Virus record (IMG/VR): IMGVR_UViG_3300027902_000010
Location: 1-61,447 of that record
Reading direction: 5' to 3' (one strand)
DNA length: 61,447 nucleotides
DNA from: a virus
Taxonomy: Duplodnaviria > Caudoviricetes
Shown: positions 1-61,447 of the stretch, piece after piece
How the letters are laid out: each line of letters begins with the position of its first letter
How positions within the stretch are numbered: the stretch's first letter is position 1
Program-made: the position numbers and the translations under genes
Notes under the pieces: generated by a model
Databases searched by the model: none
What the model saw: the letters and a program-made list of their open reading frames with translations, nothing else
What the model was told of the DNA's origin: nothing

Positions 1-99
1 ATGGGATCAAAGAGAATATGTCCATCAATGGATAATAGAGGAGAGGTTCTTTGCTAGAATGGACAAAAAGAAACCCGCATGGCGTGATACCATGCGGGC
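1..99. repeat. Left terminal inverted repeat (99 bp)
   Basis: 1-99 is the exact reverse complement of 61349-61447; identity breaks at 100 / 61348. Confidence 0.97.
65..98 (-). terminator. Intrinsic terminator of the left arm, inside the TIR
   Basis: 9-bp stem CCCGCATGG(74-82)/CCATGCGGG(90-98), 7-nt loop, U-rich tail on the minus strand (65-73), just past the last minus-strand gene. Confidence 0.85.
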
Positions 100-106
100 T
101 CGTTGA

Positions 107-298
107 TTATAAGGCAGCGTCGAAATACTCTTGGGCGGTATGCTCAGGTGGCTTTCGGCCCCACGGCCCATATACTTCATATTTATATCCATTACTCAGA
201 TGTTTCAGATCATCTTGGGTCATGTCGTGATCAAGCGACGCCATCATGTAGTCCGTCTTTCTAATTATTATATACCAGTATCTCTTTGACGTGGCCAT
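107..298 (-). CDS. Small hypothetical protein
   Basis: ORF MATSKRYW..., GGAGG upstream, in the minus-strand gene run. Confidence 0.7.
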   Translation of the reverse strand: MATSKRYWYIIIRKTDYMMASLDHDMTQDDLKHLSNGYKYEVYGPWGRKPPEHTAQEYFDAAL

Positions 299-299
299 A

Positions 300-533
300 T
301 CATTTCCTCCCACGCTTACGCGGTTCGCGATCGATCGGTGTTATGCCGGCAGCCTTCATCGCCTTTCGTATAGACTTATCAGAATTCTGGATGGCTTCAT
401 ATACATACTCCGCCATATCATTCTCCTGCGCCTTTGATAATACCGCGCCTTGCTCCATCAATTCAAACTTTATGATGGCATAGACATTTCTCGCCACTTT
501 TCCTTTAAGTTGTGCGAAGTCGGTCGGATTCAT
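300..533 (-). CDS. Small basic hypothetical protein
   Basis: 77-aa ORF with AGGAGG SD and basic C-terminus. Confidence 0.7.
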   Translation of the reverse strand: MNPTDFAQLKGKVARNVYAIIKFELMEQGAVLSKAQENDMAEYVYEAIQNSDKSIRKAMKAAGITPIDREPRKRGRK

Positions 534-542
534 CTCTTCCTC

Positions 543-746
543 CTAGCATGGATGCTTTATTTTTCTTTTCATGCAGGCCTCTACCTTACTGGCCAATCCA
601 GTAAATTGGCTGTCTGGCAGACCCTGTTGATCTAGATAGAACATAACTCCATCAGAGATGACATCACCATGCTCCATCATGCTTATCGCTTCTCTGAGTA
701 AATCTGTAGCTATCATGTTGACATCTTTCTTTGGTATCTTTTTCAT
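543..746 (-). CDS. Small hypothetical protein
   Basis: 67-aa ORF, ATGA overlap with upstream gene. Confidence 0.7.
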   Translation of the reverse strand: MKKIPKKDVNMIATDLLREAISMMEHGDVISDGVMFYLDQQGLPDSQFTGLASKVEACMKRKIKHPC

Positions 747-1120
747 TTCTTTCTCCCATAATGTTTTTGACTTCTGAAGAACTTTCTCAGTTTCATATAT
801 TCTTTGGAGTATTGTCTATTTCTACATGGATGCTCACCCAGGTAGCACATCTTGCAAAGAATAAAGGCGGCTCCTTTCTCATATCCAATTTTCTTTAGAT
901 ATGCGGCTACGCCAAATTGTCCTTGCTCTATTCCTAATCCAATCTTCTTCTTATCGACCAGGAATACTCGGAGCATCTTCTTTTCTTTTGATCCAAGATT
1001 GTCACGGTGCAGAACGCAATGTTCGCAGGAGCACTTACCACCATAGGCTTCAAGAGCATCGGCCTTTATCCGTAAATGATATCGCTTGTAATAGCCAGGT
1101 GAATGTCTGTCAGTCTTCAT
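743..1120 (-). CDS. Zn-binding, degenerate HNH-like protein
   Basis: AYGGKCSCEHC and LCKMC Cys pairs as in phage HNH-like proteins; catalytic His not evident. Confidence 0.5.
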   Translation of the reverse strand: MKTDRHSPGYYKRYHLRIKADALEAYGGKCSCEHCVLHRDNLGSKEKKMLRVFLVDKKKIGLGIEQGQFGVAAYLKKIGYEKGAAFILCKMCYLGEHPCRNRQYSKEYMKLRKFFRSQKHYGRKK

Positions 1121-1126
1121 TGTAAA

Positions 1127-1168
1127 ATTATACGCTATAATGCAAATGAAGTAAATCGAATAATCGCC
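1127..1168 (-). promoter_or_regulatory. Sigma70-like promoter of the conserved family; probably leaderless
   Basis: Minus strand GGCGATTATTCGA-TTTACT-17 nt-TATAAT; ATG at 1120 lies 6 nt after the -10. Confidence 0.7.
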
Positions 1169-1170
1169 AA

Positions 1171-1413
1171 TTATTTGCCTTCACGCATAGCTCTGGCAAG
1201 ACGATTGAATATTCTCATTCCTGCATCAAACCCCCGAAGCAGTTCTTCAACCGGAGGTTCTTTGGAATTCCGTAACTCTTGTGGGACAAAATCCATTACT
1301 TCTGTATCTTGTTCGTTGTCAACTTCTTTCTTTTTCCTAACCCTTCTCACAGTCGTCGGTTTGTAGACGCCATCAACATCTTGCTCAAGGTCTATGACTA
1401 CCTCTTTTTCCAT
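1171..1413 (-). CDS. Hypothetical protein
   Basis: 80-aa ORF co-oriented with neighbours. Confidence 0.6.
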   Translation of the reverse strand: MEKEVVIDLEQDVDGVYKPTTVRRVRKKKEVDNEQDTEVMDFVPQELRNSKEPPVEELLRGFDAGMRIFNRLARAMREGK

Positions 1414-1943
1414 ACATACACCATAACTCCCAGAAGCAGGAGCCCCGTCACTATTGCAGCGGAGTAGTCTATATCAACAATCGTCGCTCCTTGACCTAGC
1501 CACTCAGTATATTTTTGATAGTTAGAATACACCTTATCAACATATGATTGAACATTAGTATTTCCCTGGCTATTCACATATTGTCCGGCGGTATTCTTTC
1601 TCGCCGTGCCGGCATTATACGCTGCAATAGCGTCCATCACATTTCCGTTGTATCTATTCAAATTCTGGGCTATGTATGCTGACCCAACATTCACATTGAA
1701 TCCTGGGTTCAACATATCGCCGGCCGTAGCATCTGAAACAAATTGCTGTGCCGTCTTTAACAGTACTTGCATTAATCCATATGAAGCATCGCCTATAGCG
1801 GGTTCAGCTCGATAAGCATTCTGATCAAATCCAGACTCCTGCTTTATATGAGCCAAAATAAGGGCCGGCGGAATGTTATACTTAGCCGCTGCATCATTCA
1901 CCGTCGGCAAGAGCGCCTGTTCTTTATCATAGATGAGAGACAT
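1398..1943 (-). CDS. Lytic transglycosylase (SLT) with C-terminal membrane anchor
   Basis: IKQESG, YGLMQV, AAYNAG motifs; C-terminal TM helix followed by KKR. Confidence 0.93.
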   Translation of the reverse strand: MSLIYDKEQALLPTVNDAAAKYNIPPALILAHIKQESGFDQNAYRAEPAIGDASYGLMQVLLKTAQQFVSDATAGDMLNPGFNVNVGSAYIAQNLNRYNGNVMDAIAAYNAGTARKNTAGQYVNSQGNTNVQSYVDKVYSNYQKYTEWLGQGATIVDIDYSAAIVTGLLLLGVMVYVWKKR

Positions 1944-1945
1944 AG

Positions 1946-3076
1946 CTACCTCTCTTTATTCATTTTCAATGCTACTAACCCCGCTACTGAAGCCAATACG
2001 ATAGCTATCGGCCAAATGTAGGGACTCCCCAAAATGGAGGCTTCTGCGGGTGGAACCCCAGGAGTAGCAGTCGCTGGCGGCTTCTTCCCTAGCAATCCAA
2101 CTTTTCCAGCTATGTCAACTCCCTTAGCAGCCACACCAATTCCACTCGCAATTTCCTCAGCTGTAAGCCCACCACCAGCTTCACCTGGAATAGCCCCACC
2201 CACATCTGGCATAAGATAAGCATTATCTGGATTCATGATACCGCCAGGGGCGTTAGCAGCTTCTTGTATCTGCGCTACTTGCTGTGGCGTAGCTCCAGCA
2301 TCCATCATTTGAGATGGCGTCATTCCAGTACCGGGAATTTCTGTATAAGCATTCGCAATCACCGCCTGAATATCGGCATTTGAAGCTCCAGCCGCTGCCA
2401 TCTCTCCCGCTGTCATGCCGGTACCAGGTATCGTGCCAACATTTGGCATGAGAGCAGCGTTCGCCACAAATCCACCTGGGGCGTTAGCCGCTGCTACAAT
2501 CTCAGCCACTTGTTGTGGTGTCGCTCCCGCTGCCAGCATTTGAGCTTGTGTCATTCCAGTCCCTGGAACATTAGCTCCCGGACCTACTAGAGTTGAAACA
2601 TATCCAGCGGCAGCGCCCGCTATCAATCCTTTGAGAACATCAGGTCTACCCTTCTGTAATGAGCCAGCTATCGCGCCTGCTACCGTTCCGTATGGAAATC
2701 CACCGGTAAGAGTTCCAGCGATGGCCCCAGTAGTTGACTTTTGCAATAGCTGATGACCGCCAAGATCATATCTATGGCCACCAATTGTTATTTTAGGCAT
2801 CACCTTCGCGATAGGCTTAACAAATGGTTTTAATATCAATGGCTGAATGACGTACTTCTCGAGTTGCTTAGCCGCCGTCGCCAAAGGCTTACCTATACCT
2901 TTAGAGCCAATCGTAGGTCGAATGACATGCTTTTCAACCTGAGCCAGGGTGTGGGTAATTGGTTTAACTACGGGCCTTATAACAGCTCGTTCAACCTGAC
3001 CTCCGACCTTTTTTATTGGAGCCATTAACTTACTCCAAAAGTCGCCATATCCATCATAGTAATGATACATACTCAC
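1946..3076 (-). CDS. Putative virion membrane/entry protein
   Basis: YDGYG N-terminus, amphipathic QVE..VIRP repeats, 3x PGTGMT..M.AGA repeats, C-terminal TM. Confidence 0.6.
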   Translation of the reverse strand: MSMYHYYDGYGDFWSKLMAPIKKVGGQVERAVIRPVVKPITHTLAQVEKHVIRPTIGSKGIGKPLATAAKQLEKYVIQPLILKPFVKPIAKVMPKITIGGHRYDLGGHQLLQKSTTGAIAGTLTGGFPYGTVAGAIAGSLQKGRPDVLKGLIAGAAAGYVSTLVGPGANVPGTGMTQAQMLAAGATPQQVAEIVAAANAPGGFVANAALMPNVGTIPGTGMTAGEMAAAGASNADIQAVIANAYTEIPGTGMTPSQMMDAGATPQQVAQIQEAANAPGGIMNPDNAYLMPDVGGAIPGEAGGGLTAEEIASGIGVAAKGVDIAGKVGLLGKKPPATATPGVPPAEASILGSPYIWPIAIVLASVAGLVALKMNKER

Positions 3077-3077
3077 C

Positions 3078-3284
3078 TCACTTATACGGATTCGTATCTC
3101 GAAGTGAATACAGCAAAGCTTTCACTTCCGGCACTTCTGGATGACCTGGCCCCTGGGCTTCTACGTTTTTTATTATTCCATCATAGTCAATGGCGACATT
3201 GTTCTTCTGAGCCGCTCTTACCATTGTTATGATGTTATTGATTGTGGCTACCTTGTCAGGGTCTTCTCCATATCCGATAAACAT
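3078..3284 (-). CDS. Small protein with N-terminal FIGYG motif
   Basis: 68-aa ORF with GGAGG SD. Confidence 0.65.
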   Translation of the reverse strand: MFIGYGEDPDKVATINNIITMVRAAQKNNVAIDYDGIIKNVEAQGPGHPEVPEVKALLYSLRDTNPYK

Positions 3285-3292
3285 ATTGCCTC

Positions 3293-3682
3293 CTACTTAC
3301 GGAAGAACAAGAAATAGGCCCCACCGACCAGCACGGCACCGCCGGCTATCCATACCCACATCGGAATACCTGTTGATGGTGGCACCGCACCCACTACAAC
3401 CGTCGGCTTATTTCTTGTCATGTACTGGGTGTATGCCGTTCCGAGTTTTGCCCCTGATGACAGAATGCTGTCAATCGTATCAACCACACTGCTATCATCA
3501 TCTGCCCCCATACCACTAAATCTGTCCGGGAATCCATTGAATCCGATTCTGTTTGGAAATGCGCCATATCCGCTATACATCATATCTCCGTTACCTCCTG
3601 GTATCATTTTTGAATATACAACTGGCCCACCGCGTAATGGTCTTGTTCCCGCATCTGTATTTACTATCATATTCTCCTCCAT
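3293..3682 (-). CDS. Putative virion membrane protein
   Basis: YSGYG and FSGMG motifs, C-terminal TM plus RK. Confidence 0.65.
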   Translation of the reverse strand: MEENMIVNTDAGTRPLRGGPVVYSKMIPGGNGDMMYSGYGAFPNRIGFNGFPDRFSGMGADDDSSVVDTIDSILSSGAKLGTAYTQYMTRNKPTVVVGAVPPSTGIPMWVWIAGGAVLVGGAYFLFFRK

Positions 3683-4872
3683 TCTTCCATGCCCTCGAAG
3701 TTTTCATTCCGGCTAAATGATCCGGGCTTATTAGCATTAAACGACGGAAGAGGAGCCTCAGATATTGGCATATCCAATCCGACAACACCTGATCGGCCAG
3801 GCTCCTCCTCCTCATCGGATTCTGGTTCTGGTTCTGACCACAATCTTAAATTAGTATCGCCATAGTTAAGTGGCTCACGACCTCTTGAAGTCTGCCATAT
3901 TGGTGAAAACCCAAAACCAGCCAACGGCACCGCAGCTGTAGGTAAGGTGGCTTTCGCCATAAAGTCAACAAAATCTTTTTCCTTATCGGTCAATGGTTGA
4001 CCTGCGGCTTTTCTATTTTTTATATCCAATAGCGTAGCCGCCACTTGCTGATCGAGTATATCTCCTTTGCTAACATCAACTGGCGCTGTCTGCATGGCCG
4101 ATGGGCCACCTTCAGATCCATCATCTGCTACAGTATCCTGCTGTGTTTGAATTGGACCACCACCACCTGAAGACCCACCTGGCATAGACTTTGTTACCCA
4201 TCTATCGCCTGACGCCTGAACTTGCGGAGTAACTCCCCAATCTACTGACGGCGGTGGAATATGTTGAACAGATTGTGACTGTGATGCCTGAGTCGCATAG
4301 CTGGCAATGATAGCATCATATTGCGCTTTTGAAATTGGGTTTCCGTTCTCATCAACATATTGATTACCGCCAGACGCTGCATACTCCGCACTCCGTCTAT
4401 CATATTCTTCTTTTGATATCGGGTTCCCTTTATCATCCGTGTACTGCACATTACCGCCGGCCGCTTGCTGCGCCATGATAGCATCATATTCGGCTTTTGA
4501 AATTACATTCCCATTCGCATCCTGATAAATAGGCGGTGCATCAGCCGACGTCTGTGTTACTGATGGCTTTTTAGCCATCAATCCCATAACCGGCTTCGCT
4601 ATAAGACTTAGACCACCTGTCGCCATGGCCATTCCTACTGCCCCAGCTTTTCCAACGGTTTGGGCTACAGGTCTTATCACCGACTTCTCAACCTGTCCCG
4701 CAGCCTTTACAATGGGCTTTGCCACAGCCCCTATTACTGGGGTTCTTACAACTTGCGCCACTACTTTGCTTACTGGCTTTGTTACTACCTTGACTGCTGA
4801 GCTTATGGCCTTTTTCAGACTCCAGCCAAACTCACCATAGCCGTCATATCCACCATCATCACCGACAAACAT
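3667..4872 (-). CDS. Putative virion entry/DNA-delivery protein
   Basis: YDGYG followed by an amphipathic helix, 3x Y.D..GN.ISK..YD repeats, LAGFG near the C-terminus. Confidence 0.6.
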   Translation of the reverse strand: MFVGDDGGYDGYGEFGWSLKKAISSAVKVVTKPVSKVVAQVVRTPVIGAVAKPIVKAAGQVEKSVIRPVAQTVGKAGAVGMAMATGGLSLIAKPVMGLMAKKPSVTQTSADAPPIYQDANGNVISKAEYDAIMAQQAAGGNVQYTDDKGNPISKEEYDRRSAEYAASGGNQYVDENGNPISKAQYDAIIASYATQASQSQSVQHIPPPSVDWGVTPQVQASGDRWVTKSMPGGSSGGGGPIQTQQDTVADDGSEGGPSAMQTAPVDVSKGDILDQQVAATLLDIKNRKAAGQPLTDKEKDFVDFMAKATLPTAAVPLAGFGFSPIWQTSRGREPLNYGDTNLRLWSEPEPESDEEEEPGRSGVVGLDMPISEAPLPSFNANKPGSFSRNENFEGMEEWRRI

Positions 4873-4874
4873 AG

Positions 4875-5342
4875 CTATCTCCTTTTGCCTGTTCTCAACT
4901 GTTCAACCAGTTCAACTCCACGTTCGCCTACTTGATTATACCAAACACTGTCTTTCAGATTGTCGGCAGCGGTACTCCAATCACCTTCACTACCAGTAGT
5001 CATAGCCAGACGGGCAAAATTCAACATGTTACGAAATCCCAAAAGTTTTGATATACCCATGTTGAAACAAAGATTGCGGATTACGTCAAGTCTCACTGGG
5101 TCCATATTGAATACCCATAACAGACGCTCACGAAGATCGCGTTCAACATTCTCAAGACTTATATCAAGCATCAAATTGATAACTTCTTTTGGTAATGGCA
5201 CATCAGATAAATTCCATCCGATACCAATAGTCAATTTACCTTTCAGCATATCACCTTGCTTTAATTCTTTTCCGGTGGCATCGTCATATGGCTTATCTCT
5301 TGCTTCTTCTTGACGAGCCAGTTGTTCTCTTAGCGTTTCCAT
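4875..5342 (-). CDS. Endolysin, GH24/T4-like lysozyme
   Basis: E..R.KPY.D..GK..TIGIG.NL, NLCFNMG and W..QVG.R motifs. Confidence 0.9.
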   Translation of the reverse strand: METLREQLARQEEARDKPYDDATGKELKQGDMLKGKLTIGIGWNLSDVPLPKEVINLMLDISLENVERDLRERLLWVFNMDPVRLDVIRNLCFNMGISKLLGFRNMLNFARLAMTTGSEGDWSTAADNLKDSVWYNQVGERGVELVEQLRTGKRR

Positions 5343-5815
5343 GGAAGCCTCAATGATGATAGAATAGAAAATATTTTACTGAACCACCCCGCATATTGTC
5401 TTATTATTAAAGTGACAACTCCCGCAAAGAACACTGTTCCTAAAGCATAGTACCACCATGGCATCTTTCCGGAGTACATCACCTTCACTGCCGGATTATT
5501 TGAAATTACATCAATCTTATTCACCGGCTCATCAGATTTTCTCAATACCGTTTCACGAAACGTCTTCTTCTGTTTGAAGACTTTAACTATCGTCTGCTCA
5601 ACGGTCACAGTACCCGATGAATCAATCGTAGCGGTGGGAACAGTAATCACCGCGATTAGATCATCATCACTCTTGCCCGGAGTTGGTGGTATCTTTTCTT
5701 CAGTTATCGCAATATGTTGCTCGGTCCCCACTTCTTTTAGCAATACTTCTGGGTATTTTTTAGCACACCCGACCAGTAACACCATCATCGCCAGGAGAAT
5801 CAATGTCTTCCTCAT
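5330..5815 (-). CDS. Lipoprotein with C-terminal TM, unimolecular-spanin-like
   Basis: Lipobox LLVGC, beta-rich middle, C-terminal TM, overlaps the endolysin gene. Confidence 0.65.
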   Translation of the reverse strand: MRKTLILLAMMVLLVGCAKKYPEVLLKEVGTEQHIAITEEKIPPTPGKSDDDLIAVITVPTATIDSSGTVTVEQTIVKVFKQKKTFRETVLRKSDEPVNKIDVISNNPAVKVMYSGKMPWWYYALGTVFFAGVVTLIIRQYAGWFSKIFSILSSLRLPWKR

Positions 5816-5816
5816 A

Positions 5817-6605
5817 TTACCTCCCTAGTCCCATAAGCATTCTCAATATCAGCCCAACCTGAGCAGGCGTCAATTGATATGTGGGGCTGTCTACTAATGT
5901 GAAGCTATCAATAATTCTAATTCGAATCTCATTCTTCAGCGAGTCAGACAATGTGATGCTATCACTCAAAGATATGTGAGCTGCTATAGCACTTGTCAAA
6001 AAGTCTGTCAGTGTAATAGCGTCAGCCTTGCTTATCGTAACTGACTTTGCCGTGGCGTCGGTCAATGTTATTGAGTCACTTCTTGAAGACCCTATAAGCT
6101 TTGCCACCGCATCAGACAATGTTATTGAATCAGCCAAGTTTGGCTTATCCATCATCGTGATAACGTCACTCAGCGTTACAGTATCCGCAAGAGAAAGCGG
6201 AATAATTCTTGCAAATAAATCTGTCAGCGTGATGCTATCACTTTTAGTTATTGCTATGGCCTTTGCCAAAGCATCGGTCAGTGTTATTGAATCAGCTTTA
6301 CTGAGTGATATAGTCTTACCCGTAATACTGTCGGTCAATGTTATTACATCAGCCAGACCCGGCTTTATTGACTTAGTAATAACCTCGGTCAATGTGAATG
6401 AGTCCGCAAAACTCGGTCGTGGCGAGTTTGATATGGACTCAGTAAGCGTTATACTATCTCCTGGCATCGACTTGGAAAACGCCATCGCTATAACATCGGA
6501 CAGAGTTATGCTATCTGATAAATTCAATGTCAATGGTACGGTACCGCCGCGCAATATTACATCATATGGATTGGCGGCACTTTGATATAGGATGACATCT
6601 GCCAT
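5817..6605 (-). CDS. Repeat-rich fibre/spike protein
   Basis: Tandem L(S/A)DSITL(T/S)D repeats with ~19-aa period. Confidence 0.6.
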   Translation of the reverse strand: MADVILYQSAANPYDVILRGGTVPLTLNLSDSITLSDVIAMAFSKSMPGDSITLTESISNSPRPSFADSFTLTEVITKSIKPGLADVITLTDSITGKTISLSKADSITLTDALAKAIAITKSDSITLTDLFARIIPLSLADTVTLSDVITMMDKPNLADSITLSDAVAKLIGSSRSDSITLTDATAKSVTISKADAITLTDFLTSAIAAHISLSDSITLSDSLKNEIRIRIIDSFTLVDSPTYQLTPAQVGLILRMLMGLGR

Positions 6606-6607
6606 TT

Positions 6608-6940
6608 TTAGATACCTGTCAAAGTATTTACAGTCGTACCAAAAACATCTGGCGCTCCCGCCTTGTAGGCTACAATATAGAAACTGATACCTGGCAAAAC
6701 TTTGAATGAGTAATTGCCACTACTATCAGAAATTGTAGTAGCTACCTTGATATCATTTTCAGTTTGAAACAAGTCACAAGTACAAAGACCGAGAGGACTC
6801 AATGCCGAATCTCTTGTTACGCCAGTTATAGAAAAGTATTGAGTAGTAAACGGCGCAGACTTGAATATCGCTTTACGTTTACCAACGCCACGCACCATCA
6901 TAGGGCGTCTACCAGCCGGAAACTGAGCGCAGCCGGCCAT
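6608..6940 (-). CDS. Beta-sandwich structural protein
   Basis: ITGVTRD...SDSSGNYSF, prealbumin/carboxypeptidase-regulatory-like pattern. Confidence 0.5.
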   Translation of the reverse strand: MAGCAQFPAGRRPMMVRGVGKRKAIFKSAPFTTQYFSITGVTRDSALSPLGLCTCDLFQTENDIKVATTISDSSGNYSFKVLPGISFYIVAYKAGAPDVFGTTVNTLTGI

Positions 6941-7500
6941 TAGTTTATCGACTCAAGGACGTACATGTGCGATTGTATTGAGTTGACCGCACCTGTTGAC
7001 CAGAAAGCAAATACGTCAATAGTACCAGCGATCGTAGAATCAAATCCAGTACCGACCGCGGGGGCTGAAGCCGGTATTAGAAGACTTCCAGAGCCACCAG
7101 CACTTGGCAATGGTGAGCCTATCACAGACTCTGATGTCCATCGGCCTGAGTGGAACATGGTCGCTAGCGTGGAATTTCCAATTGACCGACAGATCAGTTC
7201 CCACATCAGATGGAATGTCACGTTGGTCTTAGCAACCACGTTGATGGCTAATGCCTGACTCGCCGCTATCTGTATCGCTCCATATCTCACGTTGAAAGTC
7301 AATGTGTCAGGTCCGGTTACGCGGTTTGATACTCGACCCCACACATTTATACGAAGACCTTTACCAATCTGAAAATAGTTAGCCGGTAAAGTAATTACCG
7401 CGGCTGGTGGTAAGAGCGATGTTCCAGGCGTGGCCGTTGTGACGGCCGTACCATCTATCTGTGACGTCATCAATACTTCTTGCCAGGTTTGTAAACTCAT
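6940..7500 (-). CDS. Beta-rich structural (spike/decoration) protein
   Basis: 186 aa, T/S/G-rich with alternating beta pattern. Confidence 0.5.
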   Translation of the reverse strand: MSLQTWQEVLMTSQIDGTAVTTATPGTSLLPPAAVITLPANYFQIGKGLRINVWGRVSNRVTGPDTLTFNVRYGAIQIAASQALAINVVAKTNVTFHLMWELICRSIGNSTLATMFHSGRWTSESVIGSPLPSAGGSGSLLIPASAPAVGTGFDSTIAGTIDVFAFWSTGAVNSIQSHMYVLESIN

Positions 7501-7515
7501 GTCAATCTCCTATTC

Positions 7516-7956
7516 CTAATTGGCTGTCAGTGTCCAGGTTATTACCAGTGAATCACTTGCGCCTTTGTTGATTACTGCAAATGAAGCGCTCATCCACATA
7601 TCAACAGTATTCGCCGTCACGACATTGAATGTGCCCGCTTCCGTAAGAGCACCCGTACCAACACCGGCCGCGAATGTAGCGACCACCGTAACGACATTAT
7701 TGTTCCTCGTCTTGCTATCAAAGGCAACTCTCGCTATCTCCGCACCGAGCAATGTGGCCGCTGGCGAACCAGTTCCAACCGCCATCCATCCCATCTTTGC
7801 AATGCCGGGAGCAGCTAATATCTGCTCCATCAAATCATACTTGCCGGCCGTCGTCACCAGATTATGGATATGCCGAAAATCTTTGAGCCTGTGTTGAAAA
7901 TCAAATAGCTCAATCAACACATTATCTGACAAAGTAAATAAGCCACCTATCTGCAT
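7516..7956 (-). CDS. Fibre-base/collar-like structural protein
   Basis: NLVTTAG, MAVGTG, GTGALTEAG.FN, INKGA.DSL.ITW pattern typical of viral fibre-attachment proteins. Confidence 0.6.
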   Translation of the reverse strand: MQIGGLFTLSDNVLIELFDFQHRLKDFRHIHNLVTTAGKYDLMEQILAAPGIAKMGWMAVGTGSPAATLLGAEIARVAFDSKTRNNNVVTVVATFAAGVGTGALTEAGTFNVVTANTVDMWMSASFAVINKGASDSLVITWTLTAN

Positions 7957-7965
7957 AGCATCTCC

Positions 7966-8337
7966 TTATGTATCATCGTCATCCCAGTATGAGACCCTTC
8001 CTCCGACTGCTCCTACTCCCGACACTACCATGTCAAGACTGTTTCCAACCGAGGTTCCGAACAGAAACGCTGGTGGATCAACATTTTCTACAAATCCACT
8101 ATTGGCAATTAATACTTGATTCCCCTCTATTGCCGTTGAACCACCATCACGAAAAGCCACCGTCATATTAGCACTCACCACCAACTTGATAGCAAAAACT
8201 TTTATTCTCTTCCCTGGAACAGCCGCCACGACGGTACCTGTCGCATTCAATGCTATTGGAGCCGACTTATAATGTGCCGGCAAAAAGACAGCTTGATTAT
8301 TAGATTTGAATAATGCCCCATCGCTAGTCCCAGACAT
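7966..8337 (-). CDS. Small beta-rich structural protein
   Basis: 123 aa, VVAAVPGKRIKV motif, beta-rich. Confidence 0.5.
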   Translation of the reverse strand: MSGTSDGALFKSNNQAVFLPAHYKSAPIALNATGTVVAAVPGKRIKVFAIKLVVSANMTVAFRDGGSTAIEGNQVLIANSGFVENVDPPAFLFGTSVGNSLDMVVSGVGAVGGRVSYWDDDDT

Positions 8338-8344
8338 AGTGACC

Positions 8345-8524
8345 TCATTTCGACGTCTTGTATATCAGATCAGACCGTGTGACGACGCCGTTGACTTTGT
8401 ACTCTACCCACATCTGGAACATCGGAGTCTTGTGTTTAGAGAGTAGTCCTATCCGGAATTTTATAACACGTCTGAACAGGACATACTCCTTAATGATACT
8501 CAATATTTTTTTCAGTTTGTCCAT
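8345..8524 (-). CDS. Small hypothetical protein (59 aa, below ORF-track cutoff)
   Basis: MDKLKKILSIIKEYVLFRR... with GGAG SD; fills the gap exactly. Confidence 0.6.
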   Translation of the reverse strand: MDKLKKILSIIKEYVLFRRVIKFRIGLLSKHKTPMFQMWVEYKVNGVVTRSDLIYKTSK

Positions 8525-8535
8525 ATCAGTCTCCG

Positions 8536-8994
8536 CTATGGCCCAGTTGGAGTTCCAGCCTTTTCATCAATTTTCTTTTGAATCAGGTGTCCGAAGTGGT
8601 CCATGAGACCCCACTTATCAACATAGAAATATGTGATCCACGCCGTCCCGACTTGGGCAAATGACATGAAGATACATATCATTTTTGCTTGACTTGACTT
8701 GGGCCAATATAATGCGAACTCACCGACCACGCTTATAATGAGGCCCAGTAGCATAACATAGTTTGATATCCGATTTGCTTTCATTTCCAGATCAAGCTTT
8801 ACCTTCATGATAGCCGCCGAATTTTCTGGTGTTGACTTTGCAGCATCCGCCATAGCTTGTTTAGCCATTATCACATACGGCTCTTCCCATCTCTGCTTAC
8901 CTACCGCCATGATAATGAATACTACGGCGGTAACCATCGGATGGAGCTGAATCCCTACTAGATACTGAAATACATCATTTACCCATTCTGGCAT
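8536..8994 (-). CDS. Multi-pass membrane protein, holin candidate
   Basis: Three hydrophobic segments, charged C-terminus. Confidence 0.4.
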   Translation of the reverse strand: MPEWVNDVFQYLVGIQLHPMVTAVVFIIMAVGKQRWEEPYVIMAKQAMADAAKSTPENSAAIMKVKLDLEMKANRISNYVMLLGLIISVVGEFALYWPKSSQAKMICIFMSFAQVGTAWITYFYVDKWGLMDHFGHLIQKKIDEKAGTPTGP

Positions 8995-9006
8995 AGTTGC
9001 CTCCTT

Positions 9007-9264
9007 TTATGGTTTTATTTCTTCTCTTACATCTTTATTATGTTGATATAGCCTATCATCCAAAGTTCGTATCTGGGTTTCCATTTGAATGAATTGAGTT
9101 TTCAATGCCATAATTTCTACTCTCAATTCATTAACTGATATGTAGCCACTCATCAACCCAGCTATAGCCGCAATAATAATACCTTCCATGATACGAGCTC
9201 CATTCAATTTGACATGGCCCTCAATAGTGACTAAAAATGGAATATATTGCAAATAGTTCTTCAT
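9007..9264 (-). CDS. Membrane protein with coiled-coil
   Basis: One TM followed by heptad-like segment. Confidence 0.55.
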   Translation of the reverse strand: MKNYLQYIPFLVTIEGHVKLNGARIMEGIIIAAIAGLMSGYISVNELRVEIMALKTQFIQMETQIRTLDDRLYQHNKDVREEIKP

Positions 9265-9281
9265 ACATCTCCTTATAAATA

Positions 9282-10202
9282 CTATGGAACATATACAAAT
9301 TCATACCACCCCATATCAAGAACCTCTATACCGCTTACAGCAGCTATGTTTGATATGCGAAGTAAATATGGTGTATTTTGTTTCAAAATAAATTCATCGC
9401 CAGATTCTATGACATTCCCAGTCCTACCACCAACACCGCCTGAACCTGAGACATCTCGTGATATCAGTGTACCAGTCGTTGTAATTGACGGACCAGAATA
9501 TAAGGTCAATGCTGCCGTATTTCCACTATTTCTATCATTATTAAAACTGGCTATAGCTGATCCAGTTGACCCATACGTCGGAGTTTCATACATAACTATG
9601 GTCATTTCACAATCAGTTTCAGTATGATAACCAAAATGAATTCGTGTCGTGGTGTTCGGAGCTATCAGTAAGTAATCATAAGTTCCTGATGATGCTATAG
9701 TTTGTTGGTCTACTGCTCTATAGTGCTTACCTAAATGAATCATCATGTGGTCAATATCTATCGTCATTAAACCAGAGTTACCACTGGGGACAACTCTTAA
9801 AGCTCCAAGTAAATCAGTAGATAGTAATACTTCATTGCCTTCAGTATAAGTTGGTGAAGTAGCATTAGCTATTCCTACCAAAGCTCCAACATTATTAGTT
9901 GATGGGGCTGCATTATTATTTGTCTTGGTACCAACAACCGTCGCATTTAGGTTAGATGCTGTAGGCTGATATACTGTGGCCAACAGGTTCGCCTGATTTG
10001 ATTGAGTGACTACCACCGTACCCGTCTTCACATTCACCCATAAGCCATTCGTGGTGTCACCAATCATCGTATAATATTTTATGGGGCTTGTGGCGTCGAC
10101 CATACTGACAGCCATATTCCCCGATATAACTGAATACGAATATGGAATAAAAAATCCGAGAATTAGCAACAGTATCAAAACGGCAATTTTTAGATTTTTC
10201 AT
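9282..10202 (-). CDS. Signal-peptide-bearing beta-rich spike-like protein
   Basis: Hydrophobic N-terminal signal, T/N/S-rich stalk, beta-rich C-terminal domain; GAGGTG SD favours ATG at 10202. Confidence 0.55.
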   Translation of the reverse strand: MKNLKIAVLILLLILGFFIPYSYSVISGNMAVSMVDATSPIKYYTMIGDTTNGLWVNVKTGTVVVTQSNQANLLATVYQPTASNLNATVVGTKTNNNAAPSTNNVGALVGIANATSPTYTEGNEVLLSTDLLGALRVVPSGNSGLMTIDIDHMMIHLGKHYRAVDQQTIASSGTYDYLLIAPNTTTRIHFGYHTETDCEMTIVMYETPTYGSTGSAIASFNNDRNSGNTAALTLYSGPSITTTGTLISRDVSGSGGVGGRTGNVIESGDEFILKQNTPYLLRISNIAAVSGIEVLDMGWYEFVYVP

Positions 10203-10209
10203 ATTCACC

Positions 10210-10926
10210 TCAAAAAACGTCGGTATTACTTTCTTTAGATTTTCTCATAGTCAGCAATCGCTTACGTCTGGCCCCCGCCCCACCACCTAAAGCATAATTC
10301 TTTGGTAGCGGAATGTCGCTTACCACAACAGTCAATAATGCAGCGGTACCACCATTATAGGTTTCATCCATTTGTTTATAAGTATTTTTTATTCGTATCC
10401 AAGGTGGAGTATCATTAACAGCATCAACTGTCAACATTAGTATAAATGCGGTAGTTCCACCTGGATTAATTGCTGCAATACCATAAGGATTTAATGTAAA
10501 TGTCAAAACACCAGTATCACTGAAATTAAACTGATTTGCAATCATAGTGAATACGATGTTGCTCAAATCATGCGTATCTGGCGGCTGAACCATTAACCTT
10601 TTTGGATTAGCTTCAAGTAATGTCCATCCACCATCATATTCACTCATAAGTAAAAGATTACTTTGTTGACCAACTTTTAGTTGTACTGTAGCTGATGCTA
10701 TATACTTCCCAACAATCAATGCTGCAAGATTGGCAGTATTAAATCCAATTCTGGTTCTGTCCATGTAGTCGTATCCATTAAGGTTAGTACCTGCTAATAC
10801 TTGGTCTGATACACTCGGCGTACCAAATATCGTACCACTAGCCGCTCGCAAAGTAGGCCATGGCGTATTACTACCATAATTTCTTATCTGTTGACGAAAT
10901 GAACCATTATAAGTATAAGTCGGCAT
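10210..10926 (-). CDS. Beta-rich structural protein
   Basis: IASATVQLKV and jelly-roll/CBM-like strands, basic tail. Confidence 0.5.
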   Translation of the reverse strand: MPTYTYNGSFRQQIRNYGSNTPWPTLRAASGTIFGTPSVSDQVLAGTNLNGYDYMDRTRIGFNTANLAALIVGKYIASATVQLKVGQQSNLLLMSEYDGGWTLLEANPKRLMVQPPDTHDLSNIVFTMIANQFNFSDTGVLTFTLNPYGIAAINPGGTTAFILMLTVDAVNDTPPWIRIKNTYKQMDETYNGGTAALLTVVVSDIPLPKNYALGGGAGARRKRLLTMRKSKESNTDVF

Positions 10927-10935
10927 GGTGACACC

Positions 10936-11700
10936 TTACGATAATTCAATGACATTCACGACTATATTGGCTGACGTAGTGATACCCCAGAGTTCTGCAT
11001 TCTCCACCATGTAAAAATCTTTCGTTTGCCCTTCAAGTAATGGATATCCTGCATACGGGTTCACTCCAGCATTACCAATAAATACTGTGCTAGCCAGCCC
11101 AGCCGATGACCCACCCAGACCACCTTTGAGCACAAACCCAGCCGCCAATGTGCATGTCCCAGCTATTGTCCATCTCAAGGCAAACTGAGTCGTTACACCA
11201 AAGTTCCCGAGATTAGCATATATATCGCCATTCGCCGTTATACCCGCTGGAACTAAATCCTGGGTATCAATCCAAGCTCCATTTATTGGACTGATTACTT
11301 GAGCTATCACATTGAGCGTAGCACCAGCCACGTTCGACACATTGAGGAACAAATGCAAGGTGTCATAATTAGCTACACCTAGCGGAGTCACTTGCGAATT
11401 ACCCGCCACTGTAATGTTTGTGGGCGGAATATATATCCCAGATGACGTTAACCCAACGGATGGAGTTGGATTTACTATCGTGTACGCTCTATCTCTCGAT
11501 GCTCGAATAAGAAGCGTCGGTTGACTTGTAACAGTTACGGATCTTGCGGTAATGCCCTGAGTAATAATTCTCAACGACGCTAAACGATGTAAATCTTGCG
11601 CCATGGAATCCGAACTAGGTGGAACCGATCCCTCCAAACCGGTAGCCTCACCCTCTGGATGAAGATTTCTTATATCTGCTGGGACAAAGGGCCTAAGCAT
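10936..11700 (-). CDS. Putative vertex/spike protein
   Basis: Beta-rich; VFIG...GYPL motif resembling VYIG...GFLL in 12575-13015; SD favours ATG at 11700. Confidence 0.5.
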   Translation of the reverse strand: MLRPFVPADIRNLHPEGEATGLEGSVPPSSDSMAQDLHRLASLRIITQGITARSVTVTSQPTLLIRASRDRAYTIVNPTPSVGLTSSGIYIPPTNITVAGNSQVTPLGVANYDTLHLFLNVSNVAGATLNVIAQVISPINGAWIDTQDLVPAGITANGDIYANLGNFGVTTQFALRWTIAGTCTLAAGFVLKGGLGGSSAGLASTVFIGNAGVNPYAGYPLLEGQTKDFYMVENAELWGITTSANIVVNVIELS

Positions 11701-11713
11701 AGCCGCACCTCGA

Positions 11714-12529
11714 TTATCCGAATATCTTTTCACCGATCAGATTGACGGATACGTTGTTCGTCGCACCGCTCAAATCTTGCATGGTGATGTTGATCACAGA
11801 TCCACGCTGCACCCATCTCGGCGCAGCTAAGACGTTCGGGAAAGCGCCACTTCCAAGAAGGTTATTATCATGAACGCCCGTATTCATCCACTGACGGTCA
11901 CGACCCATATCCTGAACAGTGATGAGCACCGCGCCAGTAGCCTGTCCAGTAATCTTCTTGCACACAAAATTACTGTCCTTGTCAGTAGAAATTGATACTG
12001 ACGCCGTCTGGTTCGCCGGAATCTGGTAAACTCCTTCAGGCTGAGAACTCGAACTCCGAGGTAGTGGATATACATACGTCACCTTGGTCGTTCCGGGCTT
12101 TTTCCATGGAGCAATGCCCGGCCTCAATTTCATGCCATGGAAAGTGAGATATATCGTCGGCGCGATGACCGCGTGCGTATTTGCCAACTCAACCGAGAAA
12201 GTTGTAGCCCGACGAATGATATAGCCAGTTGGCCATACATACGGTCTGAAGTCCTGCGCTCCAGAGTTGTCCAGATTTAGAGAACGACCAGCCACCGTTC
12301 TCAGGGGAGTGGCGGACTTCATAAGATACCGCCCCATTGTATCATCTTTGAACTTAATGAGGACGTCCGCATTGTCATTGGTGGAGAAATAGCTCGTCTT
12401 CAAAAACTGGAAGTCGGCGTCGCTATCAATCCGTATTTCCTGAGTTGTATACTGCATTCCAGAACCAACTGCCAATGCCGAAAACGTCGTGCTGTAGCAA
12501 AAATACTCACCCCATACCACATCTTCCAT
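11714..12529 (-). CDS. Tandem two-domain beta protein, putative jelly-roll capsid component
   Basis: Two homologous halves (IDSDADF..GR.LM..PY.WP..F.G.KL vs TDKDSNF..RQWMN..P.L..L.G.KI). Confidence 0.55.
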   Translation of the reverse strand: MEDVVWGEYFCYSTTFSALAVGSGMQYTTQEIRIDSDADFQFLKTSYFSTNDNADVLIKFKDDTMGRYLMKSATPLRTVAGRSLNLDNSGAQDFRPYVWPTGYIIRRATTFSVELANTHAVIAPTIYLTFHGMKLRPGIAPWKKPGTTKVTYVYPLPRSSSSQPEGVYQIPANQTASVSISTDKDSNFVCKKITGQATGAVLITVQDMGRDRQWMNTGVHDNNLLGSGAFPNVLAAPRWVQRGSVINITMQDLSGATNNVSVNLIGEKIFG

Positions 12530-12574
12530 ATCGTCCTCCTTTGGACTTACAAAAAGTAATTGGCAAGATTGCCG

Positions 12575-13015
12575 TTATTCTTCTATGAAGGCTATCACAC
12601 TTCCAGCCACATCATCGCTGATCCCATATAGAGCTCCCCAAGTCTTATCGAGTGTCAGCGACTCATAAGACCTCAGAAGAAATCCGGTAGTTGATGTTAC
12701 TCCATAACTACCTATATAGACATTCTTCGTACCAACATTACGAAGTGTAATTGACAGCCTACTCGGATTTGGAGAGATAATACCTCGTGGCTGAATATTA
12801 TCAACGAATACCTGCCCGCTGCTTATATCCTCACGGGCTGTGGTACGAATTGTCACGGTTGTATTGGCAAGCATCGCCAAGAATTTTTTGAACATGCTTT
12901 CTTTTTTTATGTCACTACGAGAAACGGTTACAGACTGACCCGCCACATTCGCACTAATCTCCGCCAAGTCAACTCCACCGCCTGGCAACCCAGTTGTTTC
13001 TGAGGTATTTTTCAT
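12575..13015 (-). CDS. Small beta-rich capsid-associated protein
   Basis: R.SITLRN.G..VYIG....GFLL pattern. Confidence 0.5.
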   Translation of the reverse strand: MKNTSETTGLPGGGVDLAEISANVAGQSVTVSRSDIKKESMFKKFLAMLANTTVTIRTTAREDISSGQVFVDNIQPRGIISPNPSRLSITLRNVGTKNVYIGSYGVTSTTGFLLRSYESLTLDKTWGALYGISDDVAGSVIAFIEE

Positions 13016-13032
13016 AGGTTCTCCCTATTCCT

Positions 13033-13065
13033 AAAATACCCTCTCCCTTATTTAAGGGGAGAGGG
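13033..13065 (-). terminator. Intrinsic terminator after the putative major capsid gene
   Basis: CCCTCTCCCTTA(13039-13050)/TAAGGGGAGAGGG(13053-13065) stem with one bulge, followed by TATTTT on the minus strand. Confidence 0.7.
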
Positions 13066-13105
13066 CGCTTACTCAACAAATGGATCGGATTAAATTGCTA
13101 CGCTA

Positions 13106-13783
13106 CTACGTCGGTCTCCTCATGAACGCATGGAGGACCAGGAGGATATCCACTTCCTGGTTGATCGTGACCGTGCCATCCCAGTTCATCGTCACTGCGA
13201 ACGATTCGAACGGGTTCAGCGTGATCGGAATGCCGAACTTATACATCGGGAACGGCGAAGCTCCCGACTGTCCAGTTGCGATCGACGTTGAAGCGTTGAT
13301 CGTGGTCGAGACCGCGAGATGTGGGTTCGACTCCGGAATAAGCGGCAACGGAAGTTGGAGGATCGGCTTGTCAATGATCTTGAAGTCAAGCCATCCGCCG
13401 TTTTTCAGGCGCATGATGTCATCACCGATCTTGCCAGTAGCCGCCGCGGTGTTGACGCTCTGCAACGGAATGAACACGATGCTGATACCAATAAACTGGT
13501 AGAGCTTCGTGGGAACGACACCTGAAGTATCCAGGTTCGTGTCACGCCTCGTCTTCACCTTGGAAGCCGTGGCACCGGCCGTGATCAGGTTTGCTGCCTG
13601 ACCAAGCTGCGTGCTGAAGAACGAGAGCTGCGAGGTTCCAGCCACCGGATACTCGACGCGGTCATACAGCGGCTGCGCCAAATCTTCCGGACGCTGAGGA
13701 TTCGTCACCGTATAGGTAGACGCCCGCATCGGATCCTGCTGTGGATATGCGACTTGTCTGGGCTGCACGTTATACTGAGGCAT
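13106..13783 (-). CDS. Putative major capsid protein (single jelly-roll-like)
   Basis: 225 aa, beta-rich (QPLYD..FF..DTNL..G), strong AAGGAG SD, C-ending codon bias, own terminator, follows an Arg-rich core-like gene; fold is inferred. Confidence 0.55.
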   Translation of the reverse strand: MPQYNVQPRQVAYPQQDPMRASTYTVTNPQRPEDLAQPLYDRVEYPVAGTSQLSFFSTQLGQAANLITAGATASKVKTRRDTNLDTSGVVPTKLYQFIGISIVFIPLQSVNTAAATGKIGDDIMRLKNGGWLDFKIIDKPILQLPLPLIPESNPHLAVSTTINASTSIATGQSGASPFPMYKFGIPITLNPFESFAVTMNWDGTVTINQEVDILLVLHAFMRRPT

Positions 13784-13871
13784 TGTGATACTCCTTTTCG
13801 TATCGGAGCCGTTGTTGACGGACGATACTATTAATGGTTAACGGCAATACAATCAAAACATCTGACTGCGA

Positions 13872-14612
13872 CTAACCTGCGACATTGTAGGCATCGTGAT
13901 ATGACGGCATTTCACCGAAGCCTTCAAGAACAGGCGATGACATCTGCGGGAATGCTTCCAGTCCCGACAGACCGACGCTGCTCAGAACTGGAGCAAGCAG
14001 ATCGGTAACGATGATCGCAGCCGACCCAATGACAAAGCCGTCTGCCGCTGGCTTGCTGATGAACCTATCAATCATATAGCCGCCGCCGATGATTGTAGCA
14101 AGCTTCACGCCGTAGTCCGCGATACCTCCTGGCGCCATCCCCGCCAGCTTAGGAATGTATCGTACTGCAACTGCACCCGCGGCACCGCCGAGGATCATCG
14201 GGAAGTAGCCCATAAATGTTCCCATGGGATTCCGACGATATCTGCGAGCCGGGTTACGTCTGTGATGCCGTTTCCGGTTCCGATGATGGACCCGGCGCTT
14301 TCCGAACAGTTTCATGTGAGACCTCCTGGGGTTCAGACCAACCAACATACCTTCGGCACCGAACGGGTTACGGCTCGTCCGACGTCTTCGACGAGAAGGA
14401 TTGAGCTTATGACCCGGCCGTGCAATTCTCGCAGCGGAACTGGTAAACCAGTGTCCCTTGCGACTATATACTACAGGACGATGCCTTGTTCCCTCACCAC
14501 CGAGGGCTTTTGCGCTTGGGGGGCGCCAGTGCGTGGTTAGCACGCGACGCTTGCTTGAACGACGCAAGCGTTTGGGTGGATTGATCAAAAACGGTTCTGA
14601 TACTTTGGCCAT
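13872..14612 (-). CDS. Arg-rich NP-motif core/membrane protein
   Basis: Arg/His-rich N-half with six NP motifs, then about three hydrophobic helices and LEGFG. Confidence 0.6.
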   Translation of the reverse strand: MAKVSEPFLINPPKRLRRSSKRRVLTTHWRPPSAKALGGEGTRHRPVVYSRKGHWFTSSAARIARPGHKLNPSRRRRRTSRNPFGAEGMLVGLNPRRSHMKLFGKRRVHHRNRKRHHRRNPARRYRRNPMGTFMGYFPMILGGAAGAVAVRYIPKLAGMAPGGIADYGVKLATIIGGGYMIDRFISKPAADGFVIGSAAIIVTDLLAPVLSSVGLSGLEAFPQMSSPVLEGFGEMPSYHDAYNVAG

Positions 14613-14649
14613 GATAGACCTCCTTTCTGAAAATATTTTACTTCTGAAA

Positions 14650-14829
14650 CTACATCTTATACGGGGCTACACCTTGCTTCATGTAGTCAGCCGTTGGCGT
14701 AGATGCGGGCAAAAAGCTTTGAGCTTGACTCTCCGCCGAAGTCAATAAATTCTGACGCTGCTCAGGCGTCATGTTCGCATACTTATATCCTAGATAAAAT
14801 GCGATAGCGGCAATAATGATTCTGTCCAT
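14650..14829 (-). CDS. Small protein with N-terminal TM (59 aa)
   Basis: MDRIIIAAIAFYLGYKY..., GGAGG SD. Confidence 0.6.
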   Translation of the reverse strand: MDRIIIAAIAFYLGYKYANMTPEQRQNLLTSAESQAQSFLPASTPTADYMKQGVAPYKM

Positions 14830-14830
14830 G

Positions 14831-15004
14831 CTACTTCCTCCCCTTGCTGGATAAAATCTTCGCTACAAACTTGTCAAGAAAAACCGACAAGCGCTTAGCT
14901 TCTCGATACTCCTTCACATCATAATCCTCGCGATCTCGAGCATATATGTCGAGAAGATCTGAAGCTCTCTGAAGCTTATTGATATCTTTCAGTGACGCTC
15001 TCAT
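14831..15004 (-). CDS. Small hypothetical protein (57 aa)
   Basis: MRASLKDINKL..., GGAGGTGG SD. Confidence 0.6.
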   Translation of the reverse strand: MRASLKDINKLQRASDLLDIYARDREDYDVKEYREAKRLSVFLDKFVAKILSSKGRK

Positions 15005-15013
15005 CACCACCTC

Positions 15014-15373
15014 CTATGTATACTCGGACATGAATTCACGCTTTGAAAACTTTCCGCCTTTTGCCTTGTACTTTTTCCAAGCAATCTCCGCCGCTTTCTT
15101 CTCAAGCTTATACAGTTCGTTGAACATCTTTTTTTCAACTACCATCGCTGACTTCATATCCATACCGAACACACGATACAACCAATTCGCAATATCCTTA
15201 GCGTCGGCTGGACGAAGTCGCTTTCCATTAGAGTATCTGACTTCAGCTATATCAAAATCTGCCACTGTATCATCCATGATTCCAACTGACCTATCAGCTG
15301 GATCAATACTAATATCTTTTATTACAAAAACATACTGTTTCCACTTGATTGATATAGGCCCTTTGACAATCAT
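15014..15373 (-). CDS. Hypothetical protein
   Basis: ORF; start chosen to avoid overlap with the upstream GT. Confidence 0.55.
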   Translation of the reverse strand: MIVKGPISIKWKQYVFVIKDISIDPADRSVGIMDDTVADFDIAEVRYSNGKRLRPADAKDIANWLYRVFGMDMKSAMVVEKKMFNELYKLEKKAAEIAWKKYKAKGGKFSKREFMSEYT

Positions 15374-15380
15374 GGCTACA

Positions 15381-16799
15381 TCACATTTTCTTGAATTTGT
15401 TCTTGATGAACTCCGCCTGCTTACCACTATCTTTATAAGCCTGCACAAACTTATCATCAATGATCGTCTCTCGACCGATGTGAGGAATTATGATATCAGA
15501 GTCACACCATATCTGCCATCCCTTCAGCCGAGCCTTAATACCGAAGCTAACGTCTTCACCCACACCTTCGCGCTCTCCTTTTAGATTGTAGCCGGTAGAC
15601 GTATCCCCATATTTGAACCATGGATAGTCAAGTGACTCAAAGACCTCACGCTTGACCAGGAGAAAGTAGCCGCCAGTTGCATCTACTTCAACCATACCCA
15701 TATTCAATACGTCGTATGGGTGAAGTGACTTCTCATCATGGTCTGCAAGAAAAACACATGGAGCATGGGGCTCGCCGCGCTGCCACGCAATACCAGCACA
15801 TATATCAACATCATGCTCGAGTAACCGTAAAGCGGCATCTCCATCGAACATTTGATCATCATCAATGAAAAGTACATGAGTGAAATCGGATTTCAACAGT
15901 GCCTTCACCATCTCATTTCTGTCTTCTGGATGACCACGAGCCACATGAAAAAATGGCTTCTGAACAGGCGTACCTTCCCACAACTTGAGCAATGATATCA
16001 CGTTTTGATAATGTATGTATTCAGTTCTTGTCAACAATCCAACCATCATCTTAATCGGCTCAGACGTAGTTACTCGAAGCATATTATCAATAGCGTCTTT
16101 TCCTATTCTCTCCTCAAGAATAAGACGCTGCTTCTCCTGGTACTCATGGAAAGCATCCGCCGAACCGAGCGTATCGATAAATCCTTTTTCACCTTCATGC
16201 TCTATCTTCACATCACGAGCAATCTTGAGCGTGAAGCCGAGTTGCAAGATACGATAGCAAAGTTCCAATTCCTCCTTATCGCCGAGACCGTATACCGCTG
16301 GAAGAACTTCACCCCATTTCTCCTTCACAGCACGGATAACATTCATATCAGCCAAAAAGAAGAGACCAAGTAGATATTTTACATCACAGTTGATAAACAT
16401 CTTTAAGTTGTATGACTGTGGCCCCATTGCAAATGAAATCATCGGACCTACTGCACCAACTTCTGGATCCTTGAATCTCCTCATCATATTCTCAAGCCAC
16501 TGCTTGCAAAACACTACGTCATTGTGACACGTCAAAGCATACGGCGTATCGCACATCGCATACCCTTTTTCAACAGCCGCGATATATCCAATATTCTCAG
16601 ACGTGTACTGATACTTCAGCTCGACGCCATGATCACGACAATACCACACCACCCATGATTCAGTATTGTCATCGCTCCCATTGTCAAAAAAGAGTACTTT
16701 GTACTTCGATGGATCAGTATGTTCAATCAAACTTTCAAATGCTTTCTCTGTCAACTTCTGTTGATTCCTGGCTACCATTATTATGGTTAGCTGTTTCAT
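15381..16799 (-). CDS. Two-domain glycosyltransferase (GT2 + GT-A-like)
   Basis: DNGSDD and HNDV in domain 1; LFIDDD and GEDVSF in domain 2. Confidence 0.9.
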   Translation of the reverse strand: MKQLTIIMVARNQQKLTEKAFESLIEHTDPSKYKVLFFDNGSDDNTESWVVWYCRDHGVELKYQYTSENIGYIAAVEKGYAMCDTPYALTCHNDVVFCKQWLENMMRRFKDPEVGAVGPMISFAMGPQSYNLKMFINCDVKYLLGLFFLADMNVIRAVKEKWGEVLPAVYGLGDKEELELCYRILQLGFTLKIARDVKIEHEGEKGFIDTLGSADAFHEYQEKQRLILEERIGKDAIDNMLRVTTSEPIKMMVGLLTRTEYIHYQNVISLLKLWEGTPVQKPFFHVARGHPEDRNEMVKALLKSDFTHVLFIDDDQMFDGDAALRLLEHDVDICAGIAWQRGEPHAPCVFLADHDEKSLHPYDVLNMGMVEVDATGGYFLLVKREVFESLDYPWFKYGDTSTGYNLKGEREGVGEDVSFGIKARLKGWQIWCDSDIIIPHIGRETIIDDKFVQAYKDSGKQAEFIKNKFKKM

Positions 16800-16816
16800 T
16801 CTTTATTCCCCCTATC

Positions 16817-17002
16817 CTAGTCGTTAAAGTCTGATGGCTTAAGATTCTTCAAGTGCTTCTTCAACAGCTTTATCGTATACTTCTCAAGAGACAAAGCATT
16901 GGGCAAATGGGCAAATTTCTCATACATGGTCTGTGCAAGTTCTTCAAGAACATATGATGCAATAGCGGCAGCATCTTTCTTTTGTTTTGCTGACATTGCC
17001 AT
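16817..17002 (-). CDS. Small basic hypothetical protein
   Basis: 61-aa ORF with GAGG SD. Confidence 0.6.
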   Translation of the reverse strand: MAMSAKQKKDAAAIASYVLEELAQTMYEKFAHLPNALSLEKYTIKLLKKHLKNLKPSDFND

Positions 17003-17011
17003 GACAACCTC

Positions 17012-17635
17012 CTATTTGATACAGATAATTTTCTCGTGGCCGATTCTTGTTCCTAATGAAACATTGATCGGTACTTCAATCTCCCGCAGCCGTAGACAGA
17101 AACTTACGTCTTCACCAAACTGAACGCCATTCATAGCGGTAACAAGATTGAATGGGAGATCGAGCGTATTCTCTCTCACTCGAGTATTCAACCACAGTCT
17201 ATCTCGGGCATCTGGATCACATAGGATCCTTATGATATTTCTTCGTATTCCTAAAAACGCTCCACCACAGATATCAACAATACGCTTAGGATTTATATTC
17301 CTTATTCCATTCGTCTTGTTATCATATTCATAGAGCGCATACTCTTTGTCACCAGTTTTACAGACACCCGTAACGACATCACCACCGTGGTTCATGAGAG
17401 CTTCTATATCTTTTCCATCAAATTCCATATCAGTGTCAATAAAGATAAGCCACTCCGCTTGAAGACGGAAAGCTTCGAGTATAGCAATGTTCCGGTTCTG
17501 TGAAATTGACACTCCTTGATAAAGCTTAGTTATTACCTGATGTCCACGTCGCTGCAAATAATGCTGAGCGTCTTCACGACACTCAATGAAATTTCTATTG
17601 ATAATATACCCGCAGGGAGACGCGATGAGTATCAT
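17012..17635 (-). CDS. GT-A-fold glycosyltransferase
   Basis: NRN...IFIDTD...GEDVSFC...GH; paralogous to domain 2 of 15381-16799. Confidence 0.85.
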   Translation of the reverse strand: MILIASPCGYIINRNFIECREDAQHYLQRRGHQVITKLYQGVSISQNRNIAILEAFRLQAEWLIFIDTDMEFDGKDIEALMNHGGDVVTGVCKTGDKEYALYEYDNKTNGIRNINPKRIVDICGGAFLGIRRNIIRILCDPDARDRLWLNTRVRENTLDLPFNLVTAMNGVQFGEDVSFCLRLREIEVPINVSLGTRIGHEKIICIK

Positions 17636-18249
17636 GCTTTCTCCAATTTCACTTCTTGTGGACGAGCAATCACACAGATCGAACCTGGATAATGGACAAG
17701 ACGAGACCCCGCGATCTCGAGTTCAGCAATCAACTGCTGGACTCCGTCATTCCCAATCGTCATATAGTCATGCCACATAATAACTTTCGGATCCATACTG
17801 ATCGCCAGCAGTGTATCATTCTTGACATGCTCATAGTCATGAGCCCCATCAATGAAAATAAAATCATGTGTCTCACAGCCACGAGCATACTTCATCGTAT
17901 CAGCAAAAACGAGATCGACAAATGTGTCTTTGAAGAAAGTTCCATATTCTTCTTTCGGACCGAGCCCATGATATCCGTGCTCGAAAGCAACATCCATATC
18001 TTTGTGAATATCAATACACTTCACACGCTCTATCCGATTATGCAGATATACGAGTAAGGCTGTATATCCCTTCCAAGTGCCGATCTCGAGAAATGTTCTC
18101 AAATCATACAGCTCGACACAGTTGATAATGGCTGTGTGATCATTCTTTATCGTAGACCACTGCGCCATCGGATAAGGACATCTAAATTTTCGATGAAACC
18201 ACTCCACATAATTTATTGCTGATAAACTTGGAGCCTCATGCTGTAACAT
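17632..18249 (-). CDS. Class I SAM-dependent methyltransferase
   Basis: LEIGTWKG, DFIFIDGAHDYEHVKND and WHDY motifs. Confidence 0.88.
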   Translation of the reverse strand: MLQHEAPSLSAINYVEWFHRKFRCPYPMAQWSTIKNDHTAIINCVELYDLRTFLEIGTWKGYTALLVYLHNRIERVKCIDIHKDMDVAFEHGYHGLGPKEEYGTFFKDTFVDLVFADTMKYARGCETHDFIFIDGAHDYEHVKNDTLLAISMDPKVIMWHDYMTIGNDGVQQLIAELEIAGSRLVHYPGSICVIARPQEVKLEKA

Positions 18250-18326
18250 ACTCTCTCCTTAATAGGTAGTAGTGAATTTCCGCCCTTCTCTGACAGGTGC
18301 AAATTCTAAGCGTCTTCGTCACCGAG

Positions 18327-18581
18327 CTACTTGATCAGTGAATGGAACGAGCCGACCGTTACGTCTACGTTGGGGATATTCGACGTCGCACCGATGGTAA
18401 TGGTGTTTGTATTCGCCAAGGTATAGAACATAGTACCCAGCGAGCTGTTCGAAGTCGTCCCGAACGCCGTGAGAATCACGACGGTTGGTGTGTAGCCAAG
18501 GCCATGGGTGTAGATGGTACCTGCCGTGGTTGTCACCGTAAATGCGAGTTGCTGTGACCAAAGAGCACCAAGAGTTGCCAT
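18327..18581 (-). CDS. Small Thr-rich beta structural protein
   Basis: HGLGYTP motif; codon usage like the putative MCP. Confidence 0.55.
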   Translation of the reverse strand: MATLGALWSQQLAFTVTTTAGTIYTHGLGYTPTVVILTAFGTTSNSSLGTMFYTLANTNTITIGATSNIPNVDVTVGSFHSLIK

Positions 18582-18650
18582 AGTATTATATCACTTCCTT
18601 TCTGACCGTTCTTCGCTTAACGGCGATACTAAGTCTTTTGATTTACCTCA

Positions 18651-18851
18651 TCATCTTCTTCGCAATGTGGGAACGTGATAAAGAGATCGTATGTAGTCAA
18701 CAACATCTTCAACACGTCGCATCATGATATTCCTATCTTTATCGGTCAGGTAGTTATCCCTGACCATTTGAAGCTTGGCATAAACTGGAGAGATGTGATT
18801 TATTATAACATCTTCCAACTCACGAACTTGATTATGAGTAAATGAAGACAT
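18651..18851 (-). CDS. Small hypothetical protein
   Basis: 66-aa ORF, TAGGAG stop/SD junction. Confidence 0.6.
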   Translation of the reverse strand: MSSFTHNQVRELEDVIINHISPVYAKLQMVRDNYLTDKDRNIMMRRVEDVVDYIRSLYHVPTLRRR

Positions 18852-18860
18852 GATCGTCTC

Positions 18861-19076
18861 CTATCCCTTATAATTATCTCCTATTGACGCCATATCAATC
18901 GGCGTCGGCTGATATAACATCGGAAGACCTGTCGCTGGCGGAAGACTCGTAGGCGACAATGCCGTATTTGTCCCAATAAACTTTTCATAGTATCTTGTAC
19001 TCGTTCCCCCACCCTTATTGGCGAGATAAAGACCCAGCCCAACTATTCCTAATAGTATCAACATATTCCTGTTCAT
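18861..19076 (-). CDS. Small membrane protein
   Basis: N-terminal TM LILLGIVGLGLYL. Confidence 0.65.
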   Translation of the reverse strand: MNRNMLILLGIVGLGLYLANKGGGTSTRYYEKFIGTNTALSPTSLPPATGLPMLYQPTPIDMASIGDNYKG

Positions 19077-19084
19077 AATTCCTC

Positions 19085-19357
19085 CTACGTCAATTTGATA
19101 GACACGGTGACTTCAACATATCTTGATTGACCAGTATTCTCTTCGCGAACCATGGGTCCCTTGAGTTCGTAGTACGACAAACCTTCTTTGTCAAAGAAAT
19201 TTATCAGTCTTGCCAGTATCGCTTCTGCTGCTGGATCTACGCTTTTGAAGTAATGTGTTCTTCCTCGATATGGGGGCATGTGGCTCCTCCTTGGTGATTC
19301 AAAGTCTACGCCTTCTCCGTCAGGCGAGTATAATATTGGATGATGTCGTTCGTTCAT
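19085..19357 (-). CDS. Hypothetical protein
   Basis: 90-aa ORF, ATGA overlap. Confidence 0.6.
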   Translation of the reverse strand: MNERHHPILYSPDGEGVDFESPRRSHMPPYRGRTHYFKSVDPAAEAILARLINFFDKEGLSYYELKGPMVREENTGQSRYVEVTVSIKLT

Positions 19358-19578
19358 CTTCGAGTACCTTCATTTTCATCATATTCAAAATGCTTCCACA
19401 AATCTTTTCCAGTGGTCGACTTGATAAGAAGACTTCCATCTGGAAGCCCATACACCTTCGCCTTTGACGTGAATGGATGCTTGAACCACTCACCAGGCCA
19501 CAGGGACTTCTTTCCCTTCTGCGCCCGCATTTCAATTACACGATCATATATTTCTACTGCACCTTTGGGCAGTTTCAT
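19354..19578 (-). CDS. Hypothetical protein
   Basis: MKLPKGAVEIY... after GGAG SD. Confidence 0.6.
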   Translation of the reverse strand: MKLPKGAVEIYDRVIEMRAQKGKKSLWPGEWFKHPFTSKAKVYGLPDGSLLIKSTTGKDLWKHFEYDENEGTRR

Positions 19579-19586
19579 AATATCTC

Positions 19587-20150
19587 CTACTGGATTTGAA
19601 AAGTAATTGAACCAGCAACACCTGTATTTACAGTTGAGGCTGACCATGTTGCACTTATTACACCGCTTTTATATAAATATATATATTGATTAGTTCCAAA
19701 TACAGCCATCATCCCAAGTGACATAGTCGTAGTGTTGTCACCAGCCAAAAGTGGCATCATATTGTTTCCAGGTGAGGCTGCAACTTTACCAGCTGGTATT
19801 TTAATCATTAGTTGGGTATCTAATGACCCGCCAACAGTAGTACTCATTATACGAAAATTAACTGTCATCGTTTTACCACTAATGGTATATGAAAAATCCT
19901 GGATACTTCCACCATATACTGTCCATGTCATCGAGCCGCTTCCTGTGAAATCAGCTGCATTGAAAGGTACCGCTGTCCATGTGGGCGATGTTACAAAATT
20001 CGGCACACCGCTTACCGAAGTATATGGAAGACTTCCAGATGTCCCCGTAGCTAAGTCTACCTTACCGCCCGATACCGGACTTAAGCCTGAGCCATAGGCT
20101 GATGTAACTAGGGCAAGAATGAATATAAGTATCCACAAGATCTTTTTCAT
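19587..20150 (-). CDS. Signal-peptide beta-domain protein (receptor-binding-like), paralog A
   Basis: Signal peptide then SAYGSGLSPVSGG; fibre-head-like C-terminal domain. Confidence 0.6.
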   Translation of the reverse strand: MKKILWILIFILALVTSAYGSGLSPVSGGKVDLATGTSGSLPYTSVSGVPNFVTSPTWTAVPFNAADFTGSGSMTWTVYGGSIQDFSYTISGKTMTVNFRIMSTTVGGSLDTQLMIKIPAGKVAASPGNNMMPLLAGDNTTTMSLGMMAVFGTNQYIYLYKSGVISATWSASTVNTGVAGSITFQIQ

Positions 20151-20158
20151 TATATCAC

Positions 20159-20698
20159 CTATTGAATTGAAAATGTAAACGAACCAGACACACGAGTGTT
20201 TGAAGATGAAGCAGCCCAGTTATTAAAAACCCCTCCATCTTTATAACATTCTATATAATTTACAATTTGAAGTATAGCCGTTCCAAGTGCCATGGTTGAA
20301 CCATTATTATCACTAACTAAAATTGGAAGTCTATAATAAGTACTAGGTCTTTTACCAGCCGGTATTTTAATCCTCAATGCAGTATCTGGTGTTCCACCAA
20401 CAGACGTATTAGCTATTGAGAAGTTAATAGTCATCATATTACCAATAATTACATATTGAAATGTCTGAACATTCCCAGAGCTTACAGTCCACGTCATTGA
20501 GCCACTTCCAAAAAAATCACTAGCATTAAATGGAACACTAGTAAATTGTGGTCCACCACTTATTGATGAATATGGTAAAGACCCGGTTGTTCCGGTAGAT
20601 AAATCTATTTGACCACCGGATACTGGACTTAGTCCAGATCCGTATGCTGACGTCACTATAACCAAATAGAGTAATATTCCTAGAACAATCTTCTTCAT
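20159..20698 (-). CDS. Signal-peptide beta-domain protein, paralog B
   Basis: Aligns end-to-end with 19587-20150. Confidence 0.6.
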   Translation of the reverse strand: MKKIVLGILLYLVIVTSAYGSGLSPVSGGQIDLSTGTTGSLPYSSISGGPQFTSVPFNASDFFGSGSMTWTVSSGNVQTFQYVIIGNMMTINFSIANTSVGGTPDTALRIKIPAGKRPSTYYRLPILVSDNNGSTMALGTAILQIVNYIECYKDGGVFNNWAASSSNTRVSGSFTFSIQ

Positions 20699-20699
20699 A

Positions 20700-21581
20700 T
20701 TATCCCCTATCTACTATTCGGAATGGCGTATTCTCAAGCTTCTCTTTTGTCACGATGTAGTAATGACCTGCATCTTCACCGTCTACAACTTGCAGCTGGT
20801 ACTTTCCATGAAGCCAGCCAACAAACATTAACCGAACGCCTTTCACTTCTATGATATCACCTATCTTTGGCAATATGGCAGCCGGGTTCCTCGAAATCTT
20901 TACTCGCTTTATTTTACCCTCTACCAAAGCTCGTAAAAGATGTTTCACATTAGCCTTGAATGAAGGTTTAGACCCAATCTTAAATGTTACGATATCCCCA
21001 TCTACAGCAATCACTGTGGCAATACCTGCCGGCCCTGAAAACCTATCACCTCTTTTAACAAATTTCATTGGATTTTCTCGTGGTGTATCATGCATCCACT
21101 TACCAGATTTCCCATAACGGAAAGTTCTTTTCTCGCCGCTGGCCGCTTCAAACTTAATCTCCGACATCTTCATATCATGATCACGAAGCCATTGCATTGC
21201 CTTCTGGGCAGAAAACTTCGACGAGTCAAAATGGATAGATTGAAGCACTACCGTCTGATCTCGATCTTTTTTCAGAATTCCCCATATCGCATGAACGCCC
21301 CTACCGAACTTATTATTCTGACGCCGGAACTTACCTTTTCTCATCTCTCGTGGCGATATAAGCCGAGCGCTATGCTCATGCGGATATGGATTCGCTCCTA
21401 CAAATGCAAGTCCTTGTTGACCGACGCCCATAAGGAAGCCATAGTTATGATATAGCTTATTCAAAATGTCAGTATCTGAGTAGCCTCTCTCTCGAAGCTT
21501 GTGAACATATTGAGAAGCCTTGAGAGCAACCGCATCTTTTGTTCTACGAGCATAATCTAAAAACTGAGATAGTTTACTCAT
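20700..21581 (-). CDS. Basic modular NP-motif protein
   Basis: Modules separated by GANP, RENP and SRNP. Confidence 0.6.
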   Translation of the reverse strand: MSKLSQFLDYARRTKDAVALKASQYVHKLRERGYSDTDILNKLYHNYGFLMGVGQQGLAFVGANPYPHEHSARLISPREMRKGKFRRQNNKFGRGVHAIWGILKKDRDQTVVLQSIHFDSSKFSAQKAMQWLRDHDMKMSEIKFEAASGEKRTFRYGKSGKWMHDTPRENPMKFVKRGDRFSGPAGIATVIAVDGDIVTFKIGSKPSFKANVKHLLRALVEGKIKRVKISRNPAAILPKIGDIIEVKGVRLMFVGWLHGKYQLQVVDGEDAGHYYIVTKEKLENTPFRIVDRG

Positions 21582-21593
21582 ATCGACCTCGAT

Positions 21594-22526
21594 TTACGCC
21601 CAGGATATCTTGAGACCCATAGCTTTTGCCGGCTTCAAGAATGCTCTCATCTTGCTCACCCCTTTGATTCGTCCCGTATACTTCTTCGCCGGATAGTCAA
21701 CAGTATAGGTACCTTTAGGACCTTCAGTGACATAGACATCAGCATCACCTACTAAGAATCCGCCACGAGTCAACTCGCCGGTCATCTTCTGTTTGTATCG
21801 CTTGATAGCCTGGTCACGCTCAGGCGCACTGATCAGCCCCTGTCGATAAGATAGATCAGCATTTATTTTTATTCCGTTTGGCGTTATGCCATCACGATCT
21901 TTTGGCAATCTCTTATGCTTTCTCCGAGTACGCCGAAATCTTTTATATGCCTGCTTTGTTTCTGGATCCATCGGATTCGAAAATGCTCCTCGAGTCGATT
22001 TACTGAAGTAATGGAAGAATTCTGGCTCGAGAAAGAACTCCTTCCCTGTATGTAGATTCTTTACAATGAAACCGGCACCACGCCTCTGTATGATTTCGAA
22101 CTTGTTCTGTATGCCCGAGCCGCCGGACATCAGCAATATATCACCGATCTTCCATCGTTCTGGGTTTTTTCTCAACTTCTTCTTTGGATTATCTCTTTCA
22201 AGATATCCGTTGATCTCATGCTCGGCATGCTCCTCAGCCTGCTCATACTTCGGAAATCCCCATGATGAGAATATATTCTTGTAGATACTTCGAATAAAAT
22301 ATCCCTTATTATGAGAGTACCAAATTTCATACGGTATTCCCATATACTCCTTATGAGCTTGGCGCTGCGGATTCGGCCGCATTGTAGAAGCTAACGCCCC
22401 CATTGGCATCTTTACGCCTTCAAGCAAATGATGATATTTCTTTATGAGACCTTTCTTCAAACCCTCAGGCGTCTTGTCGCTAAGTATAGCCGCTTTCACA
22501 GCAGCCAGGTTCATAGTCCGTGGCAT
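21594..22526 (-). CDS. Basic modular NP-motif protein
   Basis: RPNP, RDNP, RKNP and FSNP junctions; AAGGAGG SD favours ATG at 22526. Confidence 0.6.
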   Translation of the reverse strand: MPRTMNLAAVKAAILSDKTPEGLKKGLIKKYHHLLEGVKMPMGALASTMRPNPQRQAHKEYMGIPYEIWYSHNKGYFIRSIYKNIFSSWGFPKYEQAEEHAEHEINGYLERDNPKKKLRKNPERWKIGDILLMSGGSGIQNKFEIIQRRGAGFIVKNLHTGKEFFLEPEFFHYFSKSTRGAFSNPMDPETKQAYKRFRRTRRKHKRLPKDRDGITPNGIKINADLSYRQGLISAPERDQAIKRYKQKMTGELTRGGFLVGDADVYVTEGPKGTYTVDYPAKKYTGRIKGVSKMRAFLKPAKAMGLKISWA

Positions 22527-22542
22527 GACAGCCTCCTTATTC

Positions 22543-22833
22543 CTAATACTGATACCCATAAGGTATCGGTTCTATATCTCTCGCCGTCGGATCACCAATA
22601 TACGAGTACTCATTAATAGCCCGAGCAAGCGCTAACGTCTTCGCCTTATTGAAGCCGGTGATTCTGATGGCTACATGACCTTGATATGGAGTATGATCTG
22701 GCTTAACATCATAACCATGACCAAACTCATCAGCCAGATGCTTCTTGAACATCTTTCGCAAGGCAGCTGGGGACATACTCCACGAATCTTTCCAGTCCGA
22801 CCACGCATAGAAATATTGTCGCTGTGCCATCAC
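22543..22833 (-). CDS. Small hypothetical protein
   Basis: ORF with GGAGG SD. Confidence 0.6.
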   Translation of the reverse strand: MMAQRQYFYAWSDWKDSWSMSPAALRKMFKKHLADEFGHGYDVKPDHTPYQGHVAIRITGFNKAKTLALARAINEYSYIGDPTARDIEPIPYGYQY

Positions 22834-22839
22834 GCCCTC

Positions 22840-23055
22840 CTATCGAATTGATTCGTCAAATCTGTAAAAATTCAATGTAGCGTCACCATACTTTCCACGA
22901 AGATGATCTATGAGATCTTGCGTACTCCCAGTTCTCGTATATGATTCTTTGAACTGTGGATTTCCACTCTTCGCAATGGCAAAGATACTGACATATTCTG
23001 TTCCACCTGATTTAGCTCTGAGTATCAACAAATGACGATATTTACTTTTTGCCAT
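22840..23055 (-). CDS. Small basic hypothetical protein
   Basis: MAKSKYRH..., TAATG overlap with the upstream ORF. Confidence 0.6.
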   Translation of the reverse strand: MAKSKYRHLLILRAKSGGTEYVSIFAIAKSGNPQFKESYTRTGSTQDLIDHLRGKYGDATLNFYRFDESIR

Positions 23056-23231
23056 TATCGCCTCCCGCCGTAGAGAACAAACCAGGCATGCCAGTCCTGC
23101 ATACACTGCATCATTTCTTTCCTGACGAGAGCTATTCCCTTCTTGCTCAGCGGTATGTCCCTTGCCACATTCTCAGCATGAAACTTTGCTAAGTGCTTAG
23201 CTTGTTTTTGAGCAGCCGATGAACTTGCCAT
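23055..23231 (-). CDS. Small hypothetical protein (58 aa)
   Basis: MASSSAAQKQAKH...GGRR; fills the gap exactly. Confidence 0.55.
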   Translation of the reverse strand: MASSSAAQKQAKHLAKFHAENVARDIPLSKKGIALVRKEMMQCMQDWHAWFVLYGGRR

Positions 23232-23235
23232 ATTC

Positions 23236-23634
23236 TCACCTCTTCTTCGTCATGAAGTATATTCCTAAGCCAACCACCGCAACAATGGCGGCTCCAATTC
23301 CTACATTCTCCGCGGTCACGATAGAAGGAGCGGCATGACCAGCCAAGTTATTTACCGCATCAACTTGAGTCTTCACCTTGACAAGAAATAACCCAATCTT
23401 TCCGTAGTCAGCGATGCTAACGTCTTCACCGCTATTGAGTTGATCATTCACATCGCTGAGCTCTGCTTCCAATGCCGTCTGCTGATCGATCAACGACGCA
23501 ACTTGCGCTTTCACTGCCGGGTCTGACGAAGTAGCCAACTGATTCAAGGTATTACGACACATTAGCAACTGGCCAATAAGCGCTTGTGCCTTTGCCTTCA
23601 GATCACTCAGTACTGTTCCAAAACCTCGTAACAT
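23236..23634 (-). CDS. Coiled-coil protein with C-terminal TM
   Basis: MLRGFG start, helical body, TM plus KKR. Confidence 0.65.
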   Translation of the reverse strand: MLRGFGTVLSDLKAKAQALIGQLLMCRNTLNQLATSSDPAVKAQVASLIDQQTALEAELSDVNDQLNSGEDVSIADYGKIGLFLVKVKTQVDAVNNLAGHAAPSIVTAENVGIGAAIVAVVGLGIYFMTKKR

Positions 23635-23643
23635 TGTCGCCTC

Positions 23644-23862
23644 CTACGTCGTCTTGACGTGATAATATTTTTCACCGATCTGATCGTTCAGCAGTGTTTC
23701 AATGTGCTTGGCCTTCATCTTCAAGATCATGGGTATCATCATCTTTGATAAACCCTTGTGACTCCCACGCATCTGCATGATATCACCAACCAAATACTCT
23801 GGAGATTCAGCATAAGCTTGAGATAAAAGAATTGCGGCTGATCGCTTTCGTATTGATTTCAT
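23644..23862 (-). CDS. Small basic hypothetical protein
   Basis: 72-aa ORF with SD. Confidence 0.6.
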   Translation of the reverse strand: MKSIRKRSAAILLSQAYAESPEYLVGDIMQMRGSHKGLSKMMIPMILKMKAKHIETLLNDQIGEKYYHVKTT

Positions 23863-23871
23863 GATCTCCCC

Positions 23872-24480
23872 CTACTTGACCATCGACGCTTCAGCCAGAT
23901 GATTGATGAGACCTCTCTCTTCGTCGCTCAGCCGATATCCGGCAGCAAGCTTTGATTTGACTTGATGAAGCGCAGCCATCACCGCAGCGTCAGCATCGGT
24001 CATCACGGAAGCTCCAAGTAGCGTTTCACCAGTAGCCTCGTCATCGCCATATGACTGCACTACACGAGGACCTCCCATCGCCGGAACGACAGGCAACACT
24101 GGAGAAATTCTTGGAAATGCGCCATACGCCACAACTGGAACTGGCTCAGGCATAGGGTTCACACCCATACCGCGCATAGCATAGAGCGGCTGAGCAGTGT
24201 TCATGGCGGGCTTCGGCACACTTCCCTGCGGTCCGCCGTAAATAGGTCTGCCAATCTGACTACCAGAAGCTTTATACGATCCACCTCTTTTTCCTGGATG
24301 ACTTTTTCTCATAGGCTGACCACTTCTCCTTGGCTCAGCCCTTCTCGGCCACATCGGAGTTGGCTTTACCGGCGCAGGTGGTCTGGCTTGCTGCGCAGCT
24401 GAAGCAACCTTCTGTCCCATTGTCGTTAACGCTCTTGATGGATTTACTGGTCTCATAAATCCAAAATTTTCATCTTCCAT
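23872..24480 (-). CDS. Pro-rich putative virion protein
   Basis: MRGMG, AYGAFP and NP motifs; C-terminal helix shared with 3667-4872. Confidence 0.55.
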   Translation of the reverse strand: MEDENFGFMRPVNPSRALTTMGQKVASAAQQARPPAPVKPTPMWPRRAEPRRSGQPMRKSHPGKRGGSYKASGSQIGRPIYGGPQGSVPKPAMNTAQPLYAMRGMGVNPMPEPVPVVAYGAFPRISPVLPVVPAMGGPRVVQSYGDDEATGETLLGASVMTDADAAVMAALHQVKSKLAAGYRLSDEERGLINHLAEASMVK

Positions 24481-24489
24481 AATATCCTC

Positions 24490-24696
24490 CTATGACACAT
24501 GCGCTAGTAAGCGCTTTAGAATAGTAACGTGATCTCTCTCATCAGAAGCAATCCGTCGTATTGATTGACGAATGCTATCAAACTCGGTCGTCGCTGGCAA
24601 AGCTTTTATCAACTTGGCATAGGCGATGATGCCTTCTTCTTCTTCTCGGATAAACTTACCCAATTCCCGTTTGTATGTTCCTAAGCTAGTAATCAT
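24490..24696 (-). CDS. Ferritin/rubrerythrin-like helical hairpin
   Basis: EEEEG..AY and DERDH (ExxH) pattern. Confidence 0.5.
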   Translation of the reverse strand: MITSLGTYKRELGKFIREEEEGIIAYAKLIKALPATTEFDSIRQSIRRIASDERDHVTILKRLLAHVS

Positions 24697-25382
24697 TTCC
24701 GTCTCCTCTTATAGTGATAAGGATTTTTCCGGAACGGAACATGTCCGCTGCTCCCACTGGAATAGATATATAGTGCTAAGCCTCCGATACCTACTATTCC
24801 TAAGATAATTGGAAGTCCGAGACCGCTCGTAACACCTTTGAAGGCAGAGCCAACTACTTGACCTGCTCCTTGCGCTACTGAACCTACAACCTTTCCGGTA
24901 GCCTGCATCGTTCCCTCGGCTACGTTCTCAATCTCCGCAGCAGCTCCACCAGCCTGAGATGAAGTGGCACCTTCATCTATTGACACATACGCGGCTGCAC
25001 CATATCCCATCGTGCGCCACAGGTTATTGAATATTTCAACCCAATTCCCCAGCGTCATAGATACTGATGGAACAAAGGTAATAGCAAATCGTCCAGAAAA
25101 TAATGGACGCTCAACCTTTACAATGGTCGCGTCAGTTATGTACTGACGAAACTGAGTTGCAATATCATCTTGCGACGGCTGGAACCAAGCACCGCTAGAA
25201 TAGGTGATTGTATATTCATTCCCAGAAGCCAACATCGTTCCTTGCTCGATAACGCCAAATCCAGCAAAGCCAGAAAATCTATCAGCTCCTCGAACCTTAT
25301 ATCTGTTTTCCTTGATAGCAGTAGATGGCCGATGATAATTTTCATCTCTTACATGTGGCCACATGGGATTATGCTGTCTCAT
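24693..25382 (-). CDS. Putative virion membrane protein
   Basis: FAGFG motif, Gly/Ala repeats, C-terminal TM then RKNP and basic tail. Confidence 0.6.
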   Translation of the reverse strand: MRQHNPMWPHVRDENYHRPSTAIKENRYKVRGADRFSGFAGFGVIEQGTMLASGNEYTITYSSGAWFQPSQDDIATQFRQYITDATIVKVERPLFSGRFAITFVPSVSMTLGNWVEIFNNLWRTMGYGAAAYVSIDEGATSSQAGGAAAEIENVAEGTMQATGKVVGSVAQGAGQVVGSAFKGVTSGLGLPIILGIVGIGGLALYIYSSGSSGHVPFRKNPYHYKRRRK

Positions 25383-25397
25383 ATCATCTCCATATTC

Positions 25398-25757
25398 CTA
25401 ATGACGGGCAAGAAATTCTTCTGCGCTTTCCCCAGGGTAGTAAAGACCTTCTGTTGGTCCATATCTTGCTTTGCGATTCTTGTTGACGACGTAACGCTCA
25501 GCATCCTCATCCAGACGCTCCCACCATTGATAGAATGTTTCTTCTGGCAATTTCTCGGCATCTTTATCCCAAATGAGGGCAAAGTCCATATCTTTATATC
25601 CTGAGCCTGATCGCACCATCTTTACAATATTGGTCAAATTCTTTTGAAGCGTCTTCTTACTGCCATGCCAGTGAGCACCAAATCGCCATTTCTGAAAGAA
25701 GAACTCAATACCTTTTTTATCATCTGTCCGACGAATGACGATATAAATAGTCTTCAT
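25398..25757 (-). CDS. Hypothetical protein
   Basis: 119-aa ORF with GAGG SD. Confidence 0.6.
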   Translation of the reverse strand: MKTIYIVIRRTDDKKGIEFFFQKWRFGAHWHGSKKTLQKNLTNIVKMVRSGSGYKDMDFALIWDKDAEKLPEETFYQWWERLDEDAERYVVNKNRKARYGPTEGLYYPGESAEEFLARH

Positions 25758-25833
25758 GGCTACCTCGTATCAAGTCGATCTCTTTGCTCTTTCTCTTTTT
25801 GCTTCTTCTCTTGTTTATGCCGATTCTTCTCTT

Positions 25834-26262
25834 TTATGGTAGTGTGGTGAGGATGCCCGGGCTTTTGGGTTTCTTCCCGGTGTCGACGAAAAAATTTGTA
25901 CCGGTCTTGAGCAATGCAATCTCGTTGCTATTGGCTGATTGGGTGCCAAATCCGTTCTTATCGTAAGCGGTGCAATAGTAGAGAGCATCTGCCTTTGTTC
26001 CTAAAGTATTCGATATTGAAATTGTCGTTGTCACCACCGCCGCTGATGTCACAGTAGAAGTTGGCGATGAGATGAGATACGGACCGCCTATTGTCGTGCC
26101 ACATGTTACGGTGTAGGTCACGGGAAAATCAATGGCTGAGCCATCCGTGTTTGTCGTCGCCGTCTGCATTGAGAACAGCGATGCTGGATCAGCTTGCGCG
26201 GTAGCTACAAAGCCGATCACGAGCATAAGTACTATTCCTATTACTGCAATCATCTTTTTCAT
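25834..26262 (-). CDS. Secreted Thr-rich FN3/Ig-like protein
   Basis: Signal peptide (AQA), TNTDGS, YYCTAYD..G..S..SNE pattern. Confidence 0.6.
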   Translation of the reverse strand: MKKMIAVIGIVLMLVIGFVATAQADPASLFSMQTATTNTDGSAIDFPVTYTVTCGTTIGGPYLISSPTSTVTSAAVVTTTISISNTLGTKADALYYCTAYDKNGFGTQSANSNEIALLKTGTNFFVDTGKKPKSPGILTTLP

Positions 26263-26290
26263 TTCCTTCTCCTCCTTATGGGTTATGTTT

Positions 26291-26389
26291 CTACTCTCCT
26301 CGATACCAGAACTTGTCTACAATTTTGACGATGACATAAGCTACAGCAACTATTCCTAAGATCACAAGCGTGAATGTATCTTTATCCAT
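26291..26389 (-). CDS. 32-aa single-TM peptide
   Basis: MDKDTFTLVILGIVAVAYVIVK..., GGAGG SD. Confidence 0.55.
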   Translation of the reverse strand: MDKDTFTLVILGIVAVAYVIVKIVDKFWYRGE

Positions 26390-26397
26390 CTAACCTC

Positions 26398-26739
26398 CTA
26401 TGACTTGCAGTGTGCGCCATCTGGAGCCAACGGATCCAGAAGATTTGCTCAGAGCCAGATTGCCATCTTGCCACGCCAGGTATCAGGCAAGTGAAATTTA
26501 TATTTCTCAAGACGACCGGTTGTCAGCCAACGATCAGGCAGCTCGAGAAAGATGAGTGTGCATAATGTATAATTGAGCAAAGCATCAAGCACGACAAACA
26601 AGGCGAGCCATGGATAGCCAAATATCTTTGGCCATGTTCCTAAGGTCCCCGCCATCTTCGCTCGCAAGAGAGCCATCATGAGACCATAGCCACCCCAGAC
26701 ACACCAGATGAACAGTAAAGAATACAATAAATATTTCAT
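26398..26739 (-). CDS. Membrane protein with in-frame UGA (26449-26451); selenoprotein candidate or nonsense allele
   Basis: ...AIWL-UGA-ANLLDPLAPDGAHCKS-UAG; the UAG is fused to the next SD; a hairpin follows the UGA. Confidence 0.6.
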
Positions 26740-27110
26740 GTCGGCTCCTTCTGTACAGGTTTTGATCTCTGTCGCTTGATCGCAGGCATTACAAGGAATA
26801 CAAATATTCCTATTCCCACAGCCGCGTAAATGACATATTTCCACATTCCAGAAGTACTGCTCGATACTGGAATAGATGGCGCTGGCAGCATTGGCGTGGT
26901 GGCCTGCTTTTCCATAGCCGCTGCAAACTCATAATCTTCGAGAGGTATATCGAGCTGCTGACCAACCTGAATGAGATTAGGGTCTGCTATTCTATTCTGA
27001 TTCGCAATCGTTTGCACACTGACACCGTACTTAGCAGCTATTGCGCCCAGCGTATCACCAGGCTGGACCGTATATGATTCCCAATTCAACTCTCCGTATG
27101 ATGCGAACAT
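26736..27110 (-). CDS. LysM protein with C-terminal TM
   Basis: YTVQPGDTLGAIA...NLIQVGQQLDIP followed by TM. Confidence 0.92.
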   Translation of the reverse strand: MFASYGELNWESYTVQPGDTLGAIAAKYGVSVQTIANQNRIADPNLIQVGQQLDIPLEDYEFAAAMEKQATTPMLPAPSIPVSSSTSGMWKYVIYAAVGIGIFVFLVMPAIKRQRSKPVQKEPT

Positions 27111-27114
27111 GGTA

Positions 27115-27354
27115 TTACCTCATAACTGGTGGCCACGTTTCAAACTCTACTTCTTCAACATTCTTTCCAAGCCATTTGTTGTCAGCATGCAGACCTTGTG
27201 TCACATTATACAAAACAAAATCTCCAAGATTTGAACGAGCTGCGATGGTATATGAATTACCCATCCACAAAGACTTCGTCTTCACTTTCTTGATCTTACG
27301 ACCGGTGTATTTCTCTATAATCCACTTAGCCGCAGTGTTTCCAGTGAATGGCAT
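27115..27354 (-). CDS. Small hypothetical protein
   Basis: 79-aa ORF with GGAGG SD. Confidence 0.6.
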   Translation of the reverse strand: MPFTGNTAAKWIIEKYTGRKIKKVKTKSLWMGNSYTIAARSNLGDFVLYNVTQGLHADNKWLGKNVEEVEFETWPPVMR

Positions 27355-27362
27355 GATGCCTC

Positions 27363-27641
27363 CTACTTAGGTAATATCTTCAACAACAGCTTGGTGATTT
27401 CAATCAAGTCCTTCTTGTAGATCACATTCTGCAAATGGACATTGTAGTAGCGTTCACGCTGGTTAACATAGATCGATCCCTTATCACCAATTAGATGTCG
27501 CTTTTCAAAAGGGGTGTACCGCTTCTTACCGATATCAATACGAGAGTAATGTGGAACATCGACCAACTCAAAGTTCTTTGATTCGGCCAATATGTTCTCA
27601 TCGTATTCATATCCACGTCGTCTTCTCATTCTGGCCATCAT
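27363..27641 (-). CDS. Small basic hypothetical protein
   Basis: MMARMRRRRG..., ATGA overlap. Confidence 0.6.
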   Translation of the reverse strand: MMARMRRRRGYEYDENILAESKNFELVDVPHYSRIDIGKKRYTPFEKRHLIGDKGSIYVNQRERYYNVHLQNVIYKKDLIEITKLLLKILPK

Positions 27642-27847
27642 CGCCTCCTGCTAACACGACGTCTTCGTGGATTCAACTTGTAATATTTTTTGGCGCCGTC
27701 GATTTGCATAACATCTACAAAGCCAAACCCCTCTTCTTGGAGTAGTTCCTCAATCTTCTCTTCCAATTCTTGAATAGCATCTGTTCCTAAGTTCTCTGGC
27801 TTGTCTGTGTCTGGATTCATGAGCGTTACAAGAAATTGCGCTTTCAT
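27638..27847 (-). CDS. Small protein ending KLNPRRRRVSRRR
   Basis: 69-aa ORF, NP followed by Arg tail. Confidence 0.6.
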   Translation of the reverse strand: MKAQFLVTLMNPDTDKPENLGTDAIQELEEKIEELLQEEGFGFVDVMQIDGAKKYYKLNPRRRRVSRRR

Positions 27848-28383
27848 CTGTCCACCTCGTAATCATAGAGTGTTGTATAAGTCGGATTTTCCCATCCGAC
27901 GTAAGCACCTTCTTTGATCTCATCAACAGGCAGCCACTGACCATAGATATATACAAGACCATAGACGTGACCGAGCTGCTTATTTGGCTTATACGACGCC
28001 GCTCGCAACTTTACTCGAAAGCCTATGCTCTTGAGGAGCGACAATGACAGAATCGTCATATCATCGCAATCACCTTGCCACAGCACGCCTTTGCGCCAAT
28101 ACTCGAGAGCAACAAGTGGTGACTGGAGCATCTCTACATTGCTCGGGTCCTTTATATATCGAGAGTGATTCTGAACGAAGTGATAGATGGCATCAGCCTC
28201 ACCCCATTCATCCTTTTGCGGTATTCCTTCAACAATCTTCGCGGCCCAGTCTCGAACGAGCGGATTCTTTCCAGATTGGCGTATCGCCGAGGCCATGAGT
28301 TCGAGCGTATTATTGTTGACCGCATCATCTCCAAATCCAAGATTCACATATTTGACAGATTGATCACTCAGTCCTCGAAACAT
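27844..28383 (-). CDS. Transglutaminase-like (papain-fold) cysteine enzyme
   Basis: GDCDD (Cys), GHVY (His) and WLPVD (Asp) triad. Confidence 0.85.
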   Translation of the reverse strand: MFRGLSDQSVKYVNLGFGDDAVNNNTLELMASAIRQSGKNPLVRDWAAKIVEGIPQKDEWGEADAIYHFVQNHSRYIKDPSNVEMLQSPLVALEYWRKGVLWQGDCDDMTILSLSLLKSIGFRVKLRAASYKPNKQLGHVYGLVYIYGQWLPVDEIKEGAYVGWENPTYTTLYDYEVDR

Positions 28384-28397
28384 ATCATCTCCTCATA

Positions 28398-28604
28398 TCA
28401 AAAGACTGAAAATTTATCAAGAGCTTTTAGAAGATCAGTTCCCAACTTAAGAAACTTTCTTTTGTCTTTCTCAGACAACTCATCTCTATTATAGGCCGCT
28501 TCTATTGGTCTCATCATGTATCTAACATCATTAAGATCAAATTTCAATCTATCAATGATAGAGTACATGGTCGCTGAATCTGCATATTTCTTTCTCTTAG
28601 CCAT
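28398..28604 (-). CDS. Small basic protein (MAK- start)
   Basis: 68-aa ORF, TAGGAG junction. Confidence 0.6.
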   Translation of the reverse strand: MAKRKKYADSATMYSIIDRLKFDLNDVRYMMRPIEAAYNRDELSEKDKRKFLKLGTDLLKALDKFSVF

Positions 28605-28612
28605 GTTATCTC

Positions 28613-28819
28613 CTACTCGTCAAGATTGAATTTCAAGTCGAACATGTAAGAGTCCATGAATAGGCTCATCTCTTCATCAAATGACGTTCCGTTATCTCGA
28701 GCCTGATCTTGAACAACCTCTTTTATCCACTTCTTGAGATGACCTGCTCGCACCACTGCCACAACTTCGCCTTCCATTTCTTGGACGACTATTACTGGAA
28801 TTCTTACTTTCTTGGCCAT
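28613..28819 (-). CDS. Small protein (MAK- start)
   Basis: 68-aa ORF, TAGGAG junction. Confidence 0.6.
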   Translation of the reverse strand: MAKKVRIPVIVVQEMEGEVVAVVRAGHLKKWIKEVVQDQARDNGTSFDEEMSLFMDSYMFDLKFNLDE

Positions 28820-28828
28820 GACATTCTC

Positions 28829-29020
28829 CTAGACTTTGGCTTTTGCCTTCTTGACAATAATGCTCATCACTTTTTCGTACTCTTTGTGATATTGAGACTC
28901 AGATGAAACGAAGTTGCTCAAGATCTGAGCCGTGACATCAGACATTTCATCTGATCCAATAAATCTGTCAATCACCTCTTGAGCGATGCTATTCAGTTGT
29001 GCTCTCGATAATTTCGCCAT
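28829..29020 (-). CDS. Small protein (MAK- start)
   Basis: 63-aa ORF, TAAGGAG junction. Confidence 0.6.
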   Translation of the reverse strand: MAKLSRAQLNSIAQEVIDRFIGSDEMSDVTAQILSNFVSSESQYHKEYEKVMSIIVKKAKAKV

Positions 29021-29029
29021 AACATCTCC

Positions 29030-30829
29030 TTATATTTCTAAGGCAAGTACTCCTTGACAATCATTGACGCCACAGACGACGTGACCGCTTGTTTCGCCTA
29101 CTTCATCATCCCACTGCTGTCTGTTGTCGAAGTCGTGGCGAGCGCCACAGGTGTTACATACGGCAGTGACTAGTTTAATTGGCATAGAATTGCTTCTCAC
29201 ATTCTCAATATAGCGCTGAGCATAATCTTGGAGTGCGAGATAGGCCTGCTTGTTGGAATAGCGCGACCTATCAAAAATCATGACGTAGTTAACAAGACCC
29301 TTAGCATCCATTTGGCCGGCAAGTATCTGTTGTTTGATAATGCCAGGTCCGAAAAATGAATCAAGCATCTGTGTTACACGAGGGAAGGCAGCATAATCTC
29401 TGCTTGTTACTGATCGATAAAGTTCTTGCGTGAGCTGGGCGGTATTGTCTTGCTGTACTTGTGGTGCCACTTGGGGAGCCTCCTGAACAGGAATTTGTCC
29501 ATCTGATATTTCTTGCGCTATATCTTGCGCTGCCGCTTGAGCGTATGCTTCAGGCGGCAAGTCGGGCATTGATCTCGGATCATATCCTAAGCCGCCAGAG
29601 CCGTCATTTGCATTATACGCATCTGACGGAAAGCCTAGATGATCCATACCAGGAGCTGGGGCTGGCGCTTGAGGTCTTGGTGCTGGTGGAGCCTGTATTA
29701 TCTGACGAGGCGGTGGCGCTTGAACATAGATCGGTCGCTCAGCCTGCGCTTCCATAGGAGCACGAGCAGCCGCTTGCGCTTTGACCGCCGAAATATTCTC
29801 GATCGCTCCAATCAGCTTTCCGATATGAGGTCCAACGGCATCTATAAGCTTGTCCATAATACCAGGCCGCTCAGCTGGGCCGGCGCCTGTGAGTTCTTGC
29901 AGTATTCCTAAGACACCCTTCATCTTTGTGAGCGCTGTGAATGGATCGCTATCTGCCGGATCTTTTATTAGGCCAAGCGTTTTGAAGATAGTTATTTGGT
30001 CTGTTAGCGACTGGGGATTGTTGGAACCGGGTGCGGGAAGCATCCCCATATCTTTCATCGTTCCTGCCATTCCACGCACCAGCTCTAAAGGGTCCTTGTT
30101 GTCACCGTTCTTTCCCATAGCGCCCATCATCGCTGTGATGAGGCCGATCATCATTTGCGTCTGGTTATTGCTCTGGTTCATCATGAGCGCAATGAGCTGT
30201 TCACTTCCGCTCTTGCTATTACCGCCGGCGAGTGCTGCGAGTTCCATGCCTTTTTGCATGGATTCAACATTCTGCTGTATTACGTCTTTCGGCGCCTGCA
30301 CTGTTTCTCGCAGTATGTCCATCATTTCAGACGCTTGCGATGTGGCTGGAGTAGCCTCAGGCTCCTGCGCATCTATATCGAAGAAGACAGGCTTTCTCTT
30401 ATCTCCGCGAAGACCTCCGTCTCGGAAAAAGGTTACCATGTAGCGGCCGGAGCCCCACGAGACCACGCGATTCCTGCGCTTAATCTCCGCCAATGTTTCT
30501 TTTTGAACGAGCATGTTAATTTCAAATTCGAGATCAGCCCAGTGGCGGAACTTATCGATTCTGCGTTTGAACTGCCAGACGTTCGGCGACGTTTCTTTGC
30601 TCAGCTTGAGATACCAGTCAGTACCTTCCATTCCGAGCAGCATTTCATCTATTGATATCTCATCTGGACTTTTGCGCCTGAATGGATCACCGAGTGACAG
30701 CCGTTGTCTTCCGTCTGCGAGCGGGTCTATATCTTCGTCTAAATCGCGAGGATCAATGTCCTCTCCTTCTAAATCTTCTCGTACGGCGTCAAGTATCTTG
30801 CTTCTCTTTTTCGCTGTTTTTGTGGCCAT
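29030..30829 (-). CDS. Large Met/Pro/Gln-rich protein with C-terminal Zn finger
   Basis: 599 aa, first gene of the left arm; CNTC...CGVNDC. Confidence 0.7.
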   Translation of the reverse strand: MATKTAKKRSKILDAVREDLEGEDIDPRDLDEDIDPLADGRQRLSLGDPFRRKSPDEISIDEMLLGMEGTDWYLKLSKETSPNVWQFKRRIDKFRHWADLEFEINMLVQKETLAEIKRRNRVVSWGSGRYMVTFFRDGGLRGDKRKPVFFDIDAQEPEATPATSQASEMMDILRETVQAPKDVIQQNVESMQKGMELAALAGGNSKSGSEQLIALMMNQSNNQTQMMIGLITAMMGAMGKNGDNKDPLELVRGMAGTMKDMGMLPAPGSNNPQSLTDQITIFKTLGLIKDPADSDPFTALTKMKGVLGILQELTGAGPAERPGIMDKLIDAVGPHIGKLIGAIENISAVKAQAAARAPMEAQAERPIYVQAPPPRQIIQAPPAPRPQAPAPAPGMDHLGFPSDAYNANDGSGGLGYDPRSMPDLPPEAYAQAAAQDIAQEISDGQIPVQEAPQVAPQVQQDNTAQLTQELYRSVTSRDYAAFPRVTQMLDSFFGPGIIKQQILAGQMDAKGLVNYVMIFDRSRYSNKQAYLALQDYAQRYIENVRSNSMPIKLVTAVCNTCGARHDFDNRQQWDDEVGETSGHVVCGVNDCQGVLALEI

Positions 30830-31001
30830 GGCTCATCTCCTTATGGTAGTATGGGTGTTTGTGAATTCCCTATTGATTGACGTGAATATTCTATTTGATT
30901 GGACGTCCTATACTGCGCTGGACTTCTGCGCTGTGCTAGGCGCTAGTGGGGCGTGTTACTAAAGTTACCTTCTGTTACTATGCCTCTAATATACCACAGT
31001 A

Positions 31002-31350
<349 letters not shown>

Positions 31351-31404
31351 AACAGTTATATTAGCGCAGAGCGTTAGCGAGCGCACTAGCAGAAAGGAGA
31401 AAGA

Positions 31405-31539
31405 ATGGATGCTAAGATTGTAAGACCGGGAATGAAGTACTGTCCGTATTGTAAGCAATGGAAATTAGTAATAAAATTTGATAATAAGAACTTAGGTTCT
31501 AACTCGAAATGTCGCCTGTGCATAAACAGGCGCAAATAA
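31405..31539 (+). CDS. 44-aa Zn-finger peptide
   Basis: CPYC...CRLC, AGGAG SD. Confidence 0.6.
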   Translation: MDAKIVRPGMKYCPYCKQWKLVIKFDNKNLGSNSKCRLCINRRK

Positions 31540-31551
31540 AGGAGGAAATAC

Positions 31552-32394
31552 ATGTATATCGTACAGATGGAGTACAAAGCAAAAGATAGGACCGACTATA
31601 AGAGAATAGGAACACGCGAATTCAAAGACGTAAAGCCTGACGACATGATAATTGAGACATGCTGGAGCGCCGTTGTGAAAGGGACCGATAGGAACATTCC
31701 CATAGACGACGCTTTCGAGGAGACGAGCATCAAAGATCAGGACGAGACCTTAGGAATACGGCTTAGTGAAGTACTCGCAAGGAGCAAAATGACGCGAACA
31801 GTAATAGAAGTAATTGGGATCGAAAAATATAAGAATAAAGATGTGACCAATCCAACTTTTCAGAAGCATGCGGCTATACTGCCATCGCTGATAGCTTTCC
31901 AGCAAATTACAGCGCCGACGGTGGCGAGAACCTTAGGAATACAAAAACTTCAAGCGCGAAACATAATCGAGGAGCTGGAGAAGGCTGGAATTCTCAAGCG
32001 CACTTATACGTTCTGGACTATGACTAAACATGTCAGATCTCAGATACGCGACCATTTGATGGGTGAAAATATTCCTGTTCTAGCGCCGAAGCAAGTGCCA
32101 GGCGTGATGAGTACAGAAAAGAAGCCCCGATATGGAAAACTTGAACAGGTGTATCAGCAGCGAGTAGAAATAGCCGAAATGAAATGGCGCGACAAGCACT
32201 CGCATTTCGATAAGAAGAAAGGAGAACTCGTCGAGGATTATGAAGAAGATGAGTTGATTGAATATCATAACAAAATAGTTATATTCCTCGAGAAGGTGCA
32301 AGAAGCTATCAATGAGGCGGGCTACAAAGGACTTAGTTATGAGAAGCAGAAAAAGATTGATGTCAAAATGATGAAAGATATGCCACGAGAATAG
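31552..32394 (+). CDS. Putative winged-helix DNA-binding protein
   Basis: ITAPTVARTLGI...ARNIIEELEKAGIL wHTH-like segment. Confidence 0.55.
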   Translation: MYIVQMEYKAKDRTDYKRIGTREFKDVKPDDMIIETCWSAVVKGTDRNIPIDDAFEETSIKDQDETLGIRLSEVLARSKMTRTVIEVIGIEKYKNKDVTNPTFQKHAAILPSLIAFQQITAPTVARTLGIQKLQARNIIEELEKAGILKRTYTFWTMTKHVRSQIRDHLMGENIPVLAPKQVPGVMSTEKKPRYGKLEQVYQQRVEIAEMKWRDKHSHFDKKKGELVEDYEEDELIEYHNKIVIFLEKVQEAINEAGYKGLSYEKQKKIDVKMMKDMPRE

Positions 32395-32417
32395 GAACAT
32401 TGAATCCATAAAGAAAT

Positions 32418-32460
32418 GGAATATTTTTCGATATACAAACAAAACTGTCTATCGTATAAT
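32418..32460 (+). promoter_or_regulatory. Conserved-family promoter
   Basis: GGAATATTTTTCGA-TATACA-17 nt-TATAAT. Confidence 0.75.
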
Positions 32461-32501
32461 ATTCCTTATGCTTCATATTCTACTCGAGGAGGTGGACGGA
32501 T

Positions 32502-33251
32502 ATGCTAGGAACAAAGATCGGAAAGCATCGTGGTCACATGGGTGATAAGCATAACAGAGCGCAGAAGGTCTACAATGCTTGGTCTGAGCTGAAGGCAAAG
32601 ATGGAAGGTATGATAATACGGGGACGTGGTGAGACCGAGCAGGCGCGATGCGCCTACTGTATGCTGTTGCTCATGGAGACAGGGATCCGCTCTGGGAACA
32701 GAGATAGCGCAGGTGGCTATGTCTGCGACCAGAAGCATCACGAGAAATATGGTAAAGAGATCCAGACGTTTGGGCTCACAACGCTGCGACCCGAGCATGT
32801 CGATCAATCCCGTGGCCAAGTCCGTATCTCGTTCACAGGCAAGAAACTAGTGGACCAGACATTGGTTACAAAGCATCCAATACTCGTCAAGTACTTCCAT
32901 GCTGTTCTCGAATCACATGATGATCCCACCGCATTCGGTGTCCATGATAAGCAGCTGCGCCGATTTACTCGCAAACATATTGGTCCAGGCTTCAAGCCAA
33001 AAGATATCCGCACCGCGTTGGTGAATAGGCTATTCATCAATATTGTCGAGAATGATAATATACTCAATGCCAAGCCAAGTACCAAGAAAGAAGCCAATGC
33101 GGTACTCAAGAAATTGATTGAAACCGTGGCTGAGCGCATTGGCCATACAAAGGGCGTATGCAAGGGGTCATATCTATCACCCACACTACTCGCCGTCGTA
33201 AAGGACCGCTTGCATGGTAATATTGTCCACAAGACCCGCAAGCGCAAATAG
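32502..33251 (+). CDS. DNA topoisomerase IB, catalytic domain only
   Basis: IRSGN, GLTTL..H, FTGKK, KDIRT and GHT..VC..SY give the R-K-R-H-Y pentad of poxvirus/bacterial TopIB. Confidence 0.88.
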   Translation: MLGTKIGKHRGHMGDKHNRAQKVYNAWSELKAKMEGMIIRGRGETEQARCAYCMLLLMETGIRSGNRDSAGGYVCDQKHHEKYGKEIQTFGLTTLRPEHVDQSRGQVRISFTGKKLVDQTLVTKHPILVKYFHAVLESHDDPTAFGVHDKQLRRFTRKHIGPGFKPKDIRTALVNRLFINIVENDNILNAKPSTKKEANAVLKKLIETVAERIGHTKGVCKGSYLSPTLLAVVKDRLHGNIVHKTRKRK

Positions 33252-33284
33252 CCTGTATTTACTGCCTATAATTGCATAAGTTTT

Positions 33285-33327
33285 GGAACATTTTTCGATT
33301 TACAGCAAGCTAGCAATAGCATATAAT
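33285..33327 (+). promoter_or_regulatory. Conserved-family promoter
   Basis: GGAACATTTTTCGA-TTTACA-17 nt-TATAAT. Confidence 0.75.
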
Positions 33328-33392
33328 GTGCTCTATAGTACAGCAGCGCAATAGCGTGACTAAATGATACGAACAGAAAGGAGGTGAGATCA

Positions 33393-33653
33393 ATGGATTA
33401 TAAATTAGCCAAAGGAGATATTGCCAAAGACTACAATGGTGAGAAGTGGAAGGTGATGGTAGAATCAAAAAACAGAACAAAGACGGTATTGTCATATGAT
33501 GAATCCGGAGCATTGACCGATGCGCCTCTGGATGAGATTGAAGGTTTCAGATTTGCTGGATGTATTGGTGTTGACAAAGATAATGACGGAGAAAGAGTGG
33601 CTTGGGCGTATACTACAGCCACATCTCTCAGAAAGATCGTACTTGGACAATAA
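33393..33653 (+). CDS. Hypothetical protein
   Basis: AAGGAGGT SD then ATG at 33393. Confidence 0.65.
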   Translation: MDYKLAKGDIAKDYNGEKWKVMVESKNRTKTVLSYDESGALTDAPLDEIEGFRFAGCIGVDKDNDGERVAWAYTTATSLRKIVLGQ

Positions 33654-33689
33654 CTCGCGGGACACCGCAATCAAACATGGAGGCCACAA

Positions 33690-34019
33690 ATGAAAAAGAT
33701 ATTGGTTACTGGAAATGGTCCATCACAGTCACTTGTCAAAACCATCCGCAATGCCATACGCAAGACTTCGGAGTACCTCGTTCCACCTGACACGCCACAT
33801 TATCCCGCTTATCAGATCAAATCAACAGAGTCTCGGAGAAAGCAGCAGCGATACTGGATCTTTGAGTCGCGCGATGATGACGGCATTCTCATTGACCAAT
33901 TCTATGGGCGCAGTATCAAAGCGGCCTACTATCAAATACAGAAGCCATGGCGATATGAGTATAAGCTCGCTGGGCTTATGACATTGAAGGAGGCCAACTA
34001 TGAAGCCCGTTCAATATAA
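33690..34019 (+). CDS. Hypothetical protein
   Basis: GGAGG SD. Confidence 0.6.
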   Translation: MKKILVTGNGPSQSLVKTIRNAIRKTSEYLVPPDTPHYPAYQIKSTESRRKQQRYWIFESRDDDGILIDQFYGRSIKAAYYQIQKPWRYEYKLAGLMTLKEANYEARSI

Positions 34020-34374
34020 ACTAACCCATGCAGAATCAAATGCCTTCAACGCTTTTGCAGAAGAGCGTGTGATGGCTGCGAAGGCGATCAAGCCAACTAT
34101 TCGCATGACACGGGATCAAGAGGATCACTTGCGGGCTTGCTTCTTCAATTGTATTAGCGATGCCTACTCTTCTGGCATGGCCTCGGAGAATAGGAAAAAG
34201 AAGCCAGATGCGATTGGCACCCGTCAGATCTTGCAAGAGATTGACTGGATACTTGATCAGAAGAATGTTCCAGGCAAGAAATATCTGCGCACTCTCGGCG
34301 ATCGGGTGAGAACACTATCCAAACAATATCTCAAGTCAAAGAAAGGAGCCAAATCCAATGGCACTCACAAATAA
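34000..34374 (+). CDS. Hypothetical protein
   Basis: GGAGG SD. Confidence 0.6.
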   Translation: MKPVQYKLTHAESNAFNAFAEERVMAAKAIKPTIRMTRDQEDHLRACFFNCISDAYSSGMASENRKKKPDAIGTRQILQEIDWILDQKNVPGKKYLRTLGDRVRTLSKQYLKSKKGAKSNGTHK

Positions 34375-34642
34375 ATCCATCCGAGCTCTTAAAGAAGCGC
34401 TACCCGTGGGAACAATGATATCAATCTTGCTGCGCAATGGTAGAAAGGTAAATGACTATATCAATGACAAGGCCTTTACGATAGGCCTACATGGTGTCAA
34501 TGATATATACTATTACTCGGATTTTACCATGCGCCATCACGGCAGTATTCCATTCTCGTCGTTTGATACATGTTCCGTTTCGAAGACACATGTCAAGCTT
34601 GACAACTGCGTGATAAGCATCAAGCGGAAAGCGAGGGACTAG
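34358..34642 (+). CDS. Hypothetical protein
   Basis: AGGAG SD. Confidence 0.6.
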   Translation: MALTNKSIRALKEALPVGTMISILLRNGRKVNDYINDKAFTIGLHGVNDIYYYSDFTMRHHGSIPFSSFDTCSVSKTHVKLDNCVISIKRKARD

Positions 34643-34756
34643 GAACATGATAGAAAATATCAAGATCATATTACAGCAATATTTTGATGGACTGATACCA
34701 GCAGATGAAGCCATCAGCAAAATAGCTGTGGAGATGTCTGAGATAGAGGAGTCAAA

Positions 34757-34942
34757 ATGCTAACTCAACGACGGGTGTGGGAGTTGATGAGTACGCAATG
34801 TAAATTTCTTGGTGAAGATAAGACTTGTATCTACTATGGAACCATGCTTCTACTAGGTAGAGCTAGAGATTGTAAATGCGAGACATGTCCGATTCTTGGA
34901 TGTGTTGGTGTTGAAGTATGGGAGACAGGGAGTAGACCATGA
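34757..34942 (+). CDS. Small Cys-rich protein
   Basis: 61 aa, six Cys, ATGA overlap with ligase. Confidence 0.55.
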   Translation: MLTQRRVWELMSTQCKFLGEDKTCIYYGTMLLLGRARDCKCETCPILGCVGVEVWETGSRP

Positions 34943-35844
34943 CAATACGACGACCAATGAAGCCAGCGACGCTGTCAGATCTGGCCTTGGAAGATATTGA
35001 TGGTGATGATATTCCATTTCCAGTCTACGGTACTCCGAAATTTGATGGTATCCGCTGCTGCGTTCAAAGCGGCCAGGCGCTAACCTATAAGCTCAAGCGG
35101 ATACCGAATAAGTATGTGAGACGTAAACTTGAGATGCCAGGATTTGAAGGTCTTGATGGTGAGTTGATTGTAACTCACTCTATTCAAGATTACTTCAATA
35201 ATACCCAGTCTGGTGTGATGTCACATGATGGAGAGCCAGACTTCAAGTTCTGCGTCTTTGATGTGATGCCGAAGTCAGGCAAGCCAGATCCAGGATATCT
35301 ACGTCGAGTCGATGACATGTTCAAGACTCAGGCTTCTTTTCTTCAATATGTGGAGCCGGTGAAGATCAGGAACATGCGAGAGCTGCTGTCATTCGAGCGC
35401 GATTGCCTCAAGAAAAATTACGAAGGATTTGTTCTGCGCACTGGTAATAGCCCATACAAATATGGGCGTTCTACGCTTAGCCAGTTCTGGATGGTGAAGT
35501 ATAAGCGATTCCATGATAGTGAAGCTCGTGTTACGGGCTTTAATGAGTTGATGGCTAACAAGAATGAAGCCAAGCGGAATAAGTATACCAATCTTATCGA
35601 GCGTAGTTCACACAAGAAGAACATGGTGCCAATGAATATGCTGGGCTCGCTCAATGCGGTTGATCTAAAGACAGGCGTAGAATTCCGGATATCTGGATTC
35701 ACATTGAAGCAGCGCAAGCAGATATGGCGACAGCGCAAGAAGAAGATGGGCGCGATATTCACGTATCGCTATCAGCTGCATGGTATGAAAGACAAACCTC
35801 GGTTTGATGTCTTCAAAGGATGGAGGCCAGAAAATGAGTCTTGA
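34939..35844 (+). CDS. lig: ATP-dependent DNA ligase (minimal type)
   Basis: PKFDGIR, LDGEL, FCVFD, EGFVLR and VKYK motifs plus OB domain. Confidence 0.93.
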   Translation: MTIRRPMKPATLSDLALEDIDGDDIPFPVYGTPKFDGIRCCVQSGQALTYKLKRIPNKYVRRKLEMPGFEGLDGELIVTHSIQDYFNNTQSGVMSHDGEPDFKFCVFDVMPKSGKPDPGYLRRVDDMFKTQASFLQYVEPVKIRNMRELLSFERDCLKKNYEGFVLRTGNSPYKYGRSTLSQFWMVKYKRFHDSEARVTGFNELMANKNEAKRNKYTNLIERSSHKKNMVPMNMLGSLNAVDLKTGVEFRISGFTLKQRKQIWRQRKKKMGAIFTYRYQLHGMKDKPRFDVFKGWRPENES

Positions 35845-36112
35845 CCCAGATTTGATAAAGCGACATACGATCATGCTCTTTGAGTATGACGGACGTCAGT
35901 ATCGCGTGATCAGCGAGATGGTATCTGAGCAAGGTGATATCAAGTTATTCGTTGAGCAGAAGATTGTAGATAATGTTGATTCAAAAGAGAAGCAGGTATG
36001 GGTAGAAGTATCACCAATGTTGACTGACAAGAATCACATGACGATAGAGCAGTGTACTCAAGTGCTCAAGCAGATATCTGATTATGTGAATGTCAACTTC
36101 TTTATCGTGTAG
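35834..36112 (+). CDS. Hypothetical protein
   Basis: GGAGG SD then ATG at 35834. Confidence 0.55.
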   Translation: MSLDPDLIKRHTIMLFEYDGRQYRVISEMVSEQGDIKLFVEQKIVDNVDSKEKQVWVEVSPMLTDKNHMTIEQCTQVLKQISDYVNVNFFIV

Positions 36113-36129
36113 GAATACCGTGAGGTCTT

Positions 36130-36378
36130 ATGGACATACGAAAAGTATCGTTGGTAGTTACTGCTGTGGTATTATTGATAGGCGTCGTCGCAACGAGCCA
36201 TCGAGTTAGAAGTCTTGATAAGCAAATGTCAATAGTTACAGACTTGCTGAGAGAACAGCAAGGTATCAACAAGAGTCTGATAGAAGCGCTCAAGTTGCGC
36301 GAAGATCCACAATATCTGAAGGAAGTTACCGATTGCAATACGCAATCAATAAAACCCAAAGCGAAGAGGAGGAAGTAG
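36130..36378 (+). CDS. Membrane-anchored coiled-coil protein
   Basis: N-terminal TM. Confidence 0.55.
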   Translation: MDIRKVSLVVTAVVLLIGVVATSHRVRSLDKQMSIVTDLLREQQGINKSLIEALKLREDPQYLKEVTDCNTQSIKPKAKRRK

Positions 36379-36379
36379 A

Positions 36380-36757
36380 ATGGAAAAGACAGTGATGATG
36401 CAGCACATGGGGAGGATCTATGTTGGTAATCCGCTATATGAGAAGGCCACCATGGAAAGAGAAGAAGGGCCGGAAGAGACCATTGATATATTGGTCGAGA
36501 TGGATGAAGCGTATGAGTTCATCCCTATTGCGACGCTCATGCCGGATGAACGGACAGGTAAGCTTGGAACGATGTCGACGTTCTCAACGATTAAAGTCGG
36601 CAAGGTCGTGTCAATACCAGATGAAGCCATCATCGCGGAGTTAGCGAATGACTCGCCGTATTATCGTCAGTACGTCTTGCTGACAACCGGCGTGACAGTG
36701 CATAATCCCAGCGAGATGCCACCTACGCCCATAGGATCGCACAAGCGGCCACATTAG
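36380..36757 (+). CDS. Hypothetical protein
   Basis: 125-aa ORF, GAGGAGG SD. Confidence 0.6.
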   Translation: MEKTVMMQHMGRIYVGNPLYEKATMEREEGPEETIDILVEMDEAYEFIPIATLMPDERTGKLGTMSTFSTIKVGKVVSIPDEAIIAELANDSPYYRQYVLLTTGVTVHNPSEMPPTPIGSHKRPH

Positions 36758-36771
36758 GAATAGGAGGAGAG

Positions 36772-36984
36772 ATGAAATTTTTTGCAATGCTATATGAGAA
36801 GTTGACAAAGCCAAAAGATACAGGTTGGCGTATCTGTGTCCATGGTGAGAAGTGCAACGAACCTGACTGTACTCATAAAGTTCCACATGAGCGCAATACC
36901 GGTTGTGCTAATGTTTGTTGGCACTCGGGTGAAGTATGTAGGATGACTGATGAGCCAATCAAGGGATGTGGTGGTAGGCCATGA
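36772..36984 (+). CDS. Small Cys/His-rich protein
   Basis: C.H..PH motif. Confidence 0.55.
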   Translation: MKFFAMLYEKLTKPKDTGWRICVHGEKCNEPDCTHKVPHERNTGCANVCWHSGEVCRMTDEPIKGCGGRP

Positions 36985-37220
36985 CACCTAACGAACAACT
37001 TGCAGAATGGGTAAAAGGGAATTCAATACATGATACAGAACGAAATGAGTGCTGTCCGGACTTCTCATGCTGTAGGCCCGAACTGTTAGCCAATCAGGTT
37101 GAGCGGCTTACCTTTGTTGAGAACCCAGAACTTCGTGAAAAGATGCTCTTTGTGTTTCTTAGCCGCGGTCTTGAGAAGCTCGGATATGAAATTTCATCAC
37201 CACTTAATTTGAGAGAATAA
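36981..37220 (+). CDS. Small protein with ECCPDFSCC motif
   Basis: 79-aa ORF, ATGA overlap. Confidence 0.6.
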   Translation: MTPNEQLAEWVKGNSIHDTERNECCPDFSCCRPELLANQVERLTFVENPELREKMLFVFLSRGLEKLGYEISSPLNLRE

Positions 37221-37240
37221 TCAACGTCGGGTCTCATGCG

Positions 37241-57271: not shown

Positions 57272-57991
57272 ATGAGTCTCAAAGAGAAACTGAAAAAAGC
57301 GCAAGAGATATGGGATGAAGCCGAGACAGCAGAAGTCGGTGGAAAGAAACTCAAGGATGGCGAATACAAGTGCAAGGTTGAATCCATGTCCGTGGAGACG
57401 TCAAAGAGCAACAAGCGACTCCAGGTCAAAACCGTGTTCGAGGTTGTGAAGCCATCCAAGTTCGAAGGCCGGACGGTATGGCGGTTTGACGGCTTGACCG
57501 AGCAGGGAATGCCGTACTTCAAAGCCATGGCGCAGACGCTCGGTCTCGAAGTTCCGAGCAAGCTTTCAAAGCTGCCGGATGCTCTTGAAAGTTTTGTTGA
57601 AGATTTCGACGGCATCGTGGAGATCACAGTTGCTACCAAAGATGAGTTCACAAACGTCTATGTGAACGGCCTCGTCGAAGAAGGTGATGAGGATGAAGAT
57701 GAAGACGAGGACGAAGACAAGCCTACGAAAAAGAAAAAGTCCAAGAAGGACGAAGACGAAGACGAAGACGAAGACGAAGACGAAGACGAAGACGAAGACG
57801 AGGACGAAGAACCCAAGTCAAAGAAAAAGAAAAAGTCAAAGAAGGATGAAGACGAGGACGAAGACGAGGACGAAGACGAGGACGAAGACGAGGAAGAAGA
57901 TGAAGAGCCCAAGTCAAAGTCCAAGAAAAAGAAGCGGGCCGGCAAAGTCGACAAAGACGAGCCGCCACTTAAGAAGAAGAAAAAGAAGTAG
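57272..57991 (+). CDS. DUF669-like ssDNA-binding protein with alternating acidic/basic tail
   Basis: DGEY.C.V...SK OB-like N-terminus; (DE)n and K-rich blocks; AAGGAG SD. Confidence 0.75.
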   Translation: MSLKEKLKKAQEIWDEAETAEVGGKKLKDGEYKCKVESMSVETSKSNKRLQVKTVFEVVKPSKFEGRTVWRFDGLTEQGMPYFKAMAQTLGLEVPSKLSKLPDALESFVEDFDGIVEITVATKDEFTNVYVNGLVEEGDEDEDEDEDEDKPTKKKKSKKDEDEDEDEDEDEDEDEDEDEEPKSKKKKKSKKDEDEDEDEDEDEDEDEEEDEEPKSKSKKKKRAGKVDKDEPPLKKKKKK

Positions 57992-58000
57992 CTCCTGATC

Positions 58001-58098
58001 TCGGGACCAGGCTGAGAGCCCCGATAGTTAAGAGGACGATGTGAGGGTCGGTTTCGACCGAGGGATCATGTAACCGAGTCGTCCTCTCTCGCTTTTTT
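58001..58098 (+). terminator. Structured intergenic element / terminator-attenuator
   Basis: AGAGGACGA(58031-58039)/TCGTCCTCT(58079-58087) with inner hairpin; T6 at 58093-58098. Confidence 0.5.
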
Positions 58099-58117
58099 AT
58101 TGAAGACTGGAGAACCT

Positions 58118-60016
58118 ATGAGGAGAGTCCCATTTTCGGAGATGCTGCATGAGCAGCACTATAATAAACATATCATAGTAAAATGCTTCGTGTCCGGAAA
58201 GTCTATCTCTCCTTACGCCGTGCCAAAAACCATAAAAATAAAATGTTTAGGCGAGAGAGATAAGAAATGTAAAGGTGAATCCGAATGCGACTATTGCAAT
58301 CATAAGGTAAGTTTTGAAGGCAAGTATGTCGAGATGCTCAAGTTTATTGGAGTACCTGAAAATAACTTTAGGAATATTATCAAGAATTCATTTAAGCTTC
58401 CATGCTCATTCATGTTTGAAATTATAGATGTTCAAAACATTGAGCGGATATTTGTAACTGCGCCGACTGGCAAAGAGAGAATTCGAAACGTGGGAAACTA
58501 CGTCTGCTATAATTTTGGGTTAGGAATAGATGTGAATGTTATTTATGAGCTAGAGGGGTATTCTACTACCGACCCTAACACTCAGACAGGTACTTGTATA
58601 TTCATTGAATCAAGAAAGTTGAAATCAGACATTGAAACATTCTCACTTAAGAAGGCCAGGAGTGGCCTCGAAGAATTCCAGATCGAAGATATTACAGAAG
58701 ATAAGATGTATCTGCATCTTGAGCAGCTCTATGAATACTATGCCCGAAACGTCACAAAGATTTATGGAAGATTCCCGTTGCACCTGGCTGTTGACATGGC
58801 TTTTCGTAGCCCCATCTCATTCAGTATAAAAACTGAGAGAGTCCATAAAGGATGGACTGATATTATAATAATAGGTGATACGAGATGTGGGAAGGGGTAT
58901 GTTTCCGAGAAACTTGTAGAGTACTTCAACGTAGGTGAAACGATATCAGGTGACAATACAAGTTATGCTGGGCTAGTAGGCGGTATAGATCAGTATGACA
59001 ATCATCGCGTTATATCGTGGGGCAAGATTCCAATTAATGATCAGGGGTTGGTAGTGATAGATGAGGCTGGTGAAATAAAGCCAGAAGATTGGGGAAGACT
59101 ATCTCGAGTGAGATCAGAAGGAATCGCGGAGATTGTAAAAATTCAAAAGCAAATAACCAATGCTAGAACTCGTCTTATATTTCTTGCGAATCCACCACTG
59201 AAAACCATATCATCATATAGCTATGGAATTCAGGCGCTGCTTGATGTGGTGAAAGCGCCAGAAGATATTGCGCGATTTGATTATGCTCTCGTGGTGTCTC
59301 ACGATGAGGTAAGTATCGATGAAATAAACCAGCAGAGAACCGAAGTGAAGTCAATGTTCAGCTCGAAGCTTGAGCAAGATTTGATTATGTGGGTTTGGAG
59401 TAGAAAACATAATCAGATTTATTTTACAGACAAAGCGGTTGATACAATTTATAAGCGGGCGGTAGAGTTGGCCAAGAAATATTCATTTTCTATACCGCTT
59501 ATCCAAGGTGAGAATGTTAGAGTAAAGCTTGCGAAGTTGGCAGTATGTTTTGCAGGAAGAGTCTTTAGTAATAAACATGATGGCCAAATACTCCTGGTGA
59601 ATCGAGTTCATGTTGACTGCGCTTTCGCATTCTTCAATGTGATCTATCGGTTGGAAGCAAACGGCTACCTAGATTATTCTGTAATTCAAAGAGATATAGA
59701 TAGAGGAGCGAGCCCAGAAGACCTGAAACGTATTGACAAGTACTTCAAGTCATTCACCAATAGTCGACTTCGTCTTATGAAGTCTTTGTTCAGCAGCACT
59801 ACAATAAATATCCGTGACATCGTTGAGCAAGTGAATATATCCGAGGAGATTGCTCGTGAGTGTTTATCTAAGTTGAATGAAATGAAGCTTATAGCCAAGA
59901 TGCCTGCCACAAATTATTATAGAAAGAACCCTGGCTTCAACAAATGGTTGAAGGCGAAGATTATTCCACATGAGCTCGCTGAGAAAGGGAATTCCTATGG
60001 CGAAGTACACGATTAA
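58118..60016 (+). CDS. MCM-like AAA+ replicative helicase (no primase domain)
   Basis: GDTRCGKG, SYAGLVGG, G.IP.ND.G.V.IDE, LANP and RFD; N-terminal Zn/OB-like region. Confidence 0.85.
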   Translation: MRRVPFSEMLHEQHYNKHIIVKCFVSGKSISPYAVPKTIKIKCLGERDKKCKGESECDYCNHKVSFEGKYVEMLKFIGVPENNFRNIIKNSFKLPCSFMFEIIDVQNIERIFVTAPTGKERIRNVGNYVCYNFGLGIDVNVIYELEGYSTTDPNTQTGTCIFIESRKLKSDIETFSLKKARSGLEEFQIEDITEDKMYLHLEQLYEYYARNVTKIYGRFPLHLAVDMAFRSPISFSIKTERVHKGWTDIIIIGDTRCGKGYVSEKLVEYFNVGETISGDNTSYAGLVGGIDQYDNHRVISWGKIPINDQGLVVIDEAGEIKPEDWGRLSRVRSEGIAEIVKIQKQITNARTRLIFLANPPLKTISSYSYGIQALLDVVKAPEDIARFDYALVVSHDEVSIDEINQQRTEVKSMFSSKLEQDLIMWVWSRKHNQIYFTDKAVDTIYKRAVELAKKYSFSIPLIQGENVRVKLAKLAVCFAGRVFSNKHDGQILLVNRVHVDCAFAFFNVIYRLEANGYLDYSVIQRDIDRGASPEDLKRIDKYFKSFTNSRLRLMKSLFSSTTINIRDIVEQVNISEEIARECLSKLNEMKLIAKMPATNYYRKNPGFNKWLKAKIIPHELAEKGNSYGEVHD

Positions 60017-60251
60017 GGAGTTAAGAAAAATGCAAACATTCTCAAAAAGTCATGCTGAGTTCAAAGGTCTCATACAACATACGGTGTGGGTAAGAGACAA
60101 TCTTGAAGAAAGGGAGTTCCTTAAGAAGAGTCAAGATCAGGTACTTATAAATAGTAAGAGGACCGCGATCATTGTGAAGAACGGCGGGTTGCTTTCATTG
60201 TATGTTGATGACGTTTCCTATTGTCGAAAAGTGGCTAAGTCGCTGATTTAA
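59997..60251 (+). CDS. Small hypothetical protein
   Basis: MAKYTIKELRK... Confidence 0.5.
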   Translation: MAKYTIKELRKMQTFSKSHAEFKGLIQHTVWVRDNLEEREFLKKSQDQVLINSKRTAIIVKNGGLLSLYVDDVSYCRKVAKSLI

Positions 60252-60262
60252 TTCGCCTTTTT

Positions 60263-60305
60263 GGATGATTTTTTCATTGCATTCAAGCCAGGCTTGTGTT
60301 ATGAT
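60263..60305 (+). promoter_or_regulatory. Conserved-family promoter (variant)
   Basis: GGATGATTTTTTCA-TTGCAT-17 nt-TATGAT. Confidence 0.6.
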
Positions 60306-60370
60306 GGTGTCATAGCACTACCGCCTGGAAGGAGGGATGGAAAAAGTCGGCGGAGAATCCAACCTAATAC

Positions 60371-60652
60371 ATGGAGGCGACAATGAACAAGAAGACGAAC
60401 AAGAAGGCGACAGAATCCAAGAAGCAGGCCACACCGCCCGTGGCGACAGCGTCATTGCCAAAGAGTTTGGCGATATCCATTGACGGCCAATCCGTTCCAG
60501 GAATCTGGAAGATCAACAAGGAAACGGGCGAAGAAGGTTTCAAGACAGGTTCAAAAGGCTGGAGCGCAATGGGCAAGATATTTATCGCCGGCGTCCGCTG
60601 CCAAGTTTCATGTAACATCATCATCATCGGATCCAAGCCCGAGGAGGCGTAA
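60371..60652 (+). CDS. Small basic protein
   Basis: F.TGS.GW...GK...G...QV..N...IGSK pattern; likely start at 60383. Confidence 0.6.
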   Translation: MEATMNKKTNKKATESKKQATPPVATASLPKSLAISIDGQSVPGIWKINKETGEEGFKTGSKGWSAMGKIFIAGVRCQVSCNIIIIGSKPEEA

Positions 60653-60654
60653 CA

Positions 60655-61326
60655 ATGTTAAGAGGCGATGACTATGAGAAGATTGTCCGGAAGCTCCGGC
60701 CCATAAACTTGCTCATGACCAACGTCACGCCCGAGGAGCATGAAAGGTTAGAAGCAGGCGAGTTCACGTCAGATGCAGAAGAGAAAGCCTACCAGCAAAG
60801 AAATTTCGCGGAGGCGAATCAATCCCAAAACCGGTCTTCAAAAAAGACCACAACCAAAAAGGAGAATACCATGTCTAAGAAAGAAGCCGTAGAAGAAAAG
60901 AAATTATCCAAGGCCGAGAGGCGGGCAGCTCGTCGTGCAGCAGAGAAAGCCGAATCATCCAAGAAGTCAAAGAAGTCCGAGAAGTCCGAGAAGTCCGAGA
61001 AGTCTGAGAAGAAAGCAAAGAAGGCGAGCAAGAAAGACGAGACGTCAACCCGCGAATCCAAGACGGGCAAGTATACAAGTTTCCGTCATCTCGTCGAAGC
61101 CGTCTTCTACAAGAATCGCGAGGCGACTGTGGATGATGTTATTGCCATCGCCAAGAAAGAATATCCGGGCTGCTCATTCCTCACAGGCGGGCGCACTAAC
61201 AAGCGTTTCGGTTGGTATAAGTCTCACATCGTCAATCACGGCGAGTTCACTACCGTTGAGGCGCCGAAGTGGGCAAAGGGCGGAGCCAAGATCAAGAAGA
61301 ACAAGAAGTCAACCAAAGACGAATAA
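60655..61326 (+). CDS. Lys-rich histone-H1-like DNA-binding protein
   Basis: SEK repeats and K/A-rich tracts; second in-frame start with GGAG SD at 60871. Confidence 0.55.
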   Translation: MLRGDDYEKIVRKLRPINLLMTNVTPEEHERLEAGEFTSDAEEKAYQQRNFAEANQSQNRSSKKTTTKKENTMSKKEAVEEKKLSKAERRAARRAAEKAESSKKSKKSEKSEKSEKSEKKAKKASKKDETSTRESKTGKYTSFRHLVEAVFYKNREATVDDVIAIAKKEYPGCSFLTGGRTNKRFGWYKSHIVNHGEFTTVEAPKWAKGGAKIKKNKKSTKDE

Positions 61327-61348
61327 TATCAACCGCGTCTAACCTGTC

Positions 61349-61447
61349 GCCCGCATGGTATCACGCCATGCGGGTTTCTTTTTGTCCATTCTAGCAAAGA
61401 ACCTCTCCTCTATTATCCATTGATGGACATATTCTCTTTGATCCCAT
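61349..61447. repeat. Right terminal inverted repeat (99 bp)
   Basis: Exact reverse complement of 1-99. Confidence 0.97.
61350..61383 (+). terminator. Intrinsic terminator of the right arm, inside the TIR
   Basis: CCCGCATGG-TATCACG-CCATGCGGG-TTTCTTTTT. Confidence 0.87.

What the first reader, a model, noticed from the sequence alone, without database searches (positions are those of the whole stretch)
1946..28383. Shared hydrophobic-x-G-hydrophobic-G motif across about ten unrelated virion proteins, plus a papain-fold enzyme: candidate maturation/sorting system
Seen: YDGYG (1946-3076; 3667-4872), FIGYG (3078-3284), YSGYG and FSGMG (3293-3682), LAGFG (3667-4872), LEGFG (13872-14612), LRGFG (23236-23634), MRGMG (23872-24480), FAGFG (24693-25382), and variants FASYG (LysM protein) and NLGFG (27844-28383 itself). 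The motif is usually near a terminus and often followed by D/E. Known: adenovirus protease cleaves (M/I/L)xGX/G. The only intact Cys-His-Asp enzyme I found is the transglutaminase-like ORF 27844-28383. Inference: it processes or cross-links these substrates, an adenovirus-like maturation logic in a bacterial virus using a different protease family. Alternatively the motif is a capsid-docking tag.
Basis: partly seen in the sequence, partly recalled or inferred. Interest (0 to 1): 0.85.

Follow-up and report, generated by a model that had tools for sequence, protein, structure and literature searches.

The report
Shared terminal motif in virus structural proteins
An undescribed bacterial virus carries the same short glycine-aromatic tag on the flexible ends of many unrelated structural proteins, probably to dock them into the particle, and possibly to be cut there by a protease-like enzyme.

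Summary
[FYLM]xG[FYM]G occurs 10 times in 8 of 60 left-arm ORFs against 1.4 expected, and never in the right arm. An unbiased pattern scan shows this count alone is not family-wise significant (58 of 200 shuffles).

Conservation is the real evidence. G-[FYM]-G is kept at 18 of 23 aligned sites in close orthologues. It is invariant in the 3667-4872 and 3293-3682 families.

The pentamer is the left half of a longer motif, hydrophobic-x-G-hydrophobic-G-[ADE]-hydrophobic-P. Its core, hydrophobic-G-A-[FYM]-P, stands in two or more tandem copies in the C-terminal tail of 36 of 39 homologues of 13872-14612.

ORF 27844-28383 is a transglutaminase-fold enzyme with an invariant Cys-His-Asp. Its nearest solved structures are LapG-type proteases, and its homologue in Salisaeta phage SSIP-1 is annotated as a structural protein.

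Nothing links the enzyme to the motif. Three distant relatives keep the enzyme without motif enrichment. I favour a docking or incorporation tag (0.4); cleavage by the enzyme remains open (about 0.27).

The parts
3044..3058 (-). YDGYG, residues 7-11 of ORF 1946-3076 (376 aa, C-terminal hydrophobic anchor)
   Evidence: Kept as MDGFG / YDGFG in 2 of 2 close orthologues.
3267..3281 (-). FIGYG, residues 2-6 of ORF 3078-3284 (68 aa)
   Evidence: AGGAGG lies 4 nt upstream of the ATG. The single orthologue has FVQFG, so the site is not kept.
3506..3577 (-). Three tandem motif copies in ORF 3293-3682 (129 aa, tail-anchored): YSGYG-AFP, GFNGFP, FSGMG-ADD
   Evidence: In the 10-sequence alignment A4, G34, P39 and G53 are invariant and G-hydrophobic-G is present in 9 of 10 sequences at each outer copy.
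4834..4848 (-). YDGYG, residues 9-13 of ORF 3667-4872 (401 aa)
   Evidence: G-hydrophobic-G is present in 4 of the 5 sequences (window included) that have an N-terminus. The N-terminal 107 aa are paralogous to 1946-3076.
3910..3924 (-). LAGFG, residues 317-321 of ORF 3667-4872, at the start of its conserved C-terminal module
   Evidence: G319, F320, G321, P324 and W326 are invariant in 6 sequences of 34-47% identity.
13872..14612 (-). Core bipolar protein (246 aa): arginine-rich N-terminal half, hydrophobic middle, acidic aromatic C-tail with LEAFP and LEGFG-EMP (LEGFG at 13914-13928)
   Evidence: 44 homologues in the loci, 39 of them unique. All 39 have A[FYM]P in the last 60 aa and 36 of 39 have two or more copies. 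Density is 37.6 per 1000 aa in the tails against 0.2 in the rest.
23617..23631 (-). LRGFG, residues 2-6 of ORF 23236-23634 (132 aa, tail-anchored)
   Evidence: ML[RK]GFG in 3 of 3 close orthologues. AGGAGG lies upstream of the ATG.
24163..24177 (-). MRGMG, residues 102-106 of ORF 23872-24480 (202 aa), followed by AYGAFP
   Evidence: Not kept at the aligned site in the one orthologue, which has MHGFG elsewhere.
25254..25268 (-). FAGFG, residues 39-43 of ORF 24693-25382 (229 aa, tail-anchored), just before its conserved domain
   Evidence: Distant orthologues have GLGYLG, GLGDLA or GVGDFG at the same boundary.
26736..27110 (-). LysM protein (124 aa) starting MFASYGE (variant motif at 27093-27107)
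   Evidence: Pfam LysM E 1.6e-18. A GAGG motif lies upstream of the ATG.
27844..28383 (-). Transglutaminase-fold Cys-His-Asp enzyme (179 aa; C106, H139, D154). NLGFG at 28330-28344 lies in a low-confidence N-terminal segment.
   Evidence: Pfam Transglut_core E 5.3e-8, above the cut-off. The triad is invariant in 12 sequences. AF2 mean pLDDT 82.9, with residues 1-9 and 14-21 under 50. Foldseek top hits are 3isr and LapG.
11714..12529 (-). Candidate capsid protein with two jelly-roll-like domains (271 aa), used to define the virus clade; conserved internal GSGAFPN
   Evidence: 53 homologues. AF2 pLDDT 93.7. Best single-domain match is the HHIV-2 capsid, Z 8.7. PM2 P2 is at Foldseek rank 42, E 2.3e-4. 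GA[FY]P is present in 12 of 76 family members.

Best explanation
The pentamer is the left half of a longer short linear motif: hydrophobic-x-G-[FYM]-G-[A/D/E]-hydrophobic-P, with the clade-wide core hydrophobic-G-A-[FYM]-P. It sits in flexible N-terminal arms and C-terminal tails of at least seven unrelated left-arm proteins. Five of the eight carriers have a C-terminal hydrophobic anchor. The virus belongs to an undescribed clade of linear, inverted-terminal-repeat viruses with a candidate jelly-roll capsid protein and bacterial-type ribosome-binding sites.

I read the motif as a common docking or incorporation tag. A hook, often in two or three tandem copies, would tether membrane-anchored and small soluble proteins to one shared partner in the particle, most plausibly the inner face of the capsid lattice.

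Shown: the motif exists, is enriched, is positionally conserved and turns over between lineages. Inferred: the partner, the docking role, and virion residence.

The transglutaminase-fold enzyme is a conserved enzyme of the protease-like branch. It may trim the tags after docking (dock, then cut), but that step is not shown.
For: Enrichment. 10 observed against 1.44 expected in the left arm; 0 in the right arm. The result is robust to local-composition shuffles.

Conservation.
- G-[FYM]-G is kept at 18 of 23 aligned close-orthologue sites, inside proteins whose overall class identity is 0.31-0.66.
- G319/F320/G321/P324/W326 are invariant in 6 sequences of 34-47% identity.
- G34/P39/G53 are invariant in 10 sequences.

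Long footprint. Among 33 unique sites in the window plus close relatives, Pro at +3 occurs in 13, position +1 is A/D/E in 19, and position +2 is F/M/I in 18.

Multivalency.
- Three tandem copies in 3293-3682.
- 36 of 39 unique homologues of 13872-14612 have two or more A[FYM]P copies in the last 60 aa. Copies are spaced mostly 7-10 or 14-19 residues apart. The residue at -2 is hydrophobic or Ala in 87 of 87 copies. The tails hold 1% K+R and 13% D+E.

Position.
- Three proteins start M-hydrophobic-x-[GS]-hydrophobic-G right after a strong Shine-Dalgarno site. One of them is a LysM protein that would need a signal to enter a particle.
- In distant relatives the motif density in the first 30 residues is 1.57 per 1000 aa against 0.91 in protein interiors: 41 hits in 24 families.

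Turnover typical of linear motifs. Close relatives have non-orthologous new sites. Distant ones use L/V/I at position -1.

Membrane context. 5 of 8 carriers have a C-terminal hydrophobic segment, by a crude hydropathy scan.
Against: - No binding partner is identified and no structure or binding test supports docking.
- Virion residence of the carriers is unproven.
- The window-only enrichment is not family-wise significant (58 of 200 shuffles).
- In the three long distant genomes the motif is not clearly enriched in the structural arm. Broad pattern: 12 against 6.7 (18 of 500), 2 against 4.5, and 5 against 3.3. Strict pattern: 2, 0 and 1 hits.
- In the distant loci the strict pattern is only 37 against 26.1, and GxG in general is enriched there.
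- Two window sites are not kept in their single orthologue and one has no aligned orthologue residue.
- Recurrent consensus motifs in viral structural proteins are most often protease sites, and a conserved protease-like enzyme is present. Tandem closely spaced sites also occur in protease substrates.
Confidence: 0.4

Rival explanations
1. Reader's main reading. The motifs are cleavage sites of the transglutaminase-fold cysteine protease 27844-28383. It would cut after hydrophobic-G (P2 hydrophobic, P1 Gly, P1' A/D/E) during particle maturation. The logic is adenovirus-like but uses a different protease family.
For: - Intact, invariant Cys106/His139/Asp154 and Pfam Transglut_core above the cut-off.
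- Nearest solved structures are a putative cysteine protease (3isr, E 8.4e-6) and LapG (E 7.6e-5 to 1.6e-4), ahead of true transglutaminases. The profile search of PDB sequences hits the LapG-type chain 4u65_E weakly (E 0.03).
- LapG cuts its substrate between two small residues in an N-terminal region (PMC10990149 passages).
- The enzyme is a core gene: homologues in 15 loci and in 3 of 3 long relatives.
- Inteins sit at the catalytic Cys in L004 and L068, and 8 of the top 47 database representatives are intein-sized.
- The SSIP-1 homologue gp34 is annotated as a structural protein.
- A bulky hydrophobic residue before the Gly fits the usual S2 preference of papain-fold enzymes (general knowledge).
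- 4 of 10 sites fit (M/I/L)XGX-G (PMC3386624 passage).
- Motifs lie at boundaries between variable linkers and conserved modules.
Against: - No result links enzyme and motif.
- G001-G003 keep the enzyme without motif enrichment.
- Cutting at residue 6 of small soluble proteins has no obvious purpose.
- The Gly before Ala is present in only 43 of 87 tail copies.
- The enzyme's own N-terminal motif is not an autoprocessing signature: the wider family has G-D-x-[AG]-I-x-x-T there.
- No maturation protease is known to me in prokaryotic membrane-containing jelly-roll viruses (recalled; my searches found none).
Confidence: 0.27
2. The enzyme has nothing to do with the motif. It is a particle-borne or lysis-stage cell-wall endopeptidase, or another papain-fold hydrolase, working alongside the SLT transglycosylase and the LysM protein.
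For: - The left arm holds an SLT domain protein with a C-terminal anchor (1398-1943, Pfam SLT E 3.4e-23) and a LysM protein.
- A transglutaminase-fold cell-wall enzyme, the pseudomurein endoisopeptidase PeiP, is among the Foldseek matches (rank 42, E 1.5e-2).
- SSIP-1 gp34 and the G002 homologue carry a C-terminal membrane anchor, as particle-borne entry enzymes can.
Against: LapG and 3isr rank far above PeiP. No cell-wall-binding domain is fused to the enzyme. There is no Pfam hit to NlpC/P60 or CHAP.
Confidence: 0.25
3. The motif is recognised by something other than a particle partner or the viral enzyme. Candidates are a host protease, chaperone or insertase, or it is a structural turn element of glycine-rich disordered segments with no common reader.
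For: GxG in general is mildly over-represented in the structural arms of relatives (1570 against 1353.4). The carriers are glycine-rich and partly low-complexity. The reverse control pattern G[FYM]Gx[FYLM] is also enriched in close relatives (15 against 4.3).
Against: Block shuffles that keep local composition still give 10 against about 1.7. Specific flanking positions (-4, +1 to +3) are constrained. The reverse control overlaps the same sites, because position +2 is hydrophobic.
Confidence: 0.1
4. Chance: a pattern picked after the fact, with no function.
For: Family-wise, 58 of 200 shuffles give some gapped 5-mer as extreme as FxGFG. There is no clear enrichment in G001-G003.
Against: Positional conservation in orthologues of 34-67% identity, with invariant motif columns. 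Tail motif copies are present in 39 of 39 homologues of 13872-14612.
Confidence: 0.05

Closest known systems
Adenovirus protease (adenain, AVP) and its (M/I/L)XGX-G / (M/I/L)XGG-X sites in proteins IIIa, VI, VII, VIII, mu and TP
   Same: One short Gly-containing consensus with a hydrophobic residue four positions upstream, shared by many unrelated structural and core proteins (PMC3386624 passage). A very basic core-like protein is among the carriers. A cysteine hydrolase is encoded with the structural genes. Recalled, from no call: the cleaved N-terminal peptides of adenovirus pVI and pVII also dock in the hexon cavity, so docking and cutting coincide there.
   Different: The enzyme here is transglutaminase/LapG-like with catalytic order Cys-His-Asp. 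It is not adenain: there is no Pfam Peptidase_C5 hit. Only 4 of 10 sites fit the adenoviral consensus literally. Cleavage is not shown. The host is bacterial.
LapG / BTLCP (bacterial transglutaminase-like cysteine proteinases)
   Same: Nearest solved fold and nearest PDB sequence hit. Cys-His-Asp triad. LapG cuts between two small residues (Ala-Ala) in a flexible N-terminal part of its substrate (PMC10990149 passages).
   Different: LapG is periplasmic, calcium-dependent, regulated by LapD and acts on one giant adhesin. The viral enzyme has no signal peptide in its sequence, gave no BTLCP family hit in Pfam or NCBIfam, and its similarity is weak (TM 0.46-0.55; HMM E 0.03).
[quoted passage not shown]
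   Same: The only homologue in 50,697 phage records (28% identity over 117 aa, E 2e-6). Transglut_core E 8.9e-7. The Cys, His and Asp contexts are kept. It is annotated 'structural protein'. SSIP-1 is a membrane-containing icosahedral phage with PRD1-adenovirus type architecture and two capsid protein types (PMC6356626 passages).
   Different: gp34 is 304 aa with a C-terminal anchor. No other window protein matches the 24-kb SSIP-1 region at a meaningful level. Of the 15 SSIP-1 ORFs checked, the motif pattern was found only in gp34 and ORF 35, one hit each. The SSIP-1 genome is circular and 43.8 kb. The original SSIP-1 paper could not be read.
Terminal targeting peptides: phage T4 capsid-targeting sequence (later cut by gp21) and encapsulin cargo-loading peptides (both recalled, from no call)
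   Same: A short conserved peptide at the extreme end of otherwise unrelated proteins directs them to the inside of a protein shell.
   Different: Different shells (HK97 fold) and different motifs. Tandem copies and membrane-anchored carriers are not typical there.

Membership tests
Transglutaminase-like superfamily (Pfam PF01841, papain-like clan) | Profile match above the curated cut-off | tested here: met
   E 5.3e-8, 33.5 bits against a cut-off of 23.
Transglutaminase-like superfamily (Pfam PF01841, papain-like clan) | Cys-His-Asp triad in that order, conserved | tested here: met
   C106, H139 and D154 are invariant in 12 sequences of 35-45% identity. They are also kept in the 15 locus homologues and in SSIP-1 gp34.
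Transglutaminase-like superfamily (Pfam PF01841, papain-like clan) | Fold | tested here: met
   AF2 model with pLDDT 82.9. The Foldseek list holds 3isr, LapG, TglA, Rad4/XPC, PNGase and transglutaminases 2 and 3.
BTLCP / LapG family | Family-level profile match | tested here: not met
   No such family among the Pfam hits at E 0.01 or below and no NCBIfam hit. Only a weak hit to the PDB sequence 4u65_E, E 0.03.
BTLCP / LapG family | Export signal (periplasmic enzyme) | tested here: not met
   The N-terminus MFRGLSDQSVKY has no hydrophobic stretch. The hydropathy scan finds no segment.
BTLCP / LapG family | Calcium site and proteolytic activity | not testable with these tools
   Needs coordinates or biochemistry.
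Adenain (peptidase C5, clan CE) | Profile match and His-Glu/Asp-Cys order of catalytic residues | tested here: not met
   No Peptidase_C5 hit. The order here is Cys-His-Asp. The adenain residue order is recalled.
Adenovirus-type cleavage consensus (M/I/L)XGX-G | M, I or L four residues before the second Gly | tested here: inconclusive
   4 of 10 strict sites (LAGFG, LEGFG, LRGFG, MRGMG) fit. The other 6 have F or Y there. Consensus from the PMC3386624 passage.
Double jelly-roll capsid viruses (PRD1-adenovirus lineage) | Major capsid protein with two jelly-roll domains | tested here: inconclusive
   The model has two beta-sandwich domains, 10-136 and 143-271. Best single-domain hits are capsid proteins of HHIV-2 (Z 8.7), STIV A223, HCIV-1 and P23-77. 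PM2 P2 appears only at Foldseek rank 42 with TM 0.24. BFVD hits are mixed, with TM 0.33 or less.
Double jelly-roll capsid viruses (PRD1-adenovirus lineage) | FtsK/HerA-type packaging ATPase next to the capsid genes | tested here: inconclusive
   No Walker A motif in any left-arm ORF. Three right-arm proteins carry one, and none was classified as a packaging ATPase.

The most novel reading that the evidence does not exclude
This clade of bacterial, membrane-protein-rich viruses with a candidate jelly-roll capsid uses an adenovirus-like 'dock, then cut' maturation that evolved independently. The hydrophobic-G-A-hydrophobic-P tags on a basic core protein, on tail-anchored membrane proteins and on small cargo proteins would bind the capsid underside. 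A particle-borne LapG-like transglutaminase-fold cysteine protease would then cut after hydrophobic-Gly to release them. That would be the first maturation protease in a prokaryotic virus of this architecture, and a new protease family for virion maturation.
Probability: 0.22. Interest if true: 0.8.

Novelty: new variant of a known kind. Interest (0 to 1): 0.6.

Why it matters
Shared terminal signals are how complex particles sort and mature their parts. Known examples are adenovirus protease sites, the T4 capsid-targeting sequence and encapsulin cargo peptides. No such signal, and no maturation protease, is known to me for prokaryotic membrane-containing icosahedral viruses, and my literature searches found none.

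Here a defined eight-residue motif, a set of about seven carrier families and one conserved candidate enzyme are laid out. They sit in a virus clade that appears undescribed: 53 capsid-protein homologues and 102 metagenome loci. That makes the question directly testable with peptides and recombinant proteins, without a cultured host. The tag could also serve to predict the particle proteins of related uncultured viruses.

Tried and rejected
Searches that found nothing or little.
- Megablast of 10 kb of the left arm against 50,697 phage records: no match.
- PHROGs on 10 proteins: nothing for 9. Only the glycosyltransferase 15381-16799 matched.
- Single-protein scans of viral contigs: none for 11714-12529. 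One weak 5.7-kb contig for the enzyme, without shared neighbours.

Pfam coverage. I scanned 49 of my 60 left-arm ORFs plus the LysM ORF. The only peptidase-type hit above a cut-off is Transglut_core. A sub-threshold Peptidase_S48 hit on 5817-6605 (17.2 bits against a cut-off of 27) was discarded. Eleven small ORFs were not scanned.

Complex prediction. I submitted the enzyme (residues 19-179, alignment A2) with the N-terminal 60 residues of the 1946-3076 / 3667-4872 module (alignment A3). The result was no verdict, score 0.00, and controls were not run. This counts neither for nor against binding.

Autoprocessing at the enzyme's own NLGFG. I considered this because G16 and G18 are invariant in 12 sequences and lie in a segment with pLDDT under 50. 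I rejected it as specific evidence. Among 150 database representatives, [LIVMF]GxG is present in 49 of the top 80 and in 12 of the next 70. The wider family has G-D-x-[AG]-I-x-x-T there, which is a helix N-cap.

Other readings set aside.
- Covariation between the enzyme's motif and the class of the -1 residue in other sites of the same genome: none seen by eye.
- True transglutaminase cross-linking: the motif has no conserved Gln or Lys.
- Prepilin-type, sortase- or exosortase-type sorting signals, a glycosylation sequon, and a target of the three radical SAM/SPASM enzymes: all considered from memory and set aside. The radical SAM genes are absent from G001-G003 and match only generic families.

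Structure libraries. The BFVD search with the capsid-protein model gave only low-TM mixed beta-sandwich hits.

Whole-genome test in distant relatives G001-G003: no clear enrichment. Reported in full above as evidence against.

Paper supplements were not consulted. The SSIP-1 paper and its protein identifications, which could bear on gp34 processing, could not be read.

Full report
What the window is. The window is a whole record of 61,447 bases with perfect 99-nt inverted terminal repeats. Two arms are transcribed away from an AT-rich palindromic region near 31.1-31.3 kb.

The right arm holds replication genes: family A DNA polymerase, an MCM-like P-loop protein, an SNF2 helicase, a UDG fusion, a C5 methylase, a ligase and a PD-(D/E)XK nuclease. 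It also holds three radical SAM/SPASM proteins.

The left arm (minus strand, about 100-30,829) is almost entirely orphan. PHROGs gave nothing for 9 of 10 proteins. Pfam on 49 of 60 ORFs plus the LysM ORF gave only two GT2 glycosyltransferases, a methyltransferase, an SLT transglycosylase, a LysM domain and Transglut_core. Strong Shine-Dalgarno sites, SLT and LysM point to a bacterial host.

The observation. [FYLM]xG[FYM]G occurs 10 times in 8 of 60 left-arm ORFs against 1.44 expected from per-protein shuffles (0 of 2000). It does not occur in the 50 right-arm ORFs, where 0.76 is expected. Shuffling within 15-40-residue blocks, which keeps local composition, leaves 1.6-1.8 expected (0 of 2000).

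The pattern was chosen after the fact, however. I scanned all reduced-alphabet gapped 5-mers. In that scan, 58 of 200 shuffled proteomes contained some pattern as extreme as FxGFG (8 against 1.0). The window alone therefore does not prove the motif.

Relatives. ORF 11714-12529 has 53 homologues of 34-80% identity in the protein collection. A profile scan found 3 IMG/VR loci and 102 metagenome loci, of which 80 were kept. One IMG/VR record (G001, 70,516 bases) has 71-nt inverted terminal repeats. It is collinear with the window in both arms. This is a real, apparently undescribed virus clade. The literature searches found no description of it.

Conservation. In close relatives (capsid-protein identity 68-80%) the motif is kept at the same place while the flanks drift:
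- ML[RK]GFG at residue 2 of the 23236-23634 family;
- [YM]DG[YF]GD[FI]W in the 1946-3076 family;
- [LM][AS]GFG[FI]SP[IM]W in the 3667-4872 family;
- [LFMY][EA]G[FYM]G in the tail of the 13872-14612 family.

G-[FYM]-G is retained at 18 of 23 aligned orthologue sites. Eight of the 10 motif windows score above their protein's mean (0.6-1.0 against means of 0.35-0.66). One site has no aligned orthologue residue, and two are lost in their single orthologue.

Wider searches added more orthologues. In six sequences of 34-47% identity, G319, F320, G321, P324 and W326 are invariant. In ten sequences of the 3293-3682 family, G34, P39 and G53 are invariant, and three tandem copies are kept. Close relatives also carry new, non-orthologous sites. 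That is the turnover expected of a short linear motif. The strict pattern is 23 against 4.4 expected in 158 unique proteins of close relatives.

Thirty-three unique sites give hydrophobic(-4), [SADKE](-3), G, [FYM], G, [ADE](+1), [FMI](+2), P(+3). Pro at +3 is found in 13 of 33.

The right half, hydrophobic-G-A-[FYM]-P, is the clade-wide element. GA[FY]P occurs 81 times in plus-strand locus ORFs against 6.0 expected. Counted over locus and window proteins together, 67 copies fall in the 13872-14612 family. All 39 unique homologues of that protein have A[FYM]P in their last 60 residues. Thirty-six have two or more copies. Density is 37.6 per 1000 aa in the tails against 0.2 in the rest. Spacing clusters at 7-10 and 14-19 residues, and position -2 is hydrophobic or Ala in 87 of 87 copies. 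That protein is bipolar: 25% K+R in its first 100 residues, and 1% K+R with 13% D+E in its tail.

Limits. In distant relatives the strict pattern is weak (37 against 26.1). The broad pattern is 223 against 152.8, with GxG itself over-represented. In distant relatives the -1 residue is mostly L, V or I. In the three long distant genomes the structural arm is not clearly enriched: 12 against 6.7, 2 against 4.5 and 5 against 3.3. The heavy use of the pentamer is a feature of the window's subclade. The tail motif of 13872-14612 is clade-wide.

The enzyme.
- ORF 27844-28383 matches Transglut_core above its cut-off.
- C106, H139 and D154 are invariant in 12 sequences.
- The AF2 model (pLDDT 82.9) is closest to a putative cysteine protease (3isr) and to LapG. 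True transglutaminases, PNGase, Rad4 and PeiP rank lower.
- A profile search of PDB sequences gives only weak hits, the best being a LapG-type chain (E 0.03). LapG is a transglutaminase-like cysteine protease that cuts LapA at an Ala-Ala pair (PMC10990149 passages).
- The enzyme is a core gene: 15 loci and 3 of 3 long relatives.
- Inteins interrupt it at the catalytic Cys in L004 and L068. Eight of the top 47 database representatives are intein-sized with two matched stretches. That fits a catalytically important site.
- Its only homologue among deposited phages is SSIP-1 gp34, annotated as a structural protein of a membrane-containing icosahedral phage.
- Its own NLGFG is better read as a family-intrinsic helix N-cap.

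Capsid context. The 271-aa protein 11714-12529 models with high confidence as two beta-sandwich domains. The best single-domain matches include capsid proteins of internal-membrane viruses (HHIV-2 at Z 8.7, STIV, HCIV-1, P23-77). PM2 P2 appears at Foldseek rank 42. Whole-chain TM-scores are low and BFVD is uninformative. A double jelly-roll capsid protein is therefore likely but not shown. Five of the eight motif carriers have a C-terminal hydrophobic segment. No left-arm ORF has a Walker A motif.

Mechanism. Two readings survive, and they are not exclusive.

I favour a docking or incorporation tag (0.4), for four reasons:
- the copies are tandem and multivalent;
- the footprint spans eight residues;
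- three proteins, one a LysM protein, carry the tag at residues 2-6 of the primary product;
- the clade-wide instance sits on a tail that could bridge a membrane-embedded, DNA-facing protein to the shell.

Cleavage by the enzyme (0.27) is favoured by three points: the usual meaning of recurrent consensus motifs in viral structural proteins, the protease-like affinities and core status of the enzyme, and the hydrophobic-then-Gly pattern that suits a papain-fold S2 pocket. In adenovirus the docking peptides of pVI and pVII are also protease substrates (recalled). A combined dock-then-cut scheme is the boldest reading still open (0.22).

No result here links enzyme and motif. The one complex prediction gave no verdict.

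Noticed in passing
window 1-99 and 61349-61447; G001 (L086-L089): The record is a complete-looking linear genome with perfect 99-nt inverted terminal repeats. The collinear 70.5-kb relative G001 has 71-nt ones. The clade (53 capsid-protein homologues, 102 metagenome loci) combines these ends with a family A polymerase and an MCM-like protein. It matched nothing in my literature searches.
   Followed up: partly
left arm of the window; structural arms of G001-G003: The dipeptide Asn-Pro is about twofold over-represented in the structural arms: 41 against 19.3, 37 against 17.9, 20 against 11.5 and 26 against 10.0. It is not in the two replication arms tested (window 18 against 13.7; G001 13 against 13.0). 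[KR]xNP is 10 against 2.0 in the window's left arm, for example RRNP twice in 13872-14612 and RKNP in 21594-22559 and 24693-25382. This is a second shared motif of unknown meaning.
   Followed up: partly
L004:1773-3302 and L068:1769-3298; P0057, P0058, P0062, P0068, P0071, P0076, P0079, P0100: Inteins (Intein_splicing plus LAGLIDADG in P0057) are inserted exactly at the catalytic Cys of the transglutaminase-fold enzyme in several relatives.
   Followed up: partly
window 37645-43752 (+): Three radical SAM/SPASM genes (37645-38547, 40012-41037, 41427-42500) are interleaved with small ORFs and followed by a transketolase-like N-terminal fragment (42967-43752). They match only generic families and are absent from G001-G003.
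   Followed up: partly
window 31057-31297: An AT-rich block of nested inverted repeats and palindromes lies between the two divergent arms. It is a candidate divergent promoter region or replication element.
   Followed up: no
window 57236-57991 (+): An ORF with long Asp/Glu runs interrupted by Lys-rich blocks, built of imperfect 96-nt repeats (family D1). Its homologue in G001 is 39% identical.
   Followed up: no
window 5817-6605 (-): A 262-aa protein built of about ten 'DSITLTD'-like repeats. It looks fibre- or spike-like. No homologue was found in the fetched loci.
   Followed up: no
window 19587-20150 and 20159-20698 (-): Two adjacent paralogous proteins with near-identical signal-peptide-like N-termini. 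No homologue was found in the fetched loci. They are candidate host-recognition proteins.
   Followed up: no
window 38660-38687 and 38937-38964: An exact 28-nt direct repeat 277 nt apart in the right arm (family D5).
   Followed up: no
window 3076 region: ORF 1946-3076 is listed with a GTG start. An ATG two codons downstream, preceded by GTGAGG, may be the true start. Likewise, all ten aligned sequences of 3293-3682 share MIVNTD, and eight begin with it. The window's own database entry begins there too, so its start is probably four codons downstream.
   Followed up: partly

Follow-up and report, generated by a model that had tools for sequence, protein, structure and literature searches.

A viral clade that has lost a fused primase and gained a DNA ligase

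The window, by which we mean the whole stretch of 61,447 nt that was analysed, is an entire IMG/VR record that ends in inverted terminal repeats (ITRs), and it is best explained as a near-complete linear genome from a large clade of uncultured viruses. This clade is widespread, has lost a primase that was fused to its MCM-like helicase, and has gained a DNA ligase. With about even confidence, we propose that these viruses have hairpin-type telomeres, replicate by continuous strand displacement without a lagging-strand primase, and resolve their telomeres with a resolvase and a ligase in a poxvirus-like manner.

The primase loss is visible in the helicase:

58100..60016, + strand: MCM-like AAA+ helicase, 638 aa (MCM P-loop, 34.6 bits; Pfam cut-off 23.3)

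This protein covers positions 397-1012 of the 1028-position phrog_18685 (PHROGs) and lacks the ~330-aa N-terminal Zn-ribbon/Toprim primase of its cultured and metagenomic homologues. A CHC2 Zn-ribbon and a Toprim domain are found in the N-terminal part of both gp51 of the Microbacterium phage Sparcetus (957 aa) and BSP7_045 of the Bacillus phage BSP7 (968 aa). The two proteins are 29-32% identical to the window helicase across 90-93% of its length and are encoded in a shared gene order of exonuclease, RecA-like/Sak4 ATPase, (SSB) and helicase, but the window helicase begins at the end of their primase part. When their primase N-termini were searched against the window by tblastn, the best match reached only E 0.3. 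The partial PHROG match and the tblastn result thus bear out the reading, made in an earlier note on this DNA, of an MCM-like helicase without a fused primase.

Helicase ORFs were either 604-651 aa or 918-1143 aa long, and the best 120 database matches listed for the window helicase were all 542-641 aa long. Because 36 unfused helicases formed a single branch (SH-like support 100) nested inside the fused ones in a FastTree phylogeny of 94 rows, the fused primase was, on this topology, lost one time only. Phyletic comparison covered 26 IMG/VR records, six from the clade and 20 from the primase-bearing outgroup, and six-frame HMM searches found Toprim_2 in 0/6 clade records versus 20/20 outgroup records.

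Other priming and end-replication enzymes were sought by six-frame HMM search of clade records. Prim-Pol (AEP) was found in 0/4 records, while DNA_primase_S (AEP), DNAG_N, the pPolB profile DNA_pol_B_2, the protelomerase ResT/TelK and the tyrosine recombinase profile Phage_integrase were each found in 0/5. These searches agree with the earlier note, which had recognised no DnaG, AEP, pPolB or protelomerase. ORFans make up about half of the window ORFs and could conceal an unrecognised primase, nickase, terminal protein or resolvase.

Replication and repair genes of the right arm

In the clade, compared with the outgroup, loss of the primase domain goes together with a gained ligase and a retained RuvC-like resolvase. 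The genes found alongside the helicase were as follows:

32502..33251, + strand: type IB topoisomerase of the poxvirus/bacterial type (TopIB; Topoisom_I E 5.2e-11, 42.8 bits, cut-off 23.7)
34939..35844, + strand: ATP-dependent DNA ligase (Pfam DNA_ligase_A_M 31.9 bits, OB_2 39.8 bits)
44608..45786, + strand: fusion of a P-loop (dNMP-kinase-like) domain and a UDG-superfamily domain (UDG E 2e-17; phrog_761)
50782..52827, + strand: family A DNA polymerase (PolA; DNA_pol_A E 4.3e-66, 3'-5' exonuclease E 5.1e-14)
53045..53584, + strand: RuvC-like Holliday-junction resolvase (phrog_159 E 2.6e-9, phrog_827 E 8.4e-6)
53781..55292, + strand: SNF2-family ATPase (Pfam)
55485..56444, + strand: PD-(D/E)XK exonuclease (Pfam)
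56441..57205, + strand: AAA_24 (Sak4-type, RecA-like) ATPase (Pfam, E 8e-41)
57236..57991, + strand: SSB-like protein (phrog_15004 E 8.3e-9)

Pfam and PHROGs placed the ligase, PolA, RuvC-like, SNF2, exonuclease-Sak4-SSB and helicase genes where the earlier note had named them.

The ATP-dependent ligase, which we propose to be the sealer of resolved hairpins, was present in 5/6 clade records versus 0/20 outgroup records, and its gene lies <2 kb from a contig end in four of the five clade records that carry it. The clade record that lacks it, together with the small proteins p93b and p223 described below, is a 15.7-kb fragment. The RuvC-like protein, our proposed telomere-junction resolvase, retains the RuvC-type carboxylates D10, E74 and D166, which are invariant among 27 sequences, and its profile reaches E 0.7-1 at most against solved RuvC. 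The profile matched 6/6 clade records versus 4/20 outgroup records; since these four primase-bearing relatives also have such a gene, it is not clade-specific. TopIB was detected in just 1/5 clade records and is therefore a lineage-specific gene rather than a core component. A homologue of the P-loop/UDG fusion is carried by G001 (70,516 bp), a second full-length ITR-class genome that is syntenic with the window. The exonuclease-Sak4-SSB module is ancestral, with the same module in Sparcetus and BSP7, and the window exonuclease and the Sparcetus RecB-like exonuclease are syntenic. The SNF2 family is present in 47 clade records and the SSB-like family in 73, the window SSB-like protein having a long, acidic/lysine-rich, repetitive tail (repeat family D1).

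PolA occurred in 6/6 clade and 5/20 outgroup records and, because it is also found in these primase-bearing relatives, is ancestral. The window PolA has no 5' nuclease domain, and its 3'-5' exonuclease domain is seemingly intact, with acidic motifs present. These features bear on the idea that PolA and a small ssDNA-binding partner prime de novo, as in the CCPol-MP type of primase known from SCCmec and other Bacillota mobile elements, the fused DnaG-type primase having become redundant. Two studies describe CCPol-MP as an A-family polymerase with primase activity conferred by a small OB-fold partner and with a co-encoded helicase (PMC7581432, PMC10061031), and the window does combine PolA with small basic clade-specific proteins such as p93b. 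The SCCmec CCPol-MP-Cch2 system likewise joins a family A polymerase to a helicase in the absence of a canonical primase (PMC7581432). However, Pol-SSB primases are stated in the second study to have arisen via partial truncation of polymerase N-terminal domains (PMC10061031), whereas the window PolA retains its exonuclease domain and is encoded by a 61-kb virus. With PolA ancestral, p93b not adjoining it and no MP-like gene identified next to it in the window, we regard this route as quite improbable.

Terminal repeats and palindromic tips

The ends of the window are exact repeats:

1..99: left ITR, 99 nt exact (100% reverse complement of 61349-61447)
61349..61447: right ITR, 99 nt exact (reverse complement of 1-99)

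The inner ~30 nt of the left ITR form an intrinsic terminator that faces outward and serves the left arm (- strand 101-71, 13 pairs), and a terminator in the right ITR that also faces outward serves the right arm (+ strand 61349-61375, 11 pairs, T-run). No terminal palindrome was found at the window ends, and its terminal 160 nt aligned to relatives' tips no better than shuffles did. The tip of the window is probably absent from the assembly, and its exact ITR may be a stub, cut short to the size of a k-mer. In G001, which has genes homologous to those of the window at both ends (SLT lysin at one end; helicase, p93b, p223 and ligase at the other), the ITR is exact for 71 nt and continues imperfectly to ~155 nt; being imperfect beyond 71 nt, it is not a k-mer artefact. 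Our data show ITRs to be real in both genomes, the window and G001.

In relatives, the terminus was read through into a perfect palindrome in five contigs, assembled independently and representing four lineages, including the sister lineage of the window. One contig (L006, equal to L096) is a perfect palindrome of 8,736 nt with 4.3 kb of the same arm on either side of its centre, and read-through beyond the centre extended 240 nt in L136, 63 nt in L009, 12 nt in L008 and 23 nt in L169. The centre, ...CTAA|TTAG, is identical in L008/L009, L136 and L169, and the ends of G001, L028 and L129 lie <=2 nt from it. Perfect palindromy is kept in lineages with completely diverged tip sequences, and no comparable palindrome was present at outgroup loci among the 160 loci scanned. 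A simple scan found a tip promoter in one of three tips tested. The search for head-to-head junctions that the earlier note had suggested thus yielded palindromic junctions at the termini of five clade contigs, in relatives of the window.

Hairpin tips, inverted dimer junctions and a circular or head-to-tail genome with a long internal palindrome all give an identical de Bruijn graph, and the palindromic contigs prove continuity over the centre, not which flank comes next. The genome might accordingly be circular, or packaged from head-to-tail concatemers, and contain, as an uncut telRL-like site, a single long and perfect palindrome in its interior, at which assembly breaks to give apparent ITR ends and palindromic read-through. 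Both 99 and 127 are common assembler k values; the window ITR has the former size, the L009 read-through equals (127-1)/2, and the assembly graph would look the same under either alternative. We nevertheless consider this arrangement improbable, since perfect palindromy despite diverged tips would be regenerated each cycle by hairpin replication and is otherwise hard to keep, and L006 has the same arm on both flanks. Moreover, the direct-terminal-repeat class accounts for 9/20 primase-bearing outgroup records of the helicase family versus 0 clade records, and Terminase_6N, which matched 12/20 outgroup records, was not found in the clade, nor were protelomerase and integrase.

Small proteins are encoded between the helicase and the right ITR:

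59970..60251, + strand: p93a, small conserved protein directly 3' of the helicase (45 clade records)
60371..60652, + strand: p93b, small basic protein with a lysine-rich tail and a ~55-aa beta domain
60655..61326, + strand: p223, basic protein with a ~70-aa conserved core and K/R/S-rich tails, the final gene ahead of the ITR

Pfam and PHROG searches with p93a gave no match. p93b and p223 were each present in 5/6 clade records versus 0/20 outgroup records; p93b is a candidate tip-binding or ssDNA-binding factor, and p223 a candidate telomere-binding or DNA-condensing protein.

Alternatively, a tip-proximal ORFan could be a terminal protein that caps and primes the ends, either in the manner of phi29/PRD1, though with an unorthodox polymerase, or by Streptomyces-type patching, in which end patching follows internal initiation. 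The existence of ITR-ended genomes in the clade and of small, conserved, clade-specific tip proteins is consistent with this, as are two virion-arm proteins whose best structural matches are the HHIV-2, HCIV-1 and SPV1 capsid proteins, from viruses that have linear genomes with ITRs and, in some cases, terminal proteins. The premise that the window is a tailed phage is itself doubtful, because neither a terminase nor a portal nor an HK97 capsid protein could be found in it and two conserved left-arm proteins have jelly-roll folds. Nonetheless, pPolB was missing from the clade records searched, five contigs cross the terminus into its reverse complement, a continuity that protein caps do not give, and we know of no family A polymerase that uses a protein primer, so we judge end-capping by a terminal protein very improbable.

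A hairpin-telomere model for replication

The two arms of the window are divergent and meet at a central AT-rich region:

31057..31297: imperfect palindrome, AT-rich and built around a (TA) run, separating the divergent arms

Promoter-like divergent sites flank this palindrome, which may serve as an internal origin, an early promoter region or both, and the GC-skew sign flips at ~30-32 kb, where it is confounded with the coding-strand switch. A skew change and a palindrome at the centre, palindromic tips in relatives and the lack of a detected viral primase would also fit hairpin telomeres combined with bidirectional, strand-coupled replication from a central origin, in which host DnaG makes the lagging-strand primers (Borrelia/N15-like) and the RuvC-like enzyme or an unrecognised resolvase resolves the junctions. 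Precedent comes from SIRV2, for which one study reports strand-coupled replication, starting from a circular dimer, alongside strand displacement (PMC5062984). We consider this unlikely, however, since primase-bearing ancestors had the host primase too, which leaves unexplained why the primase loss should coincide with the change of ends and the ligase gain; in addition, we saw no DnaG-recruiting module of known type, and the skew switch is confounded as above.

The hairpin model that we favour has its closest parallels elsewhere. Poxvirus telomeres have hairpin ends, inverted concatemer junctions, the RuvC-like A22 resolvase, ligase, TopIB and UDG. The clade resembles them in ITRs that end in palindromic junctions (in relatives, not the window itself) and in encoding a RuvC-like resolvase and an ATP-ligase with no protelomerase, and the window has TopIB and a UDG-domain protein. 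In contrast, the window polymerase belongs to family A rather than family B, its MCM-like helicase carries no primase part, unlike the AEP primase-helicase D5 of poxviruses, the 61-kb genome uses the bacterial code and intrinsic terminators, and TopIB is sparse in the clade; flip-flop mismatched loops are invisible in assemblies. Of the poxvirus-like toolkit envisaged in the earlier note, TopIB is thus no core component of the clade. The first option in that note, hairpin self-priming or recombination-dependent replication with resolvase processing, is in part supported by the relatives' palindromic tips and by the ligase gain and RuvC-like retention that accompany the primase loss, although the window tip is probably unassembled; the host primase, another of its options, belongs to the less likely alternative above.

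N15 telomere palindromes have arms of tens of nt, whereas clade arms measure 70-240 nt or more. The hairpin telomeres of N15/phiKO2-type phages and Borrelia/Agrobacterium replicons are attributed to the protelomerases TelN/TelK/ResT (PMC13685816). The clade shares with these replicons a palindromic telomere junction, an ITR-like relation between the ends and a probable internal origin, but neither the ResT/TelK catalytic domain nor a tyrosine recombinase was detected in its records, and the primase-helicase RepA, cos/terminase and plasmid-maintenance genes were not recognised here. SIRV2 depends on a Rep nickase and host polymerases, whereas the window virus supplies its own PolA, MCM-like helicase, SSB and ligase. 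This archaeal rudivirus, a linear dsDNA virus described as having hairpin ends, strand displacement from the termini and a Holliday-junction resolving enzyme, would share with the clade hairpin-type ends, a junction resolvase, strand-displacement logic and the absence of a viral primase (PMC5062984).

In our model, the chromosome ends would be hairpin-type telomeres that appear in assemblies as perfect palindromes around the terminus; for the window itself, we infer them by phylogenetic bracketing. A single priming event, whose route is purely conjectural, would start synthesis, either from a transcript/R-loop at the central AT-rich palindrome or from a nick near a tip, and PolA, the MCM-like 3'-5' helicase and SSB would copy the template by strand displacement. 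The product would contain inverted palindromic junctions, head-to-head and tail-to-tail, which would extrude as cruciforms, be cut by the RuvC-like resolvase and be closed into new hairpins by the ATP-dependent ligase, with p93b and p223 probably binding or protecting the ends. This would be the poxvirus solution rather than the protelomerase solution of N15-type phages. Since the template strand would run uninterrupted through the hairpins, one leading strand could copy both strands, and repeated lagging-strand priming would therefore be unneeded, which we propose is why the clade lost the Zn-ribbon/Toprim primase that all its relatives have as a helicase fusion.

Replication genes of the right arm

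Every gene that the earlier note had named was found in the window with Pfam and PHROGs. These genes lie in the right arm, which is read on the plus strand:

32502-33251, TopIB (Topoisom_I core, 42.8 bits against a cut-off of 23.7)
34939-35844, ATP-dependent ligase
44608-45786, P-loop/UDG fusion
50782-52827, PolA with a 3'-5' exonuclease domain (DNA_pol_A, E 4.3e-66)
53045-53584, RuvC-like resolvase (phrog_159, E 2.6e-9; phrog_827, E 8.4e-6)
53781-55292, SNF2
55485-56444, PD-(D/E)XK nuclease
56441-57205, AAA_24 (Sak4-type) ATPase
57236-57991, SSB-like protein with an acidic repetitive tail
58100-60016, MCM-like helicase (PF00493, 34.6 bits against a cut-off of 23.3, residues 218-400)

The predicted resolvase keeps the RuvC-type catalytic carboxylates in its sequence, with D10, E74 and D166 unchanged across 27 sequences; its profile matched solved RuvC at only E 0.7-1. 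TopIB was considered as a telomere resolvase and rejected, since it occurs in only 1/5 records of the clade (the relatives whose MCM-like helicase carries no primase) and visual inspection of the inverted terminal repeat (ITR) showed no CCCTT-type site. The C-terminal tail of the SSB-like protein (57677-57958) consists of Asp/Glu-rich repeats broken by Lys-rich blocks (repeat family D1). Three small proteins, p93a, p93b and p223, follow the helicase. The p223 and p93a profiles had no match below E 0.3 among PDB sequences, and the match of the p93b profile to CFA/I fimbrial subunit B in the PDB (E 1.8e-10 to an engineered triple fusion, 0.03-0.05 to single chains) was set aside as probably compositional.

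Two further stretches of the right arm (37645-44535 and 48342-50750) encode three radical-SAM proteins (two with SPASM), a split transketolase-like pair, a DUF4326 protein, dUTPase_2, a C5 cytosine methyltransferase and a partial ThyA-like protein. G001, the second full-length genome of the clade, also encodes a dCMP deaminase and a MazG-like protein. The density of genes for modification and nucleotide metabolism suggests that the DNA contains modified bases.

The earlier note had also seen no known primase, protein-priming PolB (pPolB) or protelomerase, and six-frame HMM searches, run on the window and on close relatives, bore this out. Among the clade records searched, there were no matches to Toprim_2 (0/6), Prim-Pol (0/4), DNA_primase_S (0/5), DNAG_N (0/5), the protein-priming PolB family PF03175 (0/5 at E <= 0.1), ResT/TelK (PF16684, 0/5) or Phage_integrase (PF00589, 0/5); these family-based absences cover known families, and about half of the window ORFs have no family. 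The system is accordingly not of the N15 type, because a telomere-resolvase domain was searched for and not found, nor of the phi29/PRD1 type, because the same holds for pPolB. A 599-aa ORF (29030-30829, minus strand), a clade-only ORFan with 9 matches, was weighed as a possible unrecognised primase. Its middle part is rich in Met and Gln and its C-terminus carries a 4-Cys ribbon, its Atlas model is poor (pLDDT 0.50), and no acidic catalytic motif was found in it.

PolA might itself serve as the primase, as in the CCPol-MP type, which is a true precedent for PolA and a helicase working without a primase (PMC7581432, PMC10061031). Enzymes of that type have shortened N-terminal accessory domains and bind a small OB-fold partner. 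The A-family catalytic domain is common to both enzymes, but the window PolA retains its exonuclease domain, which speaks against N-terminal truncation, and is ancestral. We give a PolA-based primase very little credence.

The helicase lacks the primase domain of its relatives

The helicase motifs G264 K265 G266, D321 E322 and R392 F393 D394 are invariant in 26 sequences, and we take them to be the Walker A motif, the Walker B acidic pair and an RFD-type arginine finger. The window protein aligns only with positions 397-1012 of the 1028-position phrog_18685 and, compared with the primase-helicases of that family, is without the N-terminal CHC2 zinc ribbon and Toprim. The homologue has 957 aa in Microbacterium phage Sparcetus and 968 aa in Bacillus phage BSP7, and in each phage both domains stand at its N-terminus; these primase N-termini had no tblastn match in the window, and the gene order exonuclease, RecA-like ATPase, helicase is common to all three genomes.

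A database search with the helicase returned 818 protein clusters at E <= 1e-10, the best 120 of which were all unfused, 542-641 aa long and 44-89% identical, with some on contigs of 60-66 kb. When 160 related loci from IMG/VR and metagenomes were compared, the complete helicase ORFs fell into two classes, one of 604-651 aa with at least 42% identity to the window and one of 918-1143 aa with at most 39%. In a FastTree phylogeny of 94 rows, which excludes five near-duplicates and all incomplete ORFs and in which long branches are present, the 36 short helicases form a single branch (SH-like support 100) nested among the long forms. The topology thus favours a primase domain lost only once. Three outgroup loci (L046, L077 and L079) have helicase ORFs of only 425-431 aa, matching query residues ~201-628, which may be split, interrupted or frameshifted forms.

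Gene content differs between the clade and its primase-bearing relatives

We compared 26 IMG/VR records, namely six of the clade (G000-G005, the window being G000) and 20 primase-bearing relatives that served as the outgroup (G006-G025).

Table. Occurrence of selected genes in clade and outgroup records
Toprim_2: clade 0/6; outgroup 20/20, each inside a 799-1145-aa frame
ATP-dependent ligase: clade 5/6; outgroup 0/20
RuvC-like profile: clade 6/6 (E <= 1e-54); outgroup 4/20, these being the nearest outgroup (E 1e-8 to 1e-21)
p93b (60371-60652): clade 5/6; outgroup 0/20
p223 (60655-61326): clade 5/6; outgroup 0/20
PolA: clade 6/6; outgroup 5/20
Terminase_6N: clade 0/6; outgroup 12/20

Among the clade records, only a 15.7-kb fragment lacks the ligase, p93b and p223. 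In four of the five ligase-bearing clade records, the ligase lies <2 kb from a contig end, beside p223. In IMG/VR, direct terminal repeats are assigned to 9 of the 20 outgroup records and to no clade record, and both long clade records are in the ITR class.

A mini family X polymerase of 156 aa (DNA pol beta thumb, E 4.4e-19; palm, E 4.3e-5) adjoins the ligase at the very tip of G001 (613-1083 of its locus L085) and in a second clade record (G002:C1:249-428). It was detected in 2/5 clade records, is absent from the window and may work with the ligase at the telomere by filling gaps.

Palindromic tips in relatives of the window

G001 (70,516 bp) is syntenic with the window despite having no nucleotide similarity to it. 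One of its ends carries the helicase, p93a, p93b, p223 and the ligase, while an SLT lytic transglycosylase gene 0.6 kb from the opposite end is homologous to the last gene but one of the window's left arm. The two copies of the G001 ITR match exactly over 71 nt; beyond that the repeat, now with mismatches and small indels, extends to about 155 nt, and it is therefore not the artefact of a collapsed repeat. Clade contigs reach 73 kb, and in most of the longer ones 1-7 kb separate the helicase gene from a contig end, locus L146 (>10 kb) being one exception. Given the synteny and ITR of G001 and the position of the helicase near contig ends, the ends of clade genomes are real ends. The CheckV completeness values of 65% for the window and 43% for G001, both of which are bounded by ITRs with homologous genes at both ends, are thus probably underestimates for a lineage without references.

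The earlier note had proposed a search for head-to-head junctions. Such palindromic junctions are present in five contigs of relatives, from separate assemblies, in which the sequence crosses the terminus into its own reverse complement; none was found in the window, whose tip was not assembled. The longest, L006 (= L096), forms a perfect palindrome over its 8,736 nt, with the helicase, p93a, p93b and a p223 homologue on each arm. Read-through beyond the centre extends for 240 nt in L136, 63 nt in L009, 12 nt in L008 and 23 nt in L169, an NCBI MAG contig close to G001. The palindrome centre ...CTAA/TTAG is identical in L008/L009, L136 and L169, and G001, L028 and L129 stop at most 2 nt from it. 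Contigs with read-through are spread over four clade lineages, including the sister group of the window. A scan of 160 loci, in which many locus ends are not contig ends, found no terminal palindrome in outgroup loci. The 63 nt of L009 equal (127-1)/2, the point at which a walk through a palindrome would stop at a k value of 127.

In protelomerase-type replicons (N15, phiKO2, Borrelia) the two ends are halves of one palindromic junction; a palindrome of this kind is seen in the five contigs of relatives, the window's tip being unassembled. Viruses of the phi29/PRD1 type have ITRs at their exact ends; ITRs are present in the window and G001, and in relatives the sequence runs on through the terminus as a palindrome. 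A terminal protein at the ends is hard to reconcile with this read-through across the terminus, and we attach hardly any weight to it; terminal proteins are not known to share a signature in their sequences. In a de Bruijn graph three structures look alike, namely a hairpin tip, the junction of an inverted dimer, and a genome that is circular or head-to-tail and has one long palindrome inside it, so the contigs prove continuity across the centre and not the flank that follows. A circular or head-to-tail genome is accordingly compatible with the assemblies, but no protelomerase and no recognised terminase was found, and such a genome would need other means of keeping diverged tips perfectly palindromic, which makes it improbable. 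We consider it likely that the clade has hairpin-type palindromic telomeres. The differences between clade and outgroup are best explained by a change of end biology at the base of the clade, from direct terminal repeats with a primase-helicase to hairpin-type telomeres.

An outward sigma-70 promoter at every tip was considered as a source of primers and dropped. A simple scan found one at the G001 tip only (18443-18471 of its locus L011), where an outward TG-extended sigma-70-like site, TGTACA-17-TATAAT, lies ~12 nt from the palindrome centre, and none at the L136 or L006 tips. Subterminal short tandem repeats vary among the lineages. The only clade member found in the species-genome collection is L169, a contig of 9.9 kb that sits in the bin of a Candidatus Gracilibacteria MAG; a recoded genetic code, raised by this bin, was rejected since all three stop codons are in use in the window and 93.5% of it is coding under table 11. 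Many of the metagenome relatives carry names that point to 0.1-um filtered groundwater.

Ends and centre of the window

The window is an entire IMG/VR virus record of 61,447 bp, with an exact 99-nt ITR at its ends. The window shows no terminal palindrome, and local alignments of its last 160 nt to the tips of five relatives score within those of shuffles. The first 40 nt of the ITR had no exact match in the viral contig collection, the window's own record excluded. The window's own tip is missing from the assembly, and we infer that an ITR of exactly 99 nt with its inner border present is a stub left when the assembler collapsed a longer terminal repeat. A guess from the relatives' tips that ~25 nt are missing was withdrawn, because the five-tip alignments are no better than shuffles.

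The window is laid out as two divergent arms, one on the minus strand from ~30.8 kb to the left end and the other on the plus strand from ~31.4 kb to the right end, and the sign of the GC skew flips at the centre. Each arm is closed by an intrinsic terminator, which faces outward and makes up the inner ~30 nt of the ITR, and no tRNA genes were found in the window. The following features lie between the arms:

31016-30988, minus strand, promoter-like TG-extended site, divergent from the next
31318-31347, plus strand, promoter-like TG-extended site
31057-31297, AT-rich nested imperfect palindromes around a (TA) run, flanked by the two sites

The central palindrome is a candidate origin and early control region. 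It fits conventional bidirectional replication with a host primase, but that explanation, which we consider unlikely, leaves the coincidence of primase loss with new ends unexplained.

The left arm and virion type

In the left arm (743-30829, minus strand), neither PHROGs, run with the 20 largest ORFs, nor Pfam, run with 10 of these, yielded a structural family, and no terminase, portal or HK97 capsid was found. No tape measure was recognisable in this arm and none of its ORFs has a canonical Walker A motif; among packaging and capsid models, Terminase_6N was the one searched in six frames. One protein of 472 aa (15381-16799, minus strand) has two GT2 glycosyltransferase domains and has phrog_1574 in common with its neighbour at 17012-17635 (minus strand), both being unusual for a virion-side arm.

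Two left-arm products gave confident structural models. The AlphaFold model of a 271-aa ORF (11714-12529; 53 homologues) has a pLDDT of 93.2 and two jelly-roll-like domains, and that of a 225-aa ORF (13106-13783; a family of 268 representatives) has a pLDDT of 87.9 and one jelly roll. Foldseek gave only low-TM matches (0.2-0.3) for the 271-aa model. The top structural matches of both models were archaeal and bacterial vertical jelly-roll capsid proteins, with Z scores for the two models of 8.5 (rmsd 3.4 over 113 residues) and 7.3 to HHIV-2 (6h82_b), 6.7 and 8.1 (rmsd 4.2 over 135 residues) to SPV1 (6oj0_T), 6.2 and 6.5 to HCIV-1, and 6.4 and 6.0 to P23-77 VP17. Since unrelated beta-sandwiches in the same match lists score Z 6-7.5, the likeness to capsid proteins is suggestive only. 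These predicted folds leave room for the view that the virus may be non-tailed.

A model for replication without a primase

In the model that we propose, a hairpin-closed duplex would present its template as one continuous strand, and priming once, at the AT-rich palindrome in the centre or at a nick, could be enough. PolA, the 3'-5' MCM-like helicase and SSB would then copy the whole molecule by strand displacement. With a continuous template, repeated lagging-strand priming would be dispensable, which would explain the loss of the zinc ribbon and Toprim. The product, with its inverted junctions, would extrude cruciforms to be cut by the RuvC-like resolvase, and the nicks would be sealed by ligase, the very gene that the clade has gained. 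The small basic proteins near the tips are candidates for binding or protecting the ends. For the model as a whole, from hairpin ends through primase-free copying to resolvase and ligase, with every mechanistic step inferred, we put the chances at about even.

The proposed likeness to poxviruses and rudiviruses lies in hairpins and a junction resolvase, with ligase shared with poxviruses only. In contrast with poxviruses, no AEP primase-SF3 helicase of the D5 type was found here (no match to Prim-Pol or DNA_primase_S in the clade records searched), and the clade uses a phage-type PolA/MCM/SSB replisome and no primase. It is conceivable, though doubtful, that these are widespread prokaryotic viruses of 55-73 kb with an independently evolved poxvirus-style hairpin genome, copied by PolA and MCM as one continuous strand, no primase, and resolution by RuvC-like protein and ligase, perhaps non-tailed with vertical jelly-roll capsids and unit-length packaging without terminase.

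Implications

The sections that we draw on in a 2026 review of the telomere types of bacteria and their viruses describe only hairpins made by protelomerase and protein-capped terminal inverted repeats (PMC13685816). We found no published description of phages such as these in the literature covered, which lies outside most subscription journals. Standard completeness estimates misjudge genomes of the clade, as the values for its two ITR-bounded genomes illustrate, and the clade is common in metagenomes, judging from the 818 helicase clusters and the unfused state of the best 120. The strand-displacing PolA, the MCM-like helicase with no primase part, and the resolvase and ligase, used as a pair on defined palindromes, may be of use in making closed-ended linear DNA.

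The clade and its relatives form a natural before-and-after comparison, with a fused primase and direct terminal repeats on one side and no primase and palindromic ends on the other. Since these sister lineages differ in both primase and ends, the link between end structure and the need for priming is directly testable. If the model is true, the clade would represent a new, third telomere solution in prokaryotic viruses, in which hairpin-type ends are maintained with no protelomerase and no primase, by a general junction resolvase and a ligase.
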